Shown piece after piece: positions 1 through 64,000 of a stretch of 64,000 nt of DNA. The notes beneath the pieces are model-generated. The model made no database searches. It worked only from the letters and a program-made list of their open reading frames with translations, and was not told the DNA's origin. Location of the stretch: positions 12,688 to 76,687 of the forward strand of contig CAYMJQ010000002.1 in assembly GCA_964391455.1 (NCBI GenBank), written 5' to 3'. Numbering within the stretch: the first letter of the stretch is position 1; the number at the start of each line of letters is the position of its first letter. The translations under genes were made by a program, and so were the position numbers. The DNA is from an uncultured Candidatus Saccharibacteria bacterium (GTDB lineage Bacteria > Patescibacteriota > Minisyncoccia > Phycocordibacterales > DATDWN01).

Positions 1-121
1 GGTGTGTACAAGTTACAAGTTCATAAAATTAAAGGTGTGTAAAGTAAACAATTCTTGTCGCTTTTGATTTTTATTTATTTATTAATTAAACTTTCAACTT
101 TATAACTTTATAACCAATATT

Positions 122-259
122 ATGTCTTTCACATACAAACCAAAAAAAAGAAAAAGATCAAAAACACATGGTTTTTTGACTAGAAGTAAGTCAAAAACAG
201 GCTCAAAAACACTTTTAAGAAGAAGAAGGAAAGGAAGAGCTAAACTATCTACTGTTTAA
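122..259 (+). CDS. rpmH: 50S ribosomal protein L34
   Basis: My translation is [45 protein letters not shown] (45 aa), a canonical L34 sequence. The ORF is below the track's length cutoff. It sits directly upstream of rnpA, as in the conserved rpmH-rnpA-yidC arrangement. Confidence 0.85.
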
Positions 260-290
260 TTATAAGGCTCTATAAAGCCGTATAAAATAA

Positions 291-632
291 ATGTTAAAAA
301 AAAACAGAAGAATACAGAGGTCGTATTTTAAAAAAATAATAACAGAATCAAAGAGGTATCACTCAACCTCTTTTGTTTTATATTTATCAAAAATAAACAA
401 CAATACCACTCCTAGTAAATTTTCTTTTTCTATATCAAAAAAAATACTTAAATCTGCTGTAAAAAGAAACAAACAAAGAAGAAGGGCTTATTCTGTTATA
501 AAAAATGATTTGGAAAAAATAAAACCCGGATTTTTTTGTTTTTTTGTTTTTAAAAAAGGATTTCATGAAAAATTTTCAGATTTAGAAAAAGATATTAAGG
601 GGTTACTTTCTTCATCTGGTGTGTTAATATAG
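291..632 (+). CDS. rnpA: RNase P protein component
   Basis: A 113-aa basic protein in the position between rpmH and yidC, with a K/R-rich pattern typical of RnpA. Confidence 0.8.
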   Translation: MLKKNRRIQRSYFKKIITESKRYHSTSFVLYLSKINNNTTPSKFSFSISKKILKSAVKRNKQRRRAYSVIKNDLEKIKPGFFCFFVFKKGFHEKFSDLEKDIKGLLSSSGVLI

Positions 633-637
633 TCATC

Positions 638-1357
638 ATGATTACAATATTTAACACACTTGTATCCGAACCTCTTTATAGCACTCTTATATTTTTAATA
701 AACAAAATGCCCTTTTTTGATGTGGGTGTTGTAATAATTATATTTACAATACTAACAAAAATAGTTCTATTACCTCTTTCAATAAAAGCATCAAAATCTC
801 AATTAGAGATGAAAAATGCTGAAAAAGACATAAATCTTATAAAAGAAAAATATAAAGATAGCCCAGAACAAGGTTTGAAAATAATGGATTATTACAAAGA
901 AAAAGGAATAAATCCATTTATAGCTATTTTTATTGTTTTTATACAAATTCCTATTCTTATAGGTCTTTATAGAGTGTTTTTAAATCTTCCAGAAATAAAA
1001 ACAGATTGGTTGTATGGTTTTATAGAAATACCGTCATCCATAAATATGTTGTTTTTAGGTTTAATAGATATATCAGAAAAAAGTATTGTGCTAGCTGTTT
1101 TGGTTGGTGTAACAACTTATTTACAAACAAGCTTGGCTACTTCTAAGTCCGGAGAAGAAAAACAAACAAATAAAGAGGGGGATTTTGCAAAAGCAATGTC
1201 TTTTCAAATGAAGTATTTTTTACCACCACTTATTGCTGTTATTATTTACAACGTATCTTCAGCGGTAGCACTATATCTTTTGGTAAGTAACATATTCTCT
1301 ATTGTTCAAGAGTATTATATAAAACAAAAATATCACAAATCTATTGCAGTTGTTTAG
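638..1357 (+). CDS. yidC: membrane protein insertase YidC/Oxa1 (short form)
   Basis: A 239-aa polytopic membrane protein following rnpA, with a conserved YidC core (…INPFIAIFIVFIQIPILIGLYRVF…). Confidence 0.85.
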   Translation: MITIFNTLVSEPLYSTLIFLINKMPFFDVGVVIIIFTILTKIVLLPLSIKASKSQLEMKNAEKDINLIKEKYKDSPEQGLKIMDYYKEKGINPFIAIFIVFIQIPILIGLYRVFLNLPEIKTDWLYGFIEIPSSINMLFLGLIDISEKSIVLAVLVGVTTYLQTSLATSKSGEEKQTNKEGDFAKAMSFQMKYFLPPLIAVIIYNVSSAVALYLLVSNIFSIVQEYYIKQKYHKSIAVV

Positions 1358-1358
1358 T

Positions 1359-2597
1359 TTATTTGGTCAAATCTAAGCTCCACAAAGATCCATCTCTTTT
1401 ATTTATAAACACTAAAAACTGTTCGTTTGTTGAAAGTATAGGTTTTATTACATCTATCGCTTCACCCCCCTCTGATTCAAGGTTTGAAATTATTTGGGAA
1501 GTTAAGTTTAGAGTATCAAATACCCAAACATCATCACTATATTGAACCAAACCTTTATACCAATTTGTTAGACTTCCACTCCTTATTACATCCCTAGGTA
1601 CTGCACAGTATATTATGTTTGTGTCTTCGTTACTCCAAACACATTTTTCTGGAAATGTTTCTGGGGTTAAGAGACTGTTTGTTTTCTGGTTGTTATCGTA
1701 TAAAAACATATTAAATTCTGATCCTTGTCTTAAATATAAAATCTTTGAAGCATTATTATTTACCAAAGAAGAAAGACCTTTTATGTTGCCTAGTATTTTT
1801 CTAAAAGAAGCGTTTGTTACATCCAAAAAATACAAGAACCCGTCAGTTCCCTCTTCTGGTTTTGTGTTTAGTGCAACAATTCTAGAGTTAACGTATTGAG
1901 AATTAAATTCTTTTACAGGAGAGTTAATTACTAGTATTCTGTTTCCACCACTAAAATTTGATGTGTACCCAATAGAACCATTTTGACTTTTCTCTATATA
2001 AAATACACTATTGTTAAAAACAGATAAATCATAAATGTTTGCCGGGAATGCTATTCCAGATACAGTATTTTCAGTAGTGGTGCTTATCTCTCCAAGTGTT
2101 ATAGAAAAAGTATCTACAGTTTCATCATCATCTTTCAAGTATCTTGCCATTATGGAATTTCCATTATTTCCCCAGACAGCATCATAAATTCTTGGTATTG
2201 TTGTATTAGATATCCTGCCTTGTCTTGGAGAGAACAATTCTACCTCAAATATGTGTCCGGTAGCTTTTTCTATATAACGAACTATCGTCCCTGCTCTTAT
2301 ATCCAAAACTCCTGCCCCAGCTACAGGTTCAGAAGATATTTTTCTCAGTCTTTTTTGGAAATCCGTATTTTCCTCTTCGTCTATTATTGGATTTTCTTCT
2401 GGAAAATTATTATTATCTATTAATCCACCATCTTCACCCCCGAATGGGAAAAAGTTTTTAAATACATTTGTGATACCCCCATCTGTTTGGGGATTTCTTG
2501 TTCTTGTAAAATAATACCCTATAAGTACAGCAAGTATTATGCTTAGTACAACAAATATTATAATGTAGGTTTTTTTTGACATGATTTTTAAGTGCAA
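1359..2597 (-). CDS. hypothetical N-terminally anchored exported protein, last gene of the T4SS-like operon
   Basis: A 412-aa protein with a single N-terminal TM helix followed by a Ser/Thr/Asn-rich extracytoplasmic domain. Its start overlaps the stop of the upstream gene (2588/2597), indicating translational coupling. Confidence 0.5.
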   Translation of the reverse strand: MHLKIMSKKTYIIIFVVLSIILAVLIGYYFTRTRNPQTDGGITNVFKNFFPFGGEDGGLIDNNNFPEENPIIDEEENTDFQKRLRKISSEPVAGAGVLDIRAGTIVRYIEKATGHIFEVELFSPRQGRISNTTIPRIYDAVWGNNGNSIMARYLKDDDETVDTFSITLGEISTTTENTVSGIAFPANIYDLSVFNNSVFYIEKSQNGSIGYTSNFSGGNRILVINSPVKEFNSQYVNSRIVALNTKPEEGTDGFLYFLDVTNASFRKILGNIKGLSSLVNNNASKILYLRQGSEFNMFLYDNNQKTNSLLTPETFPEKCVWSNEDTNIIYCAVPRDVIRSGSLTNWYKGLVQYSDDVWVFDTLNLTSQIISNLESEGGEAIDVIKPILSTNEQFLVFINKRDGSLWSLDLTK

Positions 2598-3553
2598 GAA
2601 TTAGGTGCATTTACCTGATAATTATATACTGAAAAATGAGGTGCTGTTATTCTCGGTCTACCTGTTTGTGGGTCAGGTCCTATAACACGTATCGGTCCCC
2701 TATATGGAACAAAAGGTGTACCATCAGGGTTTCTTCTCGGTGTTCTACCATCAATATTTACTGTACTTATTAGATTCCGACACTCTTCAAATGTTGCTAC
2801 TTCAAATACCGGATACATATTACTTTGTCTAGCTTTTTCATAAAAATTATTTAAACCAGAAGGAGATCTGTCTATCGGGTTTCCGTCAATACAAGTCCCA
2901 TTACTATGACAACCAGATTGGTGTTGTACCGTTTGATTATAACCACCTTCCGTTATATACCAAGTACCTTCCCCCATTAATGCGTGGAAATTTTGAAGAT
3001 TTTGCATCATTCCTGCTGATACCCCAGAGTGAGATGCTCTAAGAGCGGGTAATCCTGATCCAGCAAAAGGAACACATCCACCAGGGCACCCAGTCGGTGG
3101 TATAACAGGGATTACAGGTGAATCTGTCGGCTCGACAGTAGGTCTTTCTATAAGAATATTAAAGCTTAGTATCTGGGGGTTTATTGTATTAAGAATAACA
3201 TATGAACCTATCACCAAAAGCAATCCTAGAACCGCATTTTCTATGTATTCTCTTCCTTGTTGTTTGCCACTTAAAGCGTCAGATGTTGCATATAGAACAC
3301 CACCTAATGTAATAAAAATAAAAGCCAAAGCAACAGCAATTCCAACAGTTAAATTAAACGCTGCTGGCAGGTAGGTACTAAGGTTTGTTCTTCCGTTTTC
3401 AGCACCTATACCTGGAAGAGGTGCTATAACCTCATAATCTCTTGGTCCTGTTGGCTCTGTTTGTGCAAAAGAAAAAGAAAACAAACTAAAAAACAAAAAA
3501 ACAGCTATAAATATTTTTATAAAAAAACTTTTTTTTGTTAAATTATTTTTCAT
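2588..3553 (-). CDS. VirB2/TrbC-like pilin-type membrane hairpin fused to a Cys-rich C-terminal domain
   Basis: Signal peptide, then two hydrophobic helices separated by a short loop (…LPAAFNLTVGIAVALAFIFITLGG…GLLLVIGSYVILNTI…), as in the T4SS pilin architecture. A ~180-aa Cys/Gly/Pro-rich soluble domain follows. Confidence 0.45.
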   Translation of the reverse strand: MKNNLTKKSFFIKIFIAVFLFFSLFSFSFAQTEPTGPRDYEVIAPLPGIGAENGRTNLSTYLPAAFNLTVGIAVALAFIFITLGGVLYATSDALSGKQQGREYIENAVLGLLLVIGSYVILNTINPQILSFNILIERPTVEPTDSPVIPVIPPTGCPGGCVPFAGSGLPALRASHSGVSAGMMQNLQNFHALMGEGTWYITEGGYNQTVQHQSGCHSNGTCIDGNPIDRSPSGLNNFYEKARQSNMYPVFEVATFEECRNLISTVNIDGRTPRRNPDGTPFVPYRGPIRVIGPDPQTGRPRITAPHFSVYNYQVNAPNSCT

Positions 3554-4593
3554 TATCTTTTAAATGTTAAATTTACACTCCTTGTTGAAGATTGGAGTAG
3601 TTTTTCTAAATTTTCTATAGACAAAGATATGTTAGATGTTCCAGAAACCCCTTCTTGTTTTCTAAATGTCTGATTTCTGTCACCCTGAACAGAAACAGGA
3701 GTTCCGTTTATTAACCATTTGTAGAGCATGGACTGATCGTTGTTTTGGTTATCAAAAAAATAAGGAACAGCGTGTATTGATATTTCGTTGGAATTTCCAA
3801 AATCTTCTTCCGCAACTAAGGCTTTTTGAAACTGTATACCATAGACTGGGTCTTTTTTATAAAACTGTATTGTTGGTTCATTTGGTATTAGTGTAATATT
3901 TGCAAAACCTAAACCAGGTCCAGTTTGAGGTGTAACCTCAACAGATATATTGATATTTCTTGATATTAAAGGACTTTCAAATGTATAAACATTTTTACCG
4001 AATCCAGAAGCACTTTCAATAAAGGATCCGTTTCTTGTCCACCGGTAAATCATATTTCTAGGATTCATTTCTACACCATTTTCATTTCTTATGTGCGGTA
4101 TGGCTATTATTGATATTGTGTTTTGGTGTGAAAAAAGAGCTTTTCCTTTATAAAATGGTGGAACATAACCACTACTTTGCCATATTAAGTCTACACTTGT
4201 TGGGACAAAAGAATAGTTTTTTTCTATAACAGAGCCAGAGCTTCCAGTCGCTGTTATATCAAGATTTGTTCTCTCCCCTTCTCTCCCCATTGTGAAACTG
4301 AAATTTTTCTCACCAATACCACTTTTTATTACTCTTCCATTAACTCTCCAAGTAAAATTTAAAGAATCAACATCTAAGGAAAAACTTTTTGCGGTAACAT
4401 AAACAAGTTCATTTGCTTTTGGTATTTCCGGAACAAATTCAATGATTAAGTTTGTGTCCGAATTACTAAAAACTTGAGAATTTACCGTACTATTTAATCC
4501 AAAAAATAATACAGTTATTAGAAATAAAATAGAAAAATATCTCATGTTTATAATAATATCATAGTCTAAATTTTGTGTTTTTTTGTTATTCAC
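3553..4593 (-). CDS. secreted hypothetical protein (T4SS-locus)
   Basis: A 346-aa protein with an N-terminal signal/TM segment and a mostly beta-rich Asn/Ser/Thr composition. It overlaps its neighbours by 1 nt. Confidence 0.5.
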   Translation of the reverse strand: MNNKKTQNLDYDIIINMRYFSILFLITVLFFGLNSTVNSQVFSNSDTNLIIEFVPEIPKANELVYVTAKSFSLDVDSLNFTWRVNGRVIKSGIGEKNFSFTMGREGERTNLDITATGSSGSVIEKNYSFVPTSVDLIWQSSGYVPPFYKGKALFSHQNTISIIAIPHIRNENGVEMNPRNMIYRWTRNGSFIESASGFGKNVYTFESPLISRNINISVEVTPQTGPGLGFANITLIPNEPTIQFYKKDPVYGIQFQKALVAEEDFGNSNEISIHAVPYFFDNQNNDQSMLYKWLINGTPVSVQGDRNQTFRKQEGVSGTSNISLSIENLEKLLQSSTRSVNLTFKR

Positions 4594-4595
4594 AA

Positions 4596-4973
4596 TTAAT
4601 TCTTGATATTTTTTGTTGCCACATTAATTCCCTTTGCTAACAAAGGGTTTTTTTCTGCTAAATCTTTTACTCTGGTTGTTGCTATTAAGAAAACTACAGC
4701 TACGGTCCATCCTGGAAGTATGTTTATATAAGGTATGGTTTCAATTAACCAACCTAAACCTAAGGAACCTAGTCTTTTTAAGGTTATCATATTTATTCCA
4801 TACATATGGAACCATAACCAAAATGTCATAAATACAAAAAAACTTACAATAGCTGCAAGTATATTACCCACAAGTGGTATCCAACCCGTTAAAGCTTGAA
4901 GGGTGTCAAAAAATAACGCTGTAAGAGTCATCAAAAAACCCGTGCCGAATTTTATTTGTGTTTCCTTTTTCAT
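4596..4973 (-). CDS. small polytopic membrane protein (T4SS-locus)
   Basis: A 125-aa protein with 3-4 predicted TM helices, immediately downstream of the VirB4 ATPase gene. Confidence 0.5.
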   Translation of the reverse strand: MKKETQIKFGTGFLMTLTALFFDTLQALTGWIPLVGNILAAIVSFFVFMTFWLWFHMYGINMITLKRLGSLGLGWLIETIPYINILPGWTVAVVFLIATTRVKDLAEKNPLLAKGINVATKNIKN

Positions 4974-6785
4974 TTAACTACTATTTTCTAAATCTGCTCT
5001 AGCTCTTTTTATAGACAAAACCTGAGATGGGTCAGAGGTTATAATCTGGTCTTCGGTATAAGAAGCTATTATTTTTATAGCTACATGTTTTAGCCCAGCA
5101 AAGAATATCCCTTCCCCAACATCTGATTCTAGAAGAAGATATTTTTCTTCATCAGTAAGACTAAATACTTGTTGTAATTTATCTATTGCAGTCGGAGATT
5201 GTTTTAGAAGTATTTGTATTGATGAGTTCGTTACTATAGGAACTCCATATGGAGATTTCATAAAATCATCAACATCTTGGGTTATGGTCGCAAGACCCAA
5301 ATAATATTTTCTTCCTCTTTTTGCCAAAGAAAGCAAAAAAGATGCAGTGTCTTCGGATTTCATCATCCACCAAGCTTCATCTATAACCAAGAGTCTTTTC
5401 TTTAGTTTTTTTCTTATCATGTTCCATATATAGTGCATGATTATGTACATAGCTATAGGTTTTAATTCATCTTCCATGTCCCGCAGAGAGAAAACTATAA
5501 ACTTTTTATTGATATCAATATTACTAGGTCTGTTTATAAAACCAGCCCATGTTCCTCTGGTGTATTTTGTAAGTCTTTGTGCTAGAGAACTACCACCTTC
5601 CATACCAGATAAAACCAATTCAAAATCAGAAAGTAGAGGAGGCTCTATGTTTTCAAAATTTGAATCAGCCGTAATATCTTTCAAGGCGTAAGTTTCTGTT
5701 ATAGCTCTATCTATAATCGCATCTTCTTCTGGTGTAAGCCCACCCATCATTAGTCTAAACAAACCAACCAAATTTATAATATTTGATCTCAAAACACTTG
5801 CAAAAGATTCATCTTCTCCTGGTGTTGGTATTTCAAAAGGGTTTATGTGGTGTTCAGAGTTTAGAGAAATGTTAAAATATCTACCACCAACAGCTTCTGA
5901 TAAATATTCATATTCCCTTTCTGGGTCAATAACCATCACATCTGTATCAAACATCAGTGTTCTTAGTATCTCTAGTTTTGTTGCATAAGATTTCCCAGCA
6001 CCAGATTTTGCAAAAGTTATAGAGTTGTAGTTTTCCAGTGTAAACCTATCAAACAAAACCAGAGAAGAGTTGTGTCTGTTTATACCATAAAGTATTCCAT
6101 TATCTGAGGTCAGGTCAAATGATATAAATGGAAACAGTGAAGATAGTGGAGAAGAGTTTAATTTGCTGTAAACCTCTAGTCCGTCTGTAGCTATTGGTAT
6201 TGCTGCTTTGAAAGCTTGTTCTTGTTGGAAGAGTGCTGGCTTTAGATATACAAGTTTTGCTTCTAGAATAGATTTTATTTCCGATTCTACTTTATCTAGC
6301 TCATCACTTGTATTTGCATACATTGTTATATAAAGACCCACATCAAACAACCTTTCTTGTGCTTGTTGCAAGTTGTCTCTTAGATTTTCTAGGTCTTGAT
6401 ATGCGGTATCCAGCATAGGGTCTCTTACGAGCCCTTTGGCTTCTCTTGCGTTTATCTGACTTTGTACTTCAGCCACTTTCTTTTGAAAAGTTCTTAGAAC
6501 GTTTGCTGTATCTATTGGTTTTACAAAAATAGAAACATCAAAAATTTTATCTAGATTTATAATTGGCGCAAACCAACTATCTGAAAGATATCTTGGATAA
6601 GATATGACAAAAAAGCTTCTTAAAACTTTCTCTCCGAGGTTAATTTCCTTAGGTGATACTTTTAAAGCACTTGGAGCTATAACATCTTTTAATTCAAGAC
6701 TGCTTGAATCATATATTTCTTGAGGCAAGATTGTTGAAATCTCCCTTTCCTCTTTTTTTGTTTTTAAAAAATCAAATATTCCCAT
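4974..6785 (-). CDS. virB4: VirB4/TrbE/CagE-family T4SS ATPase, central and C-terminal ATPase part
   Basis: Walker A GAGKSY (…FAKSGAGKSYATK…) and the VirB4-type Walker B LLVIDEAWWMM. The 603-aa protein lacks the family's N-terminal domain, which is encoded by the upstream ORF. Confidence 0.8.
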   Translation of the reverse strand: MGIFDFLKTKKEEREISTILPQEIYDSSSLELKDVIAPSALKVSPKEINLGEKVLRSFFVISYPRYLSDSWFAPIINLDKIFDVSIFVKPIDTANVLRTFQKKVAEVQSQINAREAKGLVRDPMLDTAYQDLENLRDNLQQAQERLFDVGLYITMYANTSDELDKVESEIKSILEAKLVYLKPALFQQEQAFKAAIPIATDGLEVYSKLNSSPLSSLFPFISFDLTSDNGILYGINRHNSSLVLFDRFTLENYNSITFAKSGAGKSYATKLEILRTLMFDTDVMVIDPEREYEYLSEAVGGRYFNISLNSEHHINPFEIPTPGEDESFASVLRSNIINLVGLFRLMMGGLTPEEDAIIDRAITETYALKDITADSNFENIEPPLLSDFELVLSGMEGGSSLAQRLTKYTRGTWAGFINRPSNIDINKKFIVFSLRDMEDELKPIAMYIIMHYIWNMIRKKLKKRLLVIDEAWWMMKSEDTASFLLSLAKRGRKYYLGLATITQDVDDFMKSPYGVPIVTNSSIQILLKQSPTAIDKLQQVFSLTDEEKYLLLESDVGEGIFFAGLKHVAIKIIASYTEDQIITSDPSQVLSIKRARADLENSS

Positions 6786-6789
6786 ATTT

Positions 6790-7425
6790 TTATTGTGATT
6801 TTATTGGTTTTTCTGTTTCACCAGGATTGAATATTTTATAAAATAATTCTATAACCTCTTCTGTTCCAAGTCTTATAACTCTGATACCGCAACGAGAAAG
6901 ACCTTGTTCTACGACAGAAACCCTCTGTTCTAATTGAGTCCTGTTTTCTTCAAAAGTAGCTTCTTTTCTCATTTTTTCTTCTTCACTAGATGTTCTTTTG
7001 AAAAAAGAAGGTGTGCCACCCTTTATGTTTATAAGTGCTGGGTCATAAGGAACAACTATAAAAAAACTTTTTGTCATTATATTTGTAGTTTCTGTAAATT
7101 TTCTTATGAATTCTATATATTCTTTAGTTTGGATTTTCATTAAATCATTTACTTGTTCTTTGTATCTTTCTTCAAGTAGGGCTATGTAGGGCCTTATATC
7201 CAGTCTTCTTGACTGTATTGATATTTGCACGGGGAAATCAAGTGAATTTAAAAAATCTTGGAACTGTAGAATTATGGCCCTTCTTTCATCTTCAGATTTG
7301 AGACTAAAGTTTAGAGAAGATGTTAGGATAACAGCCCTCATGGTATCATCTTTTAAAATAGCGATACCGTCTCTGACTTCTTTTATCGGGACAAACTCTT
7401 GTGTACTTTTAGCATTTACCGCCAT
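6790..7425 (-). CDS. VirB4 N-terminal domain, encoded as a separate upstream cistron
   Basis: The 211-aa protein begins …EFVPIKEVRDGIAILKDDTMRAVILTSSLNFSLKSEDERRAIILQFQDFLNSL…, resembling the N-termini of Gram-positive VirB4 homologues (TraE/Orf16/PrgJ type). Its TAA stop is followed by 4 nt and then the ATG of the ATPase ORF. Confidence 0.6.
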   Translation of the reverse strand: MAVNAKSTQEFVPIKEVRDGIAILKDDTMRAVILTSSLNFSLKSEDERRAIILQFQDFLNSLDFPVQISIQSRRLDIRPYIALLEERYKEQVNDLMKIQTKEYIEFIRKFTETTNIMTKSFFIVVPYDPALINIKGGTPSFFKRTSSEEEKMRKEATFEENRTQLEQRVSVVEQGLSRCGIRVIRLGTEEVIELFYKIFNPGETEKPIKSQ

Positions 7426-7455
7426 AAAATTTATTATAACACAGTAAAATATAAT

Positions 7456-7890
7456 TTATTTTGTTTTTACACCACTTTTACTTGTTAAAGGATTTAAATT
7501 TTCATTTACATCCAATGACCAAGACATTTCTTTTAATTTACTATCAGAAAGTTTAGGAACGTATACTTGTTTTTGGCTTTTTATAACATCTTCTGTTTTT
7601 TGTATTTTTTTCTGTTCTTTTTTCCAAATATATAAATTTTGTTTGGTGTAAAAAACAAAAGCAGCTTCAAGAAAATCTATGAAAGGTTTGTTGTTTATTT
7701 TGTAAAATGCTAAAGCCAGTGATAGTGGGATTATTATTGCAATAATTAAAATACTTAATAGAAAAGGTAAATAATTGTATACAACAAAACACATGCCAAC
7801 ACCACCAGCTAAATAAACAAATTGTTTTATGGTGAAAGGTCCAACGATTTTGTCTTCTACATCTATAAATTGTGGGACTTGATATCGCAT
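7456..7890 (-). CDS. PrgI/VirB3-like small membrane protein
   Basis: The N-terminal motif MRYQVPQFIDVEDKIVGPFTIKQFVYLAGG is followed by two TM helices. This pattern and the position upstream of VirB4 match PrgI-family proteins. Confidence 0.55.
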   Translation of the reverse strand: MRYQVPQFIDVEDKIVGPFTIKQFVYLAGGVGMCFVVYNYLPFLLSILIIAIIIPLSLALAFYKINNKPFIDFLEAAFVFYTKQNLYIWKKEQKKIQKTEDVIKSQKQVYVPKLSDSKLKEMSWSLDVNENLNPLTSKSGVKTK

Positions 7891-7970
7891 GATTATAAAT
7901 TTTACAGTTTTTAGTTTCTGGTGACTAGTGGATATACAAAAACTAAAAATTAATTACTATATAAAAACAA

Positions 7971-8588
7971 TTATTCCAGCGGCTCTCTGTAAGGATCCTT
8001 TTCATATTTTTTAATTGATTCTGCGGAATTTGTTGTGGTGTTTAATTTTTTTTCTAATATAGGGTTTTGAATATTTGAACTTGCTTGTTGTCCATATCTA
8101 GGGACACCGATTGTTTGTTTGTCTAAAACTTCATTTTGAAATACTGGTTTTGGTACAGGATTAACTCTTAAAGGCTCATTTTCTTCTATCATAGGGAGGT
8201 TTTCAGGTTTTAACTCTAGCTGGGTACTAGAAGACATCAATTTTTCTTTGTTTTCGGTATTTTCTGATGAATTTTTTTCTAACCCTTCTTTTTCTATTTG
8301 TTTTAAAGCATGGTCAAACACTCTATTTTCTAAATCTTCCAAGATTTGTTCAGCAAGAAGTTTGGATATATTTAAGTCAGAAATCATATTTGATAAAAAA
8401 TTATTGGGTTTTTCTAGTCCAACTAAAATAAGTACAACAGAATCAGTCAAGTTGTTTGTTTGTTCTTCATTAAGTCCGTATTTTTTACATATTTCTATAA
8501 CTTTTTCTTCCCAATCACTATTAAAAACAAAATCTTTAATAGGCTTAGGTAGATTTTCTATGTAGTTATTGTATGTATTTTTGTCCAT
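7971..8588 (-). CDS. acidic hypothetical protein (T4SS-locus)
   Basis: A 205-aa Glu/Asn-rich protein with no TM segment, carried in the operon. Confidence 0.45.
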   Translation of the reverse strand: MDKNTYNNYIENLPKPIKDFVFNSDWEEKVIEICKKYGLNEEQTNNLTDSVVLILVGLEKPNNFLSNMISDLNISKLLAEQILEDLENRVFDHALKQIEKEGLEKNSSENTENKEKLMSSSTQLELKPENLPMIEENEPLRVNPVPKPVFQNEVLDKQTIGVPRYGQQASSNIQNPILEKKLNTTTNSAESIKKYEKDPYREPLE

Positions 8589-8591
8589 ATT

Positions 8592-10877
8592 TTATGTTGT
8601 TACTTTTGGTTCAGTAGGTTCCTCTGGTTTTTCTTCTGTTTTTTGATTTTTTTCCTCTTCCTCTTTTTTCCTTTGTTCTTCCATATATTCCCTTGTTGCT
8701 TCTTCGGCTTTCTCTTTTTTGCTTTTTTCTGTGGCTAAACCTCTTATTTTTCTTGCAATAACTCTTCTATCAGATGCATTGTTAGTTTGTTCGGTTTGTG
8801 AAAGTGCATACCCTCCACCTACAAAAGCCCCAGGTATTCCACCAACCACCCCACCTAAAACTGTGCCCCCAGTAATTTTTGCTAAAACTGAACCATATCT
8901 ATACATTACTCCACCATTTTCTATTCTATTTGCATAATCATTAACTCTTTCTTTGTATCTTTCTTTCAATTTTGACTCATTGTCCTTTCCTAATGCTGTA
9001 ATTTCTTCCAATCTTCTTCGTTCATCTGATTTGAAGTTAGAACGATTATTTTTAGCTTCCTCATATATTTTCTTTCGGTCTTCAATTGCCTTGTTTAGAT
9101 TTTCAATCTCAGATTTTCTTCTTAAGTCATCATTTCTAATATTATCCATTTCTGTTTGGATTCTCACTTTTTCTTCCTGGCTTTCTGTCCAGTCTAATTG
9201 TTTTTGTAATTCCTTTAGTTTTTTTCTATTTTCTTCTATTTTTTGATCATTTTCATTTTTTGCAGATACAGCTTGGTTTAGAAGTTTTTCTTTTTCTGTT
9301 GCGTCTTTTCCTTCTTCAGTTTGTTGCCATATTCTATTTTCTTCATTTATAAAGCCTTCAGAATTTAATTTTTCTTCAGCTTCTTTTGTTGCTTTGTCTT
9401 TTTTCTTTGCTTCTTCGATAACATCATCATTTACCTTATAATACTGTTTTACTTTTTCAGCTTCATCTTTTGCTCTTTGTTCTGTAATTGCTCTATAGTT
9501 TGTTTTTTTGGTGTCTACTTTTCCAAAATCACTTCCAAAACCAGTTGCTTTGGCAACTGTGCCAAAACTATCTGTGGCCCTTGCATCAAAAGAACTTGTT
9601 GCAAGTCTATTTGCAGCAGAAAGTTTTAATCTTGCTCTTATATCACCTTTAGCTGCTCTGTCTTTGAGATCTTCATCATTTGCTACATTACCACCCCATC
9701 TTCCAATTGTGCTTCTACCCAACCTTCCTGCCCCTCCCATAAACACTCCACCAGCATAACCACTAAACTTACTAGTTGCTGTTGCGATGTGTGTGGATCC
9801 TTTTTTGGACATGTTTGCCGATACTATAAGTGAAGCAATGGACAAACCTATAATTATGGTAAATTTAAATAATAAATTTATAAAACCTTCATTATTTGCT
9901 GGGTTTTCACTTATTACACCACCCCAATTACCCCCCACAGTTATAAAACCTGGGCTCGTAAAAATAGTCATTGATACAAGCATCATTAGCATAAAAACAG
10001 GTGGAAATATAAGCTGGCTATTCAAAGCATTCCACCATTGAGAAGCATAAGGTTTCATGAAATCCAAAGCTAATCCCATATACGCAACTGGAGAAAGAAC
10101 AAGTAAAACAAGTATTGCTAAGAATCTAACAATAAACATTACTGATATGGCGAGGAAAACAAAACAAAGAATTAGAAATAGAAATATACCTAAAAGAGGA
10201 ATAAATATTAAATTAATCCTACCCCCCGCAGAACTTACCATTCCTTCAAATGCGTTGTTTGAATAAAAAGAAGTTATTCCAACAGCTCTCATAAAAGGCA
10301 CAGTTAAACCACCTCTTATTTCGACGTTTCCAGCTGTAACATTTCCTCTGTCTATTATGGCTTCATACAAACCAACAGTAACCACGTTTGAAGCATCTAT
10401 AAGCACTTTTGTAAAAAATAGGCTGAAGTTTATAAGTATAGAAGCCAGAACTATGCCTATAATAAATCTTTTTATATATTCTCTACTTCCCTGACCAATT
10501 ATGAGTTTTATTGCTTCAAAAAGTAGTATGAATATAAAAGCAATATTCATTAGGTCTTTTAGTATTTTCCATGCTGTGTTTATTCCTGTGAGACTTTGTA
10601 AATTCTCTTTAATATCCAAAATTGAGTATTCAATAACAAAGTCAAGTAATAGGCCAAATATCATGAGCAATAAAGCCATGATTGTTAGAATTCCATAAAA
10701 TATAGAAGAGATTATTGCAGTAAGACAGTTCTGTACATTTGGAAACGGAGTTTGGAAACCATACCAAGTTTGTGGGGCACAACCATTTCCTAGACTGAAA
10801 AAAGCATCAGCTGTAAAAGGTGTAAACACACCCACAAACAGAATTAGTATTAGTATGTAAGGAAAAAACCTTCTCAT
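8592..10877 (-). CDS. VirB6/TrbL-like polytopic membrane protein with long K/E-rich coiled-coil C-terminal extension
   Basis: A 761-aa protein with a signal peptide, at least six TM helices, Gly-rich segments, a ~250-aa Lys/Glu coiled-coil region and a C-terminal Gly-zipper helix. Confidence 0.5.
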   Translation of the reverse strand: MRRFFPYILILILFVGVFTPFTADAFFSLGNGCAPQTWYGFQTPFPNVQNCLTAIISSIFYGILTIMALLLMIFGLLLDFVIEYSILDIKENLQSLTGINTAWKILKDLMNIAFIFILLFEAIKLIIGQGSREYIKRFIIGIVLASILINFSLFFTKVLIDASNVVTVGLYEAIIDRGNVTAGNVEIRGGLTVPFMRAVGITSFYSNNAFEGMVSSAGGRINLIFIPLLGIFLFLILCFVFLAISVMFIVRFLAILVLLVLSPVAYMGLALDFMKPYASQWWNALNSQLIFPPVFMLMMLVSMTIFTSPGFITVGGNWGGVISENPANNEGFINLLFKFTIIIGLSIASLIVSANMSKKGSTHIATATSKFSGYAGGVFMGGAGRLGRSTIGRWGGNVANDEDLKDRAAKGDIRARLKLSAANRLATSSFDARATDSFGTVAKATGFGSDFGKVDTKKTNYRAITEQRAKDEAEKVKQYYKVNDDVIEEAKKKDKATKEAEEKLNSEGFINEENRIWQQTEEGKDATEKEKLLNQAVSAKNENDQKIEENRKKLKELQKQLDWTESQEEKVRIQTEMDNIRNDDLRRKSEIENLNKAIEDRKKIYEEAKNNRSNFKSDERRRLEEITALGKDNESKLKERYKERVNDYANRIENGGVMYRYGSVLAKITGGTVLGGVVGGIPGAFVGGGYALSQTEQTNNASDRRVIARKIRGLATEKSKKEKAEEATREYMEEQRKKEEEEKNQKTEEKPEEPTEPKVTT

Positions 10878-10882
10878 TATGA

Positions 10883-12574
10883 TTATATTGGTCTAAATAT
10901 TGCCCAAACAGAACCATCAGCAGATACGATTCCAGAACAAGTTGGCTGTGTTCCAAATACCGCACAAGCTCCACCCCAACCAACAAAAGTGTGACCTATG
11001 CCTGGTGTTGCTGATATAGACTGGTGTGATCCTCTAGGATAGACTTTTGATATTGTTGTTGAAGCCATAGTAACTGAATTCAACTCATCTACTCCGTCGC
11101 TCAATGATCCTACACCTGAAACAGTAAATGTAACTGTGTATGTTCCAACACCTGGAAGAGGTGTTGGTGGTGCTGGGTTTTCGTGTCCGGCTGGGTTTCT
11201 GTTACAAGCACACTCAACCAACCAACCCCAACCACCTTCTGCTATAGAGTATTCACCGTCCGGACCTTCATTTCCAACAGCACCAATCATTACATCTACA
11301 ATCATTCCATTACCAAAATTAAACTTATCTAATCTTATTGGGTGTTCCATTAATTCTCCTCCAAATCTACTACTAATTATCGGAGCTGCTTGTCGCATAC
11401 CGTAATTAGAAGCGGGATAACCATTTAATACAGATAAAACAGCACTACTACTTACTGTTGTACAATCTACGTTTGGATCTGGTGTGTATGCTGGACAATG
11501 ACCACCACTTCCTCCACCAGCTCCTAGTGGCCAAGGAGGAAGACCTCCAACTGTTCCTGGGGTGCTTCTGCAGTTTGCTTGTCCACCATCTCCACCCCCA
11601 CCCCCACCATCTGGGTCACCACCATCTCCACCACTTCCACCTGTTGCTGTACAGTTTATGGATGGAGCCGTTGCTGTGATCCGGTAATTTGTTATTGGTT
11701 GTTGTTCATCTCTTAAACTATTAGTAAAAACTCTTCCGGAAGCATCTCTTTCACTTGAAGTAAATAAACTTCCAGCGCCCCCAACTATTTTTTCTACCAA
11801 TTGTGTAAGCAAGGCAGTAACTATTTCATTGAATTCATCAGCTGCATTTAATCTTTCCCAACTTGAACCAAGACTTCTTGATAATTGATCGTTTATAAGG
11901 ACCCCAGGGGTGGTTGTTATTTCTTCTTGAGTACATATTGTTTGTTGAGATATTGGATCAATCACCTCTGCGCCTCTAGGACATCTTTTTACGTTTAGAA
12001 AACCACCACTTAAATCTAATTCTCTTTGTCTTGTGGCTTGAGCTGCACTTATTCTCATAGATAAAGTGTTTTGGGCTTCGAGGTATGCTCCATAAGGGTT
12101 GTTTTGAGAGTTTTGAGTTAATTCAAACCATCCCTGCCAACCACCCTGAGAGAAATCTCTGGTAAAAGCCTCATAATTATTTCTAAGTATATCTAGTGTA
12201 CAGGTGTAATTCGTGGTGTCTGGGTTTATATAATTTTTAACCAAAGCCAGTCTTACTTGGGCGTTAAACGGTGCACATAATTGATTTACTCCTGCTTGAG
12301 ATAAGAAAGCGGAAGCAGTTTCGTCTCCTATATCTAAGAAAAATTGTCTAGGATTCTGTACATATAGAGGGTTTCCTTTAAAACCAGAGTTGATCCAGTT
12401 TACTGTTGTGGCGGTAAGTCTTTTTAATGCTATGGCTGAAACTTGGTAAGCAACTCCATCAAGGGCGAATTCTTTTAAATTTTGAGCAATATCTACATAC
12501 TGTGCGTTGGTTTTTACTGGAGAAGATAATGATAATAGTGATGCCATTATCATTATTAATAAAGTTTTTTTCAT
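10883..12574 (-). CDS. secreted Gly/Cys-rich protein (T4SS-locus)
   Basis: A 563-aa protein with a signal peptide. It has a poly-Gly/Asp tract (GGSGGDGGDPDGGGGGGDGG) and many Cys in the C-terminal half. Confidence 0.5.
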   Translation of the reverse strand: MKKTLLIMIMASLLSLSSPVKTNAQYVDIAQNLKEFALDGVAYQVSAIALKRLTATTVNWINSGFKGNPLYVQNPRQFFLDIGDETASAFLSQAGVNQLCAPFNAQVRLALVKNYINPDTTNYTCTLDILRNNYEAFTRDFSQGGWQGWFELTQNSQNNPYGAYLEAQNTLSMRISAAQATRQRELDLSGGFLNVKRCPRGAEVIDPISQQTICTQEEITTTPGVLINDQLSRSLGSSWERLNAADEFNEIVTALLTQLVEKIVGGAGSLFTSSERDASGRVFTNSLRDEQQPITNYRITATAPSINCTATGGSGGDGGDPDGGGGGGDGGQANCRSTPGTVGGLPPWPLGAGGGSGGHCPAYTPDPNVDCTTVSSSAVLSVLNGYPASNYGMRQAAPIISSRFGGELMEHPIRLDKFNFGNGMIVDVMIGAVGNEGPDGEYSIAEGGWGWLVECACNRNPAGHENPAPPTPLPGVGTYTVTFTVSGVGSLSDGVDELNSVTMASTTISKVYPRGSHQSISATPGIGHTFVGWGGACAVFGTQPTCSGIVSADGSVWAIFRPI

Positions 12575-12681
12575 AAAATAATTATCTTAGAATACGTTTA
12601 TGTATAATTTACATAGTAATTATACATTATTATATTAGATATATATTCAAAAAAAAAGAAATTATGTTGAAAACTAATTTT

Positions 12682-13497
12682 TTAAGCGTTCCTTATCAGA
12701 AAGTCATTCATTTTAGTTAGTATGTTTATAAAAATAGATGAATTTTGGGTGTAATTACCAAATGCATCAAAAAGTCTTATAGGGTCATCTAATCCAATCT
12801 TCATATTTTCTAAATTAAACAATATTGCAGAGGATATATTTAATAACTCTAAGTGTACAGAAATAGCTTTTTCAGGCACCTCCATGTTCAGTAGATATTT
12901 TATAGTTGATTTGTTGATTGTAATTACAGAGTCAAGTTTCTTTAATTCTTCCTTATTTTCTGTACTTACAGCATTTGCAAATACTAAAATAGGATCATCA
13001 TAGATACTATAGTATATAGGTTGTATTGCTTCGTTTACACCCTCTTTGTATCTTTTCATTGTTTCAGAATCTGATTTTGTTGTAACTTTTAGGTTTTGTC
13101 TTATGTATGTTACTGGTTTTTGGTTGTATTCAGGAGAAGAAAGGGTTTTGGCCGCTATTTCAAAAGCTTTTTCTTCGGTGATTTGTTCGCCATTTCTAAC
13201 AGTTAGTAAATATTGAGATAGGAAATCTCTAGAAAGTTGATCTGTTAATGTCGCTCCTTCAGTTTCAGTTAAGTCCAAAGTTAGGTTTTGAAATGGGGTT
13301 TTTTGTTCAACAGTACTTAGAATTTTTTTCCAATCAACATCGGAGTTTTCTTTTGTTTGTATTGCAGGCATCAATGTTCCACCATCATCGTTTTTTATAG
13401 TAATTTTTTCATTATTTAAATTTTTATTAGACAACCAAACAGAAACAACTAGACCTAAACATAATATAAAAGTAGCTATAATTTTATTATTAGGCAT
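12682..13497 (-). CDS. N-terminally anchored hypothetical protein
   Basis: A 271-aa protein with one N-terminal TM helix and no recognised domain. It is the first gene downstream of the UbiA-fusion gene and may mark the operon start. Confidence 0.45.
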   Translation of the reverse strand: MPNNKIIATFILCLGLVVSVWLSNKNLNNEKITIKNDDGGTLMPAIQTKENSDVDWKKILSTVEQKTPFQNLTLDLTETEGATLTDQLSRDFLSQYLLTVRNGEQITEEKAFEIAAKTLSSPEYNQKPVTYIRQNLKVTTKSDSETMKRYKEGVNEAIQPIYYSIYDDPILVFANAVSTENKEELKKLDSVITINKSTIKYLLNMEVPEKAISVHLELLNISSAILFNLENMKIGLDDPIRLFDAFGNYTQNSSIFINILTKMNDFLIRNA

Positions 13498-13529
13498 TTT
13501 ATAAATCTTAACATGTTTTATTACTTGAT

Positions 13530-15182
13530 TTATAACAAGTTATAAACACCAGCCATGAAGTAAATCAAAATATAAGAAATAGCGATTCCTGCTAACAAAA
13601 AAAATCTTAATGTGAATATGTGTTTTTCTACATAAGGTTTTTTGGTTATAAGTCTATAGCCTATTATTGATGCGGGGATACATATGATATATAGCAGATA
13701 AAAAGATAAAAATAACGGTATTAAAAGAATACTTAAGCTGAACATAATTGCTACTATTTTTATTCCATTTTTCGGGAACATTGTTGGGATTGTCATTATT
13801 CCGTTTTGTTTATCACCCTCAATGTCTTTTATATCTTTAAAGTTTATAGCTAGTGTTACCATGATTATTATTCCAAGACTTAAAAGTATCGGAAATACAT
13901 ATATTTCTTTATATACAGACACAAAAAAGAATCCAGCTAAAATAGTAGAAAGACAAGCAACTGAAATAAGAAAGGAAGGAATCAAAGGGAATCTTCTAAG
14001 TCTAAGTGGTGGTGCTGAATATATATAAGAACAAAAGAAGTAAATTAGTGCCATAAAAAACGGATAAAATCCGGCCAAAAAAGCTCCCAAAAGACCTATA
14101 AATAACCAGATATTGCTAATATCCAACATTTCTTTTTTGGTTAAATCTTCTTTTACAAGAGGTCTATTTTTGTTTGAAATTTTGTCTATATCTACATCAT
14201 TTATATCGTTTAGATGTACTGCATGCATCCATAATGCTATCCAAGCTATTGTTATGGATAAAATTCCAAATATATCTATAAAAACAAATTTATTCCCTAA
14301 ACCATTTATATAAGCAAATCCAATTCCAGAGAAAAGAGATGCTGTATAAAAATTTACTCTTTCTAGTCTTATGTTTTTTATTACTGATAAAAATTTGTTT
14401 TTATTTATATTCCAAAGTATTAAAATAGATATGAATATAGATATTAAAAACAATATTTGTGAAACAAATTTTGCAAAACCTATTTCTATAAATCTCTCTC
14501 TTGTTACGGAGCCCAGACCCTCTCTTAGTGAATTGTGTGAGATTGTCGATTCTAAGATTATTTTTTCTAAAAATAAGACTATTTCAATACTTTGTGCTGG
14601 TGGGTTTTTTATGTGACTTATCGTGTATATAAGTCCTGGTATGGTTGCCATCAAAAAGACAAATAAATATATAAAAAACATGCTTAATAAACTTGTTTTT
14701 ATATTTTTACTTTCTCTCCATATCAAATATCCAATAACCAATATAGATATGGCTATACCTACCCTAATTCCTAGTGTTGCTCCGGAATATATGTTTGGTC
14801 CGAAAAAAGTTAGAAAATTTAAAATTAAATCTTTTCCACTACTAAAAATGTATAACATTTTTAAACCTTTTCCATTACTTATGACTATATCTATAATTGG
14901 GGCTAACCAAATAAGAGGTAATCCAAACAGAATGATTTTAGAAGCGTTTACATAATCTTTTGTAAAATATCCAAAAATAAAAATAGTTCCCAGTGTTACT
15001 GACAAGAAAAATAAACCAACATGTGTTATTGCATAAGAATCTGTGTGTATTATTCCAGATAAAGTAGGACTAGACAGACCTTCTAAGAGAAGTCTGACAA
15101 ATAAAATTCCAATAAAGCCCATAACCCAAGAAGTTAATGTAATCTCTTGTTTTTTTATGGTTGATATTAATGTATCTATCAT
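13530..15182 (-). CDS. UbiA-family prenyltransferase fused to an N-terminal polytopic membrane domain
   Basis: A 550-aa, all-membrane protein. The C-terminal half carries both UbiA Asp-rich motifs (NDINDVDID and DIKDIEGD). The N-terminal ~280 aa is an extra domain of at least seven TM helices. Confidence 0.6.
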   Translation of the reverse strand: MIDTLISTIKKQEITLTSWVMGFIGILFVRLLLEGLSSPTLSGIIHTDSYAITHVGLFFLSVTLGTIFIFGYFTKDYVNASKIILFGLPLIWLAPIIDIVISNGKGLKMLYIFSSGKDLILNFLTFFGPNIYSGATLGIRVGIAISILVIGYLIWRESKNIKTSLLSMFFIYLFVFLMATIPGLIYTISHIKNPPAQSIEIVLFLEKIILESTISHNSLREGLGSVTRERFIEIGFAKFVSQILFLISIFISILILWNINKNKFLSVIKNIRLERVNFYTASLFSGIGFAYINGLGNKFVFIDIFGILSITIAWIALWMHAVHLNDINDVDIDKISNKNRPLVKEDLTKKEMLDISNIWLFIGLLGAFLAGFYPFFMALIYFFCSYIYSAPPLRLRRFPLIPSFLISVACLSTILAGFFFVSVYKEIYVFPILLSLGIIIMVTLAINFKDIKDIEGDKQNGIMTIPTMFPKNGIKIVAIMFSLSILLIPLFLSFYLLYIICIPASIIGYRLITKKPYVEKHIFTLRFFLLAGIAISYILIYFMAGVYNLL

Positions 15183-15189
15183 AGATTAA

Positions 15190-15975
15190 TTATACTAGGT
15201 TTTTTGTTATTTCTATCCATAAAGACATAGGTAAATCTTCAGCTCTTATCTTTGGATTTATTTTTAATTTATTAAAAACATTTTGTGCTTTTTCTTTTCC
15301 AAAAACAGAAGATATATTAGAAAACAATTGTTTTCTTTTGTGAGCAAACCCAGCATGAATTATTTGGAAAAAATTTTTTTCATCTATTTCTCTAAACTTA
15401 TTTTTTGAGATATTATCAATTTTTATTACAGCGGAGTCTACTTTTGGTGGTGGGCTAAAGGCGCCTCTTGGAACCTTTTTTATTATTTTAGGGTTTCCAA
15501 ATATTTTTACCGACAAAGACAAAAGACTTTCTTTTCCGTTTTTAGCCATAATTCTTTCAGCAACCTCTTTTTGCACCATAAGAATCATTTCTTTTGGTTG
15601 AAGATTTGTATCTAAAAATTTTCTTATTATTGACCCTGTTATGTAATATGGAATATTGGCTATAACTTTATATTTTTTAGTACCTAAATTTTTTTCTGAT
15701 ATTTCAAACTCCAGAATATCTTTTTGTATTATTTTTAGTTTTTTATTTTTAATATAATTTTCAAATTTTTTTTCTAATAAAGGTATAAGTCTGTGGTCTT
15801 TTTCTACAAGCAAAACATTATCTGATATTTTTAGTATTTCTTCGGTTAAAAATCCTTCACCTGGTCCTATTTCTAGTATAAGCTCATCTTTTTCTGGTTT
15901 ACCAGAAAGAACAACATCTTTTGCAATTGTTTTTGATTTAAGAAAATTTTGGCCAAGAGATTTTTTTTTAAACAT
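15190..15975 (-). CDS. rsmA: 16S rRNA (adenine1518/1519-N6)-dimethyltransferase
   Basis: KsgA family, with the N-terminal LGQNFL motif and a Rossmann-fold core. Confidence 0.85.
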   Translation of the reverse strand: MFKKKSLGQNFLKSKTIAKDVVLSGKPEKDELILEIGPGEGFLTEEILKISDNVLLVEKDHRLIPLLEKKFENYIKNKKLKIIQKDILEFEISEKNLGTKKYKVIANIPYYITGSIIRKFLDTNLQPKEMILMVQKEVAERIMAKNGKESLLSLSVKIFGNPKIIKKVPRGAFSPPPKVDSAVIKIDNISKNKFREIDEKNFFQIIHAGFAHKRKQLFSNISSVFGKEKAQNVFNKLKINPKIRAEDLPMSLWIEITKNLV

Positions 15976-15979
15976 AAAT

Positions 15980-17995
15980 TTAAAAATCTATACTAAATAA
16001 CGGAGATCTATTGCTGGATATTTCAGAATTTTCAGTTTGTAAATATTGTGAAGGTATATCTTCTAAAAATTCTGATGGAGAATTTATTTCCATATTCCCA
16101 AATATAGTACGTACTTTGGCATGGGTCAAATAAAGTTTTTTGCCAGCTCTTGTTATTGCCACATAAAACAACCTCCTTTCTTCCTCCGCGTCTTCTCCAG
16201 TTTTTTTGTTTCTATCCATTCTGTTGTGTGGAAATAGATCTGCTTCAAGACCACAAACAAAAACATATTGGAATTCTAGACCTTTAGAAGAGTGTACTGT
16301 CATTAATTTTACTCCATTTTTTTTGCCATCCAAAGAATCTTGATCTGATGCTAGTGCCGAATCAGTCAAGAAATTCTCTATACCAACTTCTTTATCATAA
16401 GAATCATATGATGTGGCCATAGTCACAAGTTCCATTATGTTCTCTAGTCTCTCGGTGTCCTCCTCTAAGCCTGTTTTATAGAAATCCTCCATACCAGAGT
16501 TTTTTATTATATATTTTATTGCTACAGAAGGAGGTTCTTTTAATAAAACATTCTTAAAATCACTTAACATTTTTCTAAAATTATTTATTTTTATCTGCAT
16601 GTTTACAGGCAATTCACCTTCTTTTCCTTGGAGTATTTTTTGTAAAGTTGTCTTTCCTATGCCTCTTGTCGGAACATTTATGATTCTTGCAAAATCACTA
16701 AGAGAGCTTTCATTTAAAGATGCTTTTATATAACTCAAACAATCTTTAATCTCTTTTCTTTCAAAAAATTTTGTTCCAAGCATTTGATACGGAACTGTAT
16801 TTGCAAGAAAAGCTTCTTCTAAAACACGAGATTGGAAGTTTGCTCTATATAAAACAGCTATTTCTTCTGGATTAACCCCGCTTTCTATAATTTCTTTTGA
16901 TTTATTAGCTATAAAATACGCTTCATCTATTTCACTTCTTCCTTCAAACAGACTTATTTTTTCACCGACTTCATTTAGTGTAAATAATTTTTTAGGAATT
17001 CTAAAATTATTTTTTTCTATTATTTTGTTTGCTACATCAAGAATATTTTTTGTAGATCTATAGTTTTGTTCTAGAAAAAATGTTTTTACCTCTGGAAAAA
17101 CTTTTTCAAAATGAAGCATATTTTTGATTTCAGCACCTCTCCAACTATAAATATTTTGATCTGTATCTCCTACAACACAAATATTTCTGTGTTTCTCTAC
17201 TAATAATTCTACTATGTTGTTTTGGACTTTATTTGTATCTTGGTATTCATCTACATGAACATACAAAAATCTTTTCTGATATTTACTCAATATATCAGGG
17301 TATTTTTTAAGAAGTTTTAAAGTTTTTAATAGTAAGTCATCAAAATCCAGTCCAGATTCTTTTTTTAACACTTCTTCATATTTTGACCATACTTTTTTTA
17401 CTAATTCTGAAGTTTGGTCATAAGACCCTCTTTCTAGATATTCACTTAAATTTACTCCCCTACTTTTTTCATTAGAAATAATATGACTTATTTTATCTAA
17501 ATGGTCTTTTGGTTCCAATCCAAGGTTTGATATTGCCTCTTTTATTACTTTTTTGGAATCTGATTTGTCAAAAATATTAAAATGTCTTGGGAGTTTTAGT
17601 AATTCTGCATTTTCTTTGATTATTTGTACGCCAAGGGAGTGAAAGGTGCTAACAAAAGGCAGTTTTTTTTGTGTTCCTAATAATATTGAGTTTTGTTTTA
17701 ACAAATCAACAACTCTTTCTTTCATTTCTCTCGCTGCTTTGTTGGTAAATGTTATAGCTAATATATTTTCTGGTTTTATACCACCAGCTATTATGTGTAG
17801 TATTCGGTGGGTGATAGTCTTGGTTTTTCCTGCTCCAGCTCCAGCCACTATTAAAACTGGACCATCTACTGTCATAACTGCATTTTTTTGTTCAGAATTA
17901 AGGGTTTTTAGATAATCCATTATTTTTAAATGAGGAATTTTGTTTTCTATTAAGATTTGATTATAGCATTTGTCTAAAACTCCATTTTGTATCAT
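15980..17995 (-). CDS. pcrA: UvrD/PcrA-family ATP-dependent DNA helicase
   Basis: Motif I VAGAGAGKTKTITHR, a 671-aa length and a typical SF1 helicase motif series. Confidence 0.85.
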   Translation of the reverse strand: MIQNGVLDKCYNQILIENKIPHLKIMDYLKTLNSEQKNAVMTVDGPVLIVAGAGAGKTKTITHRILHIIAGGIKPENILAITFTNKAAREMKERVVDLLKQNSILLGTQKKLPFVSTFHSLGVQIIKENAELLKLPRHFNIFDKSDSKKVIKEAISNLGLEPKDHLDKISHIISNEKSRGVNLSEYLERGSYDQTSELVKKVWSKYEEVLKKESGLDFDDLLLKTLKLLKKYPDILSKYQKRFLYVHVDEYQDTNKVQNNIVELLVEKHRNICVVGDTDQNIYSWRGAEIKNMLHFEKVFPEVKTFFLEQNYRSTKNILDVANKIIEKNNFRIPKKLFTLNEVGEKISLFEGRSEIDEAYFIANKSKEIIESGVNPEEIAVLYRANFQSRVLEEAFLANTVPYQMLGTKFFERKEIKDCLSYIKASLNESSLSDFARIINVPTRGIGKTTLQKILQGKEGELPVNMQIKINNFRKMLSDFKNVLLKEPPSVAIKYIIKNSGMEDFYKTGLEEDTERLENIMELVTMATSYDSYDKEVGIENFLTDSALASDQDSLDGKKNGVKLMTVHSSKGLEFQYVFVCGLEADLFPHNRMDRNKKTGEDAEEERRLFYVAITRAGKKLYLTHAKVRTIFGNMEINSPSEFLEDIPSQYLQTENSEISSNRSPLFSIDF

Positions 17996-18019
17996 GTTAA
18001 CAACTTCTATTGACCGGTT

Positions 18020-18048
18020 TTAGGTACTATATATAATGGATAGGTACG
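18020..18048 (+). promoter_or_regulatory. sigma70-like promoter (TTGACC-16-TATAAT) for the LysM-M23 gene
   Basis: The sequence reads ttgaccggttttaggtactatatataat. Confidence 0.4.
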
Positions 18049-18055
18049 GTAATGG

Positions 18056-19231
18056 TTGAAAAATAATACGGCTCAACAAAGCCATATTTATTTACAGAGT
18101 TTCAGAATTTGTATTAAATTTAAGACTATTTTGGGGTCTAAACATGATCCAGATTCTATTTCGGGTCTTAAAAGCATCGTTGCCATATTTGTAAATAAAG
18201 TAGGCAAGATGGGATCTAGAGAGAATTTGGTGACAATATTTTACACTCTTGTTATAAATCCAGCTATTTTGTTGGGGGTGGTTATACCTTTGCAAGCATC
18301 AGCTTGTGGGATTTTTGATTTGAGGTCTTGTTTTTCTGGGGGCAATAGGGTTCAGGCAGAGGAAATTGTGTCTATGAATTCTCAAAATATAGCTTTGTTA
18401 CAAGCAACCCTTTCTCCCCTTCAAGGTATTTCTACTACAACAGATGAGATTGCCATAGTTAATGATGTTTTTATTTCTCCAGAAAATCAAAGATTTGCTG
18501 AAGATATAAAGACTATAGAAGATGAACAAATCAGTGTTTATGAAGTTAGAAGTGGAGATACGTTACCTTTAATTGCAAAAATGTTTGGAGTTTCTGTTAA
18601 TACTATAAAATGGGGTAACGATTTGAAAAGTGATAAAATAATACCCGGACAAGTGTTGGTTATATTGCCAATTTCTGGAGTTCAACACGTTGTTAAATCA
18701 GGAGACACTCTTCAAGGTATAGCGAAAAAACATAAAGGTGATTTAGATGAGATATTGCAGTACAACAATTTAACGCTTTCATCAAAACTTTCAATAGGTG
18801 ATGTTATTATAGTTCCAAATGGAGAGATTGTGTCTCATACCCCCACAACAAGAACTTCTGTAACAATAAGTCAAAGCACTCCTGCTTATAGTGGTTACTA
18901 TATAAGACCTATTGTTGGGGGAATAAAAACACAAGGAATTCATGGGAAAAATGCTATAGACCTAGCTTCTTACTATGGAGCTAATATATTAGCTTCTGCT
19001 TCTGGAGAAGTTATTATTGCTAGAACTGGATGGAATGGTGGTTATGGTACTTATGTTGTTATAAAACACGGAAACGGTACACAAACACTTTATGCTCATA
19101 TGAGTTCGTTAAATGTTGGTGTTGGAAGTAAAGTTTCTCAAGGTCAAGTTATAGGTAAAATGGGTAGTACAGGGAGAAGTACTGGTACACATTTACACTT
19201 TGAGATTCGTGGTGCCCGAAATCCTTTCTAA
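18056..19231 (+). CDS. LysM-LysM-M23 family peptidoglycan metalloendopeptidase
   Basis: Two LysM repeats (…SGDTLPLIAKMFGVSVNTIKWGN…, …SGDTLQGIAKKHKGDLDEILQYNN…) and a C-terminal M23 domain (HLHFEIR). The track start is a TTG. A more plausible start is the ATG at 18209 (MGSRENLV…), which carries a signal-like segment. Confidence 0.75.
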   Translation: MKNNTAQQSHIYLQSFRICIKFKTILGSKHDPDSISGLKSIVAIFVNKVGKMGSRENLVTIFYTLVINPAILLGVVIPLQASACGIFDLRSCFSGGNRVQAEEIVSMNSQNIALLQATLSPLQGISTTTDEIAIVNDVFISPENQRFAEDIKTIEDEQISVYEVRSGDTLPLIAKMFGVSVNTIKWGNDLKSDKIIPGQVLVILPISGVQHVVKSGDTLQGIAKKHKGDLDEILQYNNLTLSSKLSIGDVIIVPNGEIVSHTPTTRTSVTISQSTPAYSGYYIRPIVGGIKTQGIHGKNAIDLASYYGANILASASGEVIIARTGWNGGYGTYVVIKHGNGTQTLYAHMSSLNVGVGSKVSQGQVIGKMGSTGRSTGTHLHFEIRGARNPF

Positions 19232-19266
19232 AAATTTTACTAACAACTAACAACTAAAAACTACCC

Positions 19267-20814
19267 CTAGTATTTCTTCGGTCTATATTGCAGTGCTTCC
19301 AACAAATGTCTTTCTAGGATTTTTTCTGATTCATCTAAGTCAGCTATAGTCTGAGCAAGTTTTATCACTCTATGGTAAGAACGAGCAGATAGATCGAGTT
19401 TTTTTGCAGATTCGTTTAAAAGTTTTTTTGTTCTTTCTTCCAATTGAATAGTTTTTACTAAATCTTTTGAAGAAAGTTCAGCGTTTGTTTTTATTTTTAG
19501 GTTTTTGAATCGATTTGCTTGTTTTTCTCTAGCTTTTTCTATTCTAGGTTTTATTTTTTCTGTTCCCTCGTGAAATTCTCTTCCTTCAGTTAATTTTTCA
19601 TATTCAACTTTACTTACCTCTACCCACATATCTATTCTATCCATTATTGGTCCAGAGAGTTTTCTTTTGTATTTTTCTATAGCAATAGCTGAACAAACAC
19701 ATTCTTTGCCTTTTGTTCCTAAATTACCACAAGGACAGGGATTCATGGTCGCTACCAAAATAAAATGAGCCGGATAACAAACACTTCCCTTGGCCCTAGA
19801 TATTGTAACAACTCTATCTTCTAGCGGTTGTCTTAATGACTCTATTACTTTTTTATCAAATTCTGGGAATTCATCTAGGAACAAAACTCCTTTGTGAGCA
19901 AGGGTTACTTCTCCTGGCTTTAGATTTGTTCCTCCTCCGACCAAAGAAACATAAGAAGCTGTATGGTGAGGAGATCTAAAAGGGGCTTCATTTATTATCC
20001 CATTTTTTAACATGCCTCCAATTGAGTAAATTGATGTTACTTCCAGCTTTTCATCAAAAGACAAATCTGGAAGTAGTTGCGAAAATGCTTTTGCGAGCAT
20101 GGTTTTTCCTGTGCCAGGCGGTCCATACATTATTATGTTGTGCCCACCAGCTGCAGCAATCTCTAACCCTCTTTTTGCTGACTCTTGTCCTTTTATATCT
20201 GCAAAATCTATGTCAATTTCTTTTTTGGGTTCATCTTTTTTATCTTTTATGTATACTTTTATTGTTTCTTTTTTAAGATTTTCGTTGTCTGAATCTTTTG
20301 TATTTATATGTTTTATTATTTCAAGTAAAGAGTTTGCTCCAAATATTTTTATTCCCTCTATGTTTGAGGCTTCCTCGGCATTTTCAATGGGTAAAAATAC
20401 TTCTTTAAACCCATCTTTTTTTGCTTGTTGCACTATTGGCAGAACTCCATTAACAGGTCTTAATTTCCCATCAAGAGAAAGTTCTCCTACAAAAATTTTA
20501 TTTTCTGTATCAGCTTCTACTTCTTCTGAAGCTATTAAATAAGCTATAGCTATGGGTAAATCAAAAAACGGACCTTCTTTTTTGATGTGGGCTGGGGCTA
20601 AAGAAACCACAACTTTCTGATTTTTATTTTTTGGTGATTTCCAACCAGAGTTTTTTATAGCTGAAGAAACTCTTTCTTTGGATTCATCTACAGATTTATC
20701 ACCAAGGCCTACTATTGAAAATGAGTGTAGTCCCCTAGATATATCTACTTCCAAATCTATTATTTGTGCGGATAGAAGGGATGTCTGTGCGGAATATATT
20801 TTTGATACGGCCAT
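19267..20814 (-). CDS. comM: YifB/ComM-family Mg-chelatase-like AAA+ ATPase
   Basis: The motif GPPGTGKTMLAKAF, a C-terminal Mg-chelatase ChlI-like domain and the characteristic 515-aa size. Confidence 0.85.
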   Translation of the reverse strand: MAVSKIYSAQTSLLSAQIIDLEVDISRGLHSFSIVGLGDKSVDESKERVSSAIKNSGWKSPKNKNQKVVVSLAPAHIKKEGPFFDLPIAIAYLIASEEVEADTENKIFVGELSLDGKLRPVNGVLPIVQQAKKDGFKEVFLPIENAEEASNIEGIKIFGANSLLEIIKHINTKDSDNENLKKETIKVYIKDKKDEPKKEIDIDFADIKGQESAKRGLEIAAAGGHNIIMYGPPGTGKTMLAKAFSQLLPDLSFDEKLEVTSIYSIGGMLKNGIINEAPFRSPHHTASYVSLVGGGTNLKPGEVTLAHKGVLFLDEFPEFDKKVIESLRQPLEDRVVTISRAKGSVCYPAHFILVATMNPCPCGNLGTKGKECVCSAIAIEKYKRKLSGPIMDRIDMWVEVSKVEYEKLTEGREFHEGTEKIKPRIEKAREKQANRFKNLKIKTNAELSSKDLVKTIQLEERTKKLLNESAKKLDLSARSYHRVIKLAQTIADLDESEKILERHLLEALQYRPKKY

Positions 20815-20862
20815 TAACCGTTACTCTACTCCTAAGACTTTAATTTGCAAGTCTTTAAAAAA

Positions 20863-21222
20863 TTAAGACATATGAGCTATACAAGTAACAGCTGCAGGAT
20901 TTGCATCTAGTCTATTATCTTCTATTTCGTTTCCACAAACTTCACATACACCGTATTTTTCTTCTTTTATTCTTTCTAGAGCATGATTTACTTCATGGAG
21001 TCTTGTTTCTAGATTTTCTAATACGGCATTGTTATTTTCGTATTGTTCTATACTATCAGCCACATCTAACTCATCTGCCTCATCTACAACCCCTTCCTCT
21101 TTTGTGGCCTGCCAATCACCAACTTCATCAGGGTTTCTTCTCCCAAGTGTTTCAAGTTGTTTTTCTAATTCAGCCACTTCTTTTTCTAGTAAATTTTTGT
21201 AATGTTCAGCGTCTTTTTTCAT
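20863..21222 (-). CDS. DksA/TraR-family C4 zinc-finger protein
   Basis: An N-terminal coiled coil and a C-terminal CxxC-17-CxxH zinc finger (CEVCGNEIEDNRLDANPAAVTCIAH). Confidence 0.6.
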   Translation of the reverse strand: MKKDAEHYKNLLEKEVAELEKQLETLGRRNPDEVGDWQATKEEGVVDEADELDVADSIEQYENNNAVLENLETRLHEVNHALERIKEEKYGVCEVCGNEIEDNRLDANPAAVTCIAHMS

Positions 21223-21262
21223 TTCTTTATTGTATCAGAGATATTTCTACTCGCAATCAGTA

Positions 21263-22162
21263 CTATTTTACTTGTCTGTTTAACACTATTTTACCAGCTA
21301 TAGCTGATAGGATACCTTCATTTCTGGTTATAACTAGAGTTTGTCTATCTATAAATGAATATAAAACAAGAGGATTTCCATTTTTATCTTTCAGTATTCT
21401 CATATCTCTATTTTTTGCTGTTTCATCTATGAAAACATTAGATGATTCATCAAAGTTCTCGTTTAAAATGTCAAAAAATCCATCTAAATCGTATGCCATA
21501 TCACTTTCCCACTTTAACATTCCCGAATAAGCTAAAGGAAAATCATCTACAGTAAGTATTATGAAGGTTTCATTTGTATCAAATGAATATATTCCCAACA
21601 TATAATCTTTTCCAAAAGATCTTTGAAGTGAAGGAAGCATATTTGGTCCAATTATGCTTACTACTTTTTCAATACTCCCCTCTTGTTTTTCGGAAGAAGT
21701 GTTTATATAAAGAACCGAATTTACAGTGCTACCCCAAGATTGTTTATTTTCGGTAATTAGATTTATTAGGTTTTCTCTGTTTAATTCAGTATCAGAAATA
21801 TTTCTCTCATCAGAAAAAGTTACAAGAGTTTTTGGATTTTGATTTATGTTTATACCATCATTTGGGTTTATTATATACAGTGCTAAAAAAGAAATTATTC
21901 CCAATAATATAAAGGTGGTTCCAAGCACTAGATATGTTTTATTTTTTACTTCAGATTTTTTTTGTAAATCTGCGATTTCTGGTCGCTCTATTTTTCTTTT
22001 TTGTTCCGAAACCAATACAGTTGTGGCTGAATATTTATTTTTTGAAATAGCTTCTTGAACATCACCTTGGAAGGTTCTCAAAGATTTTATAGGAACTCTC
22101 TCGTTCTTAAGAGTCTCTTTTTGTTCTTCGTTGTTTGTTTTTTGATTTTGTTCAGGATTCAT
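21263..22162 (-). CDS. hypothetical single-pass membrane protein
   Basis: A 299-aa protein with one TM helix near residue 80 and no recognised domain. Confidence 0.45.
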   Translation of the reverse strand: MNPEQNQKTNNEEQKETLKNERVPIKSLRTFQGDVQEAISKNKYSATTVLVSEQKRKIERPEIADLQKKSEVKNKTYLVLGTTFILLGIISFLALYIINPNDGININQNPKTLVTFSDERNISDTELNRENLINLITENKQSWGSTVNSVLYINTSSEKQEGSIEKVVSIIGPNMLPSLQRSFGKDYMLGIYSFDTNETFIILTVDDFPLAYSGMLKWESDMAYDLDGFFDILNENFDESSNVFIDETAKNRDMRILKDKNGNPLVLYSFIDRQTLVITRNEGILSAIAGKIVLNRQVK

Positions 22163-22223
22163 TTAGTTGTATACCAAATTTAATCTGCGAATTAATTGTA
22201 ACAAAATCTTTACTAATTAAAAA

Positions 22224-22769
22224 CTATTTTTTTGTATTTTTTCTATTTCTTTTATTGTTTCCGTAACCTAAAAGATATTTACTCGGGTTGTTATCTAGAT
22301 CCATGAAGTCATCACAGACTTCTATGAGTTTACTAGAAGAAGATTTCCCAAAAGAAACTGCTTCTACTTGGCAACCTTCATTTACTTTTAAGTACTCAAC
22401 CAGAGGGACAAAATCGCCGTCTCCAGTAACCAGAATTATTGCATCAAGTTTCGGGGCTAGTTTTATAGCATCTACAGCTAGGCCAACATCCCAATCTGCC
22501 TTTTTTGCGCCACCAGAAAATATTTGTAAATTTTTTGTTTTTGTCTCAATACCCATTTTTTCTAATGCATCAAAAAAATTTTTTTCATCTCCGGCTTCTG
22601 TAGTAATAACATAAGCAACAGCTCTTATAAGTTGCCTTCCGGCTAAACTATCTTTAACTACTTCCCCAAAATTTACTCTTGTATTATAAATATTTTTCGC
22701 TGAGTGGTATAAATTTTGGGTATCAATAAATACACCAACTCTTTGATCTTTGTGTTTAATGACTGACAT
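22224..22769 (-). CDS. NYN/LabA-like domain protein
   Basis: The N-terminus GVFIDTQNLYHSAKN…, a conserved Asp pattern typical of NYN nucleases, and a 181-aa length. Confidence 0.6.
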   Translation of the reverse strand: MSVIKHKDQRVGVFIDTQNLYHSAKNIYNTRVNFGEVVKDSLAGRQLIRAVAYVITTEAGDEKNFFDALEKMGIETKTKNLQIFSGGAKKADWDVGLAVDAIKLAPKLDAIILVTGDGDFVPLVEYLKVNEGCQVEAVSFGKSSSSKLIEVCDDFMDLDNNPSKYLLGYGNNKRNRKNTKK

Positions 22770-22841
22770 TTGTATGTAATTTAATATTAAAAATATAAAA
22801 ACTTCTAACTAATTTTATCTTATTTAAAATCTAATGCCACT

Positions 22842-22870
22842 AAAAACAAAAACAACCTTACGGTTGCTTT
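22842..22870 (-). terminator. intrinsic terminator of rpsO
   Basis: On the minus strand, a caacc-gtaa-ggttg hairpin is followed by tttttgttttt. Confidence 0.5.
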
Positions 22871-22876
22871 CAAGAG

Positions 22877-23143
22877 TTATTTTTTAAGACCTAATTTTTT
22901 AGTAAGAGAACCGTATCTTTTCGGGTTTTTCTTCTCTAGGTATTTTAAATGTTTTTTTCTATCTGCAACCATTTGCAACAAACCTCTTCTAGAATGGTTA
23001 TCTTTTGTGTTTTTCTTTAAGTGAGAAGTTAATTCATCTATTCTTTTAGACAAAATAGCTACTTGGACTTCTGGAGAGCCGGTATCTTTTTCATGTACCT
23101 GGACTTCTTTTATAACCCTTGTTTTCTTTGTTTTTGTAAGCAT
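22877..23143 (-). CDS. rpsO: 30S ribosomal protein S15
   Basis: An 88-aa protein reading …GSPEVQVAILSKRIDELTSHLKKNTKDNHSRRGLLQMVADRKKHLKYL…, a canonical S15 sequence. Confidence 0.9.
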   Translation of the reverse strand: MLTKTKKTRVIKEVQVHEKDTGSPEVQVAILSKRIDELTSHLKKNTKDNHSRRGLLQMVADRKKHLKYLEKKNPKRYGSLTKKLGLKK

Positions 23144-23226
23144 TGTCCTACAAGGATATCATAAAAGCTTGATATTTGCAAGCTCTTAGAGGAAGTGTCT
23201 TAAGTCTCAAGTTATACTCTTATATA

Positions 23227-23255
23227 TTGACAAAATACATTTTTAGGTGTATAAT
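23227..23255 (+). promoter_or_regulatory. consensus sigma70 promoter TTGACA-17-TATAAT driving the GC-rich mini-gene
   Basis: The sequence ttgacaaaatacatttttaggtgtataat is followed by the SD aggaggtg (23263-23270). Confidence 0.55.
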
Positions 23256-23274
23256 TTACGTTAGGAGGTGCCAA

Positions 23275-23511
23275 ATGGCACAGGTGCAGCAGCTCGTTTT
23301 CGCCATCATGGTTATGTTTGTGGTGGCGACTGGGATTTCCGTCATGATTGGCGGGCTTCCCTTGGCTGGTCGACTCTGGAGGTCGGCCAGCAACCTGATC
23401 CGCCGACAGGTGGTCAGGTCTCTCGGATGGCTCTGGCGGAACTACCGCCGGGAAATCATTGGGTTCTGGGTGGGTGTTGCCACCACCCTGTTCGTTTTTG
23501 GACGCTTCTAG
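23275..23511 (+). CDS. GC-rich foreign-looking small membrane protein (78 aa, two TM helices, Arg-rich loop)
   Basis: An ATG lies 5 nt after the AGGAGGTG SD. The product is MAQVQQLVFAIMVMFVVATGISVMIGGLPLAGRLWRSASNLIRRQVVRSLGWLWRNYRREIIGFWVGVATTLFVFGRF. GC content is far above the flanks. A hairpin plus T-run overlaps the stop codon. The overlapping track ORF 23268..23543 is an alternative frame of the same GC-rich block. Confidence 0.5.
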   Translation: MAQVQQLVFAIMVMFVVATGISVMIGGLPLAGRLWRSASNLIRRQVVRSLGWLWRNYRREIIGFWVGVATTLFVFGRF

Positions 23512-23543
23512 AAATTTTAGGAGCGTTCTTTTTTATATCTTGA

Positions 23544-23582
23544 AAAATATTTTGCGATTATTTTAGTTTCGCAAAATATTTT
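23544..23582. promoter_or_regulatory. 14-bp perfect inverted repeat (AAAATATTTTGCGA…TCGCAAAATATTTT) upstream of xerC, candidate operator
   Basis: The repeat is visible in the sequence. Nearby TGCGACA-like repeats and an extended -10 (tgtgttataat) lie at about 23638. Confidence 0.35.
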
Positions 23583-23685
23583 CAGATTATGCGACAAGTA
23601 ATCTTGTTTGTATAACCTATATTGTGCGACATTGTGTTATAATTTCATCTAACAACTATAAAATGATAACTAGAAACTTTACCTC

Positions 23686-24615
23686 ATGGCTTCACTAAAA
23701 CAACTTAAACAACAATTTTTAGAATATGTTGAGATAGAAAGAGGTCGTTCTGTGAAAACAATAGAGAATTACGACCATTACCTATCGGTTTTTCTTGAAT
23801 TTTTAAAAAAAGATAAGCCTGAAGACATAACAGATGAAAATGTAAGGATGTTTCGTCTCTGGCTTAACCGTCGTCCTGTTGGTAAACATGGTCAAACAGT
23901 AACCAGAAAGACTCAGAACTATTATCTCATTGCCCTAAGGGCATTTTTGAAGTATCTAGCTAGGCAAGAGATAAAAACAATGCCAGCAGAAAGAATAGAG
24001 TTGGCGAAAACAACTGAAAGGTCTTTGGATTTAATAACCCAAGAAGAATTAAATAGGATTTTAGAGGCGCCCAATGGAAATGATGAAAAATCTTTAAGAG
24101 ATAAGGCTATACTAGAGCTTCTTTTTTCTACAGGTCTTCGTGTGTCGGAGCTATGTTCCCTACCTCGTGATATAAATCTTCGTTCGGATGAGCTTTCTGT
24201 GAAAGGTAAGGGTGGAAAAATAAGGGTAGTATTTTTATCAGAAGAAGCCAAAAGGTGTGTAAAAAATTATTTAGACAAAAGAAAAGATATGAACGACGGC
24301 CTTTTTGTGAGAATAAATCAAGATTTAGATAAAAAAGGTTCTAAAACAACAACAATAGATAAAAAAAATAATCTAGATAGAAGGTCTATAGAAAGAATAG
24401 TCAGGCATTACGCGATAAAAGCTGGTGTGTCTAAAAAAGTTACTCCTCATACATTAAGACATTTGTTTGCAACAGATTTACTTTCTAACGGAGCTGATTT
24501 GCGTTCAGTACAAGCACTTTTGGGTCACTCAAGTATTTCTACAACTCAAATATATACACATGTCACAGATAAACACCTGCGTGAAGTTCACAAAAAATTC
24601 CATAAAAAAAGTTAA
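23686..24615 (+). CDS. xerC: tyrosine site-specific recombinase XerC/XerD family
   Basis: The C-terminal catalytic motif HTLRHLFATDLL…LLGHSSISTTQIYTHV and an N-terminal SAM-like domain. Confidence 0.85.
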   Translation: MASLKQLKQQFLEYVEIERGRSVKTIENYDHYLSVFLEFLKKDKPEDITDENVRMFRLWLNRRPVGKHGQTVTRKTQNYYLIALRAFLKYLARQEIKTMPAERIELAKTTERSLDLITQEELNRILEAPNGNDEKSLRDKAILELLFSTGLRVSELCSLPRDINLRSDELSVKGKGGKIRVVFLSEEAKRCVKNYLDKRKDMNDGLFVRINQDLDKKGSKTTTIDKKNNLDRRSIERIVRHYAIKAGVSKKVTPHTLRHLFATDLLSNGADLRSVQALLGHSSISTTQIYTHVTDKHLREVHKKFHKKS

Positions 24616-24635
24616 TTTATGATAGTATTGTTTTT

Positions 24636-25430
24636 ATGAAAATAATCTCTTGGAATGTTAATGGAATACGCGCTGTACATAAAAAGGGTTTACTAGTTCC
24701 TTTTGTTGAAAAATACAAACCAGATATTCTGTGTTTACAAGAAACCAAAGCACAAAAAGATCAAAGTGAGGTAGATTTACCAGAATACAAGGAGTATTGG
24801 AATTCTGCAGAGAAAAAAGGTTATAGTGGTACAGCAATTTTTACAAAAGAAGAACCTTTGTCTGTTTTAATTAATTTTCCAGATAAAATAGCTAAAAAAT
24901 ATAAATTTTCTGATAAGTATGGTGATACCAACACAGAAGGTAGAATAATTTGTGCAGAATATAAAAAATTTTATTTAGTTACTGTTTATACCCCTAACGC
25001 AAAAGATGACTTAACTCGTATACCGATGAGACACAAGTCATGGGACCCAGCTTTTTTAGAATATATGAAGGAATTAGAAAAAGATAAGCCCGTTATGTTT
25101 TGTGGAGATTTAAATGTGGCTCATACAGAAGATGATTTAGCTAGACCGAAAGAAAACATAGGTAAAAAAGGTTTTACAAGTGAAGAAAGAGAAGGAATAC
25201 AAAAGTATATTGACGCTGGTTTTGTGGATACCCTAAGATTATTTAAAAAAGGAAATGGTTTTTATACATGGTGGAGTCATTTTGGTGGAGCCCGAGCTAG
25301 GAATGTGGGCTGGAGAATAGACTATATTTTTGTAAGTAAAAAGTTGAAGGAAAAAGTTAAGAAAGCAGATATCCATCCGGACATACTTGGCTCTGATCAT
25401 TGTCCAGTATCAATTGAAATTGAATTTTAG
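24636..25430 (+). CDS. xth: exodeoxyribonuclease III
   Basis: MKIISWNVNGIRA… and other EEP-family AP-endonuclease motifs in a 264-aa protein. Confidence 0.9.
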   Translation: MKIISWNVNGIRAVHKKGLLVPFVEKYKPDILCLQETKAQKDQSEVDLPEYKEYWNSAEKKGYSGTAIFTKEEPLSVLINFPDKIAKKYKFSDKYGDTNTEGRIICAEYKKFYLVTVYTPNAKDDLTRIPMRHKSWDPAFLEYMKELEKDKPVMFCGDLNVAHTEDDLARPKENIGKKGFTSEEREGIQKYIDAGFVDTLRLFKKGNGFYTWWSHFGGARARNVGWRIDYIFVSKKLKEKVKKADIHPDILGSDHCPVSIEIEF

Positions 25431-25554
25431 TTATCCACAATATTTTTATAAAATGTCCTTTACATATTTTTATAAAAGACATAAACTTATTTCAGAACGC
25501 AGATTAAATGTCCGATACAATAAACCCTGTATTGGATTGACGTTCTGTAATAGT

Positions 25555-25785
25555 TCTTTTTTTTGGGAATCGGCCGAATTCCTCTCTTTTAGAAGACCCC
25601 CTGGTCTTCCCTGGGAAAGAGTGTAAACGAGCTCCTCACTATCTACTATATTTTTTTGAGCATTCGTTACTACCCCCTGCCCTAGTAAGTACTGGGTGGC
25701 CCTTCTCCAAACTACGCACATTTGTGCGCCCAACAGTCCCTAGATTTGCCTTCGTGAGATGGCTCTCTAATTGGGGCTGTTTTTT
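25555..25785. ncRNA. candidate structured small RNA in a GC-elevated convergent intergenic region (identity unresolved)
   Basis: A ~230-bp block is clearly richer in G+C than its surroundings. It lies between the 3' ends of xth and cca and has several local hairpins. Only spurious ORFs cover it. Confidence 0.25.
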
Positions 25786-27250
25786 ATTGTACGTAATGTT
25801 TTTTTCTAATTTTCTTTATTTCTATTTCATCCACTTCTTCCTTTATCATTTTCCCCTTTTCTCCTAATTCCCTTAATTTATTTTCTGGTAATTCCAACAT
25901 TTCTAAAGCTCTTTTTTCCATATATTCATCTGTGTTTTTACTAGGGTCCTCTAATACTTCTTCAAGAAGTGCGTGTAAAACAAAACCAACTTTCGGTCCA
26001 GGAGGAATTTTGCCTATTTCTATAATTTTTTTACCATCAATATTAAGCATTCCTACAGAAATCGGGTCACGGAGAGCTTCTTCAATCATTGAATGATATT
26101 TTCTGAGACGATAGGGGTCTTCTTTGGGTCTACCAGCTCCTATACGATCGCATATGCGTAGATTCATTAAATCCCATATATTTTCTCGTCCAACATTTAC
26201 AATCATTCTACGGACCGCAGAGAGCGTAATTTGCTCTGTGTCAGAGAAAAACATATGCCAGCGTATCATGGAAACAACTTTATCAATGATTTTTGTAGGA
26301 TATTTTAAATTTTCAAGAATTTTTTTAGTTTTTCTTGCTCCAAGAACTTCATGGCCAAAGAAAGTCCATTTTTTATTTTTCCCACCACCTCTTCTTGTTT
26401 CTGGTTTAGAAATATCATGAAAAAGTGCAGAAAGCCTTATTTCTAAAGGGTAATTTTTATCAGCTGAATGCTGTAGTGATCTAAGTAAGTGCTCCCAAAC
26501 ATCATAAGCATGTACTCCCCCTTGTTCCACCCCTACGGTTTCTAGTAGTTCAGGTGAAATATACTCTAGTAAGTTAAGTTTTTTAAGCATCAAAAGTCCC
26601 TTCATTGGGTTATCTGACATTACTATTCTAGTGAATTCATCTCTTATTCTTTCCTTTGATATATTTTTTAACAAAGATGAGCTTTCTAACATAGCTTTTT
26701 CAGTTTCTGGATGAATTTCAAAACTTAACTCAACAGAAAGTCTAATTCCCCTAATTATTCTAAGTCCATCTTCATTAAATCTTGATACAGGATCTCCTAC
26801 AGTTCTTATTAATTTGTCTTTTAAATCTTTTTCTCCACCATAAAGGTCAATAAATTCATTTTTAGATGTCGAATAGGCTAACGCATTCACAGTGAAATCT
26901 CTCCTTTTTAGGTCATCTTCTATTTTTTGGCTAAAAATAACGTTATTAGGATGCCTATTATCCAAATACTCCCCTTCTAATCTATACGGAGTTACCTCTA
27001 CCACTTTCAATGTTTCTTTTTCTACATTTTCATTTACAACTCCTACTGTACCAAAGGTATTTTCATAAAAAGTATTTGGGAACGAGGCTATTATCTGTTC
27101 TGGATTAGCATTTGTTGTTATATCCCAATCCTTCGGTTCCCTATCAAGCATAAGATCTCTCACGCAACCACCAACAAGAAAAGCTTCAAAGCCTTCTTTT
27201 TCTAGTTTTTTCGTTATGTTAGTTATTTCTTTTGGAATATTTAGTTTCAT
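25784..27250 (-). CDS. cca: CCA-adding tRNA nucleotidyltransferase / poly(A) polymerase family with HD domain
   Basis: An N-terminal GGCVRDLMLDREPKDWDITT nucleotidyltransferase head and a C-terminal HD domain. Confidence 0.8.
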   Translation of the reverse strand: MKLNIPKEITNITKKLEKEGFEAFLVGGCVRDLMLDREPKDWDITTNANPEQIIASFPNTFYENTFGTVGVVNENVEKETLKVVEVTPYRLEGEYLDNRHPNNVIFSQKIEDDLKRRDFTVNALAYSTSKNEFIDLYGGEKDLKDKLIRTVGDPVSRFNEDGLRIIRGIRLSVELSFEIHPETEKAMLESSSLLKNISKERIRDEFTRIVMSDNPMKGLLMLKKLNLLEYISPELLETVGVEQGGVHAYDVWEHLLRSLQHSADKNYPLEIRLSALFHDISKPETRRGGGKNKKWTFFGHEVLGARKTKKILENLKYPTKIIDKVVSMIRWHMFFSDTEQITLSAVRRMIVNVGRENIWDLMNLRICDRIGAGRPKEDPYRLRKYHSMIEEALRDPISVGMLNIDGKKIIEIGKIPPGPKVGFVLHALLEEVLEDPSKNTDEYMEKRALEMLELPENKLRELGEKGKMIKEEVDEIEIKKIRKKHYVQ

Positions 27251-27263
27251 CTAAATAAAATTG

Positions 27264-27335
27264 TGCTCTCGGTAGGAATCGAACCCACATCCACGGTTCC
27301 GAAGACCGGTACTCTATCCATTGAGCTACGAGAGC
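27264..27335 (-). tRNA. tRNA-Arg (anticodon UCG)
   Basis: I folded a cloverleaf by hand on the minus strand, read as gctctcg-ta-gctc…ccggt-cttcgga-accgt…gtggg-ttcgatt-cctac-cgagagc-a. It is 72 nt with one C-U mismatch at the top of the anticodon stem. Confidence 0.75.
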
Positions 27336-27369
27336 TTATTAATAATAACATGAAAAAGACAAAATTTTG

Positions 27370-27440
27370 TGCGGTCAGGGGTAATCGAAACCCCGACTGC
27401 TCCTTGGCAAGGAGCTGTTATACCACTTAACCATGACCGC
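27370..27440 (-). tRNA. tRNA-Gly (anticodon GCC)
   Basis: On the minus strand: gcggtca…gctcc-ttgccaa-ggagc…ggggt-ttcgatt-acccc-tgaccgc-a. It is 71 nt. Confidence 0.85.
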
Positions 27441-27679
27441 ATTATTTGATATTTACTATCATATAACAATTATTATAAAAATAAAAGCTTTTAATTTATC
27501 AGACAAAATTTTGTTCAATTGTGGATAACTCTGGGGACATGTGTATTAAAGACAAGTCTTTGACTATTGTCAAATTTAAGGACCTTATAGTACATATTTT
27601 TATTATATGGCTTAAAATAAGTCTATTTTTCAATAGACATGGCTATTAAAGGTCTGTTCTTTACGTTTTTTATAAAAGT

Positions 27680-27748
27680 TTCACGTGAAATATATAAAAT
27701 AGTTACATATGTAACAAATATTTATTTAGAATTGGTTACATATGTAAC
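27680..27748. promoter_or_regulatory. operator-like cluster: TTTCACGTGAAA palindrome plus two copies of the perfect 14-bp palindrome GTTACATATGTAAC
   Basis: The exact palindromes sit at 27680-27691, 27702-27715 and 27735-27748. Each 14-mer is followed by (A/C)AATATTTA. All lie upstream of the 27788 gene. Confidence 0.45.
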
Positions 27749-27787
27749 CAATATTTACTTATTTTAATATAGGAGTATATTTTCTTT

Positions 27788-28228
27788 ATGTTTAATAAAA
27801 AATTTCACAAAGAACCTACAGATAAACAGAAAATTGGCCAGATGGGAGAAGATATTGCCTGTAATTATCTTGAAAATAAAGGTTATAAAATAGTCGAGAG
27901 AAATTATCTAAAAAAGTGGGGAGAGATTGATATAGTTTCCAAAAAAAGCAATATAATTCATTTTGTTGAGGTAAAAGCAGTTACTAGGAATTTTGACAGT
28001 GTTACACATGTAACAAATAACGGTAATTATAAACATAATGACTCTTATAATCCCGAAGACAATATGCACCCTTGGAAACTCAAGAGGTTAACCAGAACAA
28101 TACAGTCATATTTGCTGGATAGAAGTGTTTCAGATGAAACAGAGTGGCAGTTTGATCTAGTTACTGTGTATATAGATTTAGATAAAGGACTTAATAGGGT
28201 AGAGGTTCTTGAAGACATTGTCCTATAA
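27788..28228 (+). CDS. YraN/UPF0102-like endonuclease-fold protein
   Basis: …GEDIACNYLENKGYKIVERNYLKKWGEIDIVSKKSNIIHFVEVKA… matches the YraN family pattern. The protein is longer (146 aa) with a C-terminal extension. Confidence 0.55.
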   Translation: MFNKKFHKEPTDKQKIGQMGEDIACNYLENKGYKIVERNYLKKWGEIDIVSKKSNIIHFVEVKAVTRNFDSVTHVTNNGNYKHNDSYNPEDNMHPWKLKRLTRTIQSYLLDRSVSDETEWQFDLVTVYIDLDKGLNRVEVLEDIVL

Positions 28229-28255
28229 TTCGAACTATTTCTTTGTGGTTCGAAA

Positions 28256-28645
28256 TTGTATAATTTAGATATGAAGGAATGTCGTTATTGTAAAAATAAA
28301 TATCCTGAGTCACATTTTGGAGTAGCACTCACCACTAAAGATAAAATTTATTATAGACATAAGTGTAAGTTTTGTTATCAAGAAACAAAAAAGAAGCTTC
28401 GAAGAAAGAATCAAGATTGGTTTCTTAATTTTAAGAAAAAGGGAAGGTGTAAATTATGTGGTAATAGTGATTATAGAGTTCTAGAGTTTCATCATTTATA
28501 TGAGAAGGATAAAGATTTTTCAATTGCTTATATGAGGAATAATAGTTTTAGTTTGGATAAAATGAGGCAAGAAATAAAAAAGTGTGCTATATTATGTGCT
28601 AATTGTCACAGGATTACACATTGGGAGAAAAACAGTTGGCAATAA
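28256..28645 (+). CDS. HNH endonuclease
   Basis: A Cys-rich 129-aa protein with the motifs EFHH…N…CANCHRITH. Confidence 0.65.
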   Translation: MYNLDMKECRYCKNKYPESHFGVALTTKDKIYYRHKCKFCYQETKKKLRRKNQDWFLNFKKKGRCKLCGNSDYRVLEFHHLYEKDKDFSIAYMRNNSFSLDKMRQEIKKCAILCANCHRITHWEKNSWQ

Positions 28646-28646
28646 A

Positions 28647-28718
28647 CGGAGTGTAGTGAAACGGCTATCATACCTGTTTTGGGAACAGGCGATCCGAGTT
28701 CGAATCTCGGCACTCCGA
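28647..28718 (+). tRNA. tRNA-Pro (anticodon UGG)
   Basis: cggagtg-ta-gtga…cctgt-tttggga-acagg-cgat-ccgag-ttcgaat-ctcgg-cactccg-a. It is 72 nt with a C1:G72 pair. It starts 2 nt after the HNH stop. Confidence 0.85.
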
Positions 28719-28783
28719 CAAGAGTTTTATGATAAACCGCCGACCTCACAAAGTGAGATTCGGCGGTTTGGTGGTAAGGTGTG

Positions 28784-28906
28784 CTAGGTGACTATCCCAG
28801 CATACCATTTTCCGGTTCGTCGCTTCCTGTTTGCAAATCGGTTTTTCCACTTGGCGTACTGAACGCCAGCGAAAAAAGCGATTACAAAAAGAACAATTTC
28901 TGTCAT
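28784..28906 (-). CDS. GC-rich 40-aa hydrophobic peptide with basic tail (type I toxin-like), SD-preceded
   Basis: My minus-strand translation is MTEIVLFVIAFFAGVQYAKWKNRFANRKRRTGKWYAGIVT. It is preceded by GGAGGG and 5 nt. It lies in a GC-rich structured block right after tRNA-Pro. Confidence 0.4.
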   Translation of the reverse strand: MTEIVLFVIAFFAGVQYAKWKNRFANRKRRTGKWYAGIVT

Positions 28907-28970
28907 TTTTCCCTCCATAAAAAATAGTACAACATATACTTTTTTTGTCAAAATATGTTATATTTCTAAA

Positions 28971-29267
28971 ATGCCGTTTATAAAAAATACAGAAAATTTT
29001 ATTTGTGAGAAGTGCGGTAATGAAGTAGTGGGGGATGGTTATACTAATCATTGCCCAGAATGTTTGTGGTCCAAACATGTAGATATTTATCCAGGGGATA
29101 GATTAAATACTTGTAAGGGTATGATGGAGCCGGTTGGAATAGAGAAGAAGGGGAGAGAATATAATATTTTACATAAATGCACCAAATGTGGTTTTGAGAA
29201 AACAAATAAGGCAAATAAAAATGATAATTTTCAAATGATAATTCAAGTCTCAGCTAATCCTAAATAA
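28971..29267 (+). CDS. small zinc-ribbon protein (CxxC…HCPEC…CTKC; RNHCP-like)
   Basis: A 98-aa protein with four Cys pairs. 'TNHCPECLW' resembles RNHCP-type ribbons. Confidence 0.45.
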   Translation: MPFIKNTENFICEKCGNEVVGDGYTNHCPECLWSKHVDIYPGDRLNTCKGMMEPVGIEKKGREYNILHKCTKCGFEKTNKANKNDNFQMIIQVSANPK

Positions 29268-29269
29268 AA

Positions 29270-30400
29270 TTATTTGATTAATTCATCAATTATCATTTTT
29301 GATAGTTCAGCTCCTTTTGTGTTTTGAAAGTTTTTTGCAAATTGTTCATGGTTTAGGTTTAAAAAACTTATCAAATCTAAAGATATTTCTTTTTGTAAGG
29401 ATCGGTTTATATATGGAGTTGTGATAGCATTCAAGTTTCTGGTACTAGTGGTTTCTCCATTTGAACTCGTGGTTATTATTCCAATAAGTAAAGAATTTTT
29501 ATCTACAACAAGCCCACCAGAAGAACCTTTTTGTGAGACTACAGTTCCTCCAACAGAGATTACATCAATAGTCTCTTCTTTAAAAGTAAATACATCTTGA
29601 ATATTAGTTATACTACTTACAATATTTAAATCTCTAAGTATTGATAGTCCTCCTAAAAATCCAGCAGGGTAGGAGGCGAGTAAGACCGGTTCTCCAATTT
29701 TAATATTTTCTCTAATACTCGGTTGTATATAAGGGATTGTTTCGTTTTTTGTAGGATTTAAAGTTTCTGTGATTCTTATAAACGCAAAATCATCTTTGCC
29801 TGTGCCTTGAGGGTCTTTGTCTTTTAATATCGCTTTATTTTCTTCTACCCAGTTTGGAGATATGTATACAAGTTCTAAATTGTATTTTGGGTATGCGGGA
29901 CTTCCTGTTCTACCTATACATTTTAGATAGTCCTTTTCTCCAAAATCTTTTAACAAAAAGTATTGTGCTATGTGTGCGTTGGTTAGGATTAAACCTTGTG
30001 AATTTATCAATACACCCGTGCCAGATATAGGGGATAGATCATTGTATTTTGTTGTACATAAAATATTTATTGTTGTTTTTCTAGCCTCAGTATTTATTTT
30101 TTCAAAATCTGGTAATGGTTCTGGTTCTATTTTGACTGGGATTTCTATTTTTTCTTCAATTTTTATTTCGGTTTTTGTTTCTGTTTTATTTGTATTTGTT
30201 TCTAAGTTTGGTCTTGGTACCAGGTTTGTTTCTTTTTCTGTGTTTTTAGTTGTTGTTGCCTTTGTTTCTACAACCGGTTCACTTATTGAAGTTTCTTTTT
30301 CTGGTGCTACATAAACAGGATCATTTGGAGACGTGTTGAATAATTGCCCAATGAATATTATCGGGGCGAATATGATAGAAATTATTGTCTTAATTAACAT
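29270..30400 (-). CDS. membrane-anchored trypsin-like (S1) serine protease
   Basis: An N-terminal TM helix, a Thr/Glu/Lys-rich linker, then a chymotrypsin fold (…TNAHIAQY…, …GSSGGLVVD…). No PDZ domain is visible. Confidence 0.7.
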   Translation of the reverse strand: MLIKTIISIIFAPIIFIGQLFNTSPNDPVYVAPEKETSISEPVVETKATTTKNTEKETNLVPRPNLETNTNKTETKTEIKIEEKIEIPVKIEPEPLPDFEKINTEARKTTINILCTTKYNDLSPISGTGVLINSQGLILTNAHIAQYFLLKDFGEKDYLKCIGRTGSPAYPKYNLELVYISPNWVEENKAILKDKDPQGTGKDDFAFIRITETLNPTKNETIPYIQPSIRENIKIGEPVLLASYPAGFLGGLSILRDLNIVSSITNIQDVFTFKEETIDVISVGGTVVSQKGSSGGLVVDKNSLLIGIITTSSNGETTSTRNLNAITTPYINRSLQKEISLDLISFLNLNHEQFAKNFQNTKGAELSKMIIDELIK

Positions 30401-30470
30401 TTTATGATTATAACATTAAGAAAAAAATAATTGCTGTAAACTGTTTTCTTTGGTAAGATACTCTTTAATT

Positions 30471-30541
30471 GCGGGATTAGTTTAGTGGTAGAATGACTGC
30501 CTTCCAAGCAGTATACACCAGTTCGATTCTGGTATCCCGCA
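30471..30541 (+). tRNA. tRNA-Gly (anticodon UCC)
   Basis: gcgggat-ta-gttt-agtggta-gaat-g-actgc-cttccaa-gcagt-atac-accag-ttcgatt-ctggt-atcccgc-a. It is 71 nt and very similar to bacterial tRNA-Gly(UCC). Confidence 0.85.
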
Positions 30542-30735
30542 CAAAATAAAATCCCCGAATGGGGATTTTATGTTGAGGATACCAGAATCGAACTAGATAG
30601 AGTTCGGGAAAGAAAGTCTTTCCCGTGGAGGAAGGCAACGAGCGGAGCGAGTGTTGGAAAACCGAGGGTTTCCAAGGAGTGAGATATCTGGTATCCCGCA
30701 CACGAGAAGCCCGAAAGGGCTTTTTATTGTGTGTG
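30542..30735. repeat. tRNA-Gly 3'-end-derived direct and inverted repeats framing a GC-rich structured element, with flanking terminator hairpins
   Basis: The 15-nt direct repeat ctggtatcccgcaca occurs at the tRNA 3' end and again at about 30684. An inverted near-copy of the T-arm and acceptor (gaggataccagaatcgaact) lies at about 30574. Hairpin plus T-run terminators sit at 30549-30572 and 30705-30730. Confidence 0.45.
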
Positions 30736-31273
30736 GAATAAGCAAAACATTGTTTTGCGTCCAGAATCGAAAGACGGAGCGGGTACCAGTTCAGCAGAAC
30801 TGGTCGTGAGTCGAGGTTGTTCTCTACAGTTTCATTTATTGTGTTATAATTTGGTAATTGTGAATACAATTACCTCCGGTCAAAAGTTTTTTTATAATTT
30901 AATTGCTAATGTAGTTTTTCTACTGCATTTATTTCTGGTTTTGGTGGTTTGTATTGGTTGGGCTTTTCCTTCTTTGTTTTATCTATTTTTATTTCTACTT
31001 TCAATAACAGCTCTTTCTGAAATTTTTCTAGGATATTGTATTTTAACTAAGTGGGAATTTAGTTTAAGAAAAAAAATTGATCCAAGTAGACAATTTGATA
31101 CATCATGCATATTTCATTATGGTAGAGCCATGTTCGGATTAGGACCAAGGGTTCCAACTAATAAAAAAGAAGCCGGATTTTTCAAAAAGTATTCATCACT
31201 TCTAGTGTTACTACTACCTTTATTAGGAGCTATTCTGGTTAAGTTTGGGCCAGGGACTTTACAAAATTTTTGA
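30731..31273 (+). CDS. small polytopic membrane protein resembling DUF2784 (C-x-LT-x-WE motif); N-terminus uncertain
   Basis: The C-terminal two-thirds (…LHLFLVLVVCIGWAF…SEIFLGYCILTKWEFSLRKK…) looks like a real membrane protein. The track start overlaps the tRNA-derived element, so the true start is probably an internal GTG or TTG (30806 or 30860). An extended -10 tgtgttataat lies at about 30841. Confidence 0.4.
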   Translation: MWNKQNIVLRPESKDGAGTSSAELVVSRGCSLQFHLLCYNLVIVNTITSGQKFFYNLIANVVFLLHLFLVLVVCIGWAFPSLFYLFLFLLSITALSEIFLGYCILTKWEFSLRKKIDPSRQFDTSCIFHYGRAMFGLGPRVPTNKKEAGFFKKYSSLLVLLLPLLGAILVKFGPGTLQNF

Positions 31274-31284
31274 TAGGAGTAATA

Positions 31285-31452
31285 TTTAACACGGAGGTTC
31301 ATCGGGGTCTAGCCACTGTGCTCAAGTCCACGCTAAGTGAAAACTGGTCCGGATTTTCCGGATAAAGGACCACAATAAATGTGGACTCGCGGTGCACTTG
31401 CACCCCAAAGAACACCGGCTGAGAGTTGCTTCGGCAGCTCTCAGCCTTTTAT
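31285..31452 (+). ncRNA. candidate structured RNA / elaborate 3'UTR ending in a UUCG-loop terminator
   Basis: A GC-elevated block with nested stems (agtccac…gtggact enclosing ggtccgg…ggacc). It ends in the ggctgagagttgc-ttcg-gcagctctcagcc hairpin plus T-run (31417-31452). A second, bidirectional terminator follows. Confidence 0.25.
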
Positions 31453-31457
31453 ATTAT

Positions 31458-31487
31458 CAAAAAACACCTTGTTACAAGGTGTTTTTT
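31458..31487. terminator. bidirectional intrinsic terminator (A-run, hairpin aacaccttg/caaggtgtt, T-run) ending hup
   Basis: The sequence aaaaaacaccttgttacaaggtgttttttg is visible. Confidence 0.55.
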
Positions 31488-31534
31488 GATTTCTTCTAGA
31501 AAAAATCAGACATCTGTGTCAGATTTAAGAACTT

Positions 31535-31807
31535 TTACTTAACGGCTTCTTTAAGAGCCTTAGCTGCTCTAAACTTAGGAACTTTCATCGCAGGAACAGA
31601 GATTGTTTCTCCTGTTCTTGGGTTTCTTGCTTGTCTTGCAGCTCTTGTCTTTGTTGAAAAGATTCCAAGACCGGCTATAGATACCTCACCACCTTTTTTA
31701 AGGGTGTTTACTATAGAATCTATTACTAAATCCACTACTTCTTCAGCTTGGACCTTTGTACTGCCCAATTTTTCATGTACCGCATCCACAATACCTGCTT
31801 TATTCAT
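31535..31807 (-). CDS. hup: DNA-binding protein HU
   Basis: A 90-aa canonical HU fold sequence (…GFGTFSTKTRAARQARNPRTGE…). Confidence 0.9.
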   Translation of the reverse strand: MNKAGIVDAVHEKLGSTKVQAEEVVDLVIDSIVNTLKKGGEVSIAGLGIFSTKTRAARQARNPRTGETISVPAMKVPKFRAAKALKEAVK

Positions 31808-32051
31808 AGTTTTTTGTAATTATTAAACCTACTAATAATCCACTATCTACTAGTAAATAGTATACAGTAAGGACTTTTTAGGGCAATACCTTGACACATT
31901 ACCAAAAAACTTGCAGAAAATTACCTTATACTAGGTTGATAAAATTATTTTAGATACTAGGCGCTGGAGATTTTACGATTGAGCCTTACAAATAGTAAGG
32001 TGAATGAGTAAAATTGAACAGCAACAACGTAGATGAAATGATTTTGGTAAC

Positions 32052-33581
32052 CTAGCGTGCGAACTCGATGGTGCGTGACTCACGTATTACACTAACTTTT
32101 ATCTCACCAGGGTATTTTAATTCAGATTCTATTTTTACAGCAATATCCCTCGCCATTTTTTTTGCTTCTAAATCAGTTACTTCAGTTGGAGTTACAAATA
32201 TTCTTATTTCTCTTCCAGCTTGAAGGGCGTATGATTTTTCTACTCCTTTAAATGAATTTGCCACTGCTTCCAAATCTTTTAATCTCTTTAGATAGTTTTC
32301 TATACTATCTCTTCTTGCACCAGGTCTTCCTCCAGATATTGCATCTGCTGATTGAACTATTATTGATTCTATAGTTTCATAAGGGTATTCTTCGTGGTGT
32401 GCTTGCATTGCTTTTATAATACTTTCATCAGTTCCAAATTTTTGTAAGATTTTTCTACCTATTTCTACGTGAGTTCCAGCAACTTCATGATCTAATGCTT
32501 TTCCAATGTCATGCACCAAAGCTCCTGCTTTAGCCACTTGAACGTTGGCTCCTATTTCTTCAGCCAACATTCCAGCTATGTGAGCCATTTCTATTGAATG
32601 GGCCAACACATTTTGTCCGTAACTTGTTCTAAAGTGTAGTCTTCCCAATATAGAAATAACTTTTGGATCAAGACCTAAAACTCCAGTCTCATATACAGCT
32701 TCTTCTCCTTTTTGTTTGATTATTTTGTTTATTTCTTCTTCAGAAGCTTTTACCATGTCTTCTATTTTTGCTGGTTGTATTCTTCCATCAGTAATAAGTT
32801 TTTCTAAGGCGAGTTTAGCTACTTGTCTTCTGACTGGGTCAAAAGAAGATATGGTTATAGAGCCAGGTGTGTCATCCACAATGACTTCTACTCCAGTGCA
32901 TCTTTCAAATGCTTTTATATTTCTACCTTCTTTACCTATGATTTTTCCTTTAATCTCGTCGTTTGGAATGCTTACTGTAGTTGTGAGCATGTCTGAAGTT
33001 ACAGAATTAGAAAGTCTTTGTATTGAAGTTGCTAGAATTTCTTTAGCTTTTTCTTCTATTTTTTCATTTCCGGAAGCTTCCAGCTTTCTCATTTTAACCA
33101 AAATATCTTCTTCAGACTCTTTTTCAACTATTTTTAATATTTCTTCTTTTGCTTGTTCCTTGGTTAAATTAGCTATTTTTTGTAGTTCTTCTTTTTTCTC
33201 TTGTTCAATTTTTTCTGCATTTTCACGTATTTGCTTGATTTCTTGAATTTTTTTCTTAACCTCTTCAACCTCAGAATCTAAATCTCCTTGACGTTTTAAA
33301 AGAAGCTCGTCTTTTTTGATAAGCCTTTCTTCATTTTTTCTTACATCTTCTTCTTTCTGCTTTATTTCTGCTCTTGCTGTCGTTATTATTTCTTCTGCTT
33401 TTTTCTCTGCTTCTTCTATTATTTTTTGTTCTTTATCCTTGGCAACCAACATCATTTGCTGGATGTCTAGTTCCATAGAACCCTTTTTGCTTTTTGCGAC
33501 TAAAATACGCAAATAATAACCAATCACCATTGATGTGAGTGATGCGGCGCCTAACAATAGGCCTAATTTTTCTAATGACAT
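32052..33581 (-). CDS. rny: ribonuclease Y
   Basis: An N-terminal TM helix, a coiled coil, a KH domain and an HD domain (…LAHSIEMAHIAGMLAEEIG…HDIGK…). Confidence 0.85.
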   Translation of the reverse strand: MSLEKLGLLLGAASLTSMVIGYYLRILVAKSKKGSMELDIQQMMLVAKDKEQKIIEEAEKKAEEIITTARAEIKQKEEDVRKNEERLIKKDELLLKRQGDLDSEVEEVKKKIQEIKQIRENAEKIEQEKKEELQKIANLTKEQAKEEILKIVEKESEEDILVKMRKLEASGNEKIEEKAKEILATSIQRLSNSVTSDMLTTTVSIPNDEIKGKIIGKEGRNIKAFERCTGVEVIVDDTPGSITISSFDPVRRQVAKLALEKLITDGRIQPAKIEDMVKASEEEINKIIKQKGEEAVYETGVLGLDPKVISILGRLHFRTSYGQNVLAHSIEMAHIAGMLAEEIGANVQVAKAGALVHDIGKALDHEVAGTHVEIGRKILQKFGTDESIIKAMQAHHEEYPYETIESIIVQSADAISGGRPGARRDSIENYLKRLKDLEAVANSFKGVEKSYALQAGREIRIFVTPTEVTDLEAKKMARDIAVKIESELKYPGEIKVSVIRESRTIEFAR

Positions 33582-33802
33582 TTTTTCGGAACCCCCTTTT
33601 TCTGCTTCTCGAGACTTTTATAGAATACTTTCAATATTTATTATTTGGAAATACTTTAAAATTTTCAATTTGTGTTTCAGAGTTTCAGTAAATAATCAGA
33701 ATAAATCAAGAAAAGACAAAAACTAACGGTTATTTAATTAATTTAAGTAATACTCGTACTATATAAGAAACAGGGGAATAAGTCAAAAATGTATTAACGA
33801 AG

Positions 33803-34378
33803 TTAGTTTAGGACTTTGTCTATAATACCGTACTTTTTTGCTTCATCAGCCGTCATGTAGAAATCTCTATCTCCATCTTTTTCTATTTTTGAAAAAGGTT
33901 GACCTGTGTTTTTAGACAGTATTTTGTATAAGTTTTCTCTCATTCTGATTATATTTTTAGCCCCAATTTCAATATCAGAAGCTTGTCCCTCAAGGCCTCT
34001 TAGTAGTGGTTGGTGAATCATAACCTCAGCGTTTGGCAAAGAAAATCTTTTTCCTTTTTTACCAGCCGATAAGATTACAGCTCCCATAGATGCGGCTACC
34101 CCAACACAGACGGTGGAAACATCATTTTTTATGTAATTCATTGTATCTACAATAGCTAACCCCGCCGTAACTGATCCACCAGGAGAGTTTATGTAAAAAG
34201 AAATGTCTTTTTTCGGGTCTTCGGATTGAAGAAATAGCATTTGGGCAATAATAAGGTTAGCTACATGGTCATCTATTGGACCATCTAGGAAAATAATATT
34301 ATCTCTAAGTAGTCGAGAGAATATGTCGTACGCTCTTTCGCCAAATTGTGATTTTTCTATTACGGTTGGTATAAGCAT
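33803..34378 (-). CDS. clpP: ATP-dependent Clp protease proteolytic subunit
   Basis: …[19 protein letters not shown]…[12 protein letters not shown]… with the Ser-His-Asp catalytic triad context. Confidence 0.9.
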
Positions 34379-34462
34379 TTTTTATAAAATTAATTTGTTT
34401 TATGAGTATACCAGAAAGTGCATTTTTGTAAAATTGTGGTATAGTTTCATAAAACAAATTTT

Positions 34463-35164
34463 ATGCGAGTTCATAGATTTTATACAAGCACTCCTATAAC
34501 CTTAAAGAAATTTGATATCACCGATCGAGATATGATTCATCAGTGGAAATCAGTTTTTCGTTACAACGTGGGTTCACAAGTAATATTATTTGATGGTTCT
34601 GGCGTTGATTACCTGTGCATGATCACTTCGCTCAGAAATCTTGGAGCAACTTTAGAAGTAATTGAAAATAAAGAAGTCGGTATGAATAGAAATAATGTGT
34701 ATCTGTGTATGGCATTAGTTAAAAAAGATAATTTTGAATTAATAGCACAAAAAGTTACTGAGATAGGTGTCACACACATTGTTCCAATACTTTGTGAAAG
34801 AAGTGAAAAAAGAAAATTAAATATGGATAGGTTAAACAAAATAATTTTAGAAAGTTCAGAGCAGTCAGGCAGGGGAGATATTCCAACTATTCATGAAGTT
34901 ATGAAAATAGAAGAAGTTTTTAAAAAGGGAATATTACCACAAGAAAAAATAGTTTTGCATCCAGAGGGGGATGCGCTTAAAAAATATCTAAGTGGGTTAC
35001 ATGAAACTAAATCATTTGCTGTTTTTGTTGGTCCAGAAGGCGGTTTTAGTCCAAAAGAAATAGAGTTATTGAAATCCTATAATGTTCCAGCAATTTCTCT
35101 AGGCTCCCAGATACTTCGTGCTGAAACTGCAGCCATAGCAATATCTAGTTTGTTGATTTTATAA
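34463..35164 (+). CDS. rsmE: 16S rRNA (uracil1498-N3)-methyltransferase RsmE
   Basis: The N-terminus RVHRFY and a C-terminal SPOUT knot motif; 233 aa. Confidence 0.75.
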   Translation: MRVHRFYTSTPITLKKFDITDRDMIHQWKSVFRYNVGSQVILFDGSGVDYLCMITSLRNLGATLEVIENKEVGMNRNNVYLCMALVKKDNFELIAQKVTEIGVTHIVPILCERSEKRKLNMDRLNKIILESSEQSGRGDIPTIHEVMKIEEVFKKGILPQEKIVLHPEGDALKKYLSGLHETKSFAVFVGPEGGFSPKEIELLKSYNVPAISLGSQILRAETAAIAISSLLIL

Positions 35165-35264
35165 AATCTCGTCGAGCACATATCTTTTTTTGACCTAGGA
35201 CAAAGCGAAATCTCCGCAGGAGAGATTGAGCAGTCTAAAAAATTGTATGTGTGAGAAAGAGGTT

Positions 35265-36359
35265 TTATTTTTGTTTTTCTAAAAACTGGAATACTAGTTC
35301 ATTCGTAAGAAAAGTTTCTACATACATTCTTACTCTGAATCTATCTGCATCTTTATGGTGAGAGAGAATATGTTCCATTTCTCTTTTTATATCTTCTTCT
35401 TTTGATGCGATTTTTTCTTTCTTTGCAATTTCATTTAAAATTATTTGAGATTTTGCTCTTTTTGTTGCAGGTTCTTTCCATTCTAATCTAATATCTTCCT
35501 CTGTTTTCTTTATATGTTTTAAGTAATCTTCATAAGAGATACCACTTTTTGCTATATCATCCTTAAATTGGGCAAGCATTTTTTCCATCTCACCATCTAC
35601 AATTATTTTAGGTATATCTATTTTTGAATCTTCTATGATTTTTTCTAGAATTTTAGTTCTTCTTTTATCTTTCTCTTTTAGTTCTTTTTCTTTTGCAAGG
35701 TTTTCTTTTATTTTAGATTTCATATCTTCTAGGTTTTCAAAATTACCTAGCATTTTTGCGAAATCATCATTGACTTCTGGTAAGTCGCTGTCTTCTATTT
35801 TCCTGTGATTATGTTCTACACCTCCTCCCGCTTCAGCGTGAACTTTTTCATGAGCTAGATTATGTCTTATGGTTTCAATTACCTCTTGTATTTCTTTATC
35901 AAGCACCTCTACAGTTTCTTTTTTTTCAGAGAGTTGCTTTTTTGCAATATCTTTATAATTAGCTAATTCTATATCTGGCATTAAATAGGTTTTGATTTTA
36001 AATTCCATATCTGAACCTAATCCTATTTTAGTTATAGTTATTTCTGGTCTGCCTATAGCATCTATGTTGTGTTCTTCCAAAATGTTCGGATACTCTTCTG
36101 TAAGAGCAATCTCTGCCGCTTCTTCAAGTAAAGAGCCTTCTCCAATCTTTTGCGCTACCAAAGAATCAGGAGCATTTCCTTTTCTAAATCCAGGAAGTTC
36201 AACTGATTCTTTCAGTTTTTTGAGAGCCTTTTCCCTCATTAAACTCATTTTTTCAGCTGTTATCGTCCCTAATATTTCTAATTCTCTTTCTGGTAGGTGA
36301 TTTAGTTTTATATTTTTATAGTTTTTAGACATATTCAAAGAGTCTATATTATAAGGCAT
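35265..36359 (-). CDS. tig: trigger factor-like chaperone lacking the PPIase domain
   Basis: The ribosome-binding signature GFRKGNAP (compare GFRKGKVP) lies in the N-domain. A C-terminal helical arm domain is present and no FKBP domain is evident. The true start may be the internal ATG (MSKNYKN…). Confidence 0.65.
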   Translation of the reverse strand: MPYNIDSLNMSKNYKNIKLNHLPERELEILGTITAEKMSLMREKALKKLKESVELPGFRKGNAPDSLVAQKIGEGSLLEEAAEIALTEEYPNILEEHNIDAIGRPEITITKIGLGSDMEFKIKTYLMPDIELANYKDIAKKQLSEKKETVEVLDKEIQEVIETIRHNLAHEKVHAEAGGGVEHNHRKIEDSDLPEVNDDFAKMLGNFENLEDMKSKIKENLAKEKELKEKDKRRTKILEKIIEDSKIDIPKIIVDGEMEKMLAQFKDDIAKSGISYEDYLKHIKKTEEDIRLEWKEPATKRAKSQIILNEIAKKEKIASKEEDIKREMEHILSHHKDADRFRVRMYVETFLTNELVFQFLEKQK

Positions 36360-36422
36360 ATTTTGGCAATATTAAAAAATTGCCTATAAAGGCAATTTTT
36401 TAATTTGAACTGAAAATTTATT

Positions 36423-36782
36423 TTACTGTAATTCTACTTCAAGTTCTGCCCCTAGTCCGTCTAGGTCTGTACTCTGTAAATCTGCTTCTATTGAATTCAG
36501 GTCATCAGAAGAATCTACATTTAGTATAGAATTTATTTCAGAGTCGTTGCTTTCTTGTATATCTTGGGTTTCTGTTAGTGTTTGTTCCTGTCTCATTTTT
36601 GCTTCATCTATTCTTTTTCCCCAAAAATATAATCCACCTAGTATTATTACAGCTATTACTATTATTGTTCCAATTATAGATCCTATAGAAGATTTGTTTT
36701 CATTTAGGCCATTGTTTTGAAAGTTACCCATAGTTGAGTTGTTTAAAGGAGACATATTATTCATATCATTATTTGGTTGCAT
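36423..36782 (-). CDS. small single-pass membrane protein
   Basis: A 119-aa protein with a central TM helix and an acidic C-terminus. Confidence 0.4.
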   Translation of the reverse strand: MQPNNDMNNMSPLNNSTMGNFQNNGLNENKSSIGSIIGTIIVIAVIILGGLYFWGKRIDEAKMRQEQTLTETQDIQESNDSEINSILNVDSSDDLNSIEADLQSTDLDGLGAELEVELQ

Positions 36783-36808
36783 ATTTTCGTTTATATTATT
36801 TTTTAATT

Positions 36809-37546
36809 TTAATTGGTTTTTGTTGTTGTAGACAATCCTTTAAGACTAGATATAGCATTCACTAGAGATCTATGAGATGTTTTTAGATAATCTTGAATCA
36901 TACCAACTTCACTTCTCATTTTTGTCATAGTTTCTAGTTTTATTGCACCAGTTGTTGTTGAAATATTTTGCATTCCCAAAGCAGTTGTGTTTCTTAAAGA
37001 AGTCAATGAATTTCTAGCTTTTTGAATGTTAGATTTAGCATCTGATACATATCTTTCTGCTTCTGTGGTGTTTCCACCGTCTTCTTTGATTTTATCCATT
37101 CTAGACTCTATTCTTTCGATTATTTTTTCTTGTCTTTGTATAGTAGCTTGAATTCTGTCTAGCATTTTAACAAACAATCTATTTAATTGTTCTCTTGCGT
37201 TAGCAATTCTGTTTTCTGAGCTAGTGCCCATTTGAGACTTTCTTTCTATCAAGTCTTCCTTTTTTTGTTGAGAGGATGTCTCTAATTTTTTGTTTAATTC
37301 TTGAACCTGTGCTCTTTTTGTTTCTGTGTTGTTTAAGTTATTTAACTTTTCATTTTTTTGCCTCTCTAACTCTTCTAGTTTTGCTCTTTTTTGCTCCATC
37401 AATTCTGGAGAAACTTGTTGTTGTTTTACAGGTCTATTAACAGAGTTTTCTGGATTTTTTGTATTACTAACATCTTGACCATACACAGCAGTAGACATTG
37501 TCAGTGTCATGGCCATTATAGATGCATTTAAGATAAATTTTTTCAT
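36809..37546 (-). CDS. secreted coiled-coil protein
   Basis: A 245-aa protein with a signal peptide and Gln/Glu/Lys-rich heptad repeats. Confidence 0.45.
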   Translation of the reverse strand: MKKFILNASIMAMTLTMSTAVYGQDVSNTKNPENSVNRPVKQQQVSPELMEQKRAKLEELERQKNEKLNNLNNTETKRAQVQELNKKLETSSQQKKEDLIERKSQMGTSSENRIANAREQLNRLFVKMLDRIQATIQRQEKIIERIESRMDKIKEDGGNTTEAERYVSDAKSNIQKARNSLTSLRNTTALGMQNISTTTGAIKLETMTKMRSEVGMIQDYLKTSHRSLVNAISSLKGLSTTTKTN

Positions 37547-37655
37547 AATTAATTGAATTTTGATTTTTTGTTTTATTAAATGACTAACTTGTTAATTATA
37601 CAACAAATACAACAAAACCCCATCTTGTAATACACAAGGTGGGGTTTTGTAATTT

Positions 37656-38171
37656 TTAAGACTTTTTATAGTTTTCTAGTGCTTTTTTGAAAGCTTGCAT
37701 TGCCTTATCTTTTCCTTCTATTCCATTTATTTCAACCACTTTATTTTGAAGATTTTTATATGTAGTAAAGAAATGCTCAATTTCCTTAAGTGTGTGTTTA
37801 TTTAGGTCTTTTAAATCATTAATATCGTCAAACCTAGGATCTTTTACTGGTACGGCAATTATTTTTGCATCAGATTCTCCATCATCTACCATATTTACTA
37901 TTGCTACAGGTCTTACTTTAACTAGAACTCCAGGGAAAAGAGGGTAAGTTGTTAGAACAAGAACATCTAATGGATCGCCATCATCCCACAAAGTTTGAGG
38001 CACAAAACCATAGTCAAAAGGGTAATCTTGAGTGGTGTACATAGCTCTGTCTAACATTATAAGCCCTGTTTCTTTGTCTATTTCGTATTTATTCTTACTG
38101 CCTTTATTGATTTCTATAATTACATTTATTTTTTCAGCTGTACCCGGATCTATTTCCTTTATTAAATTCAT
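37656..38171 (-). CDS. ppa: inorganic pyrophosphatase
   Basis: DPLDVLVL and other family I PPase motifs; 171 aa. Confidence 0.9.
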   Translation of the reverse strand: MNLIKEIDPGTAEKINVIIEINKGSKNKYEIDKETGLIMLDRAMYTTQDYPFDYGFVPQTLWDDGDPLDVLVLTTYPLFPGVLVKVRPVAIVNMVDDGESDAKIIAVPVKDPRFDDINDLKDLNKHTLKEIEHFFTTYKNLQNKVVEINGIEGKDKAMQAFKKALENYKKS

Positions 38172-38202
38172 ATTATATTAAAGTTAATTTTCTTAGCTTT
38201 TC

Positions 38203-38285
38203 CAAATTTGGTCAATCTCATCTTCTAAATTTTTAAAATATTCGTTGCCTTACTACCTGTAAGGCTTCTTACATTTTAAAAACTT
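38203..38285. repeat. dispersed ~85-bp intergenic repeat, copy B (contains hairpin gccttac…gtaaggc)
   Basis: It aligns along its length with 46964-47046 (caaatttgg…ttcgt.gccttactac.tgtaag…attttaaaa). Confidence 0.55.
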
Positions 38286-38345
38286 ATAAGTGATTTTGTC
38301 TCAAATTATGAAAAAGATTCTTTTAATCTAATAATACTAACACAA

Positions 38346-39509
38346 TTATTCAATAACAATTTCAGGTTCTGTTTCATTTTTCTTGTCTTCTTCTGATTTC
38401 CCAGTAGATTGGATATCAATTTTCCAACCTGTAAGTTTGGCAGCAAGACGTACATTTTGACCACCCTTACCTATAGCAAGAGATTGTTGGTCTTCAGATA
38501 CACTTACAGTTGCTTGTTTTTCTTCTTCATTTATTTTTACATCAAGGATTTTTGCTGGAGATAGTGCGTCTTCAATAAATTTCTTAGAGTCTTCAGACCA
38601 CTCTATTATGTCTATTTTTTCACCTCCTAGTTCTGACATAACAGTAGAAACACGAACACCACGTTGACCAACCATTGATCCAACTGGGTCTATGTGTGAA
38701 TCGGTCGAAGATACTGCTATTTTAGTCCTTGACCCTGCTTCTCTTGCAATAGATTTTATTACTACTGTTCCATTAACAATTTCTGGAGTTTCAGCTTCAA
38801 AAAGTTTTTCTAAAAATTTAGGGTGTGAACGTGAAAGTCTTAGAAATACTCCTTTCCCAGATTCTTCTACTCTATATAAGTAAGCCCTAACTCTTTCTCC
38901 CTGACCAAATCTCTCTCCAGGAATTTGTTCTTCATAAGGAAGAAGTCCAGTTGCTCGTCCCATATCAATAAATATATTACCTCTTTCTATTCTTTGAACT
39001 GTTCCAGTAACAATTTCTCCCTCTTTTTCACCATACTGAGATATTATAGAGACTTTTTCCGCTTCTCTTATTTTTTGCATAATAACTTGTTTTGCTGTTT
39101 GAGCTGCGATTCTGCTGTAGTCATCTTGTGCTTCAAGAGGGAAAATCATTTCCTCTCCGAGAGTAACATTTTTTTTGATTCTTCTGGCATCGTCTATCAT
39201 TATATGGTGTTCTGGATTAAATAAATCTACAGTAGGTTGTGTATCTTCTGCTGAAGGGTCAAATTCCGGCAAATCTTCTTCGTTCATAACAACAGTAGTA
39301 TCATCAACCACTTTTTTGACCTGAAACATCTCTGTTTTTCCAGAGTTCATATCGAATTTTGCTCTTATTATTTGTCCTTTTTTACCGTATTCTTTTTTGT
39401 ATGCTGTAGCTAGTGCAAGCTCAATAGCCTCGATTATTTTTTCTCGAGGGATACCTCTCTCTTCTTCTAGTTGAGTTAGGACACTACCTATTACTTTTAA
39501 GTCAATCAT
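38346..39509 (-). CDS. nusA: transcription termination/antitermination factor NusA
   Basis: An N-terminal domain, an S1 domain and two KH domains with a characteristic sequence; 387 aa. Confidence 0.9.
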   Translation of the reverse strand: MIDLKVIGSVLTQLEEERGIPREKIIEAIELALATAYKKEYGKKGQIIRAKFDMNSGKTEMFQVKKVVDDTTVVMNEEDLPEFDPSAEDTQPTVDLFNPEHHIMIDDARRIKKNVTLGEEMIFPLEAQDDYSRIAAQTAKQVIMQKIREAEKVSIISQYGEKEGEIVTGTVQRIERGNIFIDMGRATGLLPYEEQIPGERFGQGERVRAYLYRVEESGKGVFLRLSRSHPKFLEKLFEAETPEIVNGTVVIKSIAREAGSRTKIAVSSTDSHIDPVGSMVGQRGVRVSTVMSELGGEKIDIIEWSEDSKKFIEDALSPAKILDVKINEEEKQATVSVSEDQQSLAIGKGGQNVRLAAKLTGWKIDIQSTGKSEEDKKNETEPEIVIE

Positions 39510-39817
39510 ATTATTTTTGAAAGTTTTTTGAATTAATTTTTAATTTTTTTCTTAAAAAAATGGCCCGCCCTGTGGCGAACTTCAATAAAATAATAATACA
39601 CCCTATGTATAATTTTGTCAATCGAAGCTTTGCCTCAGATTATATGTAAGTCTCTGGCGGTAATACTAAAAAATTTTTATTTATGAAATCTTTTACACAT
39701 TTTTGGAGCGTTACAAAAAAAATTTTGATATAATATTATGAAAGAATGGTGATAAAATCATAACTAATATTGAATTATACAAAATGTAGTAATTCATAAT
39801 TCTTTATTCAACCCATT

Positions 39818-41572
39818 ATGCACATAGAAGAATCACAGTTAAAAAATTTTATTTTGGATTCTGGTCTTGTTTCAAAGACAGATGTAGAGTCTGCTGAAAA
39901 AGAAGCAAAAGAAAACAATAGTAATATAGGAAAGATTCTTGTAAACAAAGGCAAACTTACAGAGGACGATCTTCGTCGTATGCAGGCATATATATTAGGT
40001 ATACCTTTTGTTGATTTAAAAAAAGAAAAATTACCTTTTGATGTCCTTTCTTTAATACCAGAACCAATTGCTAGAAACCATAATATAGTTGCTTTTAAAA
40101 AAAGCGATTCCGCTCTGGAGGTTGCCATGCTTGATACAGAAGATTTGACCGCTATTGATTTTGTAAAAAAGAAGACTGGTTTGAAAATTCTACCTAGACT
40201 GACCGATGATGATTCAATGAAGAGCGCTATTTTGCAGTATCAAAAAAGCCTTAAAGCTGAATTCGGAGATCTTATTGCGGAAGATGTGAGTAATATAAAA
40301 AATATTCCAAATGGAGATGGAGACGTTGATTTAAATGAACAAGACTTGAAGAAAATGGCAGATGATGTGCCAATGATAAGAATAGTTGATACCTTACTTA
40401 AACACGCTATTATTCAAAACGCTTCAGATATACACATAGAACCACAAGAAAAAGAACTTTTGATTAGATATAGAATTGATGGACTTTTGCATGACGCAAT
40501 GATTTTGCCTAAAAATATGGCACCTAGTGTTGTTGCTCGTATAAAAGTATTGTCTTCTCTTAAACTCGATGAAAAAAGACTTCCGCAAGATGGAAGATTT
40601 AAAATAGATTCAGATGGTGAAAAGGTTTCTTTTCGTGTTTCAACGCTACCAACTTATTATGGTGAAAAAATCGTGATGAGACTTTTACGTGAAAATGTAT
40701 CCGGATTTACTTTGGAATCTCTGGCCTTTCATGGTGAAGGTTTGGATAGGATACATAAAGCGGTTAAATCTACTACGGGGATGATTTTAACTACTGGTCC
40801 GACTGGTTCTGGAAAGACAACAACTCTTTATACTGTATTAGATATTCTAAATACTCCAGATGTAAATATATCTACCATTGAGGATCCTATTGAATATCAA
40901 ATGAAAAGAGTTAATCAAACTCAAGTTAGGCCAGAGATAGGTTTCACTTTTGCTTCTGGGCTTAGGACTTTAGTTAGGCAAGACCCAGATATTATCATGG
41001 TCGGTGAAATTCGTGATGGCGAAACAGCTTCACTTGCGGTTAACGCTGCACTTACTGGTCACGTAGTTCTTTCTACACTTCACACCAACTCAGCTGCAGG
41101 TGCTATACCCAGACTTATAGATATGAAAGTAGAACCTTTTCTTTTGGTGTCTACTATAAATATAATTATTGGACAAAGATTGGTAAGAAAATTAACAGAC
41201 CAAAAGGAAAAATATAATTTAACTAAAGCAGAAATAGACACTTTGGGTAAATCAATAAATCTAGATAAGGTTTTGGATGCCTTAAAATCAGAAAAGATAA
41301 TAGGTAAAAGTGATAAATGGGAAGACATATCTTTTTATCGTCCAAAAACAGGTGTTAATCCAGAGGAATGTTTTTCTGGAAGATCTGGTATTCACGAAAT
41401 ACTTAAAGTTTCTCCAGCTATCAAAGAAGCAATATTAAAATCTGGAACAACAGATGATATTCAAAAAATTGCTGAACAAGAAGGTATGTTAACAATGATG
41501 GAAGATGGAATTTTTCAAGCGGTGCAAGGGTATACCACCATCGAAGAAGTCTTACGTGTTATATCGGAATAA
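39818..41572 (+). CDS. pilB: type IV pilus / T2SS assembly ATPase (GspE/PilB family)
   Basis: The Walker A GPTGSGKTTTLY, the Asp and His boxes, an N-terminal GSPII_E_N-like domain, and a tetracysteine replaced region. Confidence 0.85.
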   Translation: MHIEESQLKNFILDSGLVSKTDVESAEKEAKENNSNIGKILVNKGKLTEDDLRRMQAYILGIPFVDLKKEKLPFDVLSLIPEPIARNHNIVAFKKSDSALEVAMLDTEDLTAIDFVKKKTGLKILPRLTDDDSMKSAILQYQKSLKAEFGDLIAEDVSNIKNIPNGDGDVDLNEQDLKKMADDVPMIRIVDTLLKHAIIQNASDIHIEPQEKELLIRYRIDGLLHDAMILPKNMAPSVVARIKVLSSLKLDEKRLPQDGRFKIDSDGEKVSFRVSTLPTYYGEKIVMRLLRENVSGFTLESLAFHGEGLDRIHKAVKSTTGMILTTGPTGSGKTTTLYTVLDILNTPDVNISTIEDPIEYQMKRVNQTQVRPEIGFTFASGLRTLVRQDPDIIMVGEIRDGETASLAVNAALTGHVVLSTLHTNSAAGAIPRLIDMKVEPFLLVSTINIIIGQRLVRKLTDQKEKYNLTKAEIDTLGKSINLDKVLDALKSEKIIGKSDKWEDISFYRPKTGVNPEECFSGRSGIHEILKVSPAIKEAILKSGTTDDIQKIAEQEGMLTMMEDGIFQAVQGYTTIEEVLRVISE

Positions 41573-41585
41573 TTCCAAATTCGGT

Positions 41586-41650
41586 GAATTTCTTGTTCCC
41601 AAATTAAAAATACTTACTCACAATTTTATTTTAAAACTATAAACTATTTA
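41586..41650. repeat. dispersed intergenic repeat, shorter copy C
   Basis: ccaaattcggtgaatttcttgttcccaa…attttaaaact matches the ends and left arm of copies A and B. Confidence 0.45.
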
Positions 41651-41724
41651 TTTTTATTTTGATAGAATGTATATAGTATGATTTTTTTTCTAACACTAAA
41701 AACTAGAAACTAACAATTGTTTAT

Positions 41725-42936
41725 ATGTTGTTTCATTACAAAATTTTAAATAAAGAAGGGAAGGTTGTGGAAGGTGAAATGGAAGCAAAGGATAAATTTG
41801 CCCTATATCATAGTCTTAAACAAGATGGCTCTACGGTTGTTTCAGCCAATGAAATAAAAGATAAAAAGGCAATAGAAATTCCATTTCTGGGAGCTTTGTT
41901 TGATAAGGTAAAAACAAGGGATAAAATAGTTTTTGCAAAAAATTTGGCAAAAATGACCGAAGCAGGTTTGCCGATTACCCGAGCACTTTCTATCTTAGAG
42001 CGTCAAGCAAAAGGCCAATTCAAAAAAGTTCTTGTCGGAATTAGTGATTCTATAAACAAAGGAAATACTTTAAGTGATTCCATGAAAGCTTATCCAAAAG
42101 TGTTTTCTACACTTTTTGTATCAATGGTTAAGGCTGGAGAAGAGTCTGGTAATCTATCTGTTTCATTGCAAAATGTTGGCGAGCAAATGGATAAATCATA
42201 TCAACTAACTAAAAAAGTTAGAGGAGCAATGATGTATCCGGCTGTAATCATTTCTCTTATGATTGTAATCGGTGTTCTAATGATGATTTACATGGTGCCA
42301 ACTCTTACCTCTACTTTTATCGGTCTTGGCGTAGAATTGCCATTATCAACTAGGATTATTATTTGGATTAGTGATTTTTTGAAATCCTATATTGTTTTTA
42401 TGGCTGTTGGACTTTTAATTTTTTCTTTTTTTGCCCTTTGGTGGTTAAGAACACAGAAAGGACAAAGATTGTTGGATTTTGTTTTTTTGCATATACCGGT
42501 GGTAAAAAATATTGTTAAACAAGTTAATTCTGCAAGAACAGCAAGAACATTATCTTCTCTTCTTTCGTCTGGGGTTGATATTGTGTTGGCAATAGGTATA
42601 ACAAGAGACGTTATACAGAATTCTTACTACAAAGAAGTTTTGTTAGAAATTCAAAACATAATCCAAAAAGGAGAACCAATATCAACTGTTTTTGCTGAAA
42701 ACAGTAATTTATACCCTCTTTTTGTAAGTGAAATGGTTTCAGTTGGTGAAGAGACCGGTAAAATAGGTGAGATGCTTTTGGGTATAGCAGTTTACTATGA
42801 AGATGAAGTAGATCAAAAAACTAAAGATTTATCATCAATCATAGAACCTGTAATTATGATTTTTATAGGTGTTGGAGTTGGATTTTTTGCGATTTCGATG
42901 CTTGGACCGACTTACTCTCTGGCAGACGCCCTTTAA
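41725..42936 (+). CDS. pilC: type IV pilus / T2SS inner-membrane platform protein (GspF/PilC family)
   Basis: Two T2SS_F repeats and 3 TM helices; 403 aa. Confidence 0.8.
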   Translation: MLFHYKILNKEGKVVEGEMEAKDKFALYHSLKQDGSTVVSANEIKDKKAIEIPFLGALFDKVKTRDKIVFAKNLAKMTEAGLPITRALSILERQAKGQFKKVLVGISDSINKGNTLSDSMKAYPKVFSTLFVSMVKAGEESGNLSVSLQNVGEQMDKSYQLTKKVRGAMMYPAVIISLMIVIGVLMMIYMVPTLTSTFIGLGVELPLSTRIIIWISDFLKSYIVFMAVGLLIFSFFALWWLRTQKGQRLLDFVFLHIPVVKNIVKQVNSARTARTLSSLLSSGVDIVLAIGITRDVIQNSYYKEVLLEIQNIIQKGEPISTVFAENSNLYPLFVSEMVSVGEETGKIGEMLLGIAVYYEDEVDQKTKDLSSIIEPVIMIFIGVGVGFFAISMLGPTYSLADAL

Positions 42937-43072
42937 AAACAAAATAAAATTTCCTCATCTGCGTTGTTGCAGTTCAGTTTTGCTCGCTTGTCGTATTTTT
43001 ATACGGCTCGCTCTCAAAACATCCTGCGCCCTAGCGTTTGAAGTAATTTAATTTGTTTTTGATACAAGAAAA

Positions 43073-44878
43073 ATGAATAAGATAAATTTAAAACAGAATA
43101 GTAAAAAGGGGTTCTCACTTGTTGAACTTTTGGTGGGGGTAACAGTTTTTACTTTGATAAGCGTTTCTGTTTATACAAGTTATATAAGTATTTTTGATGT
43201 AGTAAAAGTAAGTAGAAGTAGACTCGAAGCTGTAGACTTAGCAAATGAGCAGTTTGAGATAATAAGAAATCTTCCTTATGCTGATGTTGGTGTTTACGGC
43301 AGTATTCCTAGTGGAGTATTGGTTTATGAAAAAAATTTATCTAAAAGTTCAAATATTTTTAATATAAGAACTACAGTAAGAAATATTGATGATCCTTTTG
43401 ATGGTACTTTAGGAGGTACTCCAAATGATCTTTCACCTGCTGATTATAAATTAGTTGAACTAGAGATAAATTGTTCTACTTGTGTAAATTTTATTCCTAT
43501 GTTCTTTACTACTCGTGTTGCTCCGAGAAATCTTGAAACAGCATCTACAAACGGAGCATTATTTATTAGAGTTTTTGATGCAAACGGTAATCCAGTTCAA
43601 GGAGCTAATGTTCGTGTCGAAAATAATCAAACCATACCTTCTATTTTGATTGAAGATGTGACTAATGCTAATGGCATGCTACAAATAGTAGATGCACCTC
43701 CGGGCGTTAATGCTTATGATATTACAGTAACAAAAAGTGGGTACTCGTCTGATAGGACCCATCGCATTGATGTATCTAATCCAAATCCAAGTAAACCACC
43801 AGCTACTGTGTTATTACAACAAGTTACTCAAATTTCTTTTGTTATAGATAGGGTTAGTACTTTTAATGTAAGCTCGGTAACTCAAACTTGCACCCCAATT
43901 CCTTCGTTTGATTTTAACTTAAGAGGAAGTAAGTTGATCGGTTCTTCTCCTGATGTGTTGAAGTACAACGAAAACAAAATTACTAACGGTTCAGGGTCTT
44001 TGAATATAAATAATCTTGAATGGGATTCTTATGTATTTAGCGGTATAGATAGCGCTTATGATGTTATAGGTTGGAATCCAATTTCTCCTATAAATTTAAT
44101 TCCAGATAGTAATCAAACAGTTCAGTTGGTTGTCGCTCCGAAAGACCCGAATACTTTGGTTGTTATAGTTACTGACGGGGCGACAGGCCTGCCTTTATCT
44201 GATGTATCTGTTGAATTATCCAGATCTGGTTTTACTACAGTTACCAAATCTACAGGTCAAGGTTTTATAAATCAAACAGACTGGTCTTCTGGTTCGGGAC
44301 AAGCAACTTCAACAATACTTAATATGTATTATTCGTCAGATGGAAACATTGAAAATAATAATCCAGCAGGCGAATTATCATTAAGGCAAGTTTTTGGAGA
44401 GTATGTTGGTTCTGGAATTCTGGAATCTTCTTCGTTTGATGTAGGCTCTCTAAGTAATTTTCAAAAGATATACTGGACCCCTATAGATCAGCCGATACAA
44501 TCAGGTGATCCTAACGTTCGTTTTCAAATCGCGACCAATGATGATGGTGGCATCTGGCAGTTCACTGGTCCGGATGGAACAAGCGGTTCTTATTACACAA
44601 CTACAAATCAAAATATTCACAGTATAAATAATGCTAAAAGATATTTAAGATATAAATTATTTTTAGATACAATCTCAACTTCTACTTCTCCTAATATAAG
44701 TGACGTATCTTTTACTTTTACTTCTTTATGTACACCTCCAGGACAAGTGAGTTTTTCAGGCTTATCAGATGGAGTTTATAATTTAAATTTATCTAAATCT
44801 GGTTATACGACCACCGATATATCAGTTAACATCAATTCTCCTTGGCAGAGCCAAAGTGTGATTTTATTACCTAATTAA
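43073..44878 (+). CDS. large prepilin-type protein (N-terminal cleavage/methylation motif) with beta-rich extracellular domains
   Basis: KKGFSLVELLVGVTVFTLISV matches the class III signal G^FSLVE. The protein is 601 aa. Confidence 0.6.
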   Translation: MNKINLKQNSKKGFSLVELLVGVTVFTLISVSVYTSYISIFDVVKVSRSRLEAVDLANEQFEIIRNLPYADVGVYGSIPSGVLVYEKNLSKSSNIFNIRTTVRNIDDPFDGTLGGTPNDLSPADYKLVELEINCSTCVNFIPMFFTTRVAPRNLETASTNGALFIRVFDANGNPVQGANVRVENNQTIPSILIEDVTNANGMLQIVDAPPGVNAYDITVTKSGYSSDRTHRIDVSNPNPSKPPATVLLQQVTQISFVIDRVSTFNVSSVTQTCTPIPSFDFNLRGSKLIGSSPDVLKYNENKITNGSGSLNINNLEWDSYVFSGIDSAYDVIGWNPISPINLIPDSNQTVQLVVAPKDPNTLVVIVTDGATGLPLSDVSVELSRSGFTTVTKSTGQGFINQTDWSSGSGQATSTILNMYYSSDGNIENNNPAGELSLRQVFGEYVGSGILESSSFDVGSLSNFQKIYWTPIDQPIQSGDPNVRFQIATNDDGGIWQFTGPDGTSGSYYTTTNQNIHSINNAKRYLRYKLFLDTISTSTSPNISDVSFTFTSLCTPPGQVSFSGLSDGVYNLNLSKSGYTTTDISVNINSPWQSQSVILLPN

Positions 44879-44879
44879 T

Positions 44880-45494
44880 ATGAAATATAAAGATTTAAAA
44901 AAAGGGTTTACTATAGCAGAATTCATTATAAGTATAACAATTCTTTCCTTTTTAGCGGTTACAGTTAACACTTTTCAAAAAGATGTTTTTTCACTCAGTT
45001 TAAATTTACAAAGCAGTTTGAACGCTCAGCTAGAAGCTAGGCATTTGGTAAAAACAATGGTTTCAGAACTTAGAAGAACAACTAATTCTGCTTTAGGTTC
45101 TTATCCTATTGAACTAGCTTCCTCAACAGGGATTACTTTTTATAGCGACATTGACAATAACGGTTCTATTGAAAGAGTAAGATATTATTTACATAACACT
45201 ACAATAAGAAAGGGGGTTGTGACTCCAACAGGTAATCCACCTGTTTATAATCTAGGTAACGAAGTTACTACAACACTTTTAAATTATGTTATTGCAAGTT
45301 CTACTTTACCAATTTTCCAATATTATGATTCAAATTATTCTGGCACTACATCACCATTAAGTTTTCCTATAGATATATCCACAATAAGATTGATAAAAAT
45401 TACTGTTATAATTGATACAGATCCGAATAGATCTCCGGTTCCAATAATCACAACTTCTCAAGTGAGCCTTAGAAACCTTAAAGATAATTATTAA
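44880..45494 (+). CDS. prepilin-type minor pilin / pseudopilin
   Basis: KKGFTIAEFIISITILSFLAV is a prepilin motif; 204 aa. Confidence 0.6.
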   Translation: MKYKDLKKGFTIAEFIISITILSFLAVTVNTFQKDVFSLSLNLQSSLNAQLEARHLVKTMVSELRRTTNSALGSYPIELASSTGITFYSDIDNNGSIERVRYYLHNTTIRKGVVTPTGNPPVYNLGNEVTTTLLNYVIASSTLPIFQYYDSNYSGTTSPLSFPIDISTIRLIKITVIIDTDPNRSPVPIITTSQVSLRNLKDNY

Positions 45495-46957
45495 TGAAAT
45501 TTTTTTATACTAAAAAAAATAAAGGTAGTCTGATGATACAAGCTATAGTTTTTGGTTCTATAGCTGTTGTTATGATAGGTGCTTTAATAAGTTGGGCTGG
45601 AGTAAATATAAAAGCAGGGAAGGTTTCAATGTATAGAGAGCAGGCACTGCAGATTGCTGAGGCGGGGGTAGATTATTATAGATGGCATTTGGCACATGCA
45701 CCTAATGATTTTCAAGATGGTACAGGACTCCCTGGTCCATATATTCATGATTTTCACAATAAAGATGGAATAAAAATAGGTGAATATTCTCTGGAAATAA
45801 TACCACCACCAGTTGGTTCTACATTGGTGGTGATAAGGTCTACTGGGACAATAATAGAAGATCCTACAGTATCTAGAACAATTGAGACAAGATTGGCTAT
45901 ACCTTCTTTGGCTAGGTACGCAATAGCTTCTAATAGTGATATTCGTTTTGGAGAAGGAACAGAGGTTTTTGGTCCTATACATTCAAATGGTGGAATAAGA
46001 TTTGATGGTATTGCTCATAATTTAGTTACAAGTTCTAGAGAGGATTATAATGATCCAGATCATACAGGTGGAAATGAGTTTGGTGTTCATACTCATGTTA
46101 ACCCTCCTCCGGGTAGTGGTGTAAATAATACATTTCGTCCAAATGAAGCTCCACCTAACACAATTCCAAGTCGTCCAGATGTTTTTGTTGCTGGTAGACT
46201 TTTTCCGGTGCCAGCTATTGATTTTTTAGGTTTTACGACTGATTTGGCACAAATAAAATCAGACGCTCAATCAAGTGGTAGATATTTTGGTTCTTCAGGA
46301 GCACTTGGTTACAGAATTCTTCTAAGAACAGATGATACTTTTGATTTGTATAGGGTTAATCAATTAACCTCTGCGGGAGGAAGTTGTACAGAAACAACAA
46401 CAGGTTGGGGAACTTGGAGTATAAGAACTACCGGAGGTTCTCAAACATTTTTGGCAAACTATGCTATACCAGCAAACGGATTAATCTTTGTAGAGGATCA
46501 TGTTTGGGTTGAGGGACAAATAAATTCTGCCAGAGTAACTATAGCTGCGGGAAGATTTCCAGATAATGCTACAACTAGACCAAACATTATGGTTAATAAT
46601 AATCTTTTATATACGAATTATGATGGTCAGGACGTTATTTCTCTTATTGCTCAAGGAAATATTAATACTGGCTTATCTAGTGCAAATAATCTTCGAGTAG
46701 ACGCGGCTTTGGTAGCTCAAAACGGTAGAGTTGGTAGGTACTATTACTCATCTAGTTGTGGTACGGGTTATACCAGAAATTCTATTACTTTGTATGGAAT
46801 GATCGCAAGTAATCAAAGGTATGGTTTTGCTTATACAGATGGAACAGGTTATAGCCAAAGAGACATTATATATGATGCAAACTTGCTTTATGCTCCACCT
46901 CCTTCATTTCCTCTAACTTCTGACCAATACCAGATCGTCTCCTGGAAAGAACTGTAG
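45494..46957 (+). CDS. pilus-associated protein with hydrophobic N-terminus (PilX/tip-like?)
   Basis: A 487-aa protein whose N-terminal helix follows the basic MKFFYTKKNKGS. It is overlap-coupled to the upstream pilin gene. Confidence 0.45.
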   Translation: MKFFYTKKNKGSLMIQAIVFGSIAVVMIGALISWAGVNIKAGKVSMYREQALQIAEAGVDYYRWHLAHAPNDFQDGTGLPGPYIHDFHNKDGIKIGEYSLEIIPPPVGSTLVVIRSTGTIIEDPTVSRTIETRLAIPSLARYAIASNSDIRFGEGTEVFGPIHSNGGIRFDGIAHNLVTSSREDYNDPDHTGGNEFGVHTHVNPPPGSGVNNTFRPNEAPPNTIPSRPDVFVAGRLFPVPAIDFLGFTTDLAQIKSDAQSSGRYFGSSGALGYRILLRTDDTFDLYRVNQLTSAGGSCTETTTGWGTWSIRTTGGSQTFLANYAIPANGLIFVEDHVWVEGQINSARVTIAAGRFPDNATTRPNIMVNNNLLYTNYDGQDVISLIAQGNINTGLSSANNLRVDAALVAQNGRVGRYYYSSSCGTGYTRNSITLYGMIASNQRYGFAYTDGTGYSQRDIIYDANLLYAPPPSFPLTSDQYQIVSWKEL

Positions 46958-46963
46958 AACTTT

Positions 46964-47046
46964 CAAATTTGGCGAAATTCTCGTTCTCAAGTTTCAAAAT
47001 GTTCGTCACCTTACTACTTGTAAGTTTCCTCATATTTTAAAACTCT
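46964..47046. repeat. dispersed ~85-bp intergenic repeat, copy A
   Basis: It directly follows the pilus operon stop. It contains the hairpin ccttactacttgtaagg and ends in attttaaaactc. Confidence 0.55.
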
Positions 47047-47124
47047 CAATATCGGATTTCATTCAAATTATGAAATTTCCAGAAACCAAATTGACTTTTC
47101 AGTAATTTAGTAGAATTTGGTACA

Positions 47125-47892
47125 ATGTTTGGTATGAAAAAACAGAAAAAACTGATTGTGGGGAATTGGAAAATGAATCCAATAGATGAGTATAATGCTA
47201 GAGATATCGTAAAGAAAGTTAAAAGGGCGAGTGAAAAATTAAAAAAATCTCAAGTTATTATTTGTCCTCCACATTTATATTTACCTCTTTTTACAAAAAC
47301 TAAAAGTAAAAATTTTTTATTGGGCAGTCAAAACGCACATTATGAAGTTTCAGGGTCTTTTACTGGAGAAGTGAGTTTTTCTATGTTGTATCAATTTGGT
47401 GTTCGTTTTGTAATAGTTGGACATTCGGAAAGAAGAAAAATGGGTGAGACAGATGAAGTCGTAAACAGAAAAGTTAAATCAATAGTAAATTCAGGCATGT
47501 CTGCGATTGTTTGTGTTGGTGAAAGCATCAGAGATCACAATGGTGATTATTTGGAGTTTATTAAGAAACAAATAAAAGAAGCCTTAAATGATGTTCCTAA
47601 AAAGATTTTAAATCAAATAGTCATAGCTTATGAGCCAATCTGGGCCATAGGAGCTAGAGAAGCTATGTCATCCAGAGATTTACATGAGATGTCTATATTT
47701 ATAAAAAAAGTTCTTAATGATACTTTCGGTTCTTATTCGGAAGATGTGAGAATTATATATGGTGGTTCTGTAGATAGTGTAAACGCAGATACTTTAGTAA
47801 AAGAAGGTAATGTTTCAGGACTTCTTGTTGGTAGACAAAGTCTCACACCAAAAGATTTTATACAAATTATAAATTCAGTTGATAATTTATAA
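47125..47892 (+). CDS. tpiA: triosephosphate isomerase
   Basis: The motifs GNWKMN, VIVGHSERR and AYEPIWAIG. Confidence 0.9.
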   Translation: MFGMKKQKKLIVGNWKMNPIDEYNARDIVKKVKRASEKLKKSQVIICPPHLYLPLFTKTKSKNFLLGSQNAHYEVSGSFTGEVSFSMLYQFGVRFVIVGHSERRKMGETDEVVNRKVKSIVNSGMSAIVCVGESIRDHNGDYLEFIKKQIKEALNDVPKKILNQIVIAYEPIWAIGAREAMSSRDLHEMSIFIKKVLNDTFGSYSEDVRIIYGGSVDSVNADTLVKEGNVSGLLVGRQSLTPKDFIQIINSVDNL

Positions 47893-47943
47893 ATTATCAG
47901 TAACTAAAACTTATATTATATAGTATTAATTATAAAATAATTT

Positions 47944-49080
47944 ATGAAATATCTCAGTGATTTAACAGAAAAAGATTTGAAAGGTAAGTATGTATTATTA
48001 AGACTTGATTTAAATGTTCCAATTATAAATGGAGAAGTTACAGATACATTTAGATTAGATAGGGTTATAGAAACAATTGATTTTTTAAGACAAAATAAAG
48101 CCAGAACGATCATCATTTCTCATATAGAAAGTGGTGATAAAACTCTTGTTCCTGTCTGGCACTACTTAAACGGGTTTTTCCCATTAGAATTTTCACCTAC
48201 ATATTTTACAGCAGAAGCTATTGATAAGATTTCAAAACTTGAAGACAAAGGAGTGATACTTTTTGAAAATCTTAGAGTAAATCAAGGGGAGAAAGAAAAT
48301 GATGAAGAATTTGCTAAAAAGTTAAGTCAGATGGCAGAGATTTATGTTAATGATGCTTTTGCAGTTTCTCACAGAAAGCACGCCTCTATTGTGGGGGTTT
48401 CAAAATTTTTACCTTCATATGCGGGATTACTTTTAAAACAAGAAATTGAACATTTGGGAAAAGCTTTTAATCCAGAGCATCCATTTTTATTTGTACTTGG
48501 TGGCGCAAAGTTTGAAACCAAAATGCCTCTTATTAAAAAATTTTTAGATAAAGCAAATAAAATTTTTTTGGCAGGGGCTTTAGCAAATAATATTTTCAAA
48601 GAGAGAGGTTTAGAATTGGGGACATCTTTGGTTTCGGAAACTAAAGCAGATCTTGGTGAGCTATCTAATAATGATAAAGTCATTACTCCAATAGATGTAA
48701 CAGTCACCAACTCAAAAGGTGAGGTGTTAAATAGAAAAACAAATGAAATAAAAAATGATGAGTGTATAGTTGATATAGGCACTGAAACCATAAAACAATT
48801 AGAAAATATTTTAAATGGTACAAAAACTATTTTATGGAATGGTCCTTTGGGTAACTATGAATTAGGTTTTCAGGATAAAACAGAAGTTTTGGCAAAGATG
48901 GTGGCTGATTTAACAAAAAAAGAAGGAATAACTTCTATAGTGGGTGGTGGAGACACTATTGCTTCTATAAACAAACTTGGTCTAAATAATGATTTTACTT
49001 TTATTTCCACTGGTGGAGGAGCGATGTTGGATTACTTGGTCAATGAGACTCTCCCTGGAATTGATGTTTTAAATAAGTAG
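47944..49080 (+). CDS. pgk: phosphoglycerate kinase
   Basis: A PGK fold sequence reading …RLDLNVP…GGGA…; 378 aa. Confidence 0.9.
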   Translation: MKYLSDLTEKDLKGKYVLLRLDLNVPIINGEVTDTFRLDRVIETIDFLRQNKARTIIISHIESGDKTLVPVWHYLNGFFPLEFSPTYFTAEAIDKISKLEDKGVILFENLRVNQGEKENDEEFAKKLSQMAEIYVNDAFAVSHRKHASIVGVSKFLPSYAGLLLKQEIEHLGKAFNPEHPFLFVLGGAKFETKMPLIKKFLDKANKIFLAGALANNIFKERGLELGTSLVSETKADLGELSNNDKVITPIDVTVTNSKGEVLNRKTNEIKNDECIVDIGTETIKQLENILNGTKTILWNGPLGNYELGFQDKTEVLAKMVADLTKKEGITSIVGGGDTIASINKLGLNNDFTFISTGGGAMLDYLVNETLPGIDVLNK

Positions 49081-49174
49081 GTTATTGATTTATTTATATT
49101 TTACTTTATAGTTGTGGAAGGGTTCTTTGACTACCACCTGCCTGTGGCAGACTGGTAATTGTTAGGAGACTGCC

Positions 49175-49780
49175 ATGAGCACCTCATTTCGTCAGGTAGT
49201 GAAGATTGCGAATACTCTGGAAGAGAAAGGGCTAACACCCGAACTCATCCAGTCTGAGCTTTTGGGTAGGGGAATTCTCGCAGATATCGCCGAGGCGGTG
49301 GTTCTTGGAACTGTGCCTAATCGCCGAGAGTTTCAGAAGTTTCTCGGAATTTTACCACCCCCTATTCCTCTCCTCGTCGACTACACGATGAGCCTCACCA
49401 AGATGATCTCAGCAGGAAAGTACGACCGTAAGAACTCAAACGTGAATAACAAGAACTTTCCCCGCACCAAGTCGGGGAAGTTCACGGTGGAGGTAGAGCT
49501 TCTACAAATATATCGGCAAACCTATTCGGAGAGCGTTCTCGTCGAGATGTTGAAACTCGGTTTCCGTCCGGCGACTCTGGAAGAACTCCTCTCATTCGGA
49601 GTCACAAACCCAGAAGTTCAGAGAGAGTTCCCTGTGGTTGCTCTCGGATCATCCTGTGTTCTGGATGGCGTTCGCCACGTTCCGTACCTAAGTGGGGACA
49701 ATTTGGAGCGCGACCTTGACCTGGACTGGTTCGCCAGCTGCTGGGGTCGCGGTTATCAGTTCCTCGTCGTTCGCAAGTGA
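49175..49780 (+). CDS. GC-rich foreign-looking hypothetical protein (201 aa)
   Basis: It is preceded by an AGGAG SD 6 nt before the ATG and a palindrome ctgccTGTggcag. Its composition is strongly GC-shifted. A UUCG-tetraloop hairpin (cctcgagtgg-ttcg-ccactcgagg) follows the stop. I recognise no domain. Confidence 0.5.
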   Translation: MSTSFRQVVKIANTLEEKGLTPELIQSELLGRGILADIAEAVVLGTVPNRREFQKFLGILPPPIPLLVDYTMSLTKMISAGKYDRKNSNVNNKNFPRTKSGKFTVEVELLQIYRQTYSESVLVEMLKLGFRPATLEELLSFGVTNPEVQREFPVVALGSSCVLDGVRHVPYLSGDNLERDLDLDWFASCWGRGYQFLVVRK

Positions 49781-49884
49781 TCTTTTGACCTTTGTTTCTG
49801 TGACTGTACTCTGTGCCTTGTCACTTAGACACTTGGTCCCTCCTCGAGTGGTTCGCCACTCGAGGAGTTATTGTATACAAAAAG

Positions 49885-50247
49885 TTATATCAAACTTTCT
49901 TTGAGTAGTTTTAGATTTGTTTCAAAATCTTTTGGGGTTCCAGAAACTTCTTTGTTTGGGAATACCCAGATGTGAGCGTGGGGAACTTCGTCACCAACTA
50001 TTTTAGAAAGTATCCAATCAGTGTTAAAAGCTTTTTGTTGGGCTAAAGCTATTTTTTTTGCCACTTCAAAATATTCTCCAGCATTTTCTACATCCCAAAC
50101 CCATCTTTTGTGCTCTTTGGGTATGACTTGGGTATGCCCAGGAGATTGGGGATTTATATCTAAAAAAGCTAGATATTTATCATCCTCATACACCCTATAA
50201 CAAGGTATCTCTCCCTTAACTATTTTGCAAAATATACAGTTGTTCAT
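49885..50247 (-). CDS. HIT-family (histidine triad) nucleotide hydrolase
   Basis: An N-terminal CxxC and the HIT motif HAHIWVFP; 120 aa. Confidence 0.8.
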   Translation of the reverse strand: MNNCIFCKIVKGEIPCYRVYEDDKYLAFLDINPQSPGHTQVIPKEHKRWVWDVENAGEYFEVAKKIALAQQKAFNTDWILSKIVGDEVPHAHIWVFPNKEVSGTPKDFETNLKLLKESLI

Positions 50248-50347
50248 AGATATTATTTTAACATAGACTCAAACTTTCTCATCCTACTACGATATATCGT
50301 AGTAGGATGAGAAGTGTTTCTAGTTGTGTGGGACGTGGTAGAATTAC

Positions 50348-52090
50348 TTGATGTCAAAAAAATACTCAGTTAGAGAGAATATTCCAGAAAAGATAGATAA
50401 AATATTTGAAGTACATTCTCCACTTGTGCGCTCATTACTGTATGCACGAGGTATAGAAGATTTAGAAACTGCAAACGCTTTTCTAAATCCTGATTACGAA
50501 AAACATCTTCACGATCCATTTCTGTTAAAAGATATGGATAAAGTGGTGGTTAGAATTTTAAAAGCAATTAAAGATGGAGAGAGAATAGGGATTTTCTCTG
50601 ACTATGATGCAGATGGTATACCTGGTGCAGTTGCGTTACACGATTTTTTTAAAAAAATTGGTTACACAAATTTTACAAATTATATACCACTTAGAAATGA
50701 AGAAGGTTTTGGATTAAATAACGATGCAGTAGAAATATTAAGTAAGGATGGTGTAAATCTACTCATTACTATCGACTGTGGTATTACAGATGTTTCTCAA
50801 GTAGATCTTGCAAATAAATTAGGAATAGATGTGATAATTACCGATCATCATATTCCAGGGAAAAAACTTCCAAAGGCTTTTGGAATAATTAATCCAAAGC
50901 AAAAAAAATGTGAGTATCCAGAGAAAATGCTCTGTGGTAGCGGTGTGATTTTCAAGGTTATTCAAGCTCTCATAAAAAAAGGAAAAGAAGATGGTGTGTT
51001 TGAATGGAAAGAGGGTCAGGAGAAATGGTTTTTAGATATGGTGGGGTTAGCTACACTTTCTGATATGGTCCCTCTTTTAGGAGAGAATAGAGTACTATCT
51101 TACTATGGGATGAAAGTAATACAAAAAAGTCCTAGAGCGGGTCTACAGAAACTTTTTTCACTACTTAAAATAAATCAAAATAAAGTTACCGAGGACGATA
51201 TCGCTTTTATGATAACTCCACGTATTAATGCAGCAAGCAGAATGGGTGTACCTTTAGATGCATTTAAACTTTTATCAACCATAGATGAGGTTGAGGCTGG
51301 AGTATTTGCAGAACACTTAAATAATAAAAATGATGAGAGAAAGGGTGTGGTAGGTAGTATGATACGAGAAATAAAAAAAAGGCTGGACGAACGCGAGGAA
51401 GATATGCGACATGTGTTTGTGTTTGGAAATCCAGAATGGAAACCAAGTCTGTTGGGGCTTGTCGCTAATAGTTTTTCAGATGAGCATAATAGACCTGTAT
51501 TTTTCTGGGGAAGAAATGGTGAGAGTGGAGAGGAGGGGCTAATAAAGGGTTCATGTCGAAGTGGCGGTGATACAGACATCGTAAAACTTATGGAAAGATG
51601 CAAAGATATTTTTGTAGACTTCGGTGGACATAAGGGTGCTGGAGGGTTTTCAATACTTCAAGAGAATGTACATCATTTAGAAGAAAGACTAAACGAAGCT
51701 TTTCATGAATTAGAGGCCGAAGGTTTTTTAACATCAGAGGCGATAGCTACGGTAGATAAAAAACTATCACTAGATGATGTGAATTGGGATACATACAGTA
51801 GTGTAGAAAAGTTTGCTCCTTTTGGACTAGATAACCCCAAACCACTTTTTCTTTTTGATGATGTTTTACTGCATGGAGTTAAACTTTTTGGCAAGGAGAA
51901 AAATCATTTAGAACTTAAACTCAAAAATTCTCAAAATAAAGATGTGAATGCAATGGCATTTTTCAAAACTGATCTAAGTTTCGATAGGCCGTTAAATGTA
52001 GGGGATAAAATAAACCTTGTAGCCACACTAGAAAAATCAGAGTTTCGGAATTTTCCAGAGTTAAGATTGCGAATAGTGGATATATTCTAA
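50348..52090 (+). CDS. recJ: single-stranded-DNA-specific exonuclease RecJ (DHH/DHHA1)
   Basis: DHH motifs (FSDYDADG, ITDHH), a DHHA1 domain with GGH, and a C-terminal OB-like domain; 580 aa. Confidence 0.8.
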   Translation: MMSKKYSVRENIPEKIDKIFEVHSPLVRSLLYARGIEDLETANAFLNPDYEKHLHDPFLLKDMDKVVVRILKAIKDGERIGIFSDYDADGIPGAVALHDFFKKIGYTNFTNYIPLRNEEGFGLNNDAVEILSKDGVNLLITIDCGITDVSQVDLANKLGIDVIITDHHIPGKKLPKAFGIINPKQKKCEYPEKMLCGSGVIFKVIQALIKKGKEDGVFEWKEGQEKWFLDMVGLATLSDMVPLLGENRVLSYYGMKVIQKSPRAGLQKLFSLLKINQNKVTEDDIAFMITPRINAASRMGVPLDAFKLLSTIDEVEAGVFAEHLNNKNDERKGVVGSMIREIKKRLDEREEDMRHVFVFGNPEWKPSLLGLVANSFSDEHNRPVFFWGRNGESGEEGLIKGSCRSGGDTDIVKLMERCKDIFVDFGGHKGAGGFSILQENVHHLEERLNEAFHELEAEGFLTSEAIATVDKKLSLDDVNWDTYSSVEKFAPFGLDNPKPLFLFDDVLLHGVKLFGKEKNHLELKLKNSQNKDVNAMAFFKTDLSFDRPLNVGDKINLVATLEKSEFRNFPELRLRIVDIF

Positions 52091-52093
52091 CAC

Positions 52094-52122
52094 TTGACAA
52101 AAAAAATGCTTAGTATATAATT
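52094..52122 (+). promoter_or_regulatory. consensus sigma70 promoter TTGACA-16-TATAAT
   Basis: The sequence reads ttgacaaaaaaaatgcttagtatataat. Confidence 0.5.
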
Positions 52123-52128
52123 GTGTTT

Positions 52129-52221
52129 GAACGAGCATCCCCAAGGGGCACTGCTCGGAACGTAAGACAATTAAGTATCGGGTACTACCCCGGGCCCCTA
52201 AAAAGGCCCGGGTTTCTCTTT
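52129..52221 (+). ncRNA. candidate ~90-nt small RNA (or attenuator leader of rnhA)
   Basis: It runs from the consensus promoter to a GC-clamped terminator, cccgggcc-cctaaaaa-ggcccggg plus tttctcttt. It has internal stems (cgagca…tgctcg, cccc-aa-gggg). No ORF or SD is present. Confidence 0.35.
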
Positions 52222-52249
52222 GCAAAAATATATTTGTTATACTAATTAA

Positions 52250-52921
52250 ATGATAAAAATTTTTACTGATGGTTCATCTCGCGGTAATCCTGGTCCTGGG
52301 GGGTGGGGAGCAATACTTGTTATGGAAGATAGGGTTCTTGAACTTGGTGGAAGAGAAGATGACACTACAAATAACCGTATGGAACTTACTGCAGTTTTAG
52401 AGTCACTTAAACAGGCAACTGATCCTAATATAGAAATATTTACAGACTCTGCATATGTTCTAAATGGCGCCACTCGCTGGGTTAAAGGTTGGGTTAAAAA
52501 TAATTGGAAGACAAGCACCAAAGACGATGTGTTAAACAAGGATTTGTGGGAAAGTCTAGTTTCTCTTACAGAACACAAAAATATTTCTTGGAATCTAGTT
52601 AAGGGTCATGCGGGACATGCAGGTAACGAAAGATGTGATGTTATTGCAACTTCTTTTGCTGACAATAATCCCACAGTTTTATATAAAGGTAGTAGAGAAC
52701 GTTATGGAGTTGCTATAAACAATGTTGCAACTACCGGGCTACCTGAAAGCAAAAGCAAATCCAAGGCTTACTCGTATGTAAGTATGGTGGATGGAGAAAT
52801 ACAAATTCACAAAACTTGGGATGAATGTAAAGAAAGGGTAAATGGTAAAAGTGGCGCACGTTTTAAAAAATCTACTTCACCACAAAATGAGGAAGAGATA
52901 ATAGAGGAGTTTTCAAATTAG
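52250..52921 (+). CDS. rnhA: ribonuclease HI with C-terminal extension
   Basis: MIKIFTDGSSRGNPGPGGWGAIL plus the DEDD catalytic pattern, and an ~80-aa extra C-terminal tail. Confidence 0.85.
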   Translation: MIKIFTDGSSRGNPGPGGWGAILVMEDRVLELGGREDDTTNNRMELTAVLESLKQATDPNIEIFTDSAYVLNGATRWVKGWVKNNWKTSTKDDVLNKDLWESLVSLTEHKNISWNLVKGHAGHAGNERCDVIATSFADNNPTVLYKGSRERYGVAINNVATTGLPESKSKSKAYSYVSMVDGEIQIHKTWDECKERVNGKSGARFKKSTSPQNEEEIIEEFSN

Positions 52922-53054
52922 TATTTTTAGATTTCGCGAGTAATTAGAAAACAACTAAAAAATTATAGTTCAACAAAATTTAAGAAATACTAATTTGAAG
53001 ACTTTAAGATTGGGAAGTGTTTGCAATATTGTTAAAAAGGAATAGAGTGGGGGC

Positions 53055-54536
53055 ATGATTTTATCAGCCACATTTGGCTTCATCTTAGGTATTGCCAGTG
53101 CTTCATTTTTCTATTTTGATTTCTGGTCTATTTTAGCTTTGTTTTTAGGTGGTTTCATTTCTTTTTCTTTTTATTATTTCAGAAGCAATGTTTCAAGAGA
53201 AAAATTTTGGATATTTACTTTATTTTTTGTGTTTTTTATTTTAGGTGTTTTCAGAATAAATGTTTCAGATCTTTATTCTGAATCAAAATTAAAAGATTTT
53301 GATTCCAAGAAAATTATTGTTTCAGGTGTTATAGTTTCTGAACCAGACATCAGGGATAACAACACAAAATATACTATTGAGGTGCAAAAAATTTTTCCAT
53401 CAGGAGACAACAATTTAGATATTAGATTGGTTACAACTGAAAAAATATTAGTTACACTTCCTCTTTATCCAAAATTTAATTATGGAGACGAAATAAAAGT
53501 AAATGTTTCACTACAAAAACCAAAGTTAATAGAAAATGAAGATGGAAGGATTTTTAATTATGAAGGTTACTTGAGGGTGAGAGGTATTTGGTACACTTCA
53601 AATTATTCTACAGCAGAACCCCTATCTTCTGGTAATGGAAACATTATTAAACATTGGTTATTCAAAACCAAAAACATTTTCACAAATTCTATTGAAAATG
53701 TTTTACCACAACCTGAATCCAGTTTGCTTGGTGGATTGTTACTTGGCTCAAAACAAAGTTTGGGAAAAGATCTATTAAATGATTTTCAAAGAACAGGAAT
53801 TTCTCATATTGTTGTTTTGTCTGGTTACAACATTGCAATAGTTGCTGATAGCATAATTAATTTTTTTAAATTTTTACCAAAAAATATATCTTTCGGTTTT
53901 GGTACTGTGGGAATAATTTTATTTACAATTTTATCTGGTTCTGGGTCTTCCGGAGTGCGTGCATCTATTATGGTTTTGATTGCTTTGTTTGCAAAACATA
54001 GCAATAGAGATTATAAGTCAGATAGAATTTTAGGTTTCACAATTTTTGCAATGCTTTTGTATAACCCTCTTCTTTTGATATTTGATCCATCTTTCCAACT
54101 TTCTATTTTGGCAACAATAGGAATTATTTTTGTTTCTCCGGTGCTGGAAAAATATTTTAAAAATATTCCAGAGAAATTTGGTATGAGAGAAATATTTTCT
54201 ACCACTATAGCTACTCAAATAACTGTTCTACCCCTGCTTATATATAGTACAGGTATAGTTTCATTTGTTTCACTGCCTGTTAATGTTTTGATTTTGGGAA
54301 CAATACCAATAACTATGTTTTTCGGGTTTATTACCGGATTACTTGGTTTATTTTCTATGTATCTTGCTTTTGTACCAGCCTTTTTTACATACGTGCTTTT
54401 ATGGTATCAACTAAAAATAGTTGCCATAGGAAGTAGTGTTTCATTTGGTGTGATTAGTTTACCAGCTTTTTCTTCTGTGTTTTTATTTTTTATTTATATT
54501 TTGTTATTTTGGTTATTTTATAAAATTAAAAATTAA
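53055..54536 (+). CDS. comEC: ComEC/Rec2 N-terminal part (DUF4131 + competence channel domain)
   Basis: A polytopic protein with the ComEC core motifs SGYNIAIVADSI and ISHIVVLSG. It lacks the metallo-beta-lactamase domain. Confidence 0.75.
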   Translation: MILSATFGFILGIASASFFYFDFWSILALFLGGFISFSFYYFRSNVSREKFWIFTLFFVFFILGVFRINVSDLYSESKLKDFDSKKIIVSGVIVSEPDIRDNNTKYTIEVQKIFPSGDNNLDIRLVTTEKILVTLPLYPKFNYGDEIKVNVSLQKPKLIENEDGRIFNYEGYLRVRGIWYTSNYSTAEPLSSGNGNIIKHWLFKTKNIFTNSIENVLPQPESSLLGGLLLGSKQSLGKDLLNDFQRTGISHIVVLSGYNIAIVADSIINFFKFLPKNISFGFGTVGIILFTILSGSGSSGVRASIMVLIALFAKHSNRDYKSDRILGFTIFAMLLYNPLLLIFDPSFQLSILATIGIIFVSPVLEKYFKNIPEKFGMREIFSTTIATQITVLPLLIYSTGIVSFVSLPVNVLILGTIPITMFFGFITGLLGLFSMYLAFVPAFFTYVLLWYQLKIVAIGSSVSFGVISLPAFSSVFLFFIYILLFWLFYKIKN

Positions 54537-54541
54537 TTTTA

Positions 54542-55132
54542 TTACGCGTTATTAAATCTATCCTCAACTTTTTTCCAATTTAGATTTGTAAAAAAATCTT
54601 CTACATATTGTTTTTTACCACTTGGCTCATAGTCAGACACAAAAGAGTGTTCCCACATATCTAATGCAAGTATTGGAGTACAGTTTTGCAACTGTCCTAA
54701 ATGTTGTTCATCAACCCAAGAAGTTAGAAGTTTATTCTCTTTTTTGTCTAACCAAAGCATTGCCCAACCAACACCTCTTGTTAATGCAATAGTTTTAAAG
54801 TATTTAAGAAAGTTATCCAGGGTTCCATAATTTTCTTCCAATGCTTTTTTAAGCCCTTCATCTGAAAGTTCTTTCGGTCCATCTGACAGAGAATCAAAAT
54901 ATATTTCATGATTTCTCATACCATTATATTCAAAAGAAAATCTTCTATTTAATTCTCCAATCAGATAAATATTTTTTTCTACATCTTCCATAAAAAGTTC
55001 ATACAATTTCTGATTTACAAGGTTGGCATTTTTTACATACCCGGAATACAGTTTTAAATGTTCTTCTATGTTTTTTGTTGAAATGCCTTTAAGTTCCCCA
55101 ATATTAAATTTTTTTTCTTCAAATTGTGCCAT
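54542..55132 (-). CDS. sodA: Fe/Mn superoxide dismutase
   Basis: The motif DMWEHSFV…Y (compare DVWEHAYY) and metal-ligand His positions in the N-domain. Confidence 0.85.
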   Translation of the reverse strand: MAQFEEKKFNIGELKGISTKNIEEHLKLYSGYVKNANLVNQKLYELFMEDVEKNIYLIGELNRRFSFEYNGMRNHEIYFDSLSDGPKELSDEGLKKALEENYGTLDNFLKYFKTIALTRGVGWAMLWLDKKENKLLTSWVDEQHLGQLQNCTPILALDMWEHSFVSDYEPSGKKQYVEDFFTNLNWKKVEDRFNNA

Positions 55133-55154
55133 AGTTTATGTTTAAATTTATAAA

Positions 55155-56096
55155 TTGAAATTAGTATGTATACTATACCACATGGATGGAGTCGTGTTAC
55201 AAAGAAAAAATAAGCTCAAGAAGTACTTAATCATAGGTTTTTTTATTCTCAGTCTTTTTTTACTTTGGTCTATTTTTTTAGATAAAAAAGATAATTTATT
55301 AAAATTTTCTATGTTAGATGTTGGACAGGGAGATGCGTTATTTATAGAATCGCCAACAAAAGTTCAGGTGTTAGTAGATGGTGGCCCGGGAAATAATTTA
55401 TCAAGACAGATTTCAAAAGTTATACCTTGGCATGACCGACACATAGATATATTAGTTGTTACAAACCCAGATAGAGATCATTATGAAGGTTTTATAAAAC
55501 TTTTAGATAAGTATTCTGTAGGACTTTTAATAGAACCTGGTGTTATTAAAAATGATCCAGTTTACGAAGTCTTTAAAAATAAAATTAAAGATAAAAATAT
55601 TGAAACTGTTTTAGCTCGTAGAGGACAGGTCATAGATATAGGTGACGGGGCCTATTTACAAGTTCTATTTCCAGATAGAAATGTCTCACAAGTATCTCCT
55701 AATATGGGTTCAATAGTAATGAAACTTTTTTATAAAAATACAAATGTGATATTGCAAGGTGATTCCTTATCTAATATTGAAAATTATTTATTAGAAATAG
55801 ATGGAGATTATTTAAAAAGTGATATTTTAAAAGTAGGACATCATGGTTCAAAAACAAGTAGTATCGAGAATTATGTAGCAAAAGTTAATCCAGATTTTGC
55901 TCTGGTTTCCGCTGGAGAAAATAATCCGCACGGACATCCACATAAAGAAGTTATAGACATTTTTTCTAATTTAGGGATTCCTGTTTATAGTACTTGCAAT
56001 AATGGCAATATAAATTTTAAATCAGATGGAGAAAAATTTACTTTAAAAAACAAAAAAATAAAACAAGCTATTGTTGGTTGCAAAACAAATATTTGA
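55155..56096 (+). CDS. ComEC-type metallo-beta-lactamase domain protein (separate cistron, N-terminal TM helix)
   Basis: …MLDVGQGDALFIE…VDGGP…TNPDRDH… with a C-terminal HHGS motif. It resembles a ComEC C-terminal domain. Confidence 0.65.
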   Translation: MKLVCILYHMDGVVLQRKNKLKKYLIIGFFILSLFLLWSIFLDKKDNLLKFSMLDVGQGDALFIESPTKVQVLVDGGPGNNLSRQISKVIPWHDRHIDILVVTNPDRDHYEGFIKLLDKYSVGLLIEPGVIKNDPVYEVFKNKIKDKNIETVLARRGQVIDIGDGAYLQVLFPDRNVSQVSPNMGSIVMKLFYKNTNVILQGDSLSNIENYLLEIDGDYLKSDILKVGHHGSKTSSIENYVAKVNPDFALVSAGENNPHGHPHKEVIDIFSNLGIPVYSTCNNGNINFKSDGEKFTLKNKKIKQAIVGCKTNI

Positions 56097-56136
56097 CATT
56101 TTTATAAAAGATATTAACATTTTTTTTGGAGGTAAG

Positions 56137-56334
56137 ATGAAGCACACCCTTCTTTGGGTTCGTGGTGGGGCGGAGGAAGTGGAACTTCCTTTTTCCGCTT
56201 CTCCGAGTGACGCGATGCCTCTGGCGAGGCGTCATGTTGAGAACTTGTCGCAGTCGACGGTGCCTTTGTCGAACTTCCGGCTTCGGATGCCGGATGGTCG
56301 CGAGGTGCCGATCGACCCCAAGAAGAAGCACTAG
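56137..56334 (+). CDS. GC-rich foreign-looking small protein (65 aa)
   Basis: A GGAGG SD 4 nt upstream. The product is MKHTLLWVRGGAEEVELPFSASPSDAMPLARRHVENLSQSTVPLSNFRLRMPDGREVPIDPKKKH. A perfect terminator follows. Confidence 0.4.
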   Translation: MKHTLLWVRGGAEEVELPFSASPSDAMPLARRHVENLSQSTVPLSNFRLRMPDGREVPIDPKKKH

Positions 56335-56350
56335 TACCAACTAGTGTAAA

Positions 56351-56388
56351 CAGCCAAATCCTGAAAACCAGGATTTGGCTGTTTTTTC
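56351..56388 (+). terminator. perfect intrinsic terminator
   Basis: The sequence cagccaaatcctg-aaaac-caggatttggctg is followed by tttttt. Confidence 0.7.
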
Positions 56389-56422
56389 TTTTTTTGTGTT
56401 ATATTGTTTTCCGGAGGATTTT

Positions 56423-56626
56423 ATGAGGGAAAATTGTTACGAGCTTCGCTGGCGGGTTGGTCAGGAGAAGATAAAGACGGGGTTTATGAATTTTTTTGGG
56501 GAGAAAGAAAAAGTTCTTCCTGAGGCAAGGGAAGTCGCCCAGAGGATTCATGGAAGAAATCCACTCATGAAGGATTTCTCTCTTCGAGGACCATGGGGAG
56601 AGGAAACTCCGATTTCTGTAAGCTAG
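56423..56626 (+). CDS. GC-shifted small protein (67 aa), second cistron of the cassette
   Basis: A GGAGGA SD 6 nt upstream. The product is MRENCYELRWRVGQEKIKTGFMNFFGEKEKVLPEAREVAQRIHGRNPLMKDFSLRGPWGEETPISVS. Confidence 0.4.
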   Translation: MRENCYELRWRVGQEKIKTGFMNFFGEKEKVLPEAREVAQRIHGRNPLMKDFSLRGPWGEETPISVS

Positions 56627-56632
56627 CTTTAG

Positions 56633-56671
56633 AAAACGACCGGACCATTTGTGTGGTTCCGGTCGTTTTTT
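56633..56671 (+). terminator. perfect intrinsic terminator
   Basis: The sequence aaaacgaccggaacc…ggttccggtcg is followed by ttttttc. Confidence 0.7.
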
Positions 56672-56692
56672 CATAGGTGATGTGTATTTTTA

Positions 56693-56727
56693 ATTTGGAA
56701 ACCAGTAGTTCGCCAAATTTGAGAATT
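56693..56727. repeat. partial inverted copy (D) of the dispersed repeat left arm
   Basis: ttcgccaaatttg is the reverse complement of the caaatttggcgaa start of copy A, and it sits next to aatttggaaacc. Confidence 0.35.
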
Positions 56728-56970
56728 CTATATTAACCCTGCTTTTTTTAGGGTTGCATAGGCTCCGTTTTTCTGAATAGTCTTTATTGCTTCAGTAGAA
56801 ACAGTTAAAGTTATAGATTTTTTAAGTTCAGGTATGTAAATTCTCTTTTTTTGTAGGTTTGGGTAGCGTCTTTTAACACCAGTAGGATTAAACTGGGTTG
56901 CACGTGTTCTGTTTGAGTACCCACCTCCTAATTGAGATGACTTTCCTGTTATGTCACATACTTTTGCCAT
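56728..56970 (-). CDS. rpmB: 50S ribosomal protein L28
   Basis: MAKVCDITGKSSQLGGGYSNRTRATQFNPTGVKRRY… is a canonical L28 sequence. I chose the start at the MAKVCD methionine (56970), not the track's upstream ATG. Confidence 0.8.
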   Translation of the reverse strand: MAKVCDITGKSSQLGGGYSNRTRATQFNPTGVKRRYPNLQKKRIYIPELKKSITLTVSTEAIKTIQKNGAYATLKKAGLI

Positions 56971-57017
56971 AGTGTCGAATATGTTAGCATACATATATTA
57001 AAAAGCAAATTAAATAA

Positions 57018-57626
57018 ATGAATCTGGATTTTATATTTCAAATAGCAATACTTATATTTTCTGTTGTTGTTCATGAGTTTTCTCATGGCTATGCCGCTTA
57101 TAGACTAGGAGATAATACAGCTAAATATGCTGGCAGATTAAACCTAAATCCAATAAATCACTTAGAGCTTTTTGGTTCTTTTTTGTTACCAGCAATGTCT
57201 TATTTATTGGGGGGTTTTATTATTGGTTGGGCAAAACCAGTTCCTTTTAATCCTTATAATTTAAGGAATCAGAGATGGGGCGAGGCAATTGTTGCGTTTG
57301 CTGGTCCACTATCTAATATTCTAATAGCTTTATTTTTCGGAATTCTTATAAGATTAAGTATACTTTCTTCATTGGGTGAATCTTTTCTATATATAGGAAC
57401 AGTTATTGTATTTATAAATTTGATTTTAGCCGTGTTTAACCTTATGCCGATACCGCCTCTAGATGGTTCCAAGATACTTTTCTCTGTTTTGCCTTACAAT
57501 ATGGGCTATGTTAGAAATTGGATGGAACAAAACGGTATATTTATTCTTATTTTCTTCATATTTTTTATGTGGAGATTTATAATACCTTTGGTTGGTTGGG
57601 CTTTTGGTATGATAACTGGGCTTTAA
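57018..57626 (+). CDS. small membrane zinc metalloprotease (site-2 protease/M50-like)
   Basis: HEFSHGYAAY (the HExxH motif) lies inside a TM helix. The protein is 202 aa with 5-6 TM segments. Confidence 0.6.
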   Translation: MNLDFIFQIAILIFSVVVHEFSHGYAAYRLGDNTAKYAGRLNLNPINHLELFGSFLLPAMSYLLGGFIIGWAKPVPFNPYNLRNQRWGEAIVAFAGPLSNILIALFFGILIRLSILSSLGESFLYIGTVIVFINLILAVFNLMPIPPLDGSKILFSVLPYNMGYVRNWMEQNGIFILIFFIFFMWRFIIPLVGWAFGMITGL

Positions 57627-57691
57627 TATTTGCTAGTCATAAGTAGTTGCAATATTATCAAATATATATTAGAGTAACCCTTACGTATATT

Positions 57692-58108
57692 ATGTCGACA
57701 ATAAATCAGTTGGTTAAAAGAAAAAGAAAGAATGTTAAAACAAAGCCAAAAGCTGTGGCTCTTACTCGTGGTTTTAATACTCTTAAAAATAGACCTGTAT
57801 TTTATCCTTCTTCTTTTAAAAGAGGTGTTTGCACAAAAGTAACAACAAAGACTCCTAAAAAACCTAACTCTGCTATTAGAAAAATTGCAAGAGTAAGACT
57901 TTCAAATGGTATGGAGGTTACTGCTTATATTCCAGGTATGGGGCACGGCTTACAGGAACACTCAGTGGTACTACTGAGAGGTGGAAAGGTAAAGGATGTC
58001 GGTATTCGTTACACTATAGTTAGAGGAGTTCTTGATGCTACTGGTGTAGAAAAAAGAATGAAAGGAAGGTCTCGATATGGTGCTAAAAGACCAAAAGCAG
58101 GTAAATAA
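57692..58108 (+). CDS. rpsL: 30S ribosomal protein S12
   Basis: [13 protein letters not shown]…, with the conserved PNSA(I/L)RK motif. I chose the start at the MSTINQ methionine, not the track's upstream ATG. Confidence 0.9.
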
Positions 58109-58120
58109 ATTTAAATAAAA

Positions 58121-58588
58121 ATGAGAAGAAAAGTTACAAACAGAAATATAGTGGGCAAGGATTTGGAATTCAACTCTGAAAAAGTTGGAAAGTTTATTAA
58201 CTATGTAATGTGGAGAGGTCAAAAAGAAACTGCAAGAGGCATTGTTTATGGTGCTTTTGAAAAAATAAAAGAAAAAACAGGTTCTGATCCTATGGAAGTT
58301 TTTGATACAGCTTTGAAGAATTCAGGCCCTCTAACTGAAGTTAGATCAAGAAGAGTTGGTGGTGCAAACTATCAAATACCTAGAGAAGTAAGACCAGAAA
58401 GAAGATCTTTTCTTGCTATGAAGTGGATAATAGGGGCAGCGAGAGAAGGTAAGGGAGCTTCTATGACTGATAGATTAGCTGATGAAATAATACTAGCTTC
58501 AAAAAACGAAGGTAAGGCAGTTAAGAAAAGAGAAGATACTCACAAGATGGCAGAGGCGAATAAGGCCTTCGCTCACTTCGCCTGGTAG
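58121..58588 (+). CDS. rpsG: 30S ribosomal protein S7
   Basis: [11 protein letters not shown]…[24 protein letters not shown]-like sequence; 155 aa. Confidence 0.9.
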   Translation: [155 protein letters not shown]

Positions 58589-58760
58589 TTTTTACTGTCT
58601 TTTTGCCGTACTCCTTTGTCGCAAACTCCGCTCGTTCTCGCGGAGTATTTTTATACACCTTGGTCACGATGCTCGTTTGCTTCGCGGATTACCGCAAAAA
58701 TCCTAGTAAAAACAAATCTTTACTTTTTTATTTTTTTTGGTAGTTTTCTTTTAGGAGGTG

Positions 58761-59114
58761 ATGATGAAAACCGAAATTGCAAGATTGCTTGAAGAAAAAA
58801 GGGTAGAGCGAGGGGAAACCAAAGGGGAGTTTAGTAAGTTCCTGGGTTTTTCTGTCTCTATGTATGATCAAGTTTTGAATGGCACAAGAACTCTGCCCAA
58901 GAAATACTCAGTTCGTGTGTCCGAAGTCATCAATATCCCGGCTGATCGAGTTATGTTTCTTTCAAAACTCGGTAGAAGGGCTTTGTTGTCTGACCATGAA
59001 ATTACGGGTGATGAGCTAAGGTATCTTGCTGGCATCGCAGATGCTGCAGGGTCTCCTGTCCGACTTTCTTTGCTTCTTGAACATCTGGAACATTATCCCA
59101 AAAGAACCACATGA
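58761..59114 (+). CDS. GC-shifted XRE-like helix-turn-helix protein inserted between rpsG and fusA
   Basis: An AGGAGGTG SD. The start is MMKTEIARLLEEKRVERGETKGEFSKFLGFSVSMYDQVLNGTRTLP…, with a predicted HTH at residues ~20-45. A terminator lies upstream (58636-58665) and downstream (59101-59134). Confidence 0.5.
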   Translation: MMKTEIARLLEEKRVERGETKGEFSKFLGFSVSMYDQVLNGTRTLPKKYSVRVSEVINIPADRVMFLSKLGRRALLSDHEITGDELRYLAGIADAAGSPVRLSLLLEHLEHYPKRTT

Positions 59115-59134
59115 ATATTGTGTGGTTCTTTTCG
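59101..59134 (+). terminator. intrinsic terminator
   Basis: The sequence aagaaccaca-tgaatat-tgtggttctt is followed by ttcgttt. Confidence 0.6.
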
Positions 59135-59228
59135 TTTGCTCAAAAGTGATTTTTGGTATATAGTTTTCGTTGAATTAGCCAAACGGCTTTTTTCTTTACT
59201 TTAGCAAAATTAACAATTAAAAATTATT

Positions 59229-61370
59229 ATGAATCGGGATTATACATTGGATAAAGTTAGAAACTTTGGAATCATTGCTCACATTGATGCTGGCAAGACA
59301 ACAACCTCTGAAAGAGTTCTTTTCTATACAGGAATGACTCACAAAATAGGTGAGGTGCATGAAGGAGAGACAGTTACAGATTGGATGGAACAAGAAAGAG
59401 AAAGAGGTATCACTATTACTGCTGCCGCTATTACTTGTTTCTGGAATCCTACATATATGCCAAAGGGGGCAAAACCAGAATACCGTTTTAATATTATTGA
59501 TACTCCTGGTCACATAGACTTTACAGCTGAAGTAAAGAGAAGTTTGAGAGTTCTAGACGGTGCGGTTGTGGTTTTTGATGGTGTTGCTGGAGTAGAGCCA
59601 CAATCAGAAACAAACTGGAGATATGCAGATGATGGAAATGTACCAAGAATTTGTTTTATAAATAAACTAGATAGAACGGGGGCGTCTTTTGAAAGATCAT
59701 ATGCTTCTATTTTAGACAGACTTACAAAAAATGCAGTTAGAGTCCAGATCCCTATTGGTCTTGAAGATAAATTTGAAGGAGTTATTGACCTTTTGAAAAT
59801 GAAGGCTTTCTACTTTGAGGGGAATATGGGTATGAATATTAAAGAGGATGAAATCCCAGCAGAATACTTAGATGAAGCTAAAAAATATAGAGCAGAGCTT
59901 GTTGAAAAAATAGTTGAGCATGATGATGAGCTTATGACAGCTTATCTTGACGGAAAAGAACCTTCACTAGAAGATATGAAAAAAACTCTAAGAAAGGCGA
60001 CTTTGGCGGTTAAACTAGTTCCGGTTTTTGCTGGTTCAGCTTTAAAAAACAAGGGAGTTCAATTGGTTTTGGATGGTGTGGTAGATTACTTGCCTTCACC
60101 TATAGATATTCCTCCTGTTCACGGTGTTGATCCAAAAACAAATGAAGAAATATATAGAAAATCTTCTGATACAGAACCATTTGCAGCTCTTGCTTTCAAA
60201 CTTCAAAACGATCCATTCGTAGGACAGCTCACTTTCTTTAGAGTTTATTCTGGGACTATTGAGGCTGGTACATATGTATATAACGCTACTACTGGCGAGA
60301 AAGAGCGTCTAGGAAGAATTGTAAGACTCCAAGCTGATAAAAGAGAAGAGGTTAAAAAAGTTTTTGCTGGTGAGATTGCTGCAGCTGTAGGTTTAAAATC
60401 TGCTAAAACATCTCACACTTTATGTGATGAAAATAATCCTATAATTCTCGATCCTATTAAATTCGTTGCTCCTGTGGTTTCTTTGCGTGTTGAACCAAAA
60501 ACAAAAGCAGACCAAGAGAAAATGGGTATGGCTCTTAAAAAACTTTCTGATGAAGATCCAACTTTCGTTATTTCTTCAAACAATGAAACAGGAGAATCTA
60601 TAATTTCTGGTATGGGTGAACTTCATCTTGAAATTATGGTTGATCGTATGAAAAGAGAATTTGGTGTAGATGTAAATGTAGGCAAGCCTCAGGTTGCTTA
60701 TAGAGAAACTATTTTGGGTGAAGCTGAGGCAGAACATAAATACATAAAACAAACTGGTGGTAAGGGACAATATGGTCACGTAAAACTTACAATCAAACCA
60801 ATGCAACCTTTAGTGGAGGGTGAAAAGATTCCAAAAAATGTTAAGAGATATGAGGATTTTGAATTTATCGACAATATTAAAGGAGGTGTTATCCCACAAG
60901 AATTTATACCTGCTGTTGAGAAGGGAGTTTATGAAGCAATGGAGAGAGGGATTGTTGCTGGTTACAAAATGGTAAATGTTTCTTGCGATTTAACTTTTGG
61001 TTCATACCATGATGTCGACTCATCTGAAATCGCTTACAAAATTGCAGCATCTCAAGCTTTTCAAGAGGCTGCCAAAAAAGCTAGACCTGTTATCTTAGAG
61101 CCTATTATGAAAGTTGAAGCAATAATGCCAGAACAATTCATGGGTGATGTTACAGGTTCACTATCTGGAAAGAGAGGGCAAATAGAAGGGATGGCAGAAA
61201 GAGGAATGCTTAGAGTTATTCATGCAAAAGTTCCACTGTCTGAAATGTTTGGTTATACAACAGATATTCGTTCTATGACACAAGGAAGAGGAAGTGTGCA
61301 AATGGAGTTTGATCATTATGAAGTGGTACCACCAAACGTTGAGAAGCAAATTGTAGAAAGTAGAAAATAA
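59229..61370 (+). CDS. fusA: translation elongation factor G
   Basis: [15 protein letters not shown]…, the DTPGHIDF motif, the full five-domain architecture and a 713-aa length. Confidence 0.95.
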
Positions 61371-61373
61371 AAA

Positions 61374-61407
61374 ACAAAACCTCACAAAAGTGAGGTTTTG
61401 TTTTTTT
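61374..61407 (+). terminator. intrinsic terminator after fusA
   Basis: The sequence aaaacctcac-aaaa-gtgaggtttt is followed by gttttttt. Confidence 0.65.
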
Positions 61408-61476
61408 ATTCACATTTTATCCAGATATTTCTATAAATTATTTGATAGTAATTCTTCTACAAGATATAATGTATCT

Positions 61477-64000
61477 ATGAGTATTTCTACTTCTGAAAGT
61501 AATTTTCTAAATACTGATAAAAAAAACACAGGAACTTCTAATCAAGATTTTATTGATTTACCATTGAATATTCCTGATGATAAAAGTAAGGGTTATGTTG
61601 GCTATCTTGATATTTTACATAGACAACTAGATGATGAAGAAAAAAGAAAATTAGATAATAAACCTAGTCCTGTTGAAAGTGTTTCTGGAGATCAAGGTAA
61701 TCCGGAAAATAAAAATGATTTAGATTTGGAAGGTGGAGTTGTAGAAGCAATGAATGAAGGAAATTTTGATCTTGCGCTGGATTTAGTAAATAAAATAGAA
61801 AGTGAAGAAGTGTTACATAGGGTAGTAGAAAAAGTAGTAGAACAACTTGTAAAAGAGAAAGAATTTTCTGTTGCAAAAAAGTTTCTTCGAACAATTCACA
61901 ATATGGATTTTTATAATCAACAACTCAGTATTGTTTTAGAAAATCAAAGAGTTTATTTGGATCAAGGAAATGATGGATCTGCAGAAGCTGTTTCAGGTGA
62001 TGATGAAGAAGTTGCAAATAAGGTTGAAATAAAAAAACCAGAACAAGTTGAAAATAAAATAGAACCAGATTTAAAAACAGAAGTCATTTCTGATGATGAT
62101 TATGAAAATTTTGTAAAAACAGGTGATGTTCCGGGTGATGTACTTGTAAATATTGCAAATAGAATAGCAAACACGGGGTCAATTACAGATAGAGAAAGAG
62201 CCATATATGAAATTTATGGAGAGAAAATCGAACAATTACTTAGAAACAGAAAGGGAGAATCTACTCCGGATGATGAAGTTCTGGATAGCTCCATTAATTC
62301 AGCAAGTGGTTTAGAAAACCCTCCAGAGCAAGAAAAAATAAAATTAAATCCAGATGAATCTAGTTCAGGTATTCAAGATATAAAAGATGCAACAATAGCT
62401 CCTGCTCCAGAAAATATTCCTAATTCAAATGAAGAAATCGATGCAAACCTTGAAAAAGCTAGAAGCGAATACGCCAATCAGTTGGTTATTTGGAAAAATA
62501 GTATAAGAGAAAAAAAGAGTAAATTCAGAAAAGTTTTGCAAGATTTGGGTGTAGATAAGCAACTCCCACCAGAAGAAGAACCAGTTGAACTAGTTGAAGC
62601 GAGAAGACTCTATATAGAAGCAAAAAAGGCAAAAAACAAAGACTTAATTGGAGTTATTTTTGATGTGCCTAATCAAAGTCAAAAGCCTTTAGGTATTGCT
62701 GTAGAAGAAATGAATTCTAAAAAAGAACAACTCCTATCTTCTATAGAGTCTGAAAATTCAGAATTAGAAAAAAGATTGATGGAGAATATTCCTCCTCTAG
62801 AAAGAGGTATTTTGGGTAAGGCCTTTGATAAATGGAGAGCGATGCCTCGCTATCAGAGAATAGCTATAAGCTCCAGTCTTGCTTTTACTGCTGGTCTTGC
62901 TTCAGGTCTTGGTTTAGGAAGTGCAGCTGTATATGGAGGTATGAGGGCTGGTAGGGCGGTAGCTGGGGCGGTTTTGTCACAAGGCGCTGGTAAAACACTC
63001 GATACTTTTTATGGCAAGAAAAATAGAGATAACAAAGACCAAGTTTTTGAAAATTATGCAAAACAAATAAATTTGGATAATTTCGAACAGAAAGAAAAAG
63101 AAATGATGGCTTTTCTTGACAAACAAAAAGATGAAAGAAAAAGACAAATATTAAAAAAAGGCTTGGTAATGGCTGCTGTTGCTGGAGCAAGTAATTTGGG
63201 TGTTGGGGGTGGAGGAGGGACAGATATTCCTGATAACATAAATCCAACTCCAGGTGTATCTGGGTCAATAGGCAATACTGTTGAAAACACTGGTGTGACT
63301 TCTGATTTGATGGAAAAACCAGAAGTACTAGACGCAAAATCTAATCTAGATAATTTAGTGGAATCGAAATCTCCCGTTTTAAATGAATCACCTGGTATTT
63401 TAGAGACAAAAGTAGAACTTTCTTCTAAAGGTTTTATTCAGGATATGCATAATTTGAAAGCAAATATTTTAGCAGAATACGGTGGAGAGCCTCCAGAGAC
63501 TTTAAATCAAATAATGAATAAAACTCCTATTGAACTTGCAAAAGCTTTTCATTTTTATGATCCAGAAACAAATGCTACTGGATTAGGTTTTAAGGGTGAG
63601 TCTATTGGTTTGGATAGCACAGGTAATGTTTACTATGAACATTTAGATGGTACGAAGCAAATTATTTTCGATGCAAAAACCGGAGAATTTCACCATTTTG
63701 ATGGTGAAATGGTTGTGAAAAATGCTCCAGATGTACAGTTATACCCAAATGGAAAAATTGGTGATGATATAACTCCTGTAAATTTTGAGAAAAACCCTTC
63801 ATTAGAAGATCCATTTTCTGTAAACAGATCAAATGTTAGTTTTATACCACAAGATGTAGTAAGTCAGACCGATTTACCAGAGAAAGTTAATATTTCTTAT
63901 GAAGAGCCTTTGGTAACAAACACAGATCTTCGCCCAGAAGAAGTTTTGATGAATACTGAATCAGTATTGAAGGAGGCAAGTGTTCCACCTTTGCGCCATA
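61477..64000 (+). CDS. very large hypothetical protein (>840 aa, runs off window end), acidic and low-complexity with two Gly/Ala-rich hydrophobic segments
   Basis: Reading this frame from the ATG at 61477 to the window end, I found no stop codon. It is not in the ORF track because it is open-ended. It contains …SSLAFTAGLASGLGLGSAAVYGGMRAGRAVAGAVL… and …GLVMAAVAGASNLGVGGGGG…. Confidence 0.5.
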   Translation, partial: MSISTSESNFLNTDKKNTGTSNQDFIDLPLNIPDDKSKGYVGYLDILHRQLDDEEKRKLDNKPSPVESVSGDQGNPENKNDLDLEGGVVEAMNEGNFDLALDLVNKIESEEVLHRVVEKVVEQLVKEKEFSVAKKFLRTIHNMDFYNQQLSIVLENQRVYLDQGNDGSAEAVSGDDEEVANKVEIKKPEQVENKIEPDLKTEVISDDDYENFVKTGDVPGDVLVNIANRIANTGSITDRERAIYEIYGEKIEQLLRNRKGESTPDDEVLDSSINSASGLENPPEQEKIKLNPDESSSGIQDIKDATIAPAPENIPNSNEEIDANLEKARSEYANQLVIWKNSIREKKSKFRKVLQDLGVDKQLPPEEEPVELVEARRLYIEAKKAKNKDLIGVIFDVPNQSQKPLGIAVEEMNSKKEQLLSSIESENSELEKRLMENIPPLERGILGKAFDKWRAMPRYQRIAISSSLAFTAGLASGLGLGSAAVYGGMRAGRAVAGAVLSQGAGKTLDTFYGKKNRDNKDQVFENYAKQINLDNFEQKEKEMMAFLDKQKDERKRQILKKGLVMAAVAGASNLGVGGGGGTDIPDNINPTPGVSGSIGNTVENTGVTSDLMEKPEVLDAKSNLDNLVESKSPVLNESPGILETKVELSSKGFIQDMHNLKANILAEYGGEPPETLNQIMNKTPIELAKAFHFYDPETNATGLGFKGESIGLDSTGNVYYEHLDGTKQIIFDAKTGEFHHFDGEMVVKNAPDVQLYPNGKIGDDITPVNFEKNPSLEDPFSVNRSNVSFIPQDVVSQTDLPEKVNISYEEPLVTNTDLRPEEVLMNTESVLKEASVPPLRH

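Follow-up and report, generated by a model that had tools for sequence, protein, structure and literature searches.

The minus-strand genes at positions 1359 to 13497 of the window (the whole 64-kb stretch of DNA analyzed here) very probably encode a chromosomal, domesticated type IV secretion system (T4SS) that is typical of the ultra-small Patescibacteria (CPR; class Paceibacteria/Parcubacteria), derives from the conjugation apparatus of monoderms (MPF-FATA), and has given up self-transfer. The original prediction of a Gram-positive-type T4SS operon at this site holds but is not novel, since publications from 2023 to 2025 describe this system (Wang et al. 2023, Cell, PMC10633639; Quinonero-Coronel et al. 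2025, Microb Genom, PMC12102498; a 2025 FEMS review, PMC12857230). Those papers already report that a relaxase is missing, that TrsD, PrgI, and PF18895 pilins are present, and that the genes lie close to dnaA, rnpA, rpmH, and ksgA.

Components of the operon

The locus consists of 11 tightly packed ORFs, all of them intact, with intergenic gaps of -10 to +107 nt (Table 1). They encode a VirB4 ATPase, a TrsD/VirB4-N protein, a PrgI/VirB3 protein, a VirB6-like polytopic protein, one VirB2-type pilin, and six accessory proteins. By its sequence matches, this T4SS is of the monoderm type and MPF-FATA-like; no VirB8-like protein was identified in the operon. As predicted, origin-proximal genes adjoin it: beyond the convergent yidC-like gene lie rnpA and rpmH, followed by a divergent dnaA 79 nt to the left of the window start. 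This flank was read with the help of Logan contig L081, which overlaps positions 1 to 727 at 100% identity.

Table 1. Genes of the T4SS locus and its left flank
Feature	Position	Strand	Basis or remarks
rpmH (ribosomal protein L34), flanking marker	122..259	+	gene call, PF00468 on Logan contig L081
rnpA (RNase P protein), flanking marker	291..632	+	PF00825 on Logan contig L081
Putative yidC-like membrane insertase, convergent with operon end	638..1357	+	ORF; position conserved in 44/44 related loci
g412, last operon gene, 412 aa; membrane-anchored, probable beta-propeller ectodomain	1359..2597	-	
VirB2-type pilin, Pro/Thr linker, and predicted Hedgehog/DD-peptidase (LAS, M15-like) zinc-peptidase domain, 321 aa	2588..3553	-	
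g346, secreted/anchored, three Ig-like repeats (W..NG motif)	3553..4593	-	weak BiPBP_C, PKD matches
g125, small polytopic membrane protein, 125 aa	4596..4973	-	3-4 hydrophobic segments
VirB4 ATPase (C-terminal two-thirds of canonical VirB4)	4974..6785	-	NF045971, PF19044, Walker motifs
TrsD-like protein, separately encoded VirB4 N-terminal domain	6790..7425	-	NF045975, NF045971, NF041427
PrgI/VirB3-like membrane protein	7456..7890	-	PF12666, 7.6e-10
g205, cytoplasmic acidic/Lys-rich protein	7971..8588	-	C-terminal DPYREP motif, no hydrophobic segment
VirB6-like polytopic membrane protein, 761 aa, long variable Lys/Glu-rich tail	8592..10877	-	orthologue matches
g563, secreted Cys/Gly-rich protein, 563 aa	10883..12574	-	DUF4141-related N-domain, variable C-terminal adhesin-type region
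g271, first operon gene, N-terminally anchored	12682..13497	-	one hydrophobic segment

Direct HMM matches were obtained for VirB4 and PrgI. The VirB4 ATPase, with the expected Walker A (GAGKSY) and Walker B (LLVIDEAW) motifs, matches NF045971 (conju_CD1110; 4.9e-111, 372 bits against a cutoff of 325, model positions 182 to 733 of 752) and PF19044 (3e-29). The predicted VirB4 ATPase is confirmed, but here it comes as TrsD plus VirB4. The TrsD-like protein aligns to positions 2 to 118 of NF045971 and matches NF045975 (1.9e-12, model positions 101 to 233) and NF041427 (TrsD, 1.4e-4). All related loci that were compared encode it as an ORF of its own (210 to 221 aa), which excludes a frameshift as the cause of the split. 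The predicted PrgI/VirB3-like protein scores 39.6 bits against PF12666 (gathering cutoff, 27) and is present in 44/44 loci.

The VirB6-like assignment, likewise made in the original prediction, holds at the family level. The 761-aa protein itself gave no direct family match in the HMM search, but 7 of its 59 orthologues match PF04610 (TrbL/VirB6; best, 6e-5) and one matches TrbL_4, which supports a VirB6-like identity through relatives. The protein has ∼6 to 8 hydrophobic segments and a set of residues that are invariant in the alignment (W103, F116, N150-F151-S152, F154, D161, N164, and R251), and it is present in 43/44 loci; its predicted coiled-coil tail gave only generic coiled-coil matches in PDB. 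No family or PDB match was found for g205, whose DPYREP motif is nearly invariant in a 45-sequence alignment. The g125 protein has no pilin match, and its 40 orthologues revealed no informative family; it occupies the same position in 40 related loci by blastp, and tblastn finds it in 18/44 full-length loci.

Pilin fusion and envelope proteins

The predicted VirB2-like hairpin is indeed a pilin of the PF18895 family, although not a bare hairpin: it is fused to a peptidase domain. A signal peptide and two transmembrane helices (residues ∼1 to 130) are followed by the linker, with a pLDDT below 50 at residues 133 to 145, and by the predicted zinc-peptidase domain (∼150 to 321). The VirB2-type call in the window rests on a PF18895 match of 6e-5, just under the gathering score, and on family-level matches (12/12 and 48/51 pilin orthologues match PF18895; some also match TrbC/VirB2). 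The C-domain is detected by none of the Pfam M15 models but has a profile match to the hedgehog N-domain (1.9e-4), and the residues H211, D223, E251, and H306 are invariant in the alignment, with H216 conserved in 11 of 12 sequences. In contrast to VanX, VanY, LdcB, MepA, and ShhN (LAS proteins, MEROPS M15), the window domain sits behind a T4SS pilin hairpin and has a ∼40-residue insertion before the last His. Of 70 orthologous pilins, 64 have a C-terminal extension; a local HMM classes 22 of these as LAS-like, and others match Peptidase_M15_4, CHAP, SLT, or NlpC/P60.

The other envelope proteins are less readily assigned. The g563 protein, correctly described at the outset as a Gly/Cys-rich protein of 563 aa, has 12 Cys residues and one Gly run. 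Its conserved N-domain (∼290 aa) is related to DUF4141, the family of the Bacteroides conjugative-transposon protein TraI, with the Pfam DUF4141 model reached by homologues and not by g563 itself; the C-terminal adhesin-type domains are swappable between species. The g346 protein, present in 44/44 loci, has three conserved W/NG repeats and a match to T4 Hoc (E = 0.003). The g412 protein, also present in 44/44 loci, has one N-terminal hydrophobic segment; M6 is nearly invariant in the alignment, and translation probably begins at the ATG at 2582. Its family profile gave weak TolB matches in PDB (E = 0.04) and single orthologues match the propeller families PD40, DPPIV_N, and DUF5050, so that the ectodomain is a probable beta-propeller. 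For g271 there was no family or PDB match; 9 of 32 orthologues contain bacterial TSP3 repeats, and tblastn detects the gene in 23/44 loci.

Conservation and mobility

The order ksgA-(UbiA)-g271-g563-VirB6-g205-PrgI-TrsD-VirB4-(g125)-g346-pilin-g412|yidC-rnpA-rpmH|dnaA is kept in 44 loci from related Paceibacteria/Parcubacteria genomes with full flanks, and dnaA is present in 53 of the 54 loci that reach far enough. The comparison of genomes that had been proposed to tell a core locus from a variable one thus indicates that the locus is core in this group. Strict conservation of synteny by yidC-rnpA-rpmH|dnaA across 44 to 54 related genomes rules out a mobile element, and it supports, in agreement with the literature, the original view of a secretion, contact, or uptake machine rather than a self-transmissible element. 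Across the 44 loci, median identity is 80% for VirB4, 66% for TrsD, 52% for PrgI, 26 to 38% for the envelope proteins, and 32 to 52% for the housekeeping neighbors: the motor is almost unchanged between species, whereas the exposed parts of the envelope proteins vary.

The absence of a relaxase and a coupling protein (T4CP) and the two-piece VirB4 could suggest that an integrated conjugative element is decaying here and has no present function. This reading has practically no chance of being right and is already contradicted by the conservation data: none of the closely spaced ORFs is broken, related genomes keep the TrsD/VirB4 split, the GC content is similar to that of the remainder of the window, and the VirB4 identity of 77 to 89% to 80 Parcubacteria/Paceibacteria loci, against 32 to 52% for housekeeping proteins, indicates strong purifying selection. 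It is also very improbable that the locus still performs conjugation with a coupling protein and a relaxase supplied in trans from other parts of the chromosome. As predicted, no VirD4 or relaxase family match was found among 41 window ORFs scanned, including most of those of at least 200 aa outside the operon, and there is no att-like or oriT-like repeat at positions 1 to 20000. The DNA inspected is ∼65 kb of the genome (the window and 1 kb beyond), most Patescibacteria genomes have VirD4-like T4CP genes, as a rule at a large distance from virB4 (PMC12102498), and such an ATPase may be encoded elsewhere here. However, relaxases occur in only 103 of 3,035 Patescibacteria genomes, and in Southlakia epibionticum the T4CP is not essential while the T4SS genes are (as reported in PMC12102498). 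The locus is fixed, origin proximal, and vertically inherited, with no adjacent integrase. The claim that the window lacks an integrase did not stand: a Phage_integrase-family tyrosine recombinase with a SAM-like N-domain (1.3e-44), probably XerC/D, is encoded at 23686 to 24615, at a distance of 10 kb. A UvrD/PcrA-type helicase (15980 to 17995) is a conserved neighbor that might be taken to favor conjugation, but its place beside ksgA looks like ordinary housekeeping synteny.

Known systems and possible function

Nothing essential separates the locus from the Paceibacteria-type T4SS, of which it is one more instance. That system belongs to a Patescibacteria VirB4 clade nested in MPF-FATA and found in 2,407 of 3,035 genomes (PMC12102498). 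VirB4, TrsD, PrgI/VirB3, VirB6, the PF18895 VirB2-like pilin, the absence of a relaxase and T4CP beside virB4, the position near dnaA-rnpA-rpmH-ksgA, and the near-universal presence are all shared; the pilin-hydrolase fusion and the DUF4141-related gene upstream of VirB6 are not mentioned there. The S. epibionticum ML1 system (SEML1_0006-0019; Saccharimonadia) has the same Gram-positive-like subunits and pilins and no recognizable coupling protein or relaxase, and epibiotic growth requires its T4SS genes and pilins (PMC10633639). In ML1, six divergent pilins form an array, and the peptidase and lysozyme have genes of their own downstream of virB4; in the window there is only one pilin gene, and its product also contains the peptidase. 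With monoderm MPF-FATA systems (pCF10 Prg/Pcf, pIP501 Tra, CTn2 CD1110, and ICEBs1 Con) the locus shares a VirB4 that passes the CD1110 equivalog cutoff, PrgI, a pGO1-type TrsD, a VirB6-like channel protein, and a cell-wall hydrolase. Unlike them, it is core chromosomal rather than mobile, lacks a T4CP (PcfC/TraJ/ConQ), relaxase, oriT, and recognized VirB8-like protein (PrgL/TraM), and has a VirB2-type pilin, with a predicted LAS peptidase on the pilin hairpin in place of SLT plus CHAP on a single transmembrane anchor. In Bacteroides MPF-B (traG-traI-traJ), the VirB4 (traG) and VirB6 (traJ) genes flank a gene of the DUF4141 family (PMC10434189 gene tables), and the related window gene is immediately upstream of the VirB6-like gene; g563, however, is far longer, with adhesin-type C-terminal domains, and the remaining system is not MPF-B.

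A canonical pilus may not tolerate a 190-aa domain on each subunit; the hairpin could be a mere membrane anchor, or the C-domain could be cleaved off. It is rather unlikely, though, that the hairpin only anchors a wall hydrolase equivalent to VirB1 and that the apparatus, like other Gram-positive T4SSs, forms a short channel across the envelope and no extracellular pilus. Monoderm T4SS hydrolases (PrgK, TraG, CwlT) are indeed membrane anchored (summarized in PMC12102498), a large C-terminal domain is found on almost all orthologues, and the window contains no other pilin-domain gene; yet the hairpin belongs to a T4SS pilin family, short stand-alone pilins of the same family occur in related genomes, the flexible linker would permit surface display or cleavage, and S. 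epibionticum requires its pilin arrays (PMC10633639). A dedicated nucleic-acid importer, like archaeal Ced or Helicobacter ComB, that draws host DNA or RNA into the epibiont is a tentative possibility. Nucleotide synthesis is absent from the lineage, import was proposed in PMC12102498, and uptake of host RNA is reported for a cultivated relative in which tubes, perhaps T4SS pili, penetrate the host (bioRxiv 10.64898/2026.06.21.733656). The VirB4 match to CedB (2.9e-8) is weak, local, and confined to the shared P-loop region (32.8 bits; cutoff, 700), no nucleic-acid-binding component was recognized in the operon, and a separate competence set in the window (type IV pilus genes, ComEC, ComM, and RecJ) makes DNA uptake by the T4SS less necessary.

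The fusion of a pilin to species-variable peptidoglycan-hydrolase domains and the DUF4141 (TraI)-related protein with swappable adhesin-type ends are additions to the 2023-2025 T4SS papers, from which both are absent. In the domesticated T4SS proposed here, VirB4 would power assembly of a pilus-like conduit from an inner-membrane platform; the pilin-borne hydrolase would replace VirB1 and open the symbiont wall, the host wall, or both; and the variable adhesin-type modules would set host contact. Such a conduit would carry macromolecules between the epibiont and its bacterial host, through uptake of host material or export of effectors, which fits the essentiality of the T4SS for epibiotic growth in S. 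epibionticum.

Components of the operon

The T4SS operon of the original prediction, at 1359-13497, was confirmed as eleven minus-strand ORFs, which are separated by intergenic gaps of -10 to +107 nt in the ORF listing. Direct family assignment by HMM was possible for three of these, encoding VirB4, a TrsD-like protein, and a PrgI/VirB3-like protein (see the table). VirB4 carries the Walker A motif GAGKSY and the Walker B motif LLVIDEAW, and its cluster is named "type IV secretory pathway VirB4 component" in public records. The sole model that it matches above the cutoff, NF045971, represents the VirB4-like conjugal transfer ATPases of the CD1110 family (MPF-FATA type); the F-type and VirB4_CagE models scored far under their cutoffs in the HMM scan. 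The TrsD-like protein, whose gene adjoins virB4 and is kept in 44 of 44 related loci, matches the N-terminal part of the VirB4 models. On the CD1110 model (752 positions), TrsD spans positions 2 to 118 and VirB4 spans positions 182 to 733, so that the two proteins cover complementary parts and together correspond to one canonical VirB4. This split was seen in every related genome examined and is therefore not a sequencing error.

Features of the window and the evidence for their assignment
Feature	Coordinates	Strand	Evidence
rpmH	122-259		public contig overlapping the window start (L081), 100% identity over window positions 1-727
g412	1359-2597	minus	membrane-anchored; weak TolB/PD40-type beta-propeller signals
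Pilin-domain protein, 321 aa	2588-3553	minus	PF18895, 6e-5, slightly below the gathering score
g346	3553-4593	minus	three Ig-like repeats
g125	4596-4973	minus	small polytopic membrane protein; no pilin signal
VirB4 ATPase	4974-6785	minus	NF045971, 4.9e-111, 372 bits vs cutoff 325; PF19044, 3e-29
TrsD-like protein	6790-7425	minus	NF045975 N-terminal region, 1.9e-12; NF041427 (TrsD), 1.4e-4, below cutoff
PrgI/VirB3-like membrane protein	7456-7890	minus	PF12666, 7.6e-10, 39.6 bits vs cutoff 27
g205	7971-8588	minus	cytoplasmic, 205 aa
VirB6-like polytopic protein, 761 aa	8592-10877	minus	orthologue matches
g563	10883-12574	minus	
g271	12682-13497	minus	membrane-anchored; no family or PDB match
UbiA-domain membrane protein, 550 aa	13530-15182		C-terminal UbiA prenyltransferase domain, 4.1e-29
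ksgA-like gene	15190-15975		kept in 39 of 44 related loci
LysM/M23-like secreted protein	18056-19231		by eye, LysM repeats and M23 peptidase motif THLHFEIR; divergent from UvrD
ComM (Mg-chelatase-like, 7.8e-92) and RecJ	19267-20814 and 50348-52090		
Tyrosine recombinase	23686-24615		Phage_integrase, 1.3e-44; SAM-like N-domain
Type IV pilus cluster	39818-46957		PilB ATPase (T2SSE, 6.9e-119); PilC (T2SSF); two N-methyl-motif pseudopilin-like proteins
ComEC, first part	53055-54536		Competence and DUF4131
ORF between the ComEC parts	54542-55132	opposite	
ComEC, second part	55155-56096		metallo-beta-lactamase

The polytopic protein originally labeled VirB6 had no family match of its own in the HMM scan. 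Among its orthologues, 7 of 59 match PF04610 (TrbL/VirB6; best 6e-5) and one matches TrbL_4. As the matches come from orthologues only, the VirB6 label rests on the family rather than on the window sequence, whereas the VirB4 and VirB3 assignments hold for the window proteins themselves. Comparison of the VirB6-like family profile with PDB sequences yielded coiled-coil matches only, and the g563, g271, and g205 family profiles yielded nothing useful.

HMM scans of the operon gave no match to the VirB7, VirB9, or VirB10 families. No VirB8-like (NTF2-fold, bitopic) protein was recognized in it, the bitopic candidate g271 being without a match; VirB8 is rarely found in Patescibacteria (PMC12102498). 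Neither the g125 nor the g271 family matched a T4SS family in Pfam, and some g271 orthologues contain TSP3 repeats. The g563 protein was considered as a VirB5/TrbJ-type pilus-tip protein and rejected, as it shows no helical-bundle VirB5 fold or family HMM match. In g205 and its orthologues (alignment A12), the body of the protein is poorly conserved and the C-terminal DPYREP motif is nearly invariant; this motif may be a docking peptide. A tblastn search of 72,556 plasmids with a single domain of an operon protein returned no match.

The pilin protein and its C-terminal domain

The original prediction of a VirB2-like pilin hairpin stands for the N-terminal third of the 321-aa protein, but this hairpin proved to be fused to a predicted peptidase domain. 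The N-terminal part has the features of VirB2/TrbC-type pilins, namely, a signal peptide, two hydrophobic helices forming a hairpin, and a family HMM match; PF18895 matches 12 of 12 and 48 of 51 pilin orthologues, a few of which match TrbC/VirB2 as well. This protein is the sole pilin-domain ORF within the window.

A flexible Pro/Thr linker separates the hairpin from the C-terminal domain, which has a Hedgehog/DD-peptidase fold: its profile, built from 12 sequences, matches the N-domains of Sonic, Indian, and Desert hedgehog in the PDB (22 chains; best match, 1.9e-4) in an alignment that covers the zinc-site motif. The AlphaFold model of the 321-aa protein has a mean pLDDT of 85, with values above 90 for the C-terminal domain. 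His211, Asp223, Glu251, and His306 are invariant in a 52-sequence alignment, and His216 is shared by all but 1 of the 12 sequences of alignment A1, so that the domain contains the putative His-Asp-His zinc ligands and catalytic Glu/His residues of LAS (Hedgehog/DD-peptidase-type, M15-like) zinc peptidases. The HMM alignment pairs His211, His216, Asp223, and Glu251 with what we take to be His135, His141, Asp148, and Glu177 of Sonic hedgehog. His306 is probably equivalent to the last ligand His of the LAS peptidases; the His aligned with it in the PDB entry 4c4m probably belongs to a purification tag.

C-terminal extensions of at least 60 aa are found in 64 of the 70 pilin-domain ORFs encoded in 67 related loci. 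A local HMM recognized 22 of these extensions as LAS-like; others were assigned by Pfam to Peptidase_M15_4 (two), CHAP (two), SLT (one), and NlpC/P60 (one), and the remaining ones are helical or Cys-rich. Three related loci (L031, L040, and L060; 13.5-16.4 kb) encode two pilin-domain proteins each. Inspection by eye suggested that the extensions include SLT-like motifs in all three and that those of L031 and L060 also have CHAP/NlpC-like motifs; the second pilin copy of L040 has only a Ser/Thr/Gly-rich tail. In monoderm VirB1 proteins, the two activities are SLT and CHAP. When the pilin domain alone served as the profile, all matches were short pilins of up to 193 aa, so that this search is not a measure of fusion frequency. 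The T4SS literature examined, including PMC12102498, makes no mention of a pilin-hydrolase fusion; according to the same paper, most pilin-bearing genomes lack VirB1.

Chromosomal setting and conservation

A scan with one genome per species identified 485 relatives of VirB4. The best 80 of these, 77 to 89% identical to the window protein, all come from Parcubacteria, Paceibacteria, Zambryskibacteria, Taylorbacteria, or unclassified MAGs. Gene order matches that of the window in all 44 loci whose 10-kb flanks are complete: ksgA-(UbiA)-g271-g563-VirB6-g205-PrgI-TrsD-VirB4-(g125)-g346-pilin-g412, followed by yidC-rnpA on the opposite strand. The ∼1 kb of extra sequence in the public contig L081 places a divergent dnaA gene 79 nt to the left of the window, and dnaA occupies the equivalent place in 53 of the 54 related loci long enough to include this region. 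The predicted origin-proximal neighborhood is thereby borne out, and the question of whether the locus is core or variable among relatives is settled in favor of a core chromosomal feature. Both its position near dnaA, rnpA, rpmH, and ksgA and its gene set follow the arrangement described for Paceibacteria, whose T4SS genes lie near dnaA, dnaN, rnpA, rpmH, and ksgA (PMC12102498).

Conserved synteny rules out an ICE, a plasmid, or any other mobile element. The locus and the remainder of the window have similar GC contents; flanking direct repeats are absent and so, as originally noted, are oriT-like inverted repeats. The prediction that the window encodes neither VirD4 nor a relaxase also held, with no VirD4 or MOB relaxase detected by Pfam among the 41 window ORFs scanned and no coupling protein (T4CP; VirD4/TcpA) family in any scanned window ORF of at least 300 aa. 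The one point of disagreement in the window inventory is the claim that no integrase is present, which is literally incorrect: a tyrosine recombinase, the sole recombinase found, is encoded 10 kb from the locus and is probably a XerC/D chromosome-dimer resolvase. The interpretation of the operon as a machine that is not self-transmissible is supported by its component set, its synteny, and the absence of relaxases and T4CPs from the scanned ORFs.

Promoter-like sites were no more common than in shuffled sequence, terminator-like sites marked no clear operon boundaries, and an Rfam scan of the window detected only four tRNAs. The cumulative GC skew is lowest near 39500-39820 (∼39.6 kb), where genes turn from mostly the minus to mostly the plus strand; dnaA, however, is located just left of position 1, and this minimum is not interpretable as an origin. 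DnaA boxes were not enriched in the window (23 found versus 21 expected).

The gene for the UbiA-domain protein separates ksgA from the T4SS operon; of the 44 full-length related loci, only 4 have it at this junction, the closest relatives (L001, L002, and L007) among them. A LysM/M23-like gene is found near the T4SS in 9 of the 44. The other Pfam matches in the window are to products of housekeeping genes and to type IV pilus proteins (PilB, PilC, and pseudopilin-like), ComEC, ComM, and RecJ. The pilus cluster also encodes a 487-aa protein without a family match, and one of its pseudopilin-like proteins, of 601 aa, carries a CarboxypepD_reg domain. ComEC appears to be split over 53055-56096. 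The metallo-beta-lactamase domain is usually fused to the Competence and DUF4131 domains of ComEC. A full natural-competence toolkit, made up of ComM, RecJ, ComEC, and the type IV pilus genes, shares the 64-kb window with the T4SS.

Selection pattern and possible modes of action

Across the 44 loci, median identity to the window proteins is 80% for VirB4, 66% for TrsD, and 52% for PrgI, that is, for the motor and its membrane partners; 52% for UvrD, 48% for ksgA, 42% for yidC, and 32% for rnpA among the housekeeping neighbors; and 26 to 38% for the envelope proteins of the operon. The cytoplasmic motor has hardly changed, and the exposed parts diverge fast. Adhesin-type modules vary between species beside a VirB4 motor that remains ∼80% identical, as would be expected of exposed parts that track host specificity.

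Beyond the component set, the core status, and the selection pattern, which the analysis establishes, a mode of action can be suggested. PrgI and the VirB6-like protein would be the docking site for VirB4 and TrsD, which would drive the assembly of a pilin-based conduit; the wall-opening activity, elsewhere provided by VirB1, would be supplied by the pilin-borne hydrolase; variable binding modules would mediate host contact; and macromolecules could then move between the epibiont and its host. We tentatively propose that, in this clade of Paceibacteria, the host-facing tools are swappable modules carried by two structural T4SS proteins and that these modules together may set the host range. 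The sole VirB2-type pilin would display a peptidoglycan hydrolase of a species-dependent type (a LAS/M15 peptidase in the window; SLT, CHAP, or NlpC/P60 elsewhere, sometimes on two tandem pilin genes), and the host cell wall would then be breached by the filament itself or by its base. A DUF4141-related protein upstream of VirB6 would bear swappable lectin or Ig-type binding domains. Such a two-protein arrangement is not described in the T4SS literature examined. If true, it would explain the seeming absence of VirB1 homologues from most pilin-bearing Patescibacteria.

As for the cargo, import of host nucleic acids is plausible as the function but falls short of being probable. A cultivated relative feeds on host RNA, and tubular structures, possibly T4SS pili, penetrate its host; the 2026 preprint reporting this describes the uptake mechanism as unresolved (10.64898/2026.06.21.733656). 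The window locus differs from the Ced/ComB DNA-import T4SSs, the CedB model giving a local match only (32.8 bits; cutoff, 700). Conjugation working in trans is very unlikely. Only 103 Patescibacteria genomes encode relaxases, and most T4CP genes are distant from virB4 (PMC12102498). A decaying remnant is effectively excluded; the constraint on VirB4 is unusually strong, with a median identity of ∼80% versus 32 to 52% in the housekeeping neighbors. A separate question, one of architecture, is whether the hairpin only anchors the hydrolase, without the formation of a filament, which we consider possible but rather doubtful.

The T4SS itself is already known, and its finding duplicates published work. 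A monophyletic clade of Patescibacteria VirB4 proteins inside MPF-FATA, found in 2,407 of 3,035 genomes, is accompanied by TrsD, PrgI/VirB3, VirB6, and PF18895 pilins (Quinonero-Coronel et al. 2025, PMC12102498), and a 2025 review counts the Patescibacteria systems among the new members of the T4SS superfamily (PMC12857230). In Southlakia epibionticum, Tn-seq revealed that epibiotic growth needs a T4SS of an unusual, Gram-positive-like kind, whose pilins are essential and which lacks recognizable coupling or relaxase proteins (Wang et al. 2023, PMC10633639). The window offers a clean, complete example of the Paceibacteria type and no new kind of system. The detail worth follow-up is the pilin-hydrolase fusion with its module swapping. 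Few machines have been shown to be essential to the epibiotic lifestyle of this very large and mostly uncultured bacterial branch, the Patescibacteria T4SS being one of them, and the fusion provides a testable lead, in that the pilin-borne putative zinc peptidase could be the wall-breaching element.

What the first reader, a model, noticed from the sequence alone, without database searches (positions are those of the whole stretch)
2588..3553. T4SS pilin-like membrane hairpin fused to a ~180-aa Cys/Gly/Pro-rich extracellular domain
VirB2/TrbC pilins are normally ~100 aa, with a signal peptide and two helices. Here the same architecture is followed by a large domain with many Cys, reading …GCPGGCVPFAGSG…HSGVSAGMMQ…GCHSNGTCIDGNPIDR…. 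It could be a cell-wall hydrolase or an adhesin module displayed on the pilin. I do not recognise this fusion.
Basis: inference. Interest (0 to 1): 0.5.

Follow-up and report, generated by a model that had tools for sequence, protein, structure and literature searches.

The report
Secretion-system pilin fused to wall peptidase
A tiny symbiotic (Parcubacteria-type) bacterium encodes its only type IV secretion pilin-like protein as a fusion to a Hedgehog/D-Ala-D-Ala-peptidase-fold domain, which probably builds the missing cell-wall-cutting function of this secretion machine directly into the pilin.

Summary
The ORF at 2588..3553 (minus strand, 321 aa) has a signal peptide, a two-helix VirB2-like hairpin (Pfam T4SS_pilin), a roughly 30-residue proline-rich tether and a roughly 165-aa Cys/Gly/Pro-rich globular domain.

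The fusion is a large family of at least 1,000 clusters at 50% identity, and nearly all listed members carry both modules. It sits in a fixed slot of a conserved T4SS operon next to the replication origin. In other Patescibacteria that slot holds a plain pilin, or a pilin fused to a different wall-hydrolase domain (NlpC/P60 or 3D).

The best reading is a pilin-anchored peptidoglycan peptidase acting as a built-in VirB1 analogue. Catalysis, the target wall (own or host) and pilus polymerisation are all unproven.

I found no description of this fusion in the literature I could search. I rate it a new variant of a known kind, interest about 0.55.

The parts
2588..3553 (-). Whole gene: 321-aa pilin-peptidase fusion, stop codon at 2588-2590
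   Evidence: ORF list and codon check. The ATG overlaps the upstream stop codon (TAATG). The next gene's ATG lies 5 nt after this stop.
3464..3553 (-). Signal peptide, residues 1-30, with predicted signal-peptidase I cleavage after SFA(30)|Q
   Evidence: Hydrophobic segment 7-32. A30 is at least 90% conserved and followed by Q in the alignment. The cleavage site is inferred, not tested.
3383..3463 (-). Conserved mature N-terminal stretch, residues 31-57 (DYxVLAPLPGIG motif)
   Evidence: Y40, L43, L46 and P47 are at least 90% conserved. Function unknown.
3182..3382 (-). VirB2-like helical hairpin, residues 58-124: two membrane helices joined by a short basic loop (SGKQQGREY)
   Evidence: PF18895 matches residues 57-122 at 23.5 bits. 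AF2 helices 58-90 and 94-124. Hydropathy. Relatives also give weak hits to TrbC/VirB2 (E = 3.3e-4) and DUF4134.
3089..3181 (-). Proline/threonine-rich flexible tether, residues 125-155
   Evidence: pLDDT 47-54. Sequence PQILSFNILIERPTVEPTDSPVIPVIPPTG. Its length varies among homologues, and some carry roughly 200-aa inserts here.
2591..3088 (-). LAS-fold (Hedgehog / DD-peptidase, M15-like) domain, residues 156-321
2885..2923 (-). H211 ... C215-H216-x2-G219-x-C221-x-D223, containing the LAS H-x6-D motif. It aligns with Shh GHH...SLHYEGRAVD.
   Evidence: Alignments. H211 and D223 are invariant in 180/180; H216 in 160/180 (Q in 19); C215 and C221 co-vary. Codons verified.
2801..2803 (-). E251, the candidate general base. 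It aligns with the catalytic Glu of Shh (YYES).
   Evidence: Alignments. Invariant in 180/180.
2630..2638 (-). H306-F-S308 on the last beta-strand, the position of the LAS H-x-H motif. The first His is kept; the second is Ser.
   Evidence: H306 is 180/180. Position 308 is Ser in 154 and His in 26 of 180. The sister group has HWH.
3074..3088 (-). C156-x3-C160 pair at the start of the domain (disulfide or metal site, undetermined)
   Evidence: Invariant in alignment A1. Present in 163-164 of 180 members.
1359..12574 (-). The T4SS operon that contains the gene. Order: large surface protein (10883..12574), VirB6/TrbL-like (8592..10877), 205-aa protein, PrgI/VirB3 (7456..7890), TrsD/TraC-like (6790..7425), VirB4 (4974..6785), 125-aa membrane protein, 346-aa Ig-like protein (3553..4593), this gene, 412-aa protein (1359..2597).
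   Evidence: Family scans. Same order in loci L001-L003, L006-L014, L019 and others. The homologue of the 761-aa protein hits TrbL_3 in L007.

Best explanation
The gene encodes a Sec-exported membrane protein with two modules.

Module 1 is a VirB2-like T4SS pilin hairpin: two membrane helices with a short basic cytoplasmic loop, and both ends outside the cell. It is the only VirB2-like gene in a conserved, origin-proximal T4SS operon.

Module 2 hangs outside the membrane on a roughly 30-residue proline-rich tether. It is a divergent LAS-fold domain, the fold shared by Hedgehog N-domains and the M15 peptidoglycan peptidases.

The most likely mechanism is as follows. The hairpin places the protein in or at the T4SS assembly site. 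The tethered domain then cleaves, or at least engages, peptide stems or cross-links of peptidoglycan. That opens the wall locally so the channel or pilus can pass. This is the role VirB1, PrgK or TcpG play elsewhere, here built into the pilin subunit. If the subunit polymerises, the same domain would coat the filament and could also act on the host cell's wall.

Shown: the architecture, the fold, conservation of five active-site-position residues, the fixed operon slot, and replacement of the domain by other wall-hydrolase domains in that slot.

Inferred: membrane topology, signal-peptide cleavage, metal binding, peptidoglycan as substrate, and any polymerisation.
For: Architecture.

Sequence: the family profile hits Shh at E = 9e-6 and nothing unrelated below E = 1. 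hhalign gives E = 1.2e-5 and aligns TE, H211, H216-x6-D223 and E251 with Shh TEGW, GHH, H-x6-D and the catalytic Glu.

Conservation: E202, H211, D223, E251 and H306 are invariant in 180/180 family members.

Obligate fusion: 122 of 134 new top representatives carry both modules, and the other 12 are mostly fragments.

Context: 5 of the 6 homologues looked up by exact protein, and many loci from the genome scan, keep the order PrgI - TrsD - VirB4 - small membrane protein - 346-aa homologue - [this gene] - 412-aa homologue.

Slot replacement: the same slot holds the window-type LAS domain, a canonical HWH-type LAS domain, a 3D domain (L009), NlpC/P60 (L019) or a plain 128-161-aa pilin (L012, L027).

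No other candidate: no other protein in the operon matches a hydrolase family.

Literature: most Patescibacteria genomes that have VirB2-like genes lack a detectable VirB1 (PMC12102498).
Against: The canonical third zinc ligand, the second His of H-x-H, is Ser308 in this protein and in 154 of 180 relatives. In 19 relatives the first ligand, H216, is also replaced by Gln. The classical LAS zinc site is therefore not intact, and the domain could be non-catalytic or rewired.

I could not inspect model coordinates, so active-site geometry is untested.

No Pfam model reaches significance on the C-domain alone.

The PF18895 match is below the gathering score for this protein. No solved VirB2 or TraA pilin was recovered by sequence or fold search.

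One distant homologue (P0093) lies beside a recombinase/primase island rather than a T4SS.

There is no experimental evidence for any member of the family.
Confidence: 0.6

Rival explanations
1. Pseudo-peptidase anchor. The LAS-fold domain has lost catalysis and instead binds peptidoglycan stem peptides, fixing the pilin or T4SS to the wall, or the filament to the host wall. It would be an adhesin or anchor rather than an enzyme.
For: S308 replaces the zinc-binding His of H-x-H in 154 of 180 members. H216 is Gln in 19 members. Drosophila Hedgehog is a precedent for a LAS fold without the zinc motif (PMC6027127).
Against: The putative general base E251, together with H211, D223, H306 and E202, is invariant in 180/180. 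A pure binding module would not be expected to keep all of these, and Drosophila Hh lost the Glu and Asp as well. The domains that replace it in the same slot are catalytic types, and the NlpC/P60 copy keeps its Cys/His motifs.
Confidence: 0.2
2. Host-directed weapon. The subunit polymerises into a pilus whose surface is covered with peptidase domains, or the domain is cut off at the tether. Its target is the host bacterium's wall at the epibiont contact site, not the producer's own wall.
For: Patescibacterial T4SS and pilin genes are essential for epibiotic growth in Southlakia (PMC10633639; PMC12857230). This is the only VirB2-like gene in the operon, so any pilus would have to be built from it. 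The tether is long, variable and flexible.
Against: There is no evidence that PF18895 proteins polymerise. A roughly 19-kDa domain on every subunit may hinder packing (inference). No cleavage site was identified. This rival overlaps the main explanation in chemistry and differs only in target and assembly state.
Confidence: 0.15
3. A generic membrane-anchored autolysin for growth or division that merely shares a two-helix anchor. Under this reading the pilin label is a naming artefact and the T4SS linkage is incidental.
For: The PF18895 score is below cut-off. No solved pilin was matched. P0093 lies outside a T4SS. A PBP gene lies a few kb away in related loci.
Against: The slot between the 346-aa and 412-aa genes downstream of virB4 is conserved across lineages from 25% to 60% identity, with overlapping or nearly abutting stop and start codons. 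Plain short pilins occupy the same slot elsewhere. Relatives also hit TrbC/VirB2 and DUF4134.
Confidence: 0.05
4. Gene-fusion artefact from a sequencing or assembly error, or a signalling ligand in the manner of animal Hedgehog.
For: None beyond the fold resemblance to Hedgehog.
Against: The two-module architecture recurs in 122 of 134 independent representatives. No Patched-like or Hog/intein partner was seen in the scanned operon proteins.
Confidence: 0.02

Closest known systems
Patescibacterial VirB2-like pilins (Pfam PF18895 T4SS_pilin), for example the essential pilin array of Southlakia epibionticum and the VirB2-like genes catalogued by Quinonero-Coronel et al. 2025
   Same: Signal peptide plus two-helix hairpin. 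Matches the same HMM family. Located next to virB4, prgI and trsD in a chromosomal, origin-proximal, relaxase-less T4SS cluster.
   Different: The Saccharibacterial examples are described as arrays of several divergent pilin genes. Here there is a single gene, and it carries a roughly 165-aa enzyme-fold domain. The papers I could read do not mention this fusion.
Hedgehog / DD-peptidase (LAS) zinc peptidases: Shh N-domain, bacterial Hh-like proteins, S. albus Zn D-Ala-D-Ala carboxypeptidase (M15A), VanX/VanY/VanXY/LdcB (M15B/D), phage L-Ala-D-Glu peptidases (M15C), MepA (M74)
   Different: 13-15% identity, and no Pfam M15 or HH_signal hit for this protein. H-x-H is H-F-S. The Ca-binding acidic residues of Shh (GWDEDG) read GGYNQT. 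There are 54 residues between the Glu and the last-strand His, against 5 in Shh. Two extra conserved Cys pairs are present.
T4SS-associated wall hydrolases: VirB1 (lytic transglycosylase), PrgK, TraG of pIP501, TcpG, CD419 (SLT, CHAP or NlpC/P60 domains, membrane-anchored in monoderms)
   Same: Encoded inside the T4SS operon. Membrane-anchored, with the enzyme domain outside. Expected job: opening the wall for the machine (established knowledge; PMC12102498).
   Different: The catalytic fold is unrelated (a LAS peptidase, not a glycosidase or cysteine peptidase). The anchor is the pilin module itself rather than a single transmembrane helix.
Sister fusions in other Patescibacteria: pilin + HWH-type LAS domain (P0029, P0039, P0067 group), pilin + NlpC/P60 (L019), pilin + 3D domain (L009), pilin + VanX-type M15 (L018)
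   Same: Same hairpin family. For the HWH group, L009 and L019, the same operon slot.
   Different: The hydrolase domains differ or are more canonical. The HWH group keeps the full H-x6-D ... E ... H-W-H motif that the window protein has partly lost.

Membership tests
VirB2/TrbC-type T4SS pilin (Pfam PF18895 T4SS_pilin) | Scores above the family HMM's gathering threshold | tested here: inconclusive
   The window protein scores 23.5 bits against a cut-off of 26.6, E = 6e-5. Of 42 full-length homologues, 41 match at E <= 0.1, best 3.6e-10. Two also hit TrbC/VirB2 (3.3e-4) and three hit DUF4134.
VirB2/TrbC-type T4SS pilin (Pfam PF18895 T4SS_pilin) | Signal peptide followed by two hydrophobic helices forming a hairpin | tested here: met
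   Hydropathy segments 7-32, 60-94 and 103-126. AF2 helices 58-90 and 94-124.
VirB2/TrbC-type T4SS pilin (Pfam PF18895 T4SS_pilin) | Encoded with virB4 and other T4SS genes | tested here: met
   VirB4, TrsD, PrgI and a VirB6/TrbL-like gene lie in the same operon. The order is conserved in related loci.
VirB2/TrbC-type T4SS pilin (Pfam PF18895 T4SS_pilin) | Small protein (about 100 aa mature or less) with no other domain | tested here: not met
   321 aa, with a 165-aa folded C-terminal domain.
VirB2/TrbC-type T4SS pilin (Pfam PF18895 T4SS_pilin) | Polymerises into an extracellular pilus | not testable with these tools
   Needs microscopy or biochemistry. No multimer modelling was available.
LAS / Hedgehog-DD-peptidase (MEROPS M15-like) zinc peptidases | Characteristic fold | tested here: met
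LAS / Hedgehog-DD-peptidase (MEROPS M15-like) zinc peptidases | H-x(3-6)-D zinc-ligand motif | tested here: met
   H216-x6-D223 aligns with Shh H-YEGRAV-D. D223 is 180/180; H216 is 160/180.
LAS / Hedgehog-DD-peptidase (MEROPS M15-like) zinc peptidases | H-x-H motif, whose second His is the third zinc ligand | tested here: not met
   The window protein has H306-F-S308. Only 26 of 180 relatives have H-F-H. The sister group has H-W-H. Whether H306 or H211 takes over as a ligand could not be tested.
LAS / Hedgehog-DD-peptidase (MEROPS M15-like) zinc peptidases | Catalytic Glu (Shh E177 equivalent) | tested here: met
   E251 aligns with the Glu of Shh YYES and is invariant in 180/180.
LAS / Hedgehog-DD-peptidase (MEROPS M15-like) zinc peptidases | Binds zinc and cleaves a peptide bond of peptidoglycan | not testable with these tools
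   Needs metal analysis and muropeptide assays.
Bacterial Hedgehog-like (bacHh) subgroup, sensu Roelink 2018 | More than about 50% identity to ShhN, with all Zn- and Ca-coordinating residues identical | tested here: not met
   13-15% identity. The Ca-site stretch GWDEDG reads GGYNQT. H-x-H is incomplete. The definition is from PMC6027127.
VirB1-type T4SS wall hydrolases (SLT, CHAP, NlpC/P60) | Lytic transglycosylase or cysteine-peptidase catalytic domain | tested here: not met
   No such Pfam or NCBIfam hit, and no such structure among the fold hits.

The most novel reading that the evidence does not exclude
In Parcubacteria the T4SS filament subunit is itself an enzyme. The VirB2-like hairpins polymerise, and each subunit displays a wall peptidase on a flexible tether. 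The result would be a 'drilling' pilus that digests its way through the producer's wall and then the host's wall. The enzyme head would be swapped between LAS, NlpC/P60 and 3D types according to the host's wall chemistry. The invariant H211/D223/H306/E251 set would then define a rewired LAS active site that works without the canonical H-x-H ligand.
Probability: 0.15. Interest if true: 0.8.

Novelty: new variant of a known kind. Interest (0 to 1): 0.55.

Why it matters
Patescibacterial T4SSs are essential for the epibiotic lifestyle where they have been tested. They are unusual among monoderm systems in having VirB2-like pilins, and most appear to lack a VirB1-type wall hydrolase, a gap the 2025 survey noted explicitly.

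A pilin that carries its own peptidoglycan-peptidase-fold domain offers a concrete, testable answer to how these machines cross the wall. The domain sits in a fixed operon slot and is exchangeable with NlpC/P60 or 3D domains.

The finding has three further consequences. Many genes currently counted or annotated as 'pilin' in Parcubacteria are bifunctional. There is a family of more than 1,000 clusters of Hedgehog-fold domains in ultra-small bacteria. And these domains show an unusual, strictly conserved variant of the LAS active site that deserves biochemical study.

Tried and rejected
Searches and tools that gave nothing:
- Single-sequence phmmer against PDB gave nothing meaningful.
- Pfam and NCBIfam on the C-domain alone, or on the whole protein, gave no hydrolase family.
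- tblastn against plasmid and phage collections found no match, so there is no sign of a plasmid or phage origin.
- The AFDB Foldseek library was unavailable.
- The search for related loci rejected the alignment as too divergent. The single-protein scan mostly recovered hairpin-only matches and did not find the source genome.
- Exact look-up of the window protein's contig failed.
- HMM scans of all window ORFs found no second pilin or LAS copy.
- The flanking 346-aa and 412-aa proteins gave no PDB sequence match.
- Promoter-like sites were fewer than the shuffle mean (47 vs 57.7). Terminator-like sites were about twice the shuffle mean (12 vs 6.2), but none falls on the minus strand within or flanking the gene, so the scan tells us nothing about transcription units.

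Limits of the alignments:
- hhalign between the window-type and HWH-type C-domains was only weakly significant (E = 0.009), although it aligned the right motifs.
- Neither HMMER nor hhalign extends the Shh alignment across the long insert to the last strand. I could not decide by alignment whether H306 equals the first or the second His of H-x-H. The H-F-H relatives and the HWH sister group argue for the first.

Readings considered and rejected:
- Low-complexity region: entropy is 4.07 bits and pLDDT is 91.
- CHAP, lysozyme or M23 folds.
- Gene-fusion artefact.
Full report
**1. The observation**

The ORF at 2588..3553 lies on the minus strand, starts with ATG and encodes 321 aa.

Kyte-Doolittle windows show three hydrophobic segments:
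- residues 7-32;
- residues 60-94;
- residues 103-126.

The first segment ends in SFA|Q. A30 is conserved in at least 90% of 42 homologues, as expected for a signal-peptidase I site. This is an inference.

AlphaFold2, run with a 42-sequence alignment, gives mean pLDDT 84. It models two long helices (58-90 and 94-124) joined by a three-residue turn. A disordered stretch follows (about 125-155, pLDDT 47-67), then a confidently folded domain with pLDDT 88-98.

Residues 140-321 are enriched in three residues relative to the window's long ORFs:

| Residue | Residues 140-321 | Window's long ORFs |
|---|---|---|
| Cys | 3.3% | 0.6% |
| Gly | 11.0% | 6.6% |
| Pro | 11.5% | 4.0% |

Entropy is 4.07 bits, so this is not low complexity.

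**2. The N-terminal module**

- Pfam T4SS_pilin (PF18895) matches residues 57-122 at 23.5 bits, slightly under its 26.6-bit gathering score.
- Of the 42 aligned homologues, 41 match this family (best E = 3.6e-10). Two also hit TrbC/VirB2 (3.3e-4) and three hit DUF4134.
- No solved VirB2 or TraA pilin was recovered by sequence or fold search.

The pilin assignment therefore rests on the family HMM, the signal-peptide-plus-hairpin architecture and the genomic context.

The loop between the helices (SGKQQGREY) is basic. By the positive-inside rule it should face the cytoplasm, which would place both ends, and therefore the C-terminal domain, outside the cell. This is an inference.

**3. The C-terminal module**

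No Pfam model detects it in the window protein, and single-sequence phmmer against PDB finds nothing. Profiles do find it:
- The full-length family profile hits Sonic and Indian hedgehog N-domains at E = 2e-4.
- A profile of the C-domain alone reaches E = 9e-6. All 24 matches below E = 1 are Hedgehog proteins.
- hhalign against ShhN gives E = 1.2e-5 and 81% probability.

These alignments pair the family's motifs with Shh as follows:

| This family | Shh |
|---|---|
| W-x-V-T-E202 | RVTEGW |
| H211 | second His of GHH |
| C-H216-x-x-G-T-C-V-D223 | SLHYEGRAVD (the H-x6-D zinc motif) |
| Y-E251-V | YYES (the catalytic Glu) |

Structure agrees with sequence:
- The domain-only model has pLDDT 91 and pTM 0.86.
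- Beyond these, only unrelated folds appear.
- Foldseek's top 38 PDB hits are all Hedgehog N-domains.

The domain is therefore a divergent member of the LAS (lysostaphin / D-Ala-D-Ala peptidase / Sonic hedgehog) structural superfamily. Its bacterial members are peptidoglycan peptidases (established knowledge; PMC6027127).

**4. The state of the active site**

I examined 180 family members drawn from the searches.

| Position | Finding |
|---|---|
| E202, H211, D223, E251, H306 | invariant, 180/180 |
| H216 | His in 160, Gln in 19 |
| C215 and C221 | co-vary: both Cys in 164; Gly/other + Ser in the other 16, nearly all Q216 variants |
| C156 and C160 | present in 163-164 |
| Position 308 | Ser in 154, His in 26 |

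Position 308 matters most. The H-F-H relatives (for example P0011...TGSHFHIQ) have the same flanking residues as the H-F-S relatives. The sister group ends in ...G-x-H-W-H-V. The simplest reading is that H306 corresponds to the first His of the LAS H-x-H motif. Ser308 would then occupy the position of the second His, which is the canonical third zinc ligand.

The alternative register, H306-F-S-V against Shh H183-C-S-V, cannot be excluded. The alignment tools do not bridge the 54-residue insert between E251 and H306 (typical spacing in the family is 29), and I could not read model coordinates.

Nineteen members lack both H216 and a His at 308, yet keep the five invariant residues. The family may therefore use a rewired site (H211/D223/H306 plus E251). 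This is an inference and is flagged as the main weakness of the enzymatic reading.

**5. How general the fusion is**

Ninety-six homologues were found. About half align along the full length of the window protein. The rest align only over the hairpin.

The C-terminal parts of that second group form a second LAS family carrying the full canonical motif: I-T-G-G-T-E-G-G-H ... H-x-x-G-x-x-V-D ... E ... H-W-H. Four of its members weakly hit Peptidase_M15_4 and two weakly hit HH_signal.

A search of 1.84 billion representatives with the window-type C-domain profile returns 1,056 proteins at E <= 1e-3 and 761 at E <= 1e-10. Of the 134 new proteins among the best 150, 122 also contain the hairpin. 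The other 12 are mostly truncated fragments.

This C-domain family is therefore essentially always fused to the pilin module. Source names, where given, are Parcubacteria or Zambryskibacteria, and one source calls the protein 'pilin'.

**6. Genomic context**

In the window the gene sits inside a minus-strand operon. In the direction of transcription it reads:
1. 563-aa surface protein
2. 761-aa VirB6/TrbL-like protein
3. 205-aa protein
4. PrgI/VirB3
5. TrsD/TraC-like protein
6. VirB4
7. 125-aa membrane protein
8. 346-aa Ig-like protein
9. this gene
10. 412-aa protein

The operon is followed by yidC, rnpA and rpmH on the opposite strand.

The gene's ATG overlaps the upstream stop codon (TAATG), and the next gene's ATG lies 5 nt after its stop. 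This points to co-translation as an operon.

The same order, ending at yidC-rnpA-(rpmH)-dnaA, is found around homologues of 40%, 34% and 48% identity. It is also found around two HWH-type proteins. One distant homologue (P0093, 25% identity) instead lies beside a serine recombinase and a primase-polymerase.

This matches the published picture of a chromosomal, origin-proximal, relaxase-less T4SS in Patescibacteria (PMC12102498).

**7. The same slot in other lineages**

A scan of species-representative genomes returned 41 loci. About half retain PrgI-TrsD-VirB4, and most of those also keep the 346-aa homologue, the PF18895 gene and the 412-aa homologue in that order.

The hairpin proteins in these loci are frequently 300-700 aa long. 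In the syntenic slot I found:

| Content of the slot | Loci |
|---|---|
| Window-type LAS fusion | L001, L002, L008 |
| HWH-type LAS fusion | L006, L007, L010, L011 |
| Pilin + 3D domain (PF06725, E = 4e-8) | L009 |
| Pilin + NlpC/P60 (29.2 bits, above cut-off; the DCSGF... and ...GHV... motifs are visible) | L019 |
| Plain pilins of 161 and 128 aa | L012, L027 |

Elsewhere, outside this slot, a pilin + VanX-type M15 (L018) and an SGNH-like domain + pilin (L020) occur.

Unrelated peptidoglycan-hydrolase folds replacing one another on the same pilin in the same slot is, to my mind, the strongest indirect argument that the C-terminal module acts on the wall.

No other protein in the window's operon matches a hydrolase family. 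The nearest other wall enzyme is a LysM-M23 protein about 5.5 kb beyond the operon, on the other strand.

**8. Mechanism**

I commit to the following, at about 0.6 overall:
1. The protein is exported by Sec and its signal peptide is removed.
2. The hairpin inserts with both ends outside and associates with the T4SS.
3. The roughly 30-residue Pro-rich tether lets the LAS domain reach into the wall.
4. There it cleaves or engages peptide stems, making room for the channel or filament. This is a VirB1-like function built into the only VirB2-like subunit.

My rough sub-probabilities:

| Claim | Probability |
|---|---|
| LAS fold | 0.95 |
| Acts on peptidoglycan, as enzyme or binder | 0.7 |
| Catalytically active | 0.55 |
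| Polymerises with the domain displayed | 0.3 |

Rivals:
- a non-catalytic wall anchor (0.2);
- a host-directed, pilus-displayed or released weapon (0.15), which overlaps the main reading in chemistry;
- a generic autolysin unrelated to the T4SS (0.05);
- an assembly artefact or a signalling ligand (0.02).

**9. Comparison with what is known, and novelty**

All the parts are known kinds:
- VirB2-like pilins of Patescibacteria (PMC10633639, PMC12102498, PMC12857230);
- LAS / Hedgehog-DD-peptidases, including bacterial proteins in which the domain is the C-terminal periplasmic part of a membrane protein (PMC6027127);
- T4SS-associated wall hydrolases.

What I did not find described is the combination. 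My full-text searches for pilin, VirB2, Patescibacteria, M15, hedgehog and PF18895 turned up no description of it.

The 2025 survey counts PF18895 genes as VirB2-like pilins. It concludes that pilus biogenesis apparently does not need VirB1, because most genomes lack one. The fusion suggests that the hydrolase was overlooked because it is part of the pilin.

By strict membership tests the window protein is:
- a borderline HMM member of PF18895;
- a fold-level and profile-level member of the LAS superfamily that fails the H-x-H criterion;
- not a bacHh in Roelink's sense;
- not a VirB1, CHAP, lysozyme or M23 protein.

I rate it a new variant of a known kind.

**10. Verdict**

It is moderately interesting to T4SS and Patescibacteria specialists, because it offers a testable answer to the missing-VirB1 question and shows an unusual LAS active-site variant. 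It is not categorically new. Interest 0.55.

Noticed in passing
window 4974..7425 (-); L001, L002, L006-L008: VirB4 is encoded as two adjacent genes: a 211-aa TrsD/TraC-like N-terminal part at 6790..7425 and a 603-aa ATPase at 4974..6785. The same split (about 212 aa plus 601-607 aa) is present in every related locus, so it is a conserved arrangement and not a frameshift.
   Followed up: partly
window 122..1357 (+): rpmH (45 aa, 122..259), rnpA (291..632) and yidC (638..1357) directly abut the end of the T4SS operon. In related loci dnaA and dnaN follow. The secretion cluster therefore sits next to the replication origin, as the 2025 survey reported for many Patescibacteria.
   Followed up: partly
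proteins P0026-P0028, P0030, P0034, P0036, P0038, P0043, P0063, P0078 (locus L002 10001-10915): This sub-family has H216 replaced by Gln and C215/C221 replaced by Gly/Ser. It also has an extra Cys-rich insert (GCxGxC...YTN...) ahead of the domain. Both canonical zinc-ligand His positions are missing, yet E202, H211, D223, E251 and H306 stay invariant and the operon slot is unchanged.
   Followed up: partly
L019 7206-8762; L009 5813-6802 and 6853-7800; L018 7605-9224; L020 7179-9272: Other Patescibacterial PF18895 hairpin proteins are fused to NlpC/P60 (plus Amidase_5), a 3D domain, a VanX-type Peptidase_M15, or an N-terminal SGNH/GDSL-like domain. L009 has two such genes in tandem. Many others of 400-1,200 aa carry extensions with no family match.
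   Followed up: partly
L004 8017-10879: The most distant full-length homologue (P0093, 25% identity, intact motifs) is not in a T4SS cluster. It lies just downstream of a serine recombinase and a Prim-Pol/AAA_25 primase, which suggests carriage on an integrated mobile element.
   Followed up: no
window 18056..19231 (+): A separate wall hydrolase (two LysM repeats plus Peptidase_M23, 391 aa) lies about 5.5 kb beyond the T4SS operon, on the other strand, after ksgA and a UvrD-type helicase.
   Followed up: no
window 10883..12574 (-): The first gene of the operon encodes a 563-aa secreted protein with a poly-Gly/Asp tract (GGSGGDGGDPDGGGGGGDGG), many Cys and a weak InlB B-repeat-like C-terminus. 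Its counterparts in related loci are larger (up to 978 aa), and some hit Bact_surface_Ig-like. It may be the adhesin of the system.
   Followed up: no
window 2580..2597 (-): The downstream 412-aa ORF is listed from a TTG at 2597, overlapping the pilin gene by 10 nt. An ATG at 2582 (MSKKTYIIIF...) lies 5 nt after the pilin stop and is the more likely start.
   Followed up: partly
window 2588..3553: The half of the gene encoding the C-terminal domain has 40.8% G+C, against 32.6% for the hairpin half and 33.2% for the whole window. This may simply reflect the Gly/Pro/Cys-rich composition, or it may point to a separate origin for the domain.
   Followed up: no
proteins P0087, P0090, P0128, P0209, P0058: Architectural variants of the family exist. 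Some have a roughly 200-aa insert between hairpin and LAS domain (P0087, P0090). P0209 matches the LAS-domain profile twice (a weak second stretch at 194-317, E = 4.5e-5), suggesting two copies. Some have long N-terminal extensions. P0058 appears fused to a glycosyltransferase, but it lies on a 1.9-kb contig and may be a gene-calling artefact.
   Followed up: no

Follow-up and report, generated by a model that had tools for sequence, protein, structure and literature searches.

How have six small, GC-rich genes, each led by a strong Shine-Dalgarno (SD) sequence, come to lie between the core genes of an ultra-small, AT-rich bacterium in which hardly any other gene carries one? The stretch of DNA that we analysed in full (64 kb, hereafter the window) belongs to an AT-rich Patescibacteria genome of the Parcubacteria group, near Candidatus Zambryskiibacteria. 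We favour, at roughly 55% probability, the reading that its five outlier loci are six autonomous, moron-like accessory cassettes which occupy chromosomal hot spots and depend on an SD because their start regions are structured.

The overall GC content of the window is 0.332 and the GC3 of its fifty-odd long host ORFs ranges from 0.145 to 0.28, whereas the six small ORFs at five intergenic loci reach about 0.37-0.73. A core SD of 5 nt or longer, of the GGAGG or AGGAG type and placed 3-7 nt upstream of the start codon, precedes 6/6 cassette ORFs against 2/57 host genes (hypergeometric p ~4e-7, computed from these counts). Cassette terminators have stems of 12-16 perfect pairs in c1, c3, c4a, c4b and c5, the hairpin of c2 with its 10-bp arms standing apart. 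The promoters match the consensus at 12/12 positions in c1, 10/12 in c2 and c4a and 9/12 in c3. As a class, promoter-like sites are no more frequent in this AT-rich DNA than after shuffling (31 vs 32 and 32 vs 35), so that only the top-scoring sites are informative. The original prediction, which had singled out these five loci for their composition, their SDs amid SD-less host genes, the near-perfect sigma70 promoter at 23227 and perfect-stem terminators, is borne out on each of these points. A scan of the whole window in 120-bp sliding segments found no further SD-led GC islands, the other GC-rich gaps being tRNAs or segments without an ORF.

The scarcity of SDs is a trait of the whole clade: among 46 related loci, a motif of at least 4 nt precedes 0-29% of the ORFs of at least 150 aa, and 0% in most loci. 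Core genes of the clade initiate leaderless or on A/U-rich, unstructured starts, and about half of the Parcubacteria have been reported to lack the anti-SD sequence (PMC9297842). Folding energies of the cassette start regions (-30 to +30) range from -7.3 to -12.1 kcal/mol against a host mean of -4.6, which makes these regions more stable than 82-95% of host starts. The link between GC-rich gaps and SDs extends to 662 kb of AT-rich relatives, where 30/73 such gaps hold an SD-led ORF against 10.7 expected by shuffling.

The S15/Xer gap carries c1 on the plus strand, within an insert of ~440 bp. Its promoter, TTGACA-17-TATAAT (23227-23255), is followed by the SD AGGAGGT (23263-23269), an ORF of 78 aa (23275-23511; GC 0.58, GC3 0.73) and an intrinsic terminator (23500-23535) whose 13-pair stem (23500-23528), ahead of a T run, overlaps the stop codon; a second, AT-rich hairpin of 14 bp lies at 23544-23582. 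Hydropathy describes the product as a membrane hairpin of two helices, with a basic loop and a net charge of +8. The protein was not found in protein databases. Its sole homologue, 40% identical and with the same two-helix topology, is encoded at the same site of the related locus L098 by an ORF of 81 aa that has an SD (GGAGGG) of its own. A 91-aa ORF in another frame overlaps c1. The spacer measures 542 bp in the window and 72-126 bp in L090, L125, L092 and L094, which miss the insert. The gap is empty in many relatives, holds a second cassette beside the c1 homologue in L098 and a different one on the opposite strand in L089, and all these inserts fall between the same host promoter elements.

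On the minus strand of the tRNA-Pro/RNHCP gap, c2 combines a promoter TTGACA-16-TACTAT (28924-28951), an SD GGAGG (28912-28916 in plus-strand coordinates) and an ORF of 40 aa (28784-28906; GC3 0.45), whose product has, by hydropathy, a single hydrophobic helix at its N-terminus and a tail that is basic (+7). A hairpin with 10-bp perfect arms (28734-28769, strand undefined), common to tRNA-Pro and c2, is probably a bidirectional terminator; its weak T run explains why the terminator scan passed over it. Three different SD-led ORFs occupy this gap in three genomes: c2 in the window, a 65-aa ORF resembling KGG-repeat stress proteins in L089 and a 32-aa ORF in L091.

The MBL/L28 gap holds two cassettes on the plus strand. 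For c4a, a promoter TTGACA-16-TAACAT (56093-56120) and an SD GGAGG (56128-56132) lead into an ORF of 65 aa (56137-56334; GC3 0.68, A3 0.03) and a terminator with a 16-pair perfect stem (56348-56384). For c4b, an extended -10 box TGtTATATT (56397-56405) and an SD GGAGG (56413-56417) precede an ORF of 67 aa (56423-56626; GC3 0.45) and the terminator AAAACGACCGGA...TCCGGTCGTTTT (56633-56669), whose stem sequence also lies 3' of cassettes in L085 and L086. The two proteins are paralogues (28% identity over 60 aa) and form a tandem duplicate, the only related pair among the cassettes. A confident AlphaFold2 model gives c4b a beta-beta-alpha-beta-beta fold. The c4 genes match relatives by tblastx and not by blastn, with a c4a orthologue at the same site in L085 and c4b homologues (45% and 35%) at the same site in relatives; c4-type and zinc-ribbon ORFs occur in combinations that differ among the window, L085, L086 and L087.

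The weakest compositional outlier of the six is c5, on the plus strand of the rpsG/fusA gap. A promoter TTTACT-16-(TGG)TAGTTT with the SD AGGAGG at 58753-58758 (58719-58758 together) leads into an ORF of 116-117 aa (58761-59114; GC 0.43, GC3 0.37-0.38), and the terminator has 12-bp perfect arms and a 9-nt loop (59100-59132). L087 and L088 both retain the -10 box TGGTAGTTT and the SD. The protein joins an XRE-type HTH N-terminus (Pfam HTH_3, E 1.1e-3, below cut-off; phrog_8, 9.8e-6; PADLOC HTH_VI, 3e-4) to an uncharacterised C-terminal half. Its sole homologue occupies the same site, has the same promoter and SD, and shows 72% protein and 66% DNA identity. The XRE gene is alone in the window, accompanied by two ORFs in L087 and missing from L004, where the gap is empty.

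Between pgk and a HIT gene, also on the plus strand, c3 begins with a promoter-like site TTGATT-16-TATAGT (49085-49112), positioned as is a perfect TTGACA-17-TATAAT 5' of the same conserved box in L002. That box, GTGGAAGGGTTCTTTGACT (49114-49132; 9925-9943 in L002), opens the 5'UTR (49114-49174), which contains the SD AGGAG (49164-49168), and GTTCTTTGA is present in 10/73 5' regions of the family. The ORF of 201 aa (49175-49780; GC 0.517, GC3 0.59) encodes a variable helical N-terminus and a C-type-lectin-fold domain (residues about 60-201), confidently modelled by AlphaFold2. The segment equivalent to the variable repeat (VR; 49642-49777) ends in the GC-rich TTCCTCGTCGTTCGCAAG, a box conserved with L002; the VR of relatives spans the final 126-147 nt of the gene. 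In the 3'UTR (49781-49839), CTTGG-like motifs recur at roughly 8-nt spacing (4 vs 0.76 expected; family mean 2.9 vs 0.55, spacing mode 8), and a 12-bp perfect hairpin with 8 G-C pairs and a TTCG loop, followed by TTATTGT (49840-49867), is a candidate terminator and/or target hairpin of a diversity-generating retroelement (DGR).

In 23 relatives, a repeat of the gene's final ~130 nt lies 300-450 bp downstream, and 413/441 mismatches between VR and template repeat (TR) fall at template adenines. Together with the C-type-lectin fold, this shows that c3 belongs to a family of DGR variable proteins that spans the Patescibacteria; with no template repeat, Avd or reverse transcriptase within the 64-kb window, it is here a solitary, remote or orphaned target. 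A CPR-specific DGR clade and remote targets have been described (PMC8144416). An SD core is kept in 45/72 homologues against 18/283 neighbouring genes. GC-richness in 21 complete DGR loci is confined to the target gene and the template repeat (0.52-0.64), the adjoining Avd/RT genes (0.38) being close to the host (0.42). In L002, which is syntenic, the c3 homologue sits in a different gap and shares about 50-52% protein identity, against 60-85% for host orthologues.

Taken together, the comparisons show gaps that behave as hot spots: across relatives they are variously unoccupied, filled by a homologue or filled by another cassette built in the same style. The idea of inserted accessory units with their own initiation style stands on these grounds, with gaps such as S15/Xer empty in relatives and the c3 homologue placed elsewhere in L002; other parts of the original prediction do not. 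The cassettes are no family, since apart from c4a/c4b we found no sequence relationship among them. Nor are they all recent: synteny, which would point to ancestral genes, was found for c5 and c4b. As c5 (72%) and c4b (45%, 35%) keep their sites in relatives with near-saturated 4-fold sites, the alignments identify both as old residents, and their GC3 exceeds that of the host by 0.18-0.25 in every genome. The label of selfish modules finds no footing either, as none of the five loci has its own recombinase, terminal inverted repeats or convincing target-site duplications. Three proteins called domain-less turn out to be the DGR variable-protein homologue c3 and the paralogues c4a and c4b, with their confident fold model.

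In our preferred reading, each cassette would be a complete unit in which a sigma-70-type promoter and a short 5'UTR carrying a strong SD lead into one small ORF, closed by an intrinsic terminator. Such a self-contained layout would allow expression at any landing site, the terminator would shield the adjoining core genes, and the SD would be needed because GC-rich starts are too structured for the SD-independent initiation of the host. Sequence and fold predictions suggest that c1 and c2 are most likely small membrane peptides, c3 a hypervariable ligand-binding protein, c4a and c4b small soluble proteins, which may be antitoxins or inhibitors, and c5 a transcriptional regulator. Several observations count against this reading: the loci show no mobility machinery, terminal inverted repeats or convincing target-site duplications, the old residents c5 and c4b keep their GC3 excess, GC-richness in DGR loci stops at the target gene and template repeat, the searches brought up no donor beyond the clade, and part of the Parcubacteria is reported to lack the anti-SD.

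A possible, though rather less likely, explanation is that the GC-rich SD-led genes are long-standing genes of the lineage instead of imports, forming a separately controlled translation regime amid SD-independent core genes, with selection preserving their composition and SD, or else a biased process doing so, for instance GC-biased gene conversion in genes that recombine often. The GC3 offset that lasts in orthologous cassettes despite near-saturated synonymous sites, the SD core conserved among orthologues and the confinement of DGR GC-richness to the target and its template all argue for it, as does the c3 family, whose GC climbs with that of its flanks yet stays higher in 74/80 genes (gene GC = 0.56 x flank GC + 0.31, r = 0.58). 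Homologues are restricted to Patescibacteria, save a few doubtfully labelled MAG bins, and Bacteroidia may offer a precedent, in that the few SD-bearing genes of Flavobacteria are read by bS21-free ribosomes only (PMC7797042, PMC9976891). Against it, presence and absence, replacement at the same gaps and the relocation of c3 amount to real turnover, and the samples of 4-fold sites are very small for the small genes (12-39 sites).

Recent acquisition from GC-richer, SD-using bacteria or phages, with donor signals retained, appears improbable. It would fit compositional outliers with foreign-looking expression signals and c1 sites empty in the closest relatives. The sharing of c3 4-fold sites between the window and L002, above random despite 52% protein identity (0.42 vs 0.25; 0.42 vs 0.34 for a host gene), is compatible with transfer after the hosts had split. 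However, both c5 and c4b occupy conserved positions in diverged relatives, and simple import followed by amelioration predicts neither old GC-rich residents nor host-like Avd/RT genes. GC-rich members of the clade are themselves SD-less and hence not SD-using donors. A phage reservoir is unsupported, the c3 family matching one of 2.9 million viral contigs, itself without SD use. Import from a GC-rich SD-using donor finds no support, given the Patescibacteria-restricted homologues and the host-like Avd/RT genes. It is very improbable that the islands reflect assembly artefacts or encode structured non-coding RNAs, with ORFs that arose by chance: long spurious ORFs do arise in GC-rich DNA, one overlaps c1, which is itself uncalled in databases, and several GC-rich gaps of the window without an SD-led ORF may be RNAs, but protein is conserved above DNA in c5 and c4, c1 shares its topology with its homologue, c3 and c4b give confident models, no tRNA or Rfam family lies beneath any cassette, and identical copies of the c3 and c5 loci turn up on other, independent short contigs (run SRR15237806), so that these loci are not chimeras.

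Among known systems, the DGR variable proteins Mtd, TvpA and those of the CPR-restricted DGR clade 2 (PMC8144416) share the C-type-lectin fold of c3, which differs in its solitary position between pgk and a HIT gene and in having no template repeat, Avd or reverse transcriptase within 64 kb. Type I toxin-antitoxin peptides resemble c1 and c2, as predicted, in size, hydrophobicity and stand-alone layout with a strong promoter; c1 and c2 differ in having no identified antisense RNA gene, overlapping promoter or homology to a known toxin family. Integron cassettes likewise comprise one small ORF each, differ in content and gather at a particular point of the chromosome, and c1 adjoins a tyrosine recombinase gene. 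However, the present cassettes have their own promoter and terminator and no shared attC-like element, four of the five sites lack a recombinase, and the Xer-type gene beside c1 is a conserved syntenic core gene that also borders empty gaps. The SD-blind translation of Bacteroidia offers the same picture of nearly all genes SD-less and strong SDs preserved on just a few particular genes; the main exception in Flavobacteria is rpsU, and anti-SD sequestration by bS21/bS18/bS6 has been demonstrated (PMC7797042, PMC9976891). Here, the exceptions are GC-rich accessory mini-genes, in a group part of which is reported without an anti-SD (PMC9297842). A further parallel is offered by phage morons (review PMC3594210), in which an ORF with promoter and terminator forms an autonomous unit placed between genes of a phage. 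The cassettes differ from them in being flanked by chromosomal housekeeping genes (rpsO/xerC, tRNA-Pro, pgk/HIT, L28, rpsG/fusA) and not prophage, in departing from the host in translation-initiation mode, and in that several are stably inherited across diverged relatives. Like morons, they are single small ORFs, each equipped with a promoter and a terminator and lodged between genes of unrelated function, of a composition unlike the surrounding genome and with contents that vary among syntenic relatives, encoding accessory products such as membrane peptides and regulators.

Six small open reading frames (ORFs), lying in five intergenic GC-rich loci seen at fine scale, stand apart from the genes around them. 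The host background is formed by about 57 long ORFs with a third-codon-position GC (GC3) of 0.145–0.28, in a window of GC 0.332. The six are c1 (23275–23511, plus strand, 78 aa, GC3 0.73), c2 (28784–28906, minus strand, 40 aa, GC3 0.45), c3 (49175–49780, plus strand, 201 aa, GC3 0.59), c4a (56137–56334, plus strand, 65 aa, GC3 0.68), c4b (56423–56626, plus strand, 67 aa, GC3 0.45) and c5 (58761–59114, plus strand, 116–117 aa, GC3 0.37–0.38). With GC3 of 0.38–0.73 against 0.15–0.28 in the host, they have the deviating composition that is a feature of phage morons. A GGAGG or AGGAG core stands 3–7 nt upstream of the start codon in all six cassettes, whereas a Shine-Dalgarno (SD) core of at least 5 nt precedes 2 of the 57 host genes (hypergeometric p of about 4e-7 by our own arithmetic), and the initiation signal of the cassettes is unlike that of the core genome. 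Promoter matches of 12/12 at 23227, 10/12 at 28951 (minus strand) and 56093, and 9/12 at 49085 are among the best in the scanned regions, while promoter-like sites as a class occur at chance level in the AT-rich DNA of the window; the promoters of c4b and c5 depend on an extended −10 box. Every cassette ORF is followed on its 3′ side by a hairpin with 10–16 perfect pairs. The cassettes are autonomous, each of the six single ORFs having a promoter of its own on one side and a factor-independent terminator on the other, another moron feature.

The outlying composition, the canonical SD sites and the perfect-stem terminators announced by the original prediction are all borne out. Its statement that host genes lack an SD nearly holds, the two exceptions apart, and its near-perfect promoters are confirmed for the top sites (foremost that at 23227) but not for promoter-like sites as a class. 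Structured RNA genes beneath the GC islands were rejected as an explanation: ARAGORN and Rfam searches of the full window and of parts of it (Rfam at both the gathering threshold and E ≤ 1) gave only four tRNAs, all off the cassettes, and no tRNA or Rfam family beneath any of them. The c3 and c5 loci are reproduced exactly on independent short contigs of run SRR15237806. Given the SD counts, the expression signals, the absent RNA families and these independent contigs, the GC-rich, SD-led cassettes are a real observation, far from chance.

The products are diverse, and the single family originally proposed is contradicted by their sequences, which are unrelated except for c4a and c4b. These two, the only mutually similar cassettes, are 28% identical end to end and are a tandem duplicate. 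The c1 product forms a membrane hairpin of two helices joined by a basic loop (net charge +8, maximum Kyte-Doolittle 15-residue window 2.8) and c2 one helix ending in a basic tail (net charge +7, maximum 2.3), both having the character of the small hydrophobic membrane peptides of type I toxin-antitoxin systems. Homologues of c1 are absent from the indexed protein database, which holds no record of the c1 ORF itself, and the sole homologue was found by tblastn against related loci, in contig L098. For c5, a weak XRE-type HTH signal recurs across profile sets and suggests a regulator of that type: PF01381 (HTH_3; E 1.1e-3, 19.4 bits against a cut-off of 23), phrog_8 'transcriptional regulator' (E 9.8e-6) and PADLOC HTH_VI (3.2e-4), with nothing in an NCBIfam search. 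No cassette product gave anything above threshold in PADLOC, NCBIfam or Pfam, and the HTH of c5 is the only PHROGs match among the cassettes.

The 201-aa product of c3 had been called domain-less, and turns out to be a homologue of the variable proteins of diversity-generating retroelements (DGRs) with a C-type-lectin fold. Its C-terminal 140 residues have a block-mean pLDDT of 91–98 in the predicted model, the terminal residue excepted. The model matches C-type-lectin and formylglycine-generating-enzyme (FGE) folds, including the Treponema DGR protein TvpA, and c3 shares the C-terminal C-type-lectin/FGE-like fold in which DGR variable proteins bear their variable region. Homologues of c3 number 32 in the protein index and 123 as species-level genomic hits, nearly all of them belonging to Patescibacteria classes. 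At 23 loci homologous to c3, the last 126–147 nt of the gene are repeated 300–450 bp downstream with 80–92% identity, and 413 of the 441 mismatches fall at adenines of the downstream copy, a bias characteristic of DGR adenine mutagenesis. The family of c3 is therefore one of DGR targets, its homologues including genes with a variable repeat (VR) paired to an adenine-mismatched template repeat (TR). Neither PDB nor Pfam gave a meaningful match to the family profile, so the family is uncatalogued, and the assignment provides a fold and a DGR variable-protein role for more than 120 species-level homologues without a Pfam model.

By fold and by homology c3 belongs with DGR variable proteins, with no cognate TR or reverse transcriptase (RT) found in the window. 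A blastn search (word size 7) detected no second copy of 49100–49890 within the 64 kb, and tblastn of the Avd (accessory protein) and RT sequences of L002, a contig of a relative, detected neither near c3 (whole window, E ≤ 1e-5); the syntenic gap housing the DGR of L002 measures 63 bp in the window (36360–36422). Since TR, Avd and RT are all absent within 64 kb, c3 is a remote or orphaned DGR target. Remote DGR targets, and CPR targets without recognisable domains, have been described (PMC8144416). The 3′ end of c3 bears TTCCTCGTCGTTCGCA, kept in the window and in L002 though the proteins are only 50% identical, and a 12-bp perfect hairpin stands 60 nt 3′ of this GC-rich end, a predicted IMH-like arrangement. 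L002 also contains, at 1617–4215, a complete DGR (target, TR, Avd and RT) adjoining another GC-rich target, with the VR at 2098–2225, the TR at 2590–2717 and 15 of 17 mismatches at template adenines.

The untranslated regions of the c3 family have features of their own. The 5′UTR opens with a conserved box, GTGGnAAGGnTTCTTTGACT, and the strong promoter of the family reads TTGACA / TGTGTATAAT. Between stop codon and terminator lies an array of CTTGG-like motifs, with 4 copies against 0.76 expected in the window (49781–49839) and a mean of 2.9 per 70 nt, about five times the 0.55 of shuffles, over the c3-family 3′UTRs of loci L005–L084. The spacing has a mode of 8 nt and the array is present with or without a TR; we found no description of it in the literature and regard this 8-nt periodic array as unreported. 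On another aspect, the homologues L012, L022, L026, L028, L030, L031 and L034 have a 5′UTR motif, GGCAAGyCTGGGG–hairpin–TGAGGG, about 40–90 nt upstream of the start, whose arms vary in sequence while pairing is kept. Not in Rfam and missing from c3 of the window, this motif may be a candidate cis-regulatory RNA.

Among named relatives, the closest is a Candidatus Zambryskiibacteriota MAG (L002/L005), with host proteins 60–85% identical and gene order conserved; the comparison also takes in L087 (GCA_964453075.1) and metagenome contigs L089–L168. Between them the cassette sites turn over. The S15/Xer gap is cassette-free, with a spacer of 72–126 bp, in L090, L125, L092, L094, L100, L114, L123 and others; it holds a c1 homologue (40% identity, GC3 0.65, SD GGAGGG) and a second SD-led ORF in L098, and an unrelated SD-led ORF on the opposite strand in L089. 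Each of these inserts falls in the interval from the S15 −35 box to a conserved ATATTGTGCGACA element in the promoter region of Xer. At the c2 site, between tRNA-Pro and RNHCP, L089 has an SD-led, GC-rich ORF resembling KGG-repeat stress proteins and L091 an SD-led ORF of 32 aa. The MBL/L28 gap, where c4a and c4b reside, carries c4a-type and c4b-type genes in L085, a c4b-type gene and a zinc-ribbon ORF in L086, and a c4-like ORF of 82 aa with a zinc-ribbon ORF in L087; the terminator stem AAAACGACCGGA...TCCGGTCGTT is common to the window, L085 and L086. In the rpsG/fusA gap (c5 site), L087 has an XRE gene 72% identical, with the TGGTAGTTT −10 box and AGGAGG SD of the window, beside two further small ORFs, and the distant L004 has an uninterrupted spacer of 111 bp. 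At the c3 site, L002 has an empty pgk/HIT gap; its c3 homologue (50% identical) is found between the T2SS ATPase and T2SSF genes, where the window in turn is empty.

The AT-rich relatives, 662 kb in all, contain 73 GC-rich gaps, and an SD-led ORF occupies 30 of them where 10.7 would be expected; one of the 30 is the gap between rpsJ and rplC in L087. Because of this excess, and because contents differ between relatives, the gaps are hot spots with gain, loss and replacement. The empty orthologous sites that recent acquisition would leave are seen in some relatives, but the c5 site with its 72% identical XRE gene departs from this picture. Clustering of GC-rich SD-led ORFs from about 170 loci gave no further families moving between sites, only c3 and the c1 pair, the remaining clusters being antisense-ORF artefacts.

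Several side observations can be added. In L087, a 74-aa ORF (18904–19359, GC3 0.77, SD AAGGAGGAG) lies between rpsJ and rplC in the S10 ribosomal-protein operon. In L002, NYN-domain genes (9300–9785 and 17632–18108) with an AT content above that of the host fill two intergenic gaps that are empty in the window; a third NYN gene (window 22224–22769) stands next to rpsO in conserved synteny throughout the clade. These genes make up a second class of gap fillers, AT-rich in this case. The tRNA-Gly of the window (30471–30542) is followed, up to 30771, by three partial self-copies: an inverted T-arm (30577–30593), a direct 16-nt 3′ end (30687–30702, matching 30528–30543) and an inverted fragment (30760–30771). 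They look like integration and excision scars at a tRNA, and L091 has a similar duplicated tRNA-Pro 3′ end adjoining its mini-ORF. A GC-rich segment at 31280–31490, without ORF or SD-led start, ends in two strong terminators (31417–31446 and 31456–31490) and matches nothing in Rfam above threshold; lying downstream of a 180-aa gene, it is a small-RNA candidate. Another, at 25520–25783, 3′ of the CCA-adding enzyme gene, is kept in L089 and L091; its 87-aa frame is 62–67% identical there, with no SD site or Rfam match, and the stretch may represent either a small gene or a non-coding RNA.

Simple recent import, the origin first proposed for the cassettes, is at odds with several observations. 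Between the window and L087, 0.33–0.51 of host four-fold degenerate sites are identical, against 0.28–0.41 at random, which is near saturation, and those of the XRE gene c5 are at random level (0.31 against 0.30). Yet XRE GC3 exceeds that of the host by about 0.18 in both, and c4b GC3 by 0.18–0.25 where it was measured (window and L085). Across 21 complete DGR loci (L008–L084), GC is 0.52 in the target scaffold, 0.64 in the VR and 0.53 in the TR, whereas the Avd/RT block a few hundred bp off has 0.38, matching the rest of the locus (0.42); with a host-like block beside a GC-rich target and TR, the anomaly is specific to the target gene. Set against host GC, that of the c3 family has a slope of 0.56 and stays higher (72 genomes), and of the 80 c3-family genes in the full set 74 exceed their flanks in GC. 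For none of the cassettes was a homologue found beyond Patescibacteria. On the side of import, c3 of the window and of L002 agree at more four-fold sites, measured against expectation, than do host genes, which is compatible with later exchange between lineages. All these arguments are indicative and not conclusive, the small-gene samples being small. The reading of the cassettes as selfish, recent and one family is too simple. As for donors, GC-rich clade members were rejected as an SD-using source, their core genes being SD-less too, as was a phage reservoir for c3, the viral collection giving one match on a contig of GC 0.49 with no SD usage. DGR-like mutagenesis draining adenine from whole cassettes was dismissed, third positions being A-poor in c1 and c4a only and c3-family scaffolds not A-poor (A 0.26 against T 0.21).

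Core ORFs rarely bear an SD in 46 clade loci, AT-rich and GC-rich alike, and SD-independent initiation is therefore a lineage trait. A TATAAT-like box ends 0–14 nt before the start codon of 25 of the 57 host genes, which suggests widespread leaderless mRNAs; fusA has instead a conserved leader of about 50 nt with a small hairpin, common to L087. A published survey could detect no anti-SD motif in about half of Parcubacteria (PMC9297842), and 1.77 Mb of related loci contained no 16S 3′ end. With their own promoter and terminator, the cassettes would be expressed whatever their landing site, neighbouring operons being shielded; rpsG has its own terminator at 58625–58646, ahead of the XRE cassette. 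The SD site would offset structured GC-rich start regions: their folding energies run from −7.3 to −12.1 kcal/mol, the host mean being −4.6, and such starts would be unable to follow the host in its unstructured-start or leaderless mode. The SD core persists in orthologous cassettes; among c3 homologues 45 of 72 have it, while it precedes 18 of 283 neighbouring genes, and this conservation argues that it is used. For entry into the gaps, the most economical guess would be uptake of DNA and its homologous recombination through the conserved core genes on either side.

Going further, the GC-rich, SD-led state might not be a leftover of transfer but mark a second class of genes that SD-independent Parcubacteria actively maintain, a reading that we consider doubtful and to which we give roughly one chance in five. 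If true, small flexible genes, DGR targets included, would have their composition held far above genomic equilibrium. Their translation would be SD-paired, by ribosomes that ignore the SDs of core genes or under differing conditions or ribosome states, and ultra-small bacteria would possess a built-in two-channel expression system. Patescibacteria represent a large share of bacterial diversity and, to our knowledge, their gene-expression rules are almost unstudied. In the window, and with comparative support, core genes without an SD and accessory mini-genes led by one represent two styles of initiation within a single genome; the sharp compositional divide between them survives long residence and is absent from functionally linked neighbours such as Avd/RT beside DGR targets. 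In the literature on SD use, leaderless translation and GC-rich DGR targets in Patescibacteria, we found no description of this dichotomy, the anti-SD survey (PMC9297842) apart. Three questions are made testable: whether these ribosomes read an SD, given that half of Parcubacteria are reported without anti-SD, how a GC-rich gene class is kept up in an AT-rich genome, and how small accessory genes are exchanged in tiny genomes without obvious mobile-element machinery.

Among known systems, the cassettes differ from those of integrons, in which a promoterless ORF with attC is handled by intI/attI, each cassette here having its own promoter. Their 3′ hairpins are T-tailed terminators, and the cassettes have no element in common with one another. 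A tyrosine recombinase gene neighbours c1 only, and it is also conserved beside empty gaps. Neither terminal inverted repeats of the transposon, MITE or IS kind around the cassettes nor target-site duplications at boundaries drawn against empty sites were found, and the 10-nt direct repeats around c5 are at chance level (about 0.5 expected by our estimate). With these defining features tested and absent, the cassettes are not integron cassettes or transposable elements, and the selfish modules first envisaged find no counterpart in shared DNA elements, inverted repeats, duplications or a recombinase for their entry. The contrast of a few SD-bearing genes with SD-less core genes recalls Bacteroidia, in which the anti-SD is sequestered and rpsU is the one gene to retain an SD (PMC7797042, PMC9976891). 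The nearest likeness in architecture and behaviour is with phage morons (PMC3594210). Morons are located between phage or prophage genes, whereas the cassettes lie outside any phage genome, being sited in chromosomal core regions with clade-wide synteny, flanked by rpsO, xerC-like, tRNA-Pro, RNHCP, pgk, HIT, MBL-fold/ComEC-like, L28, rpsG and fusA genes. We class the cassettes as moron-like accessory units, one of them, c3, being a new member of the DGR target class.
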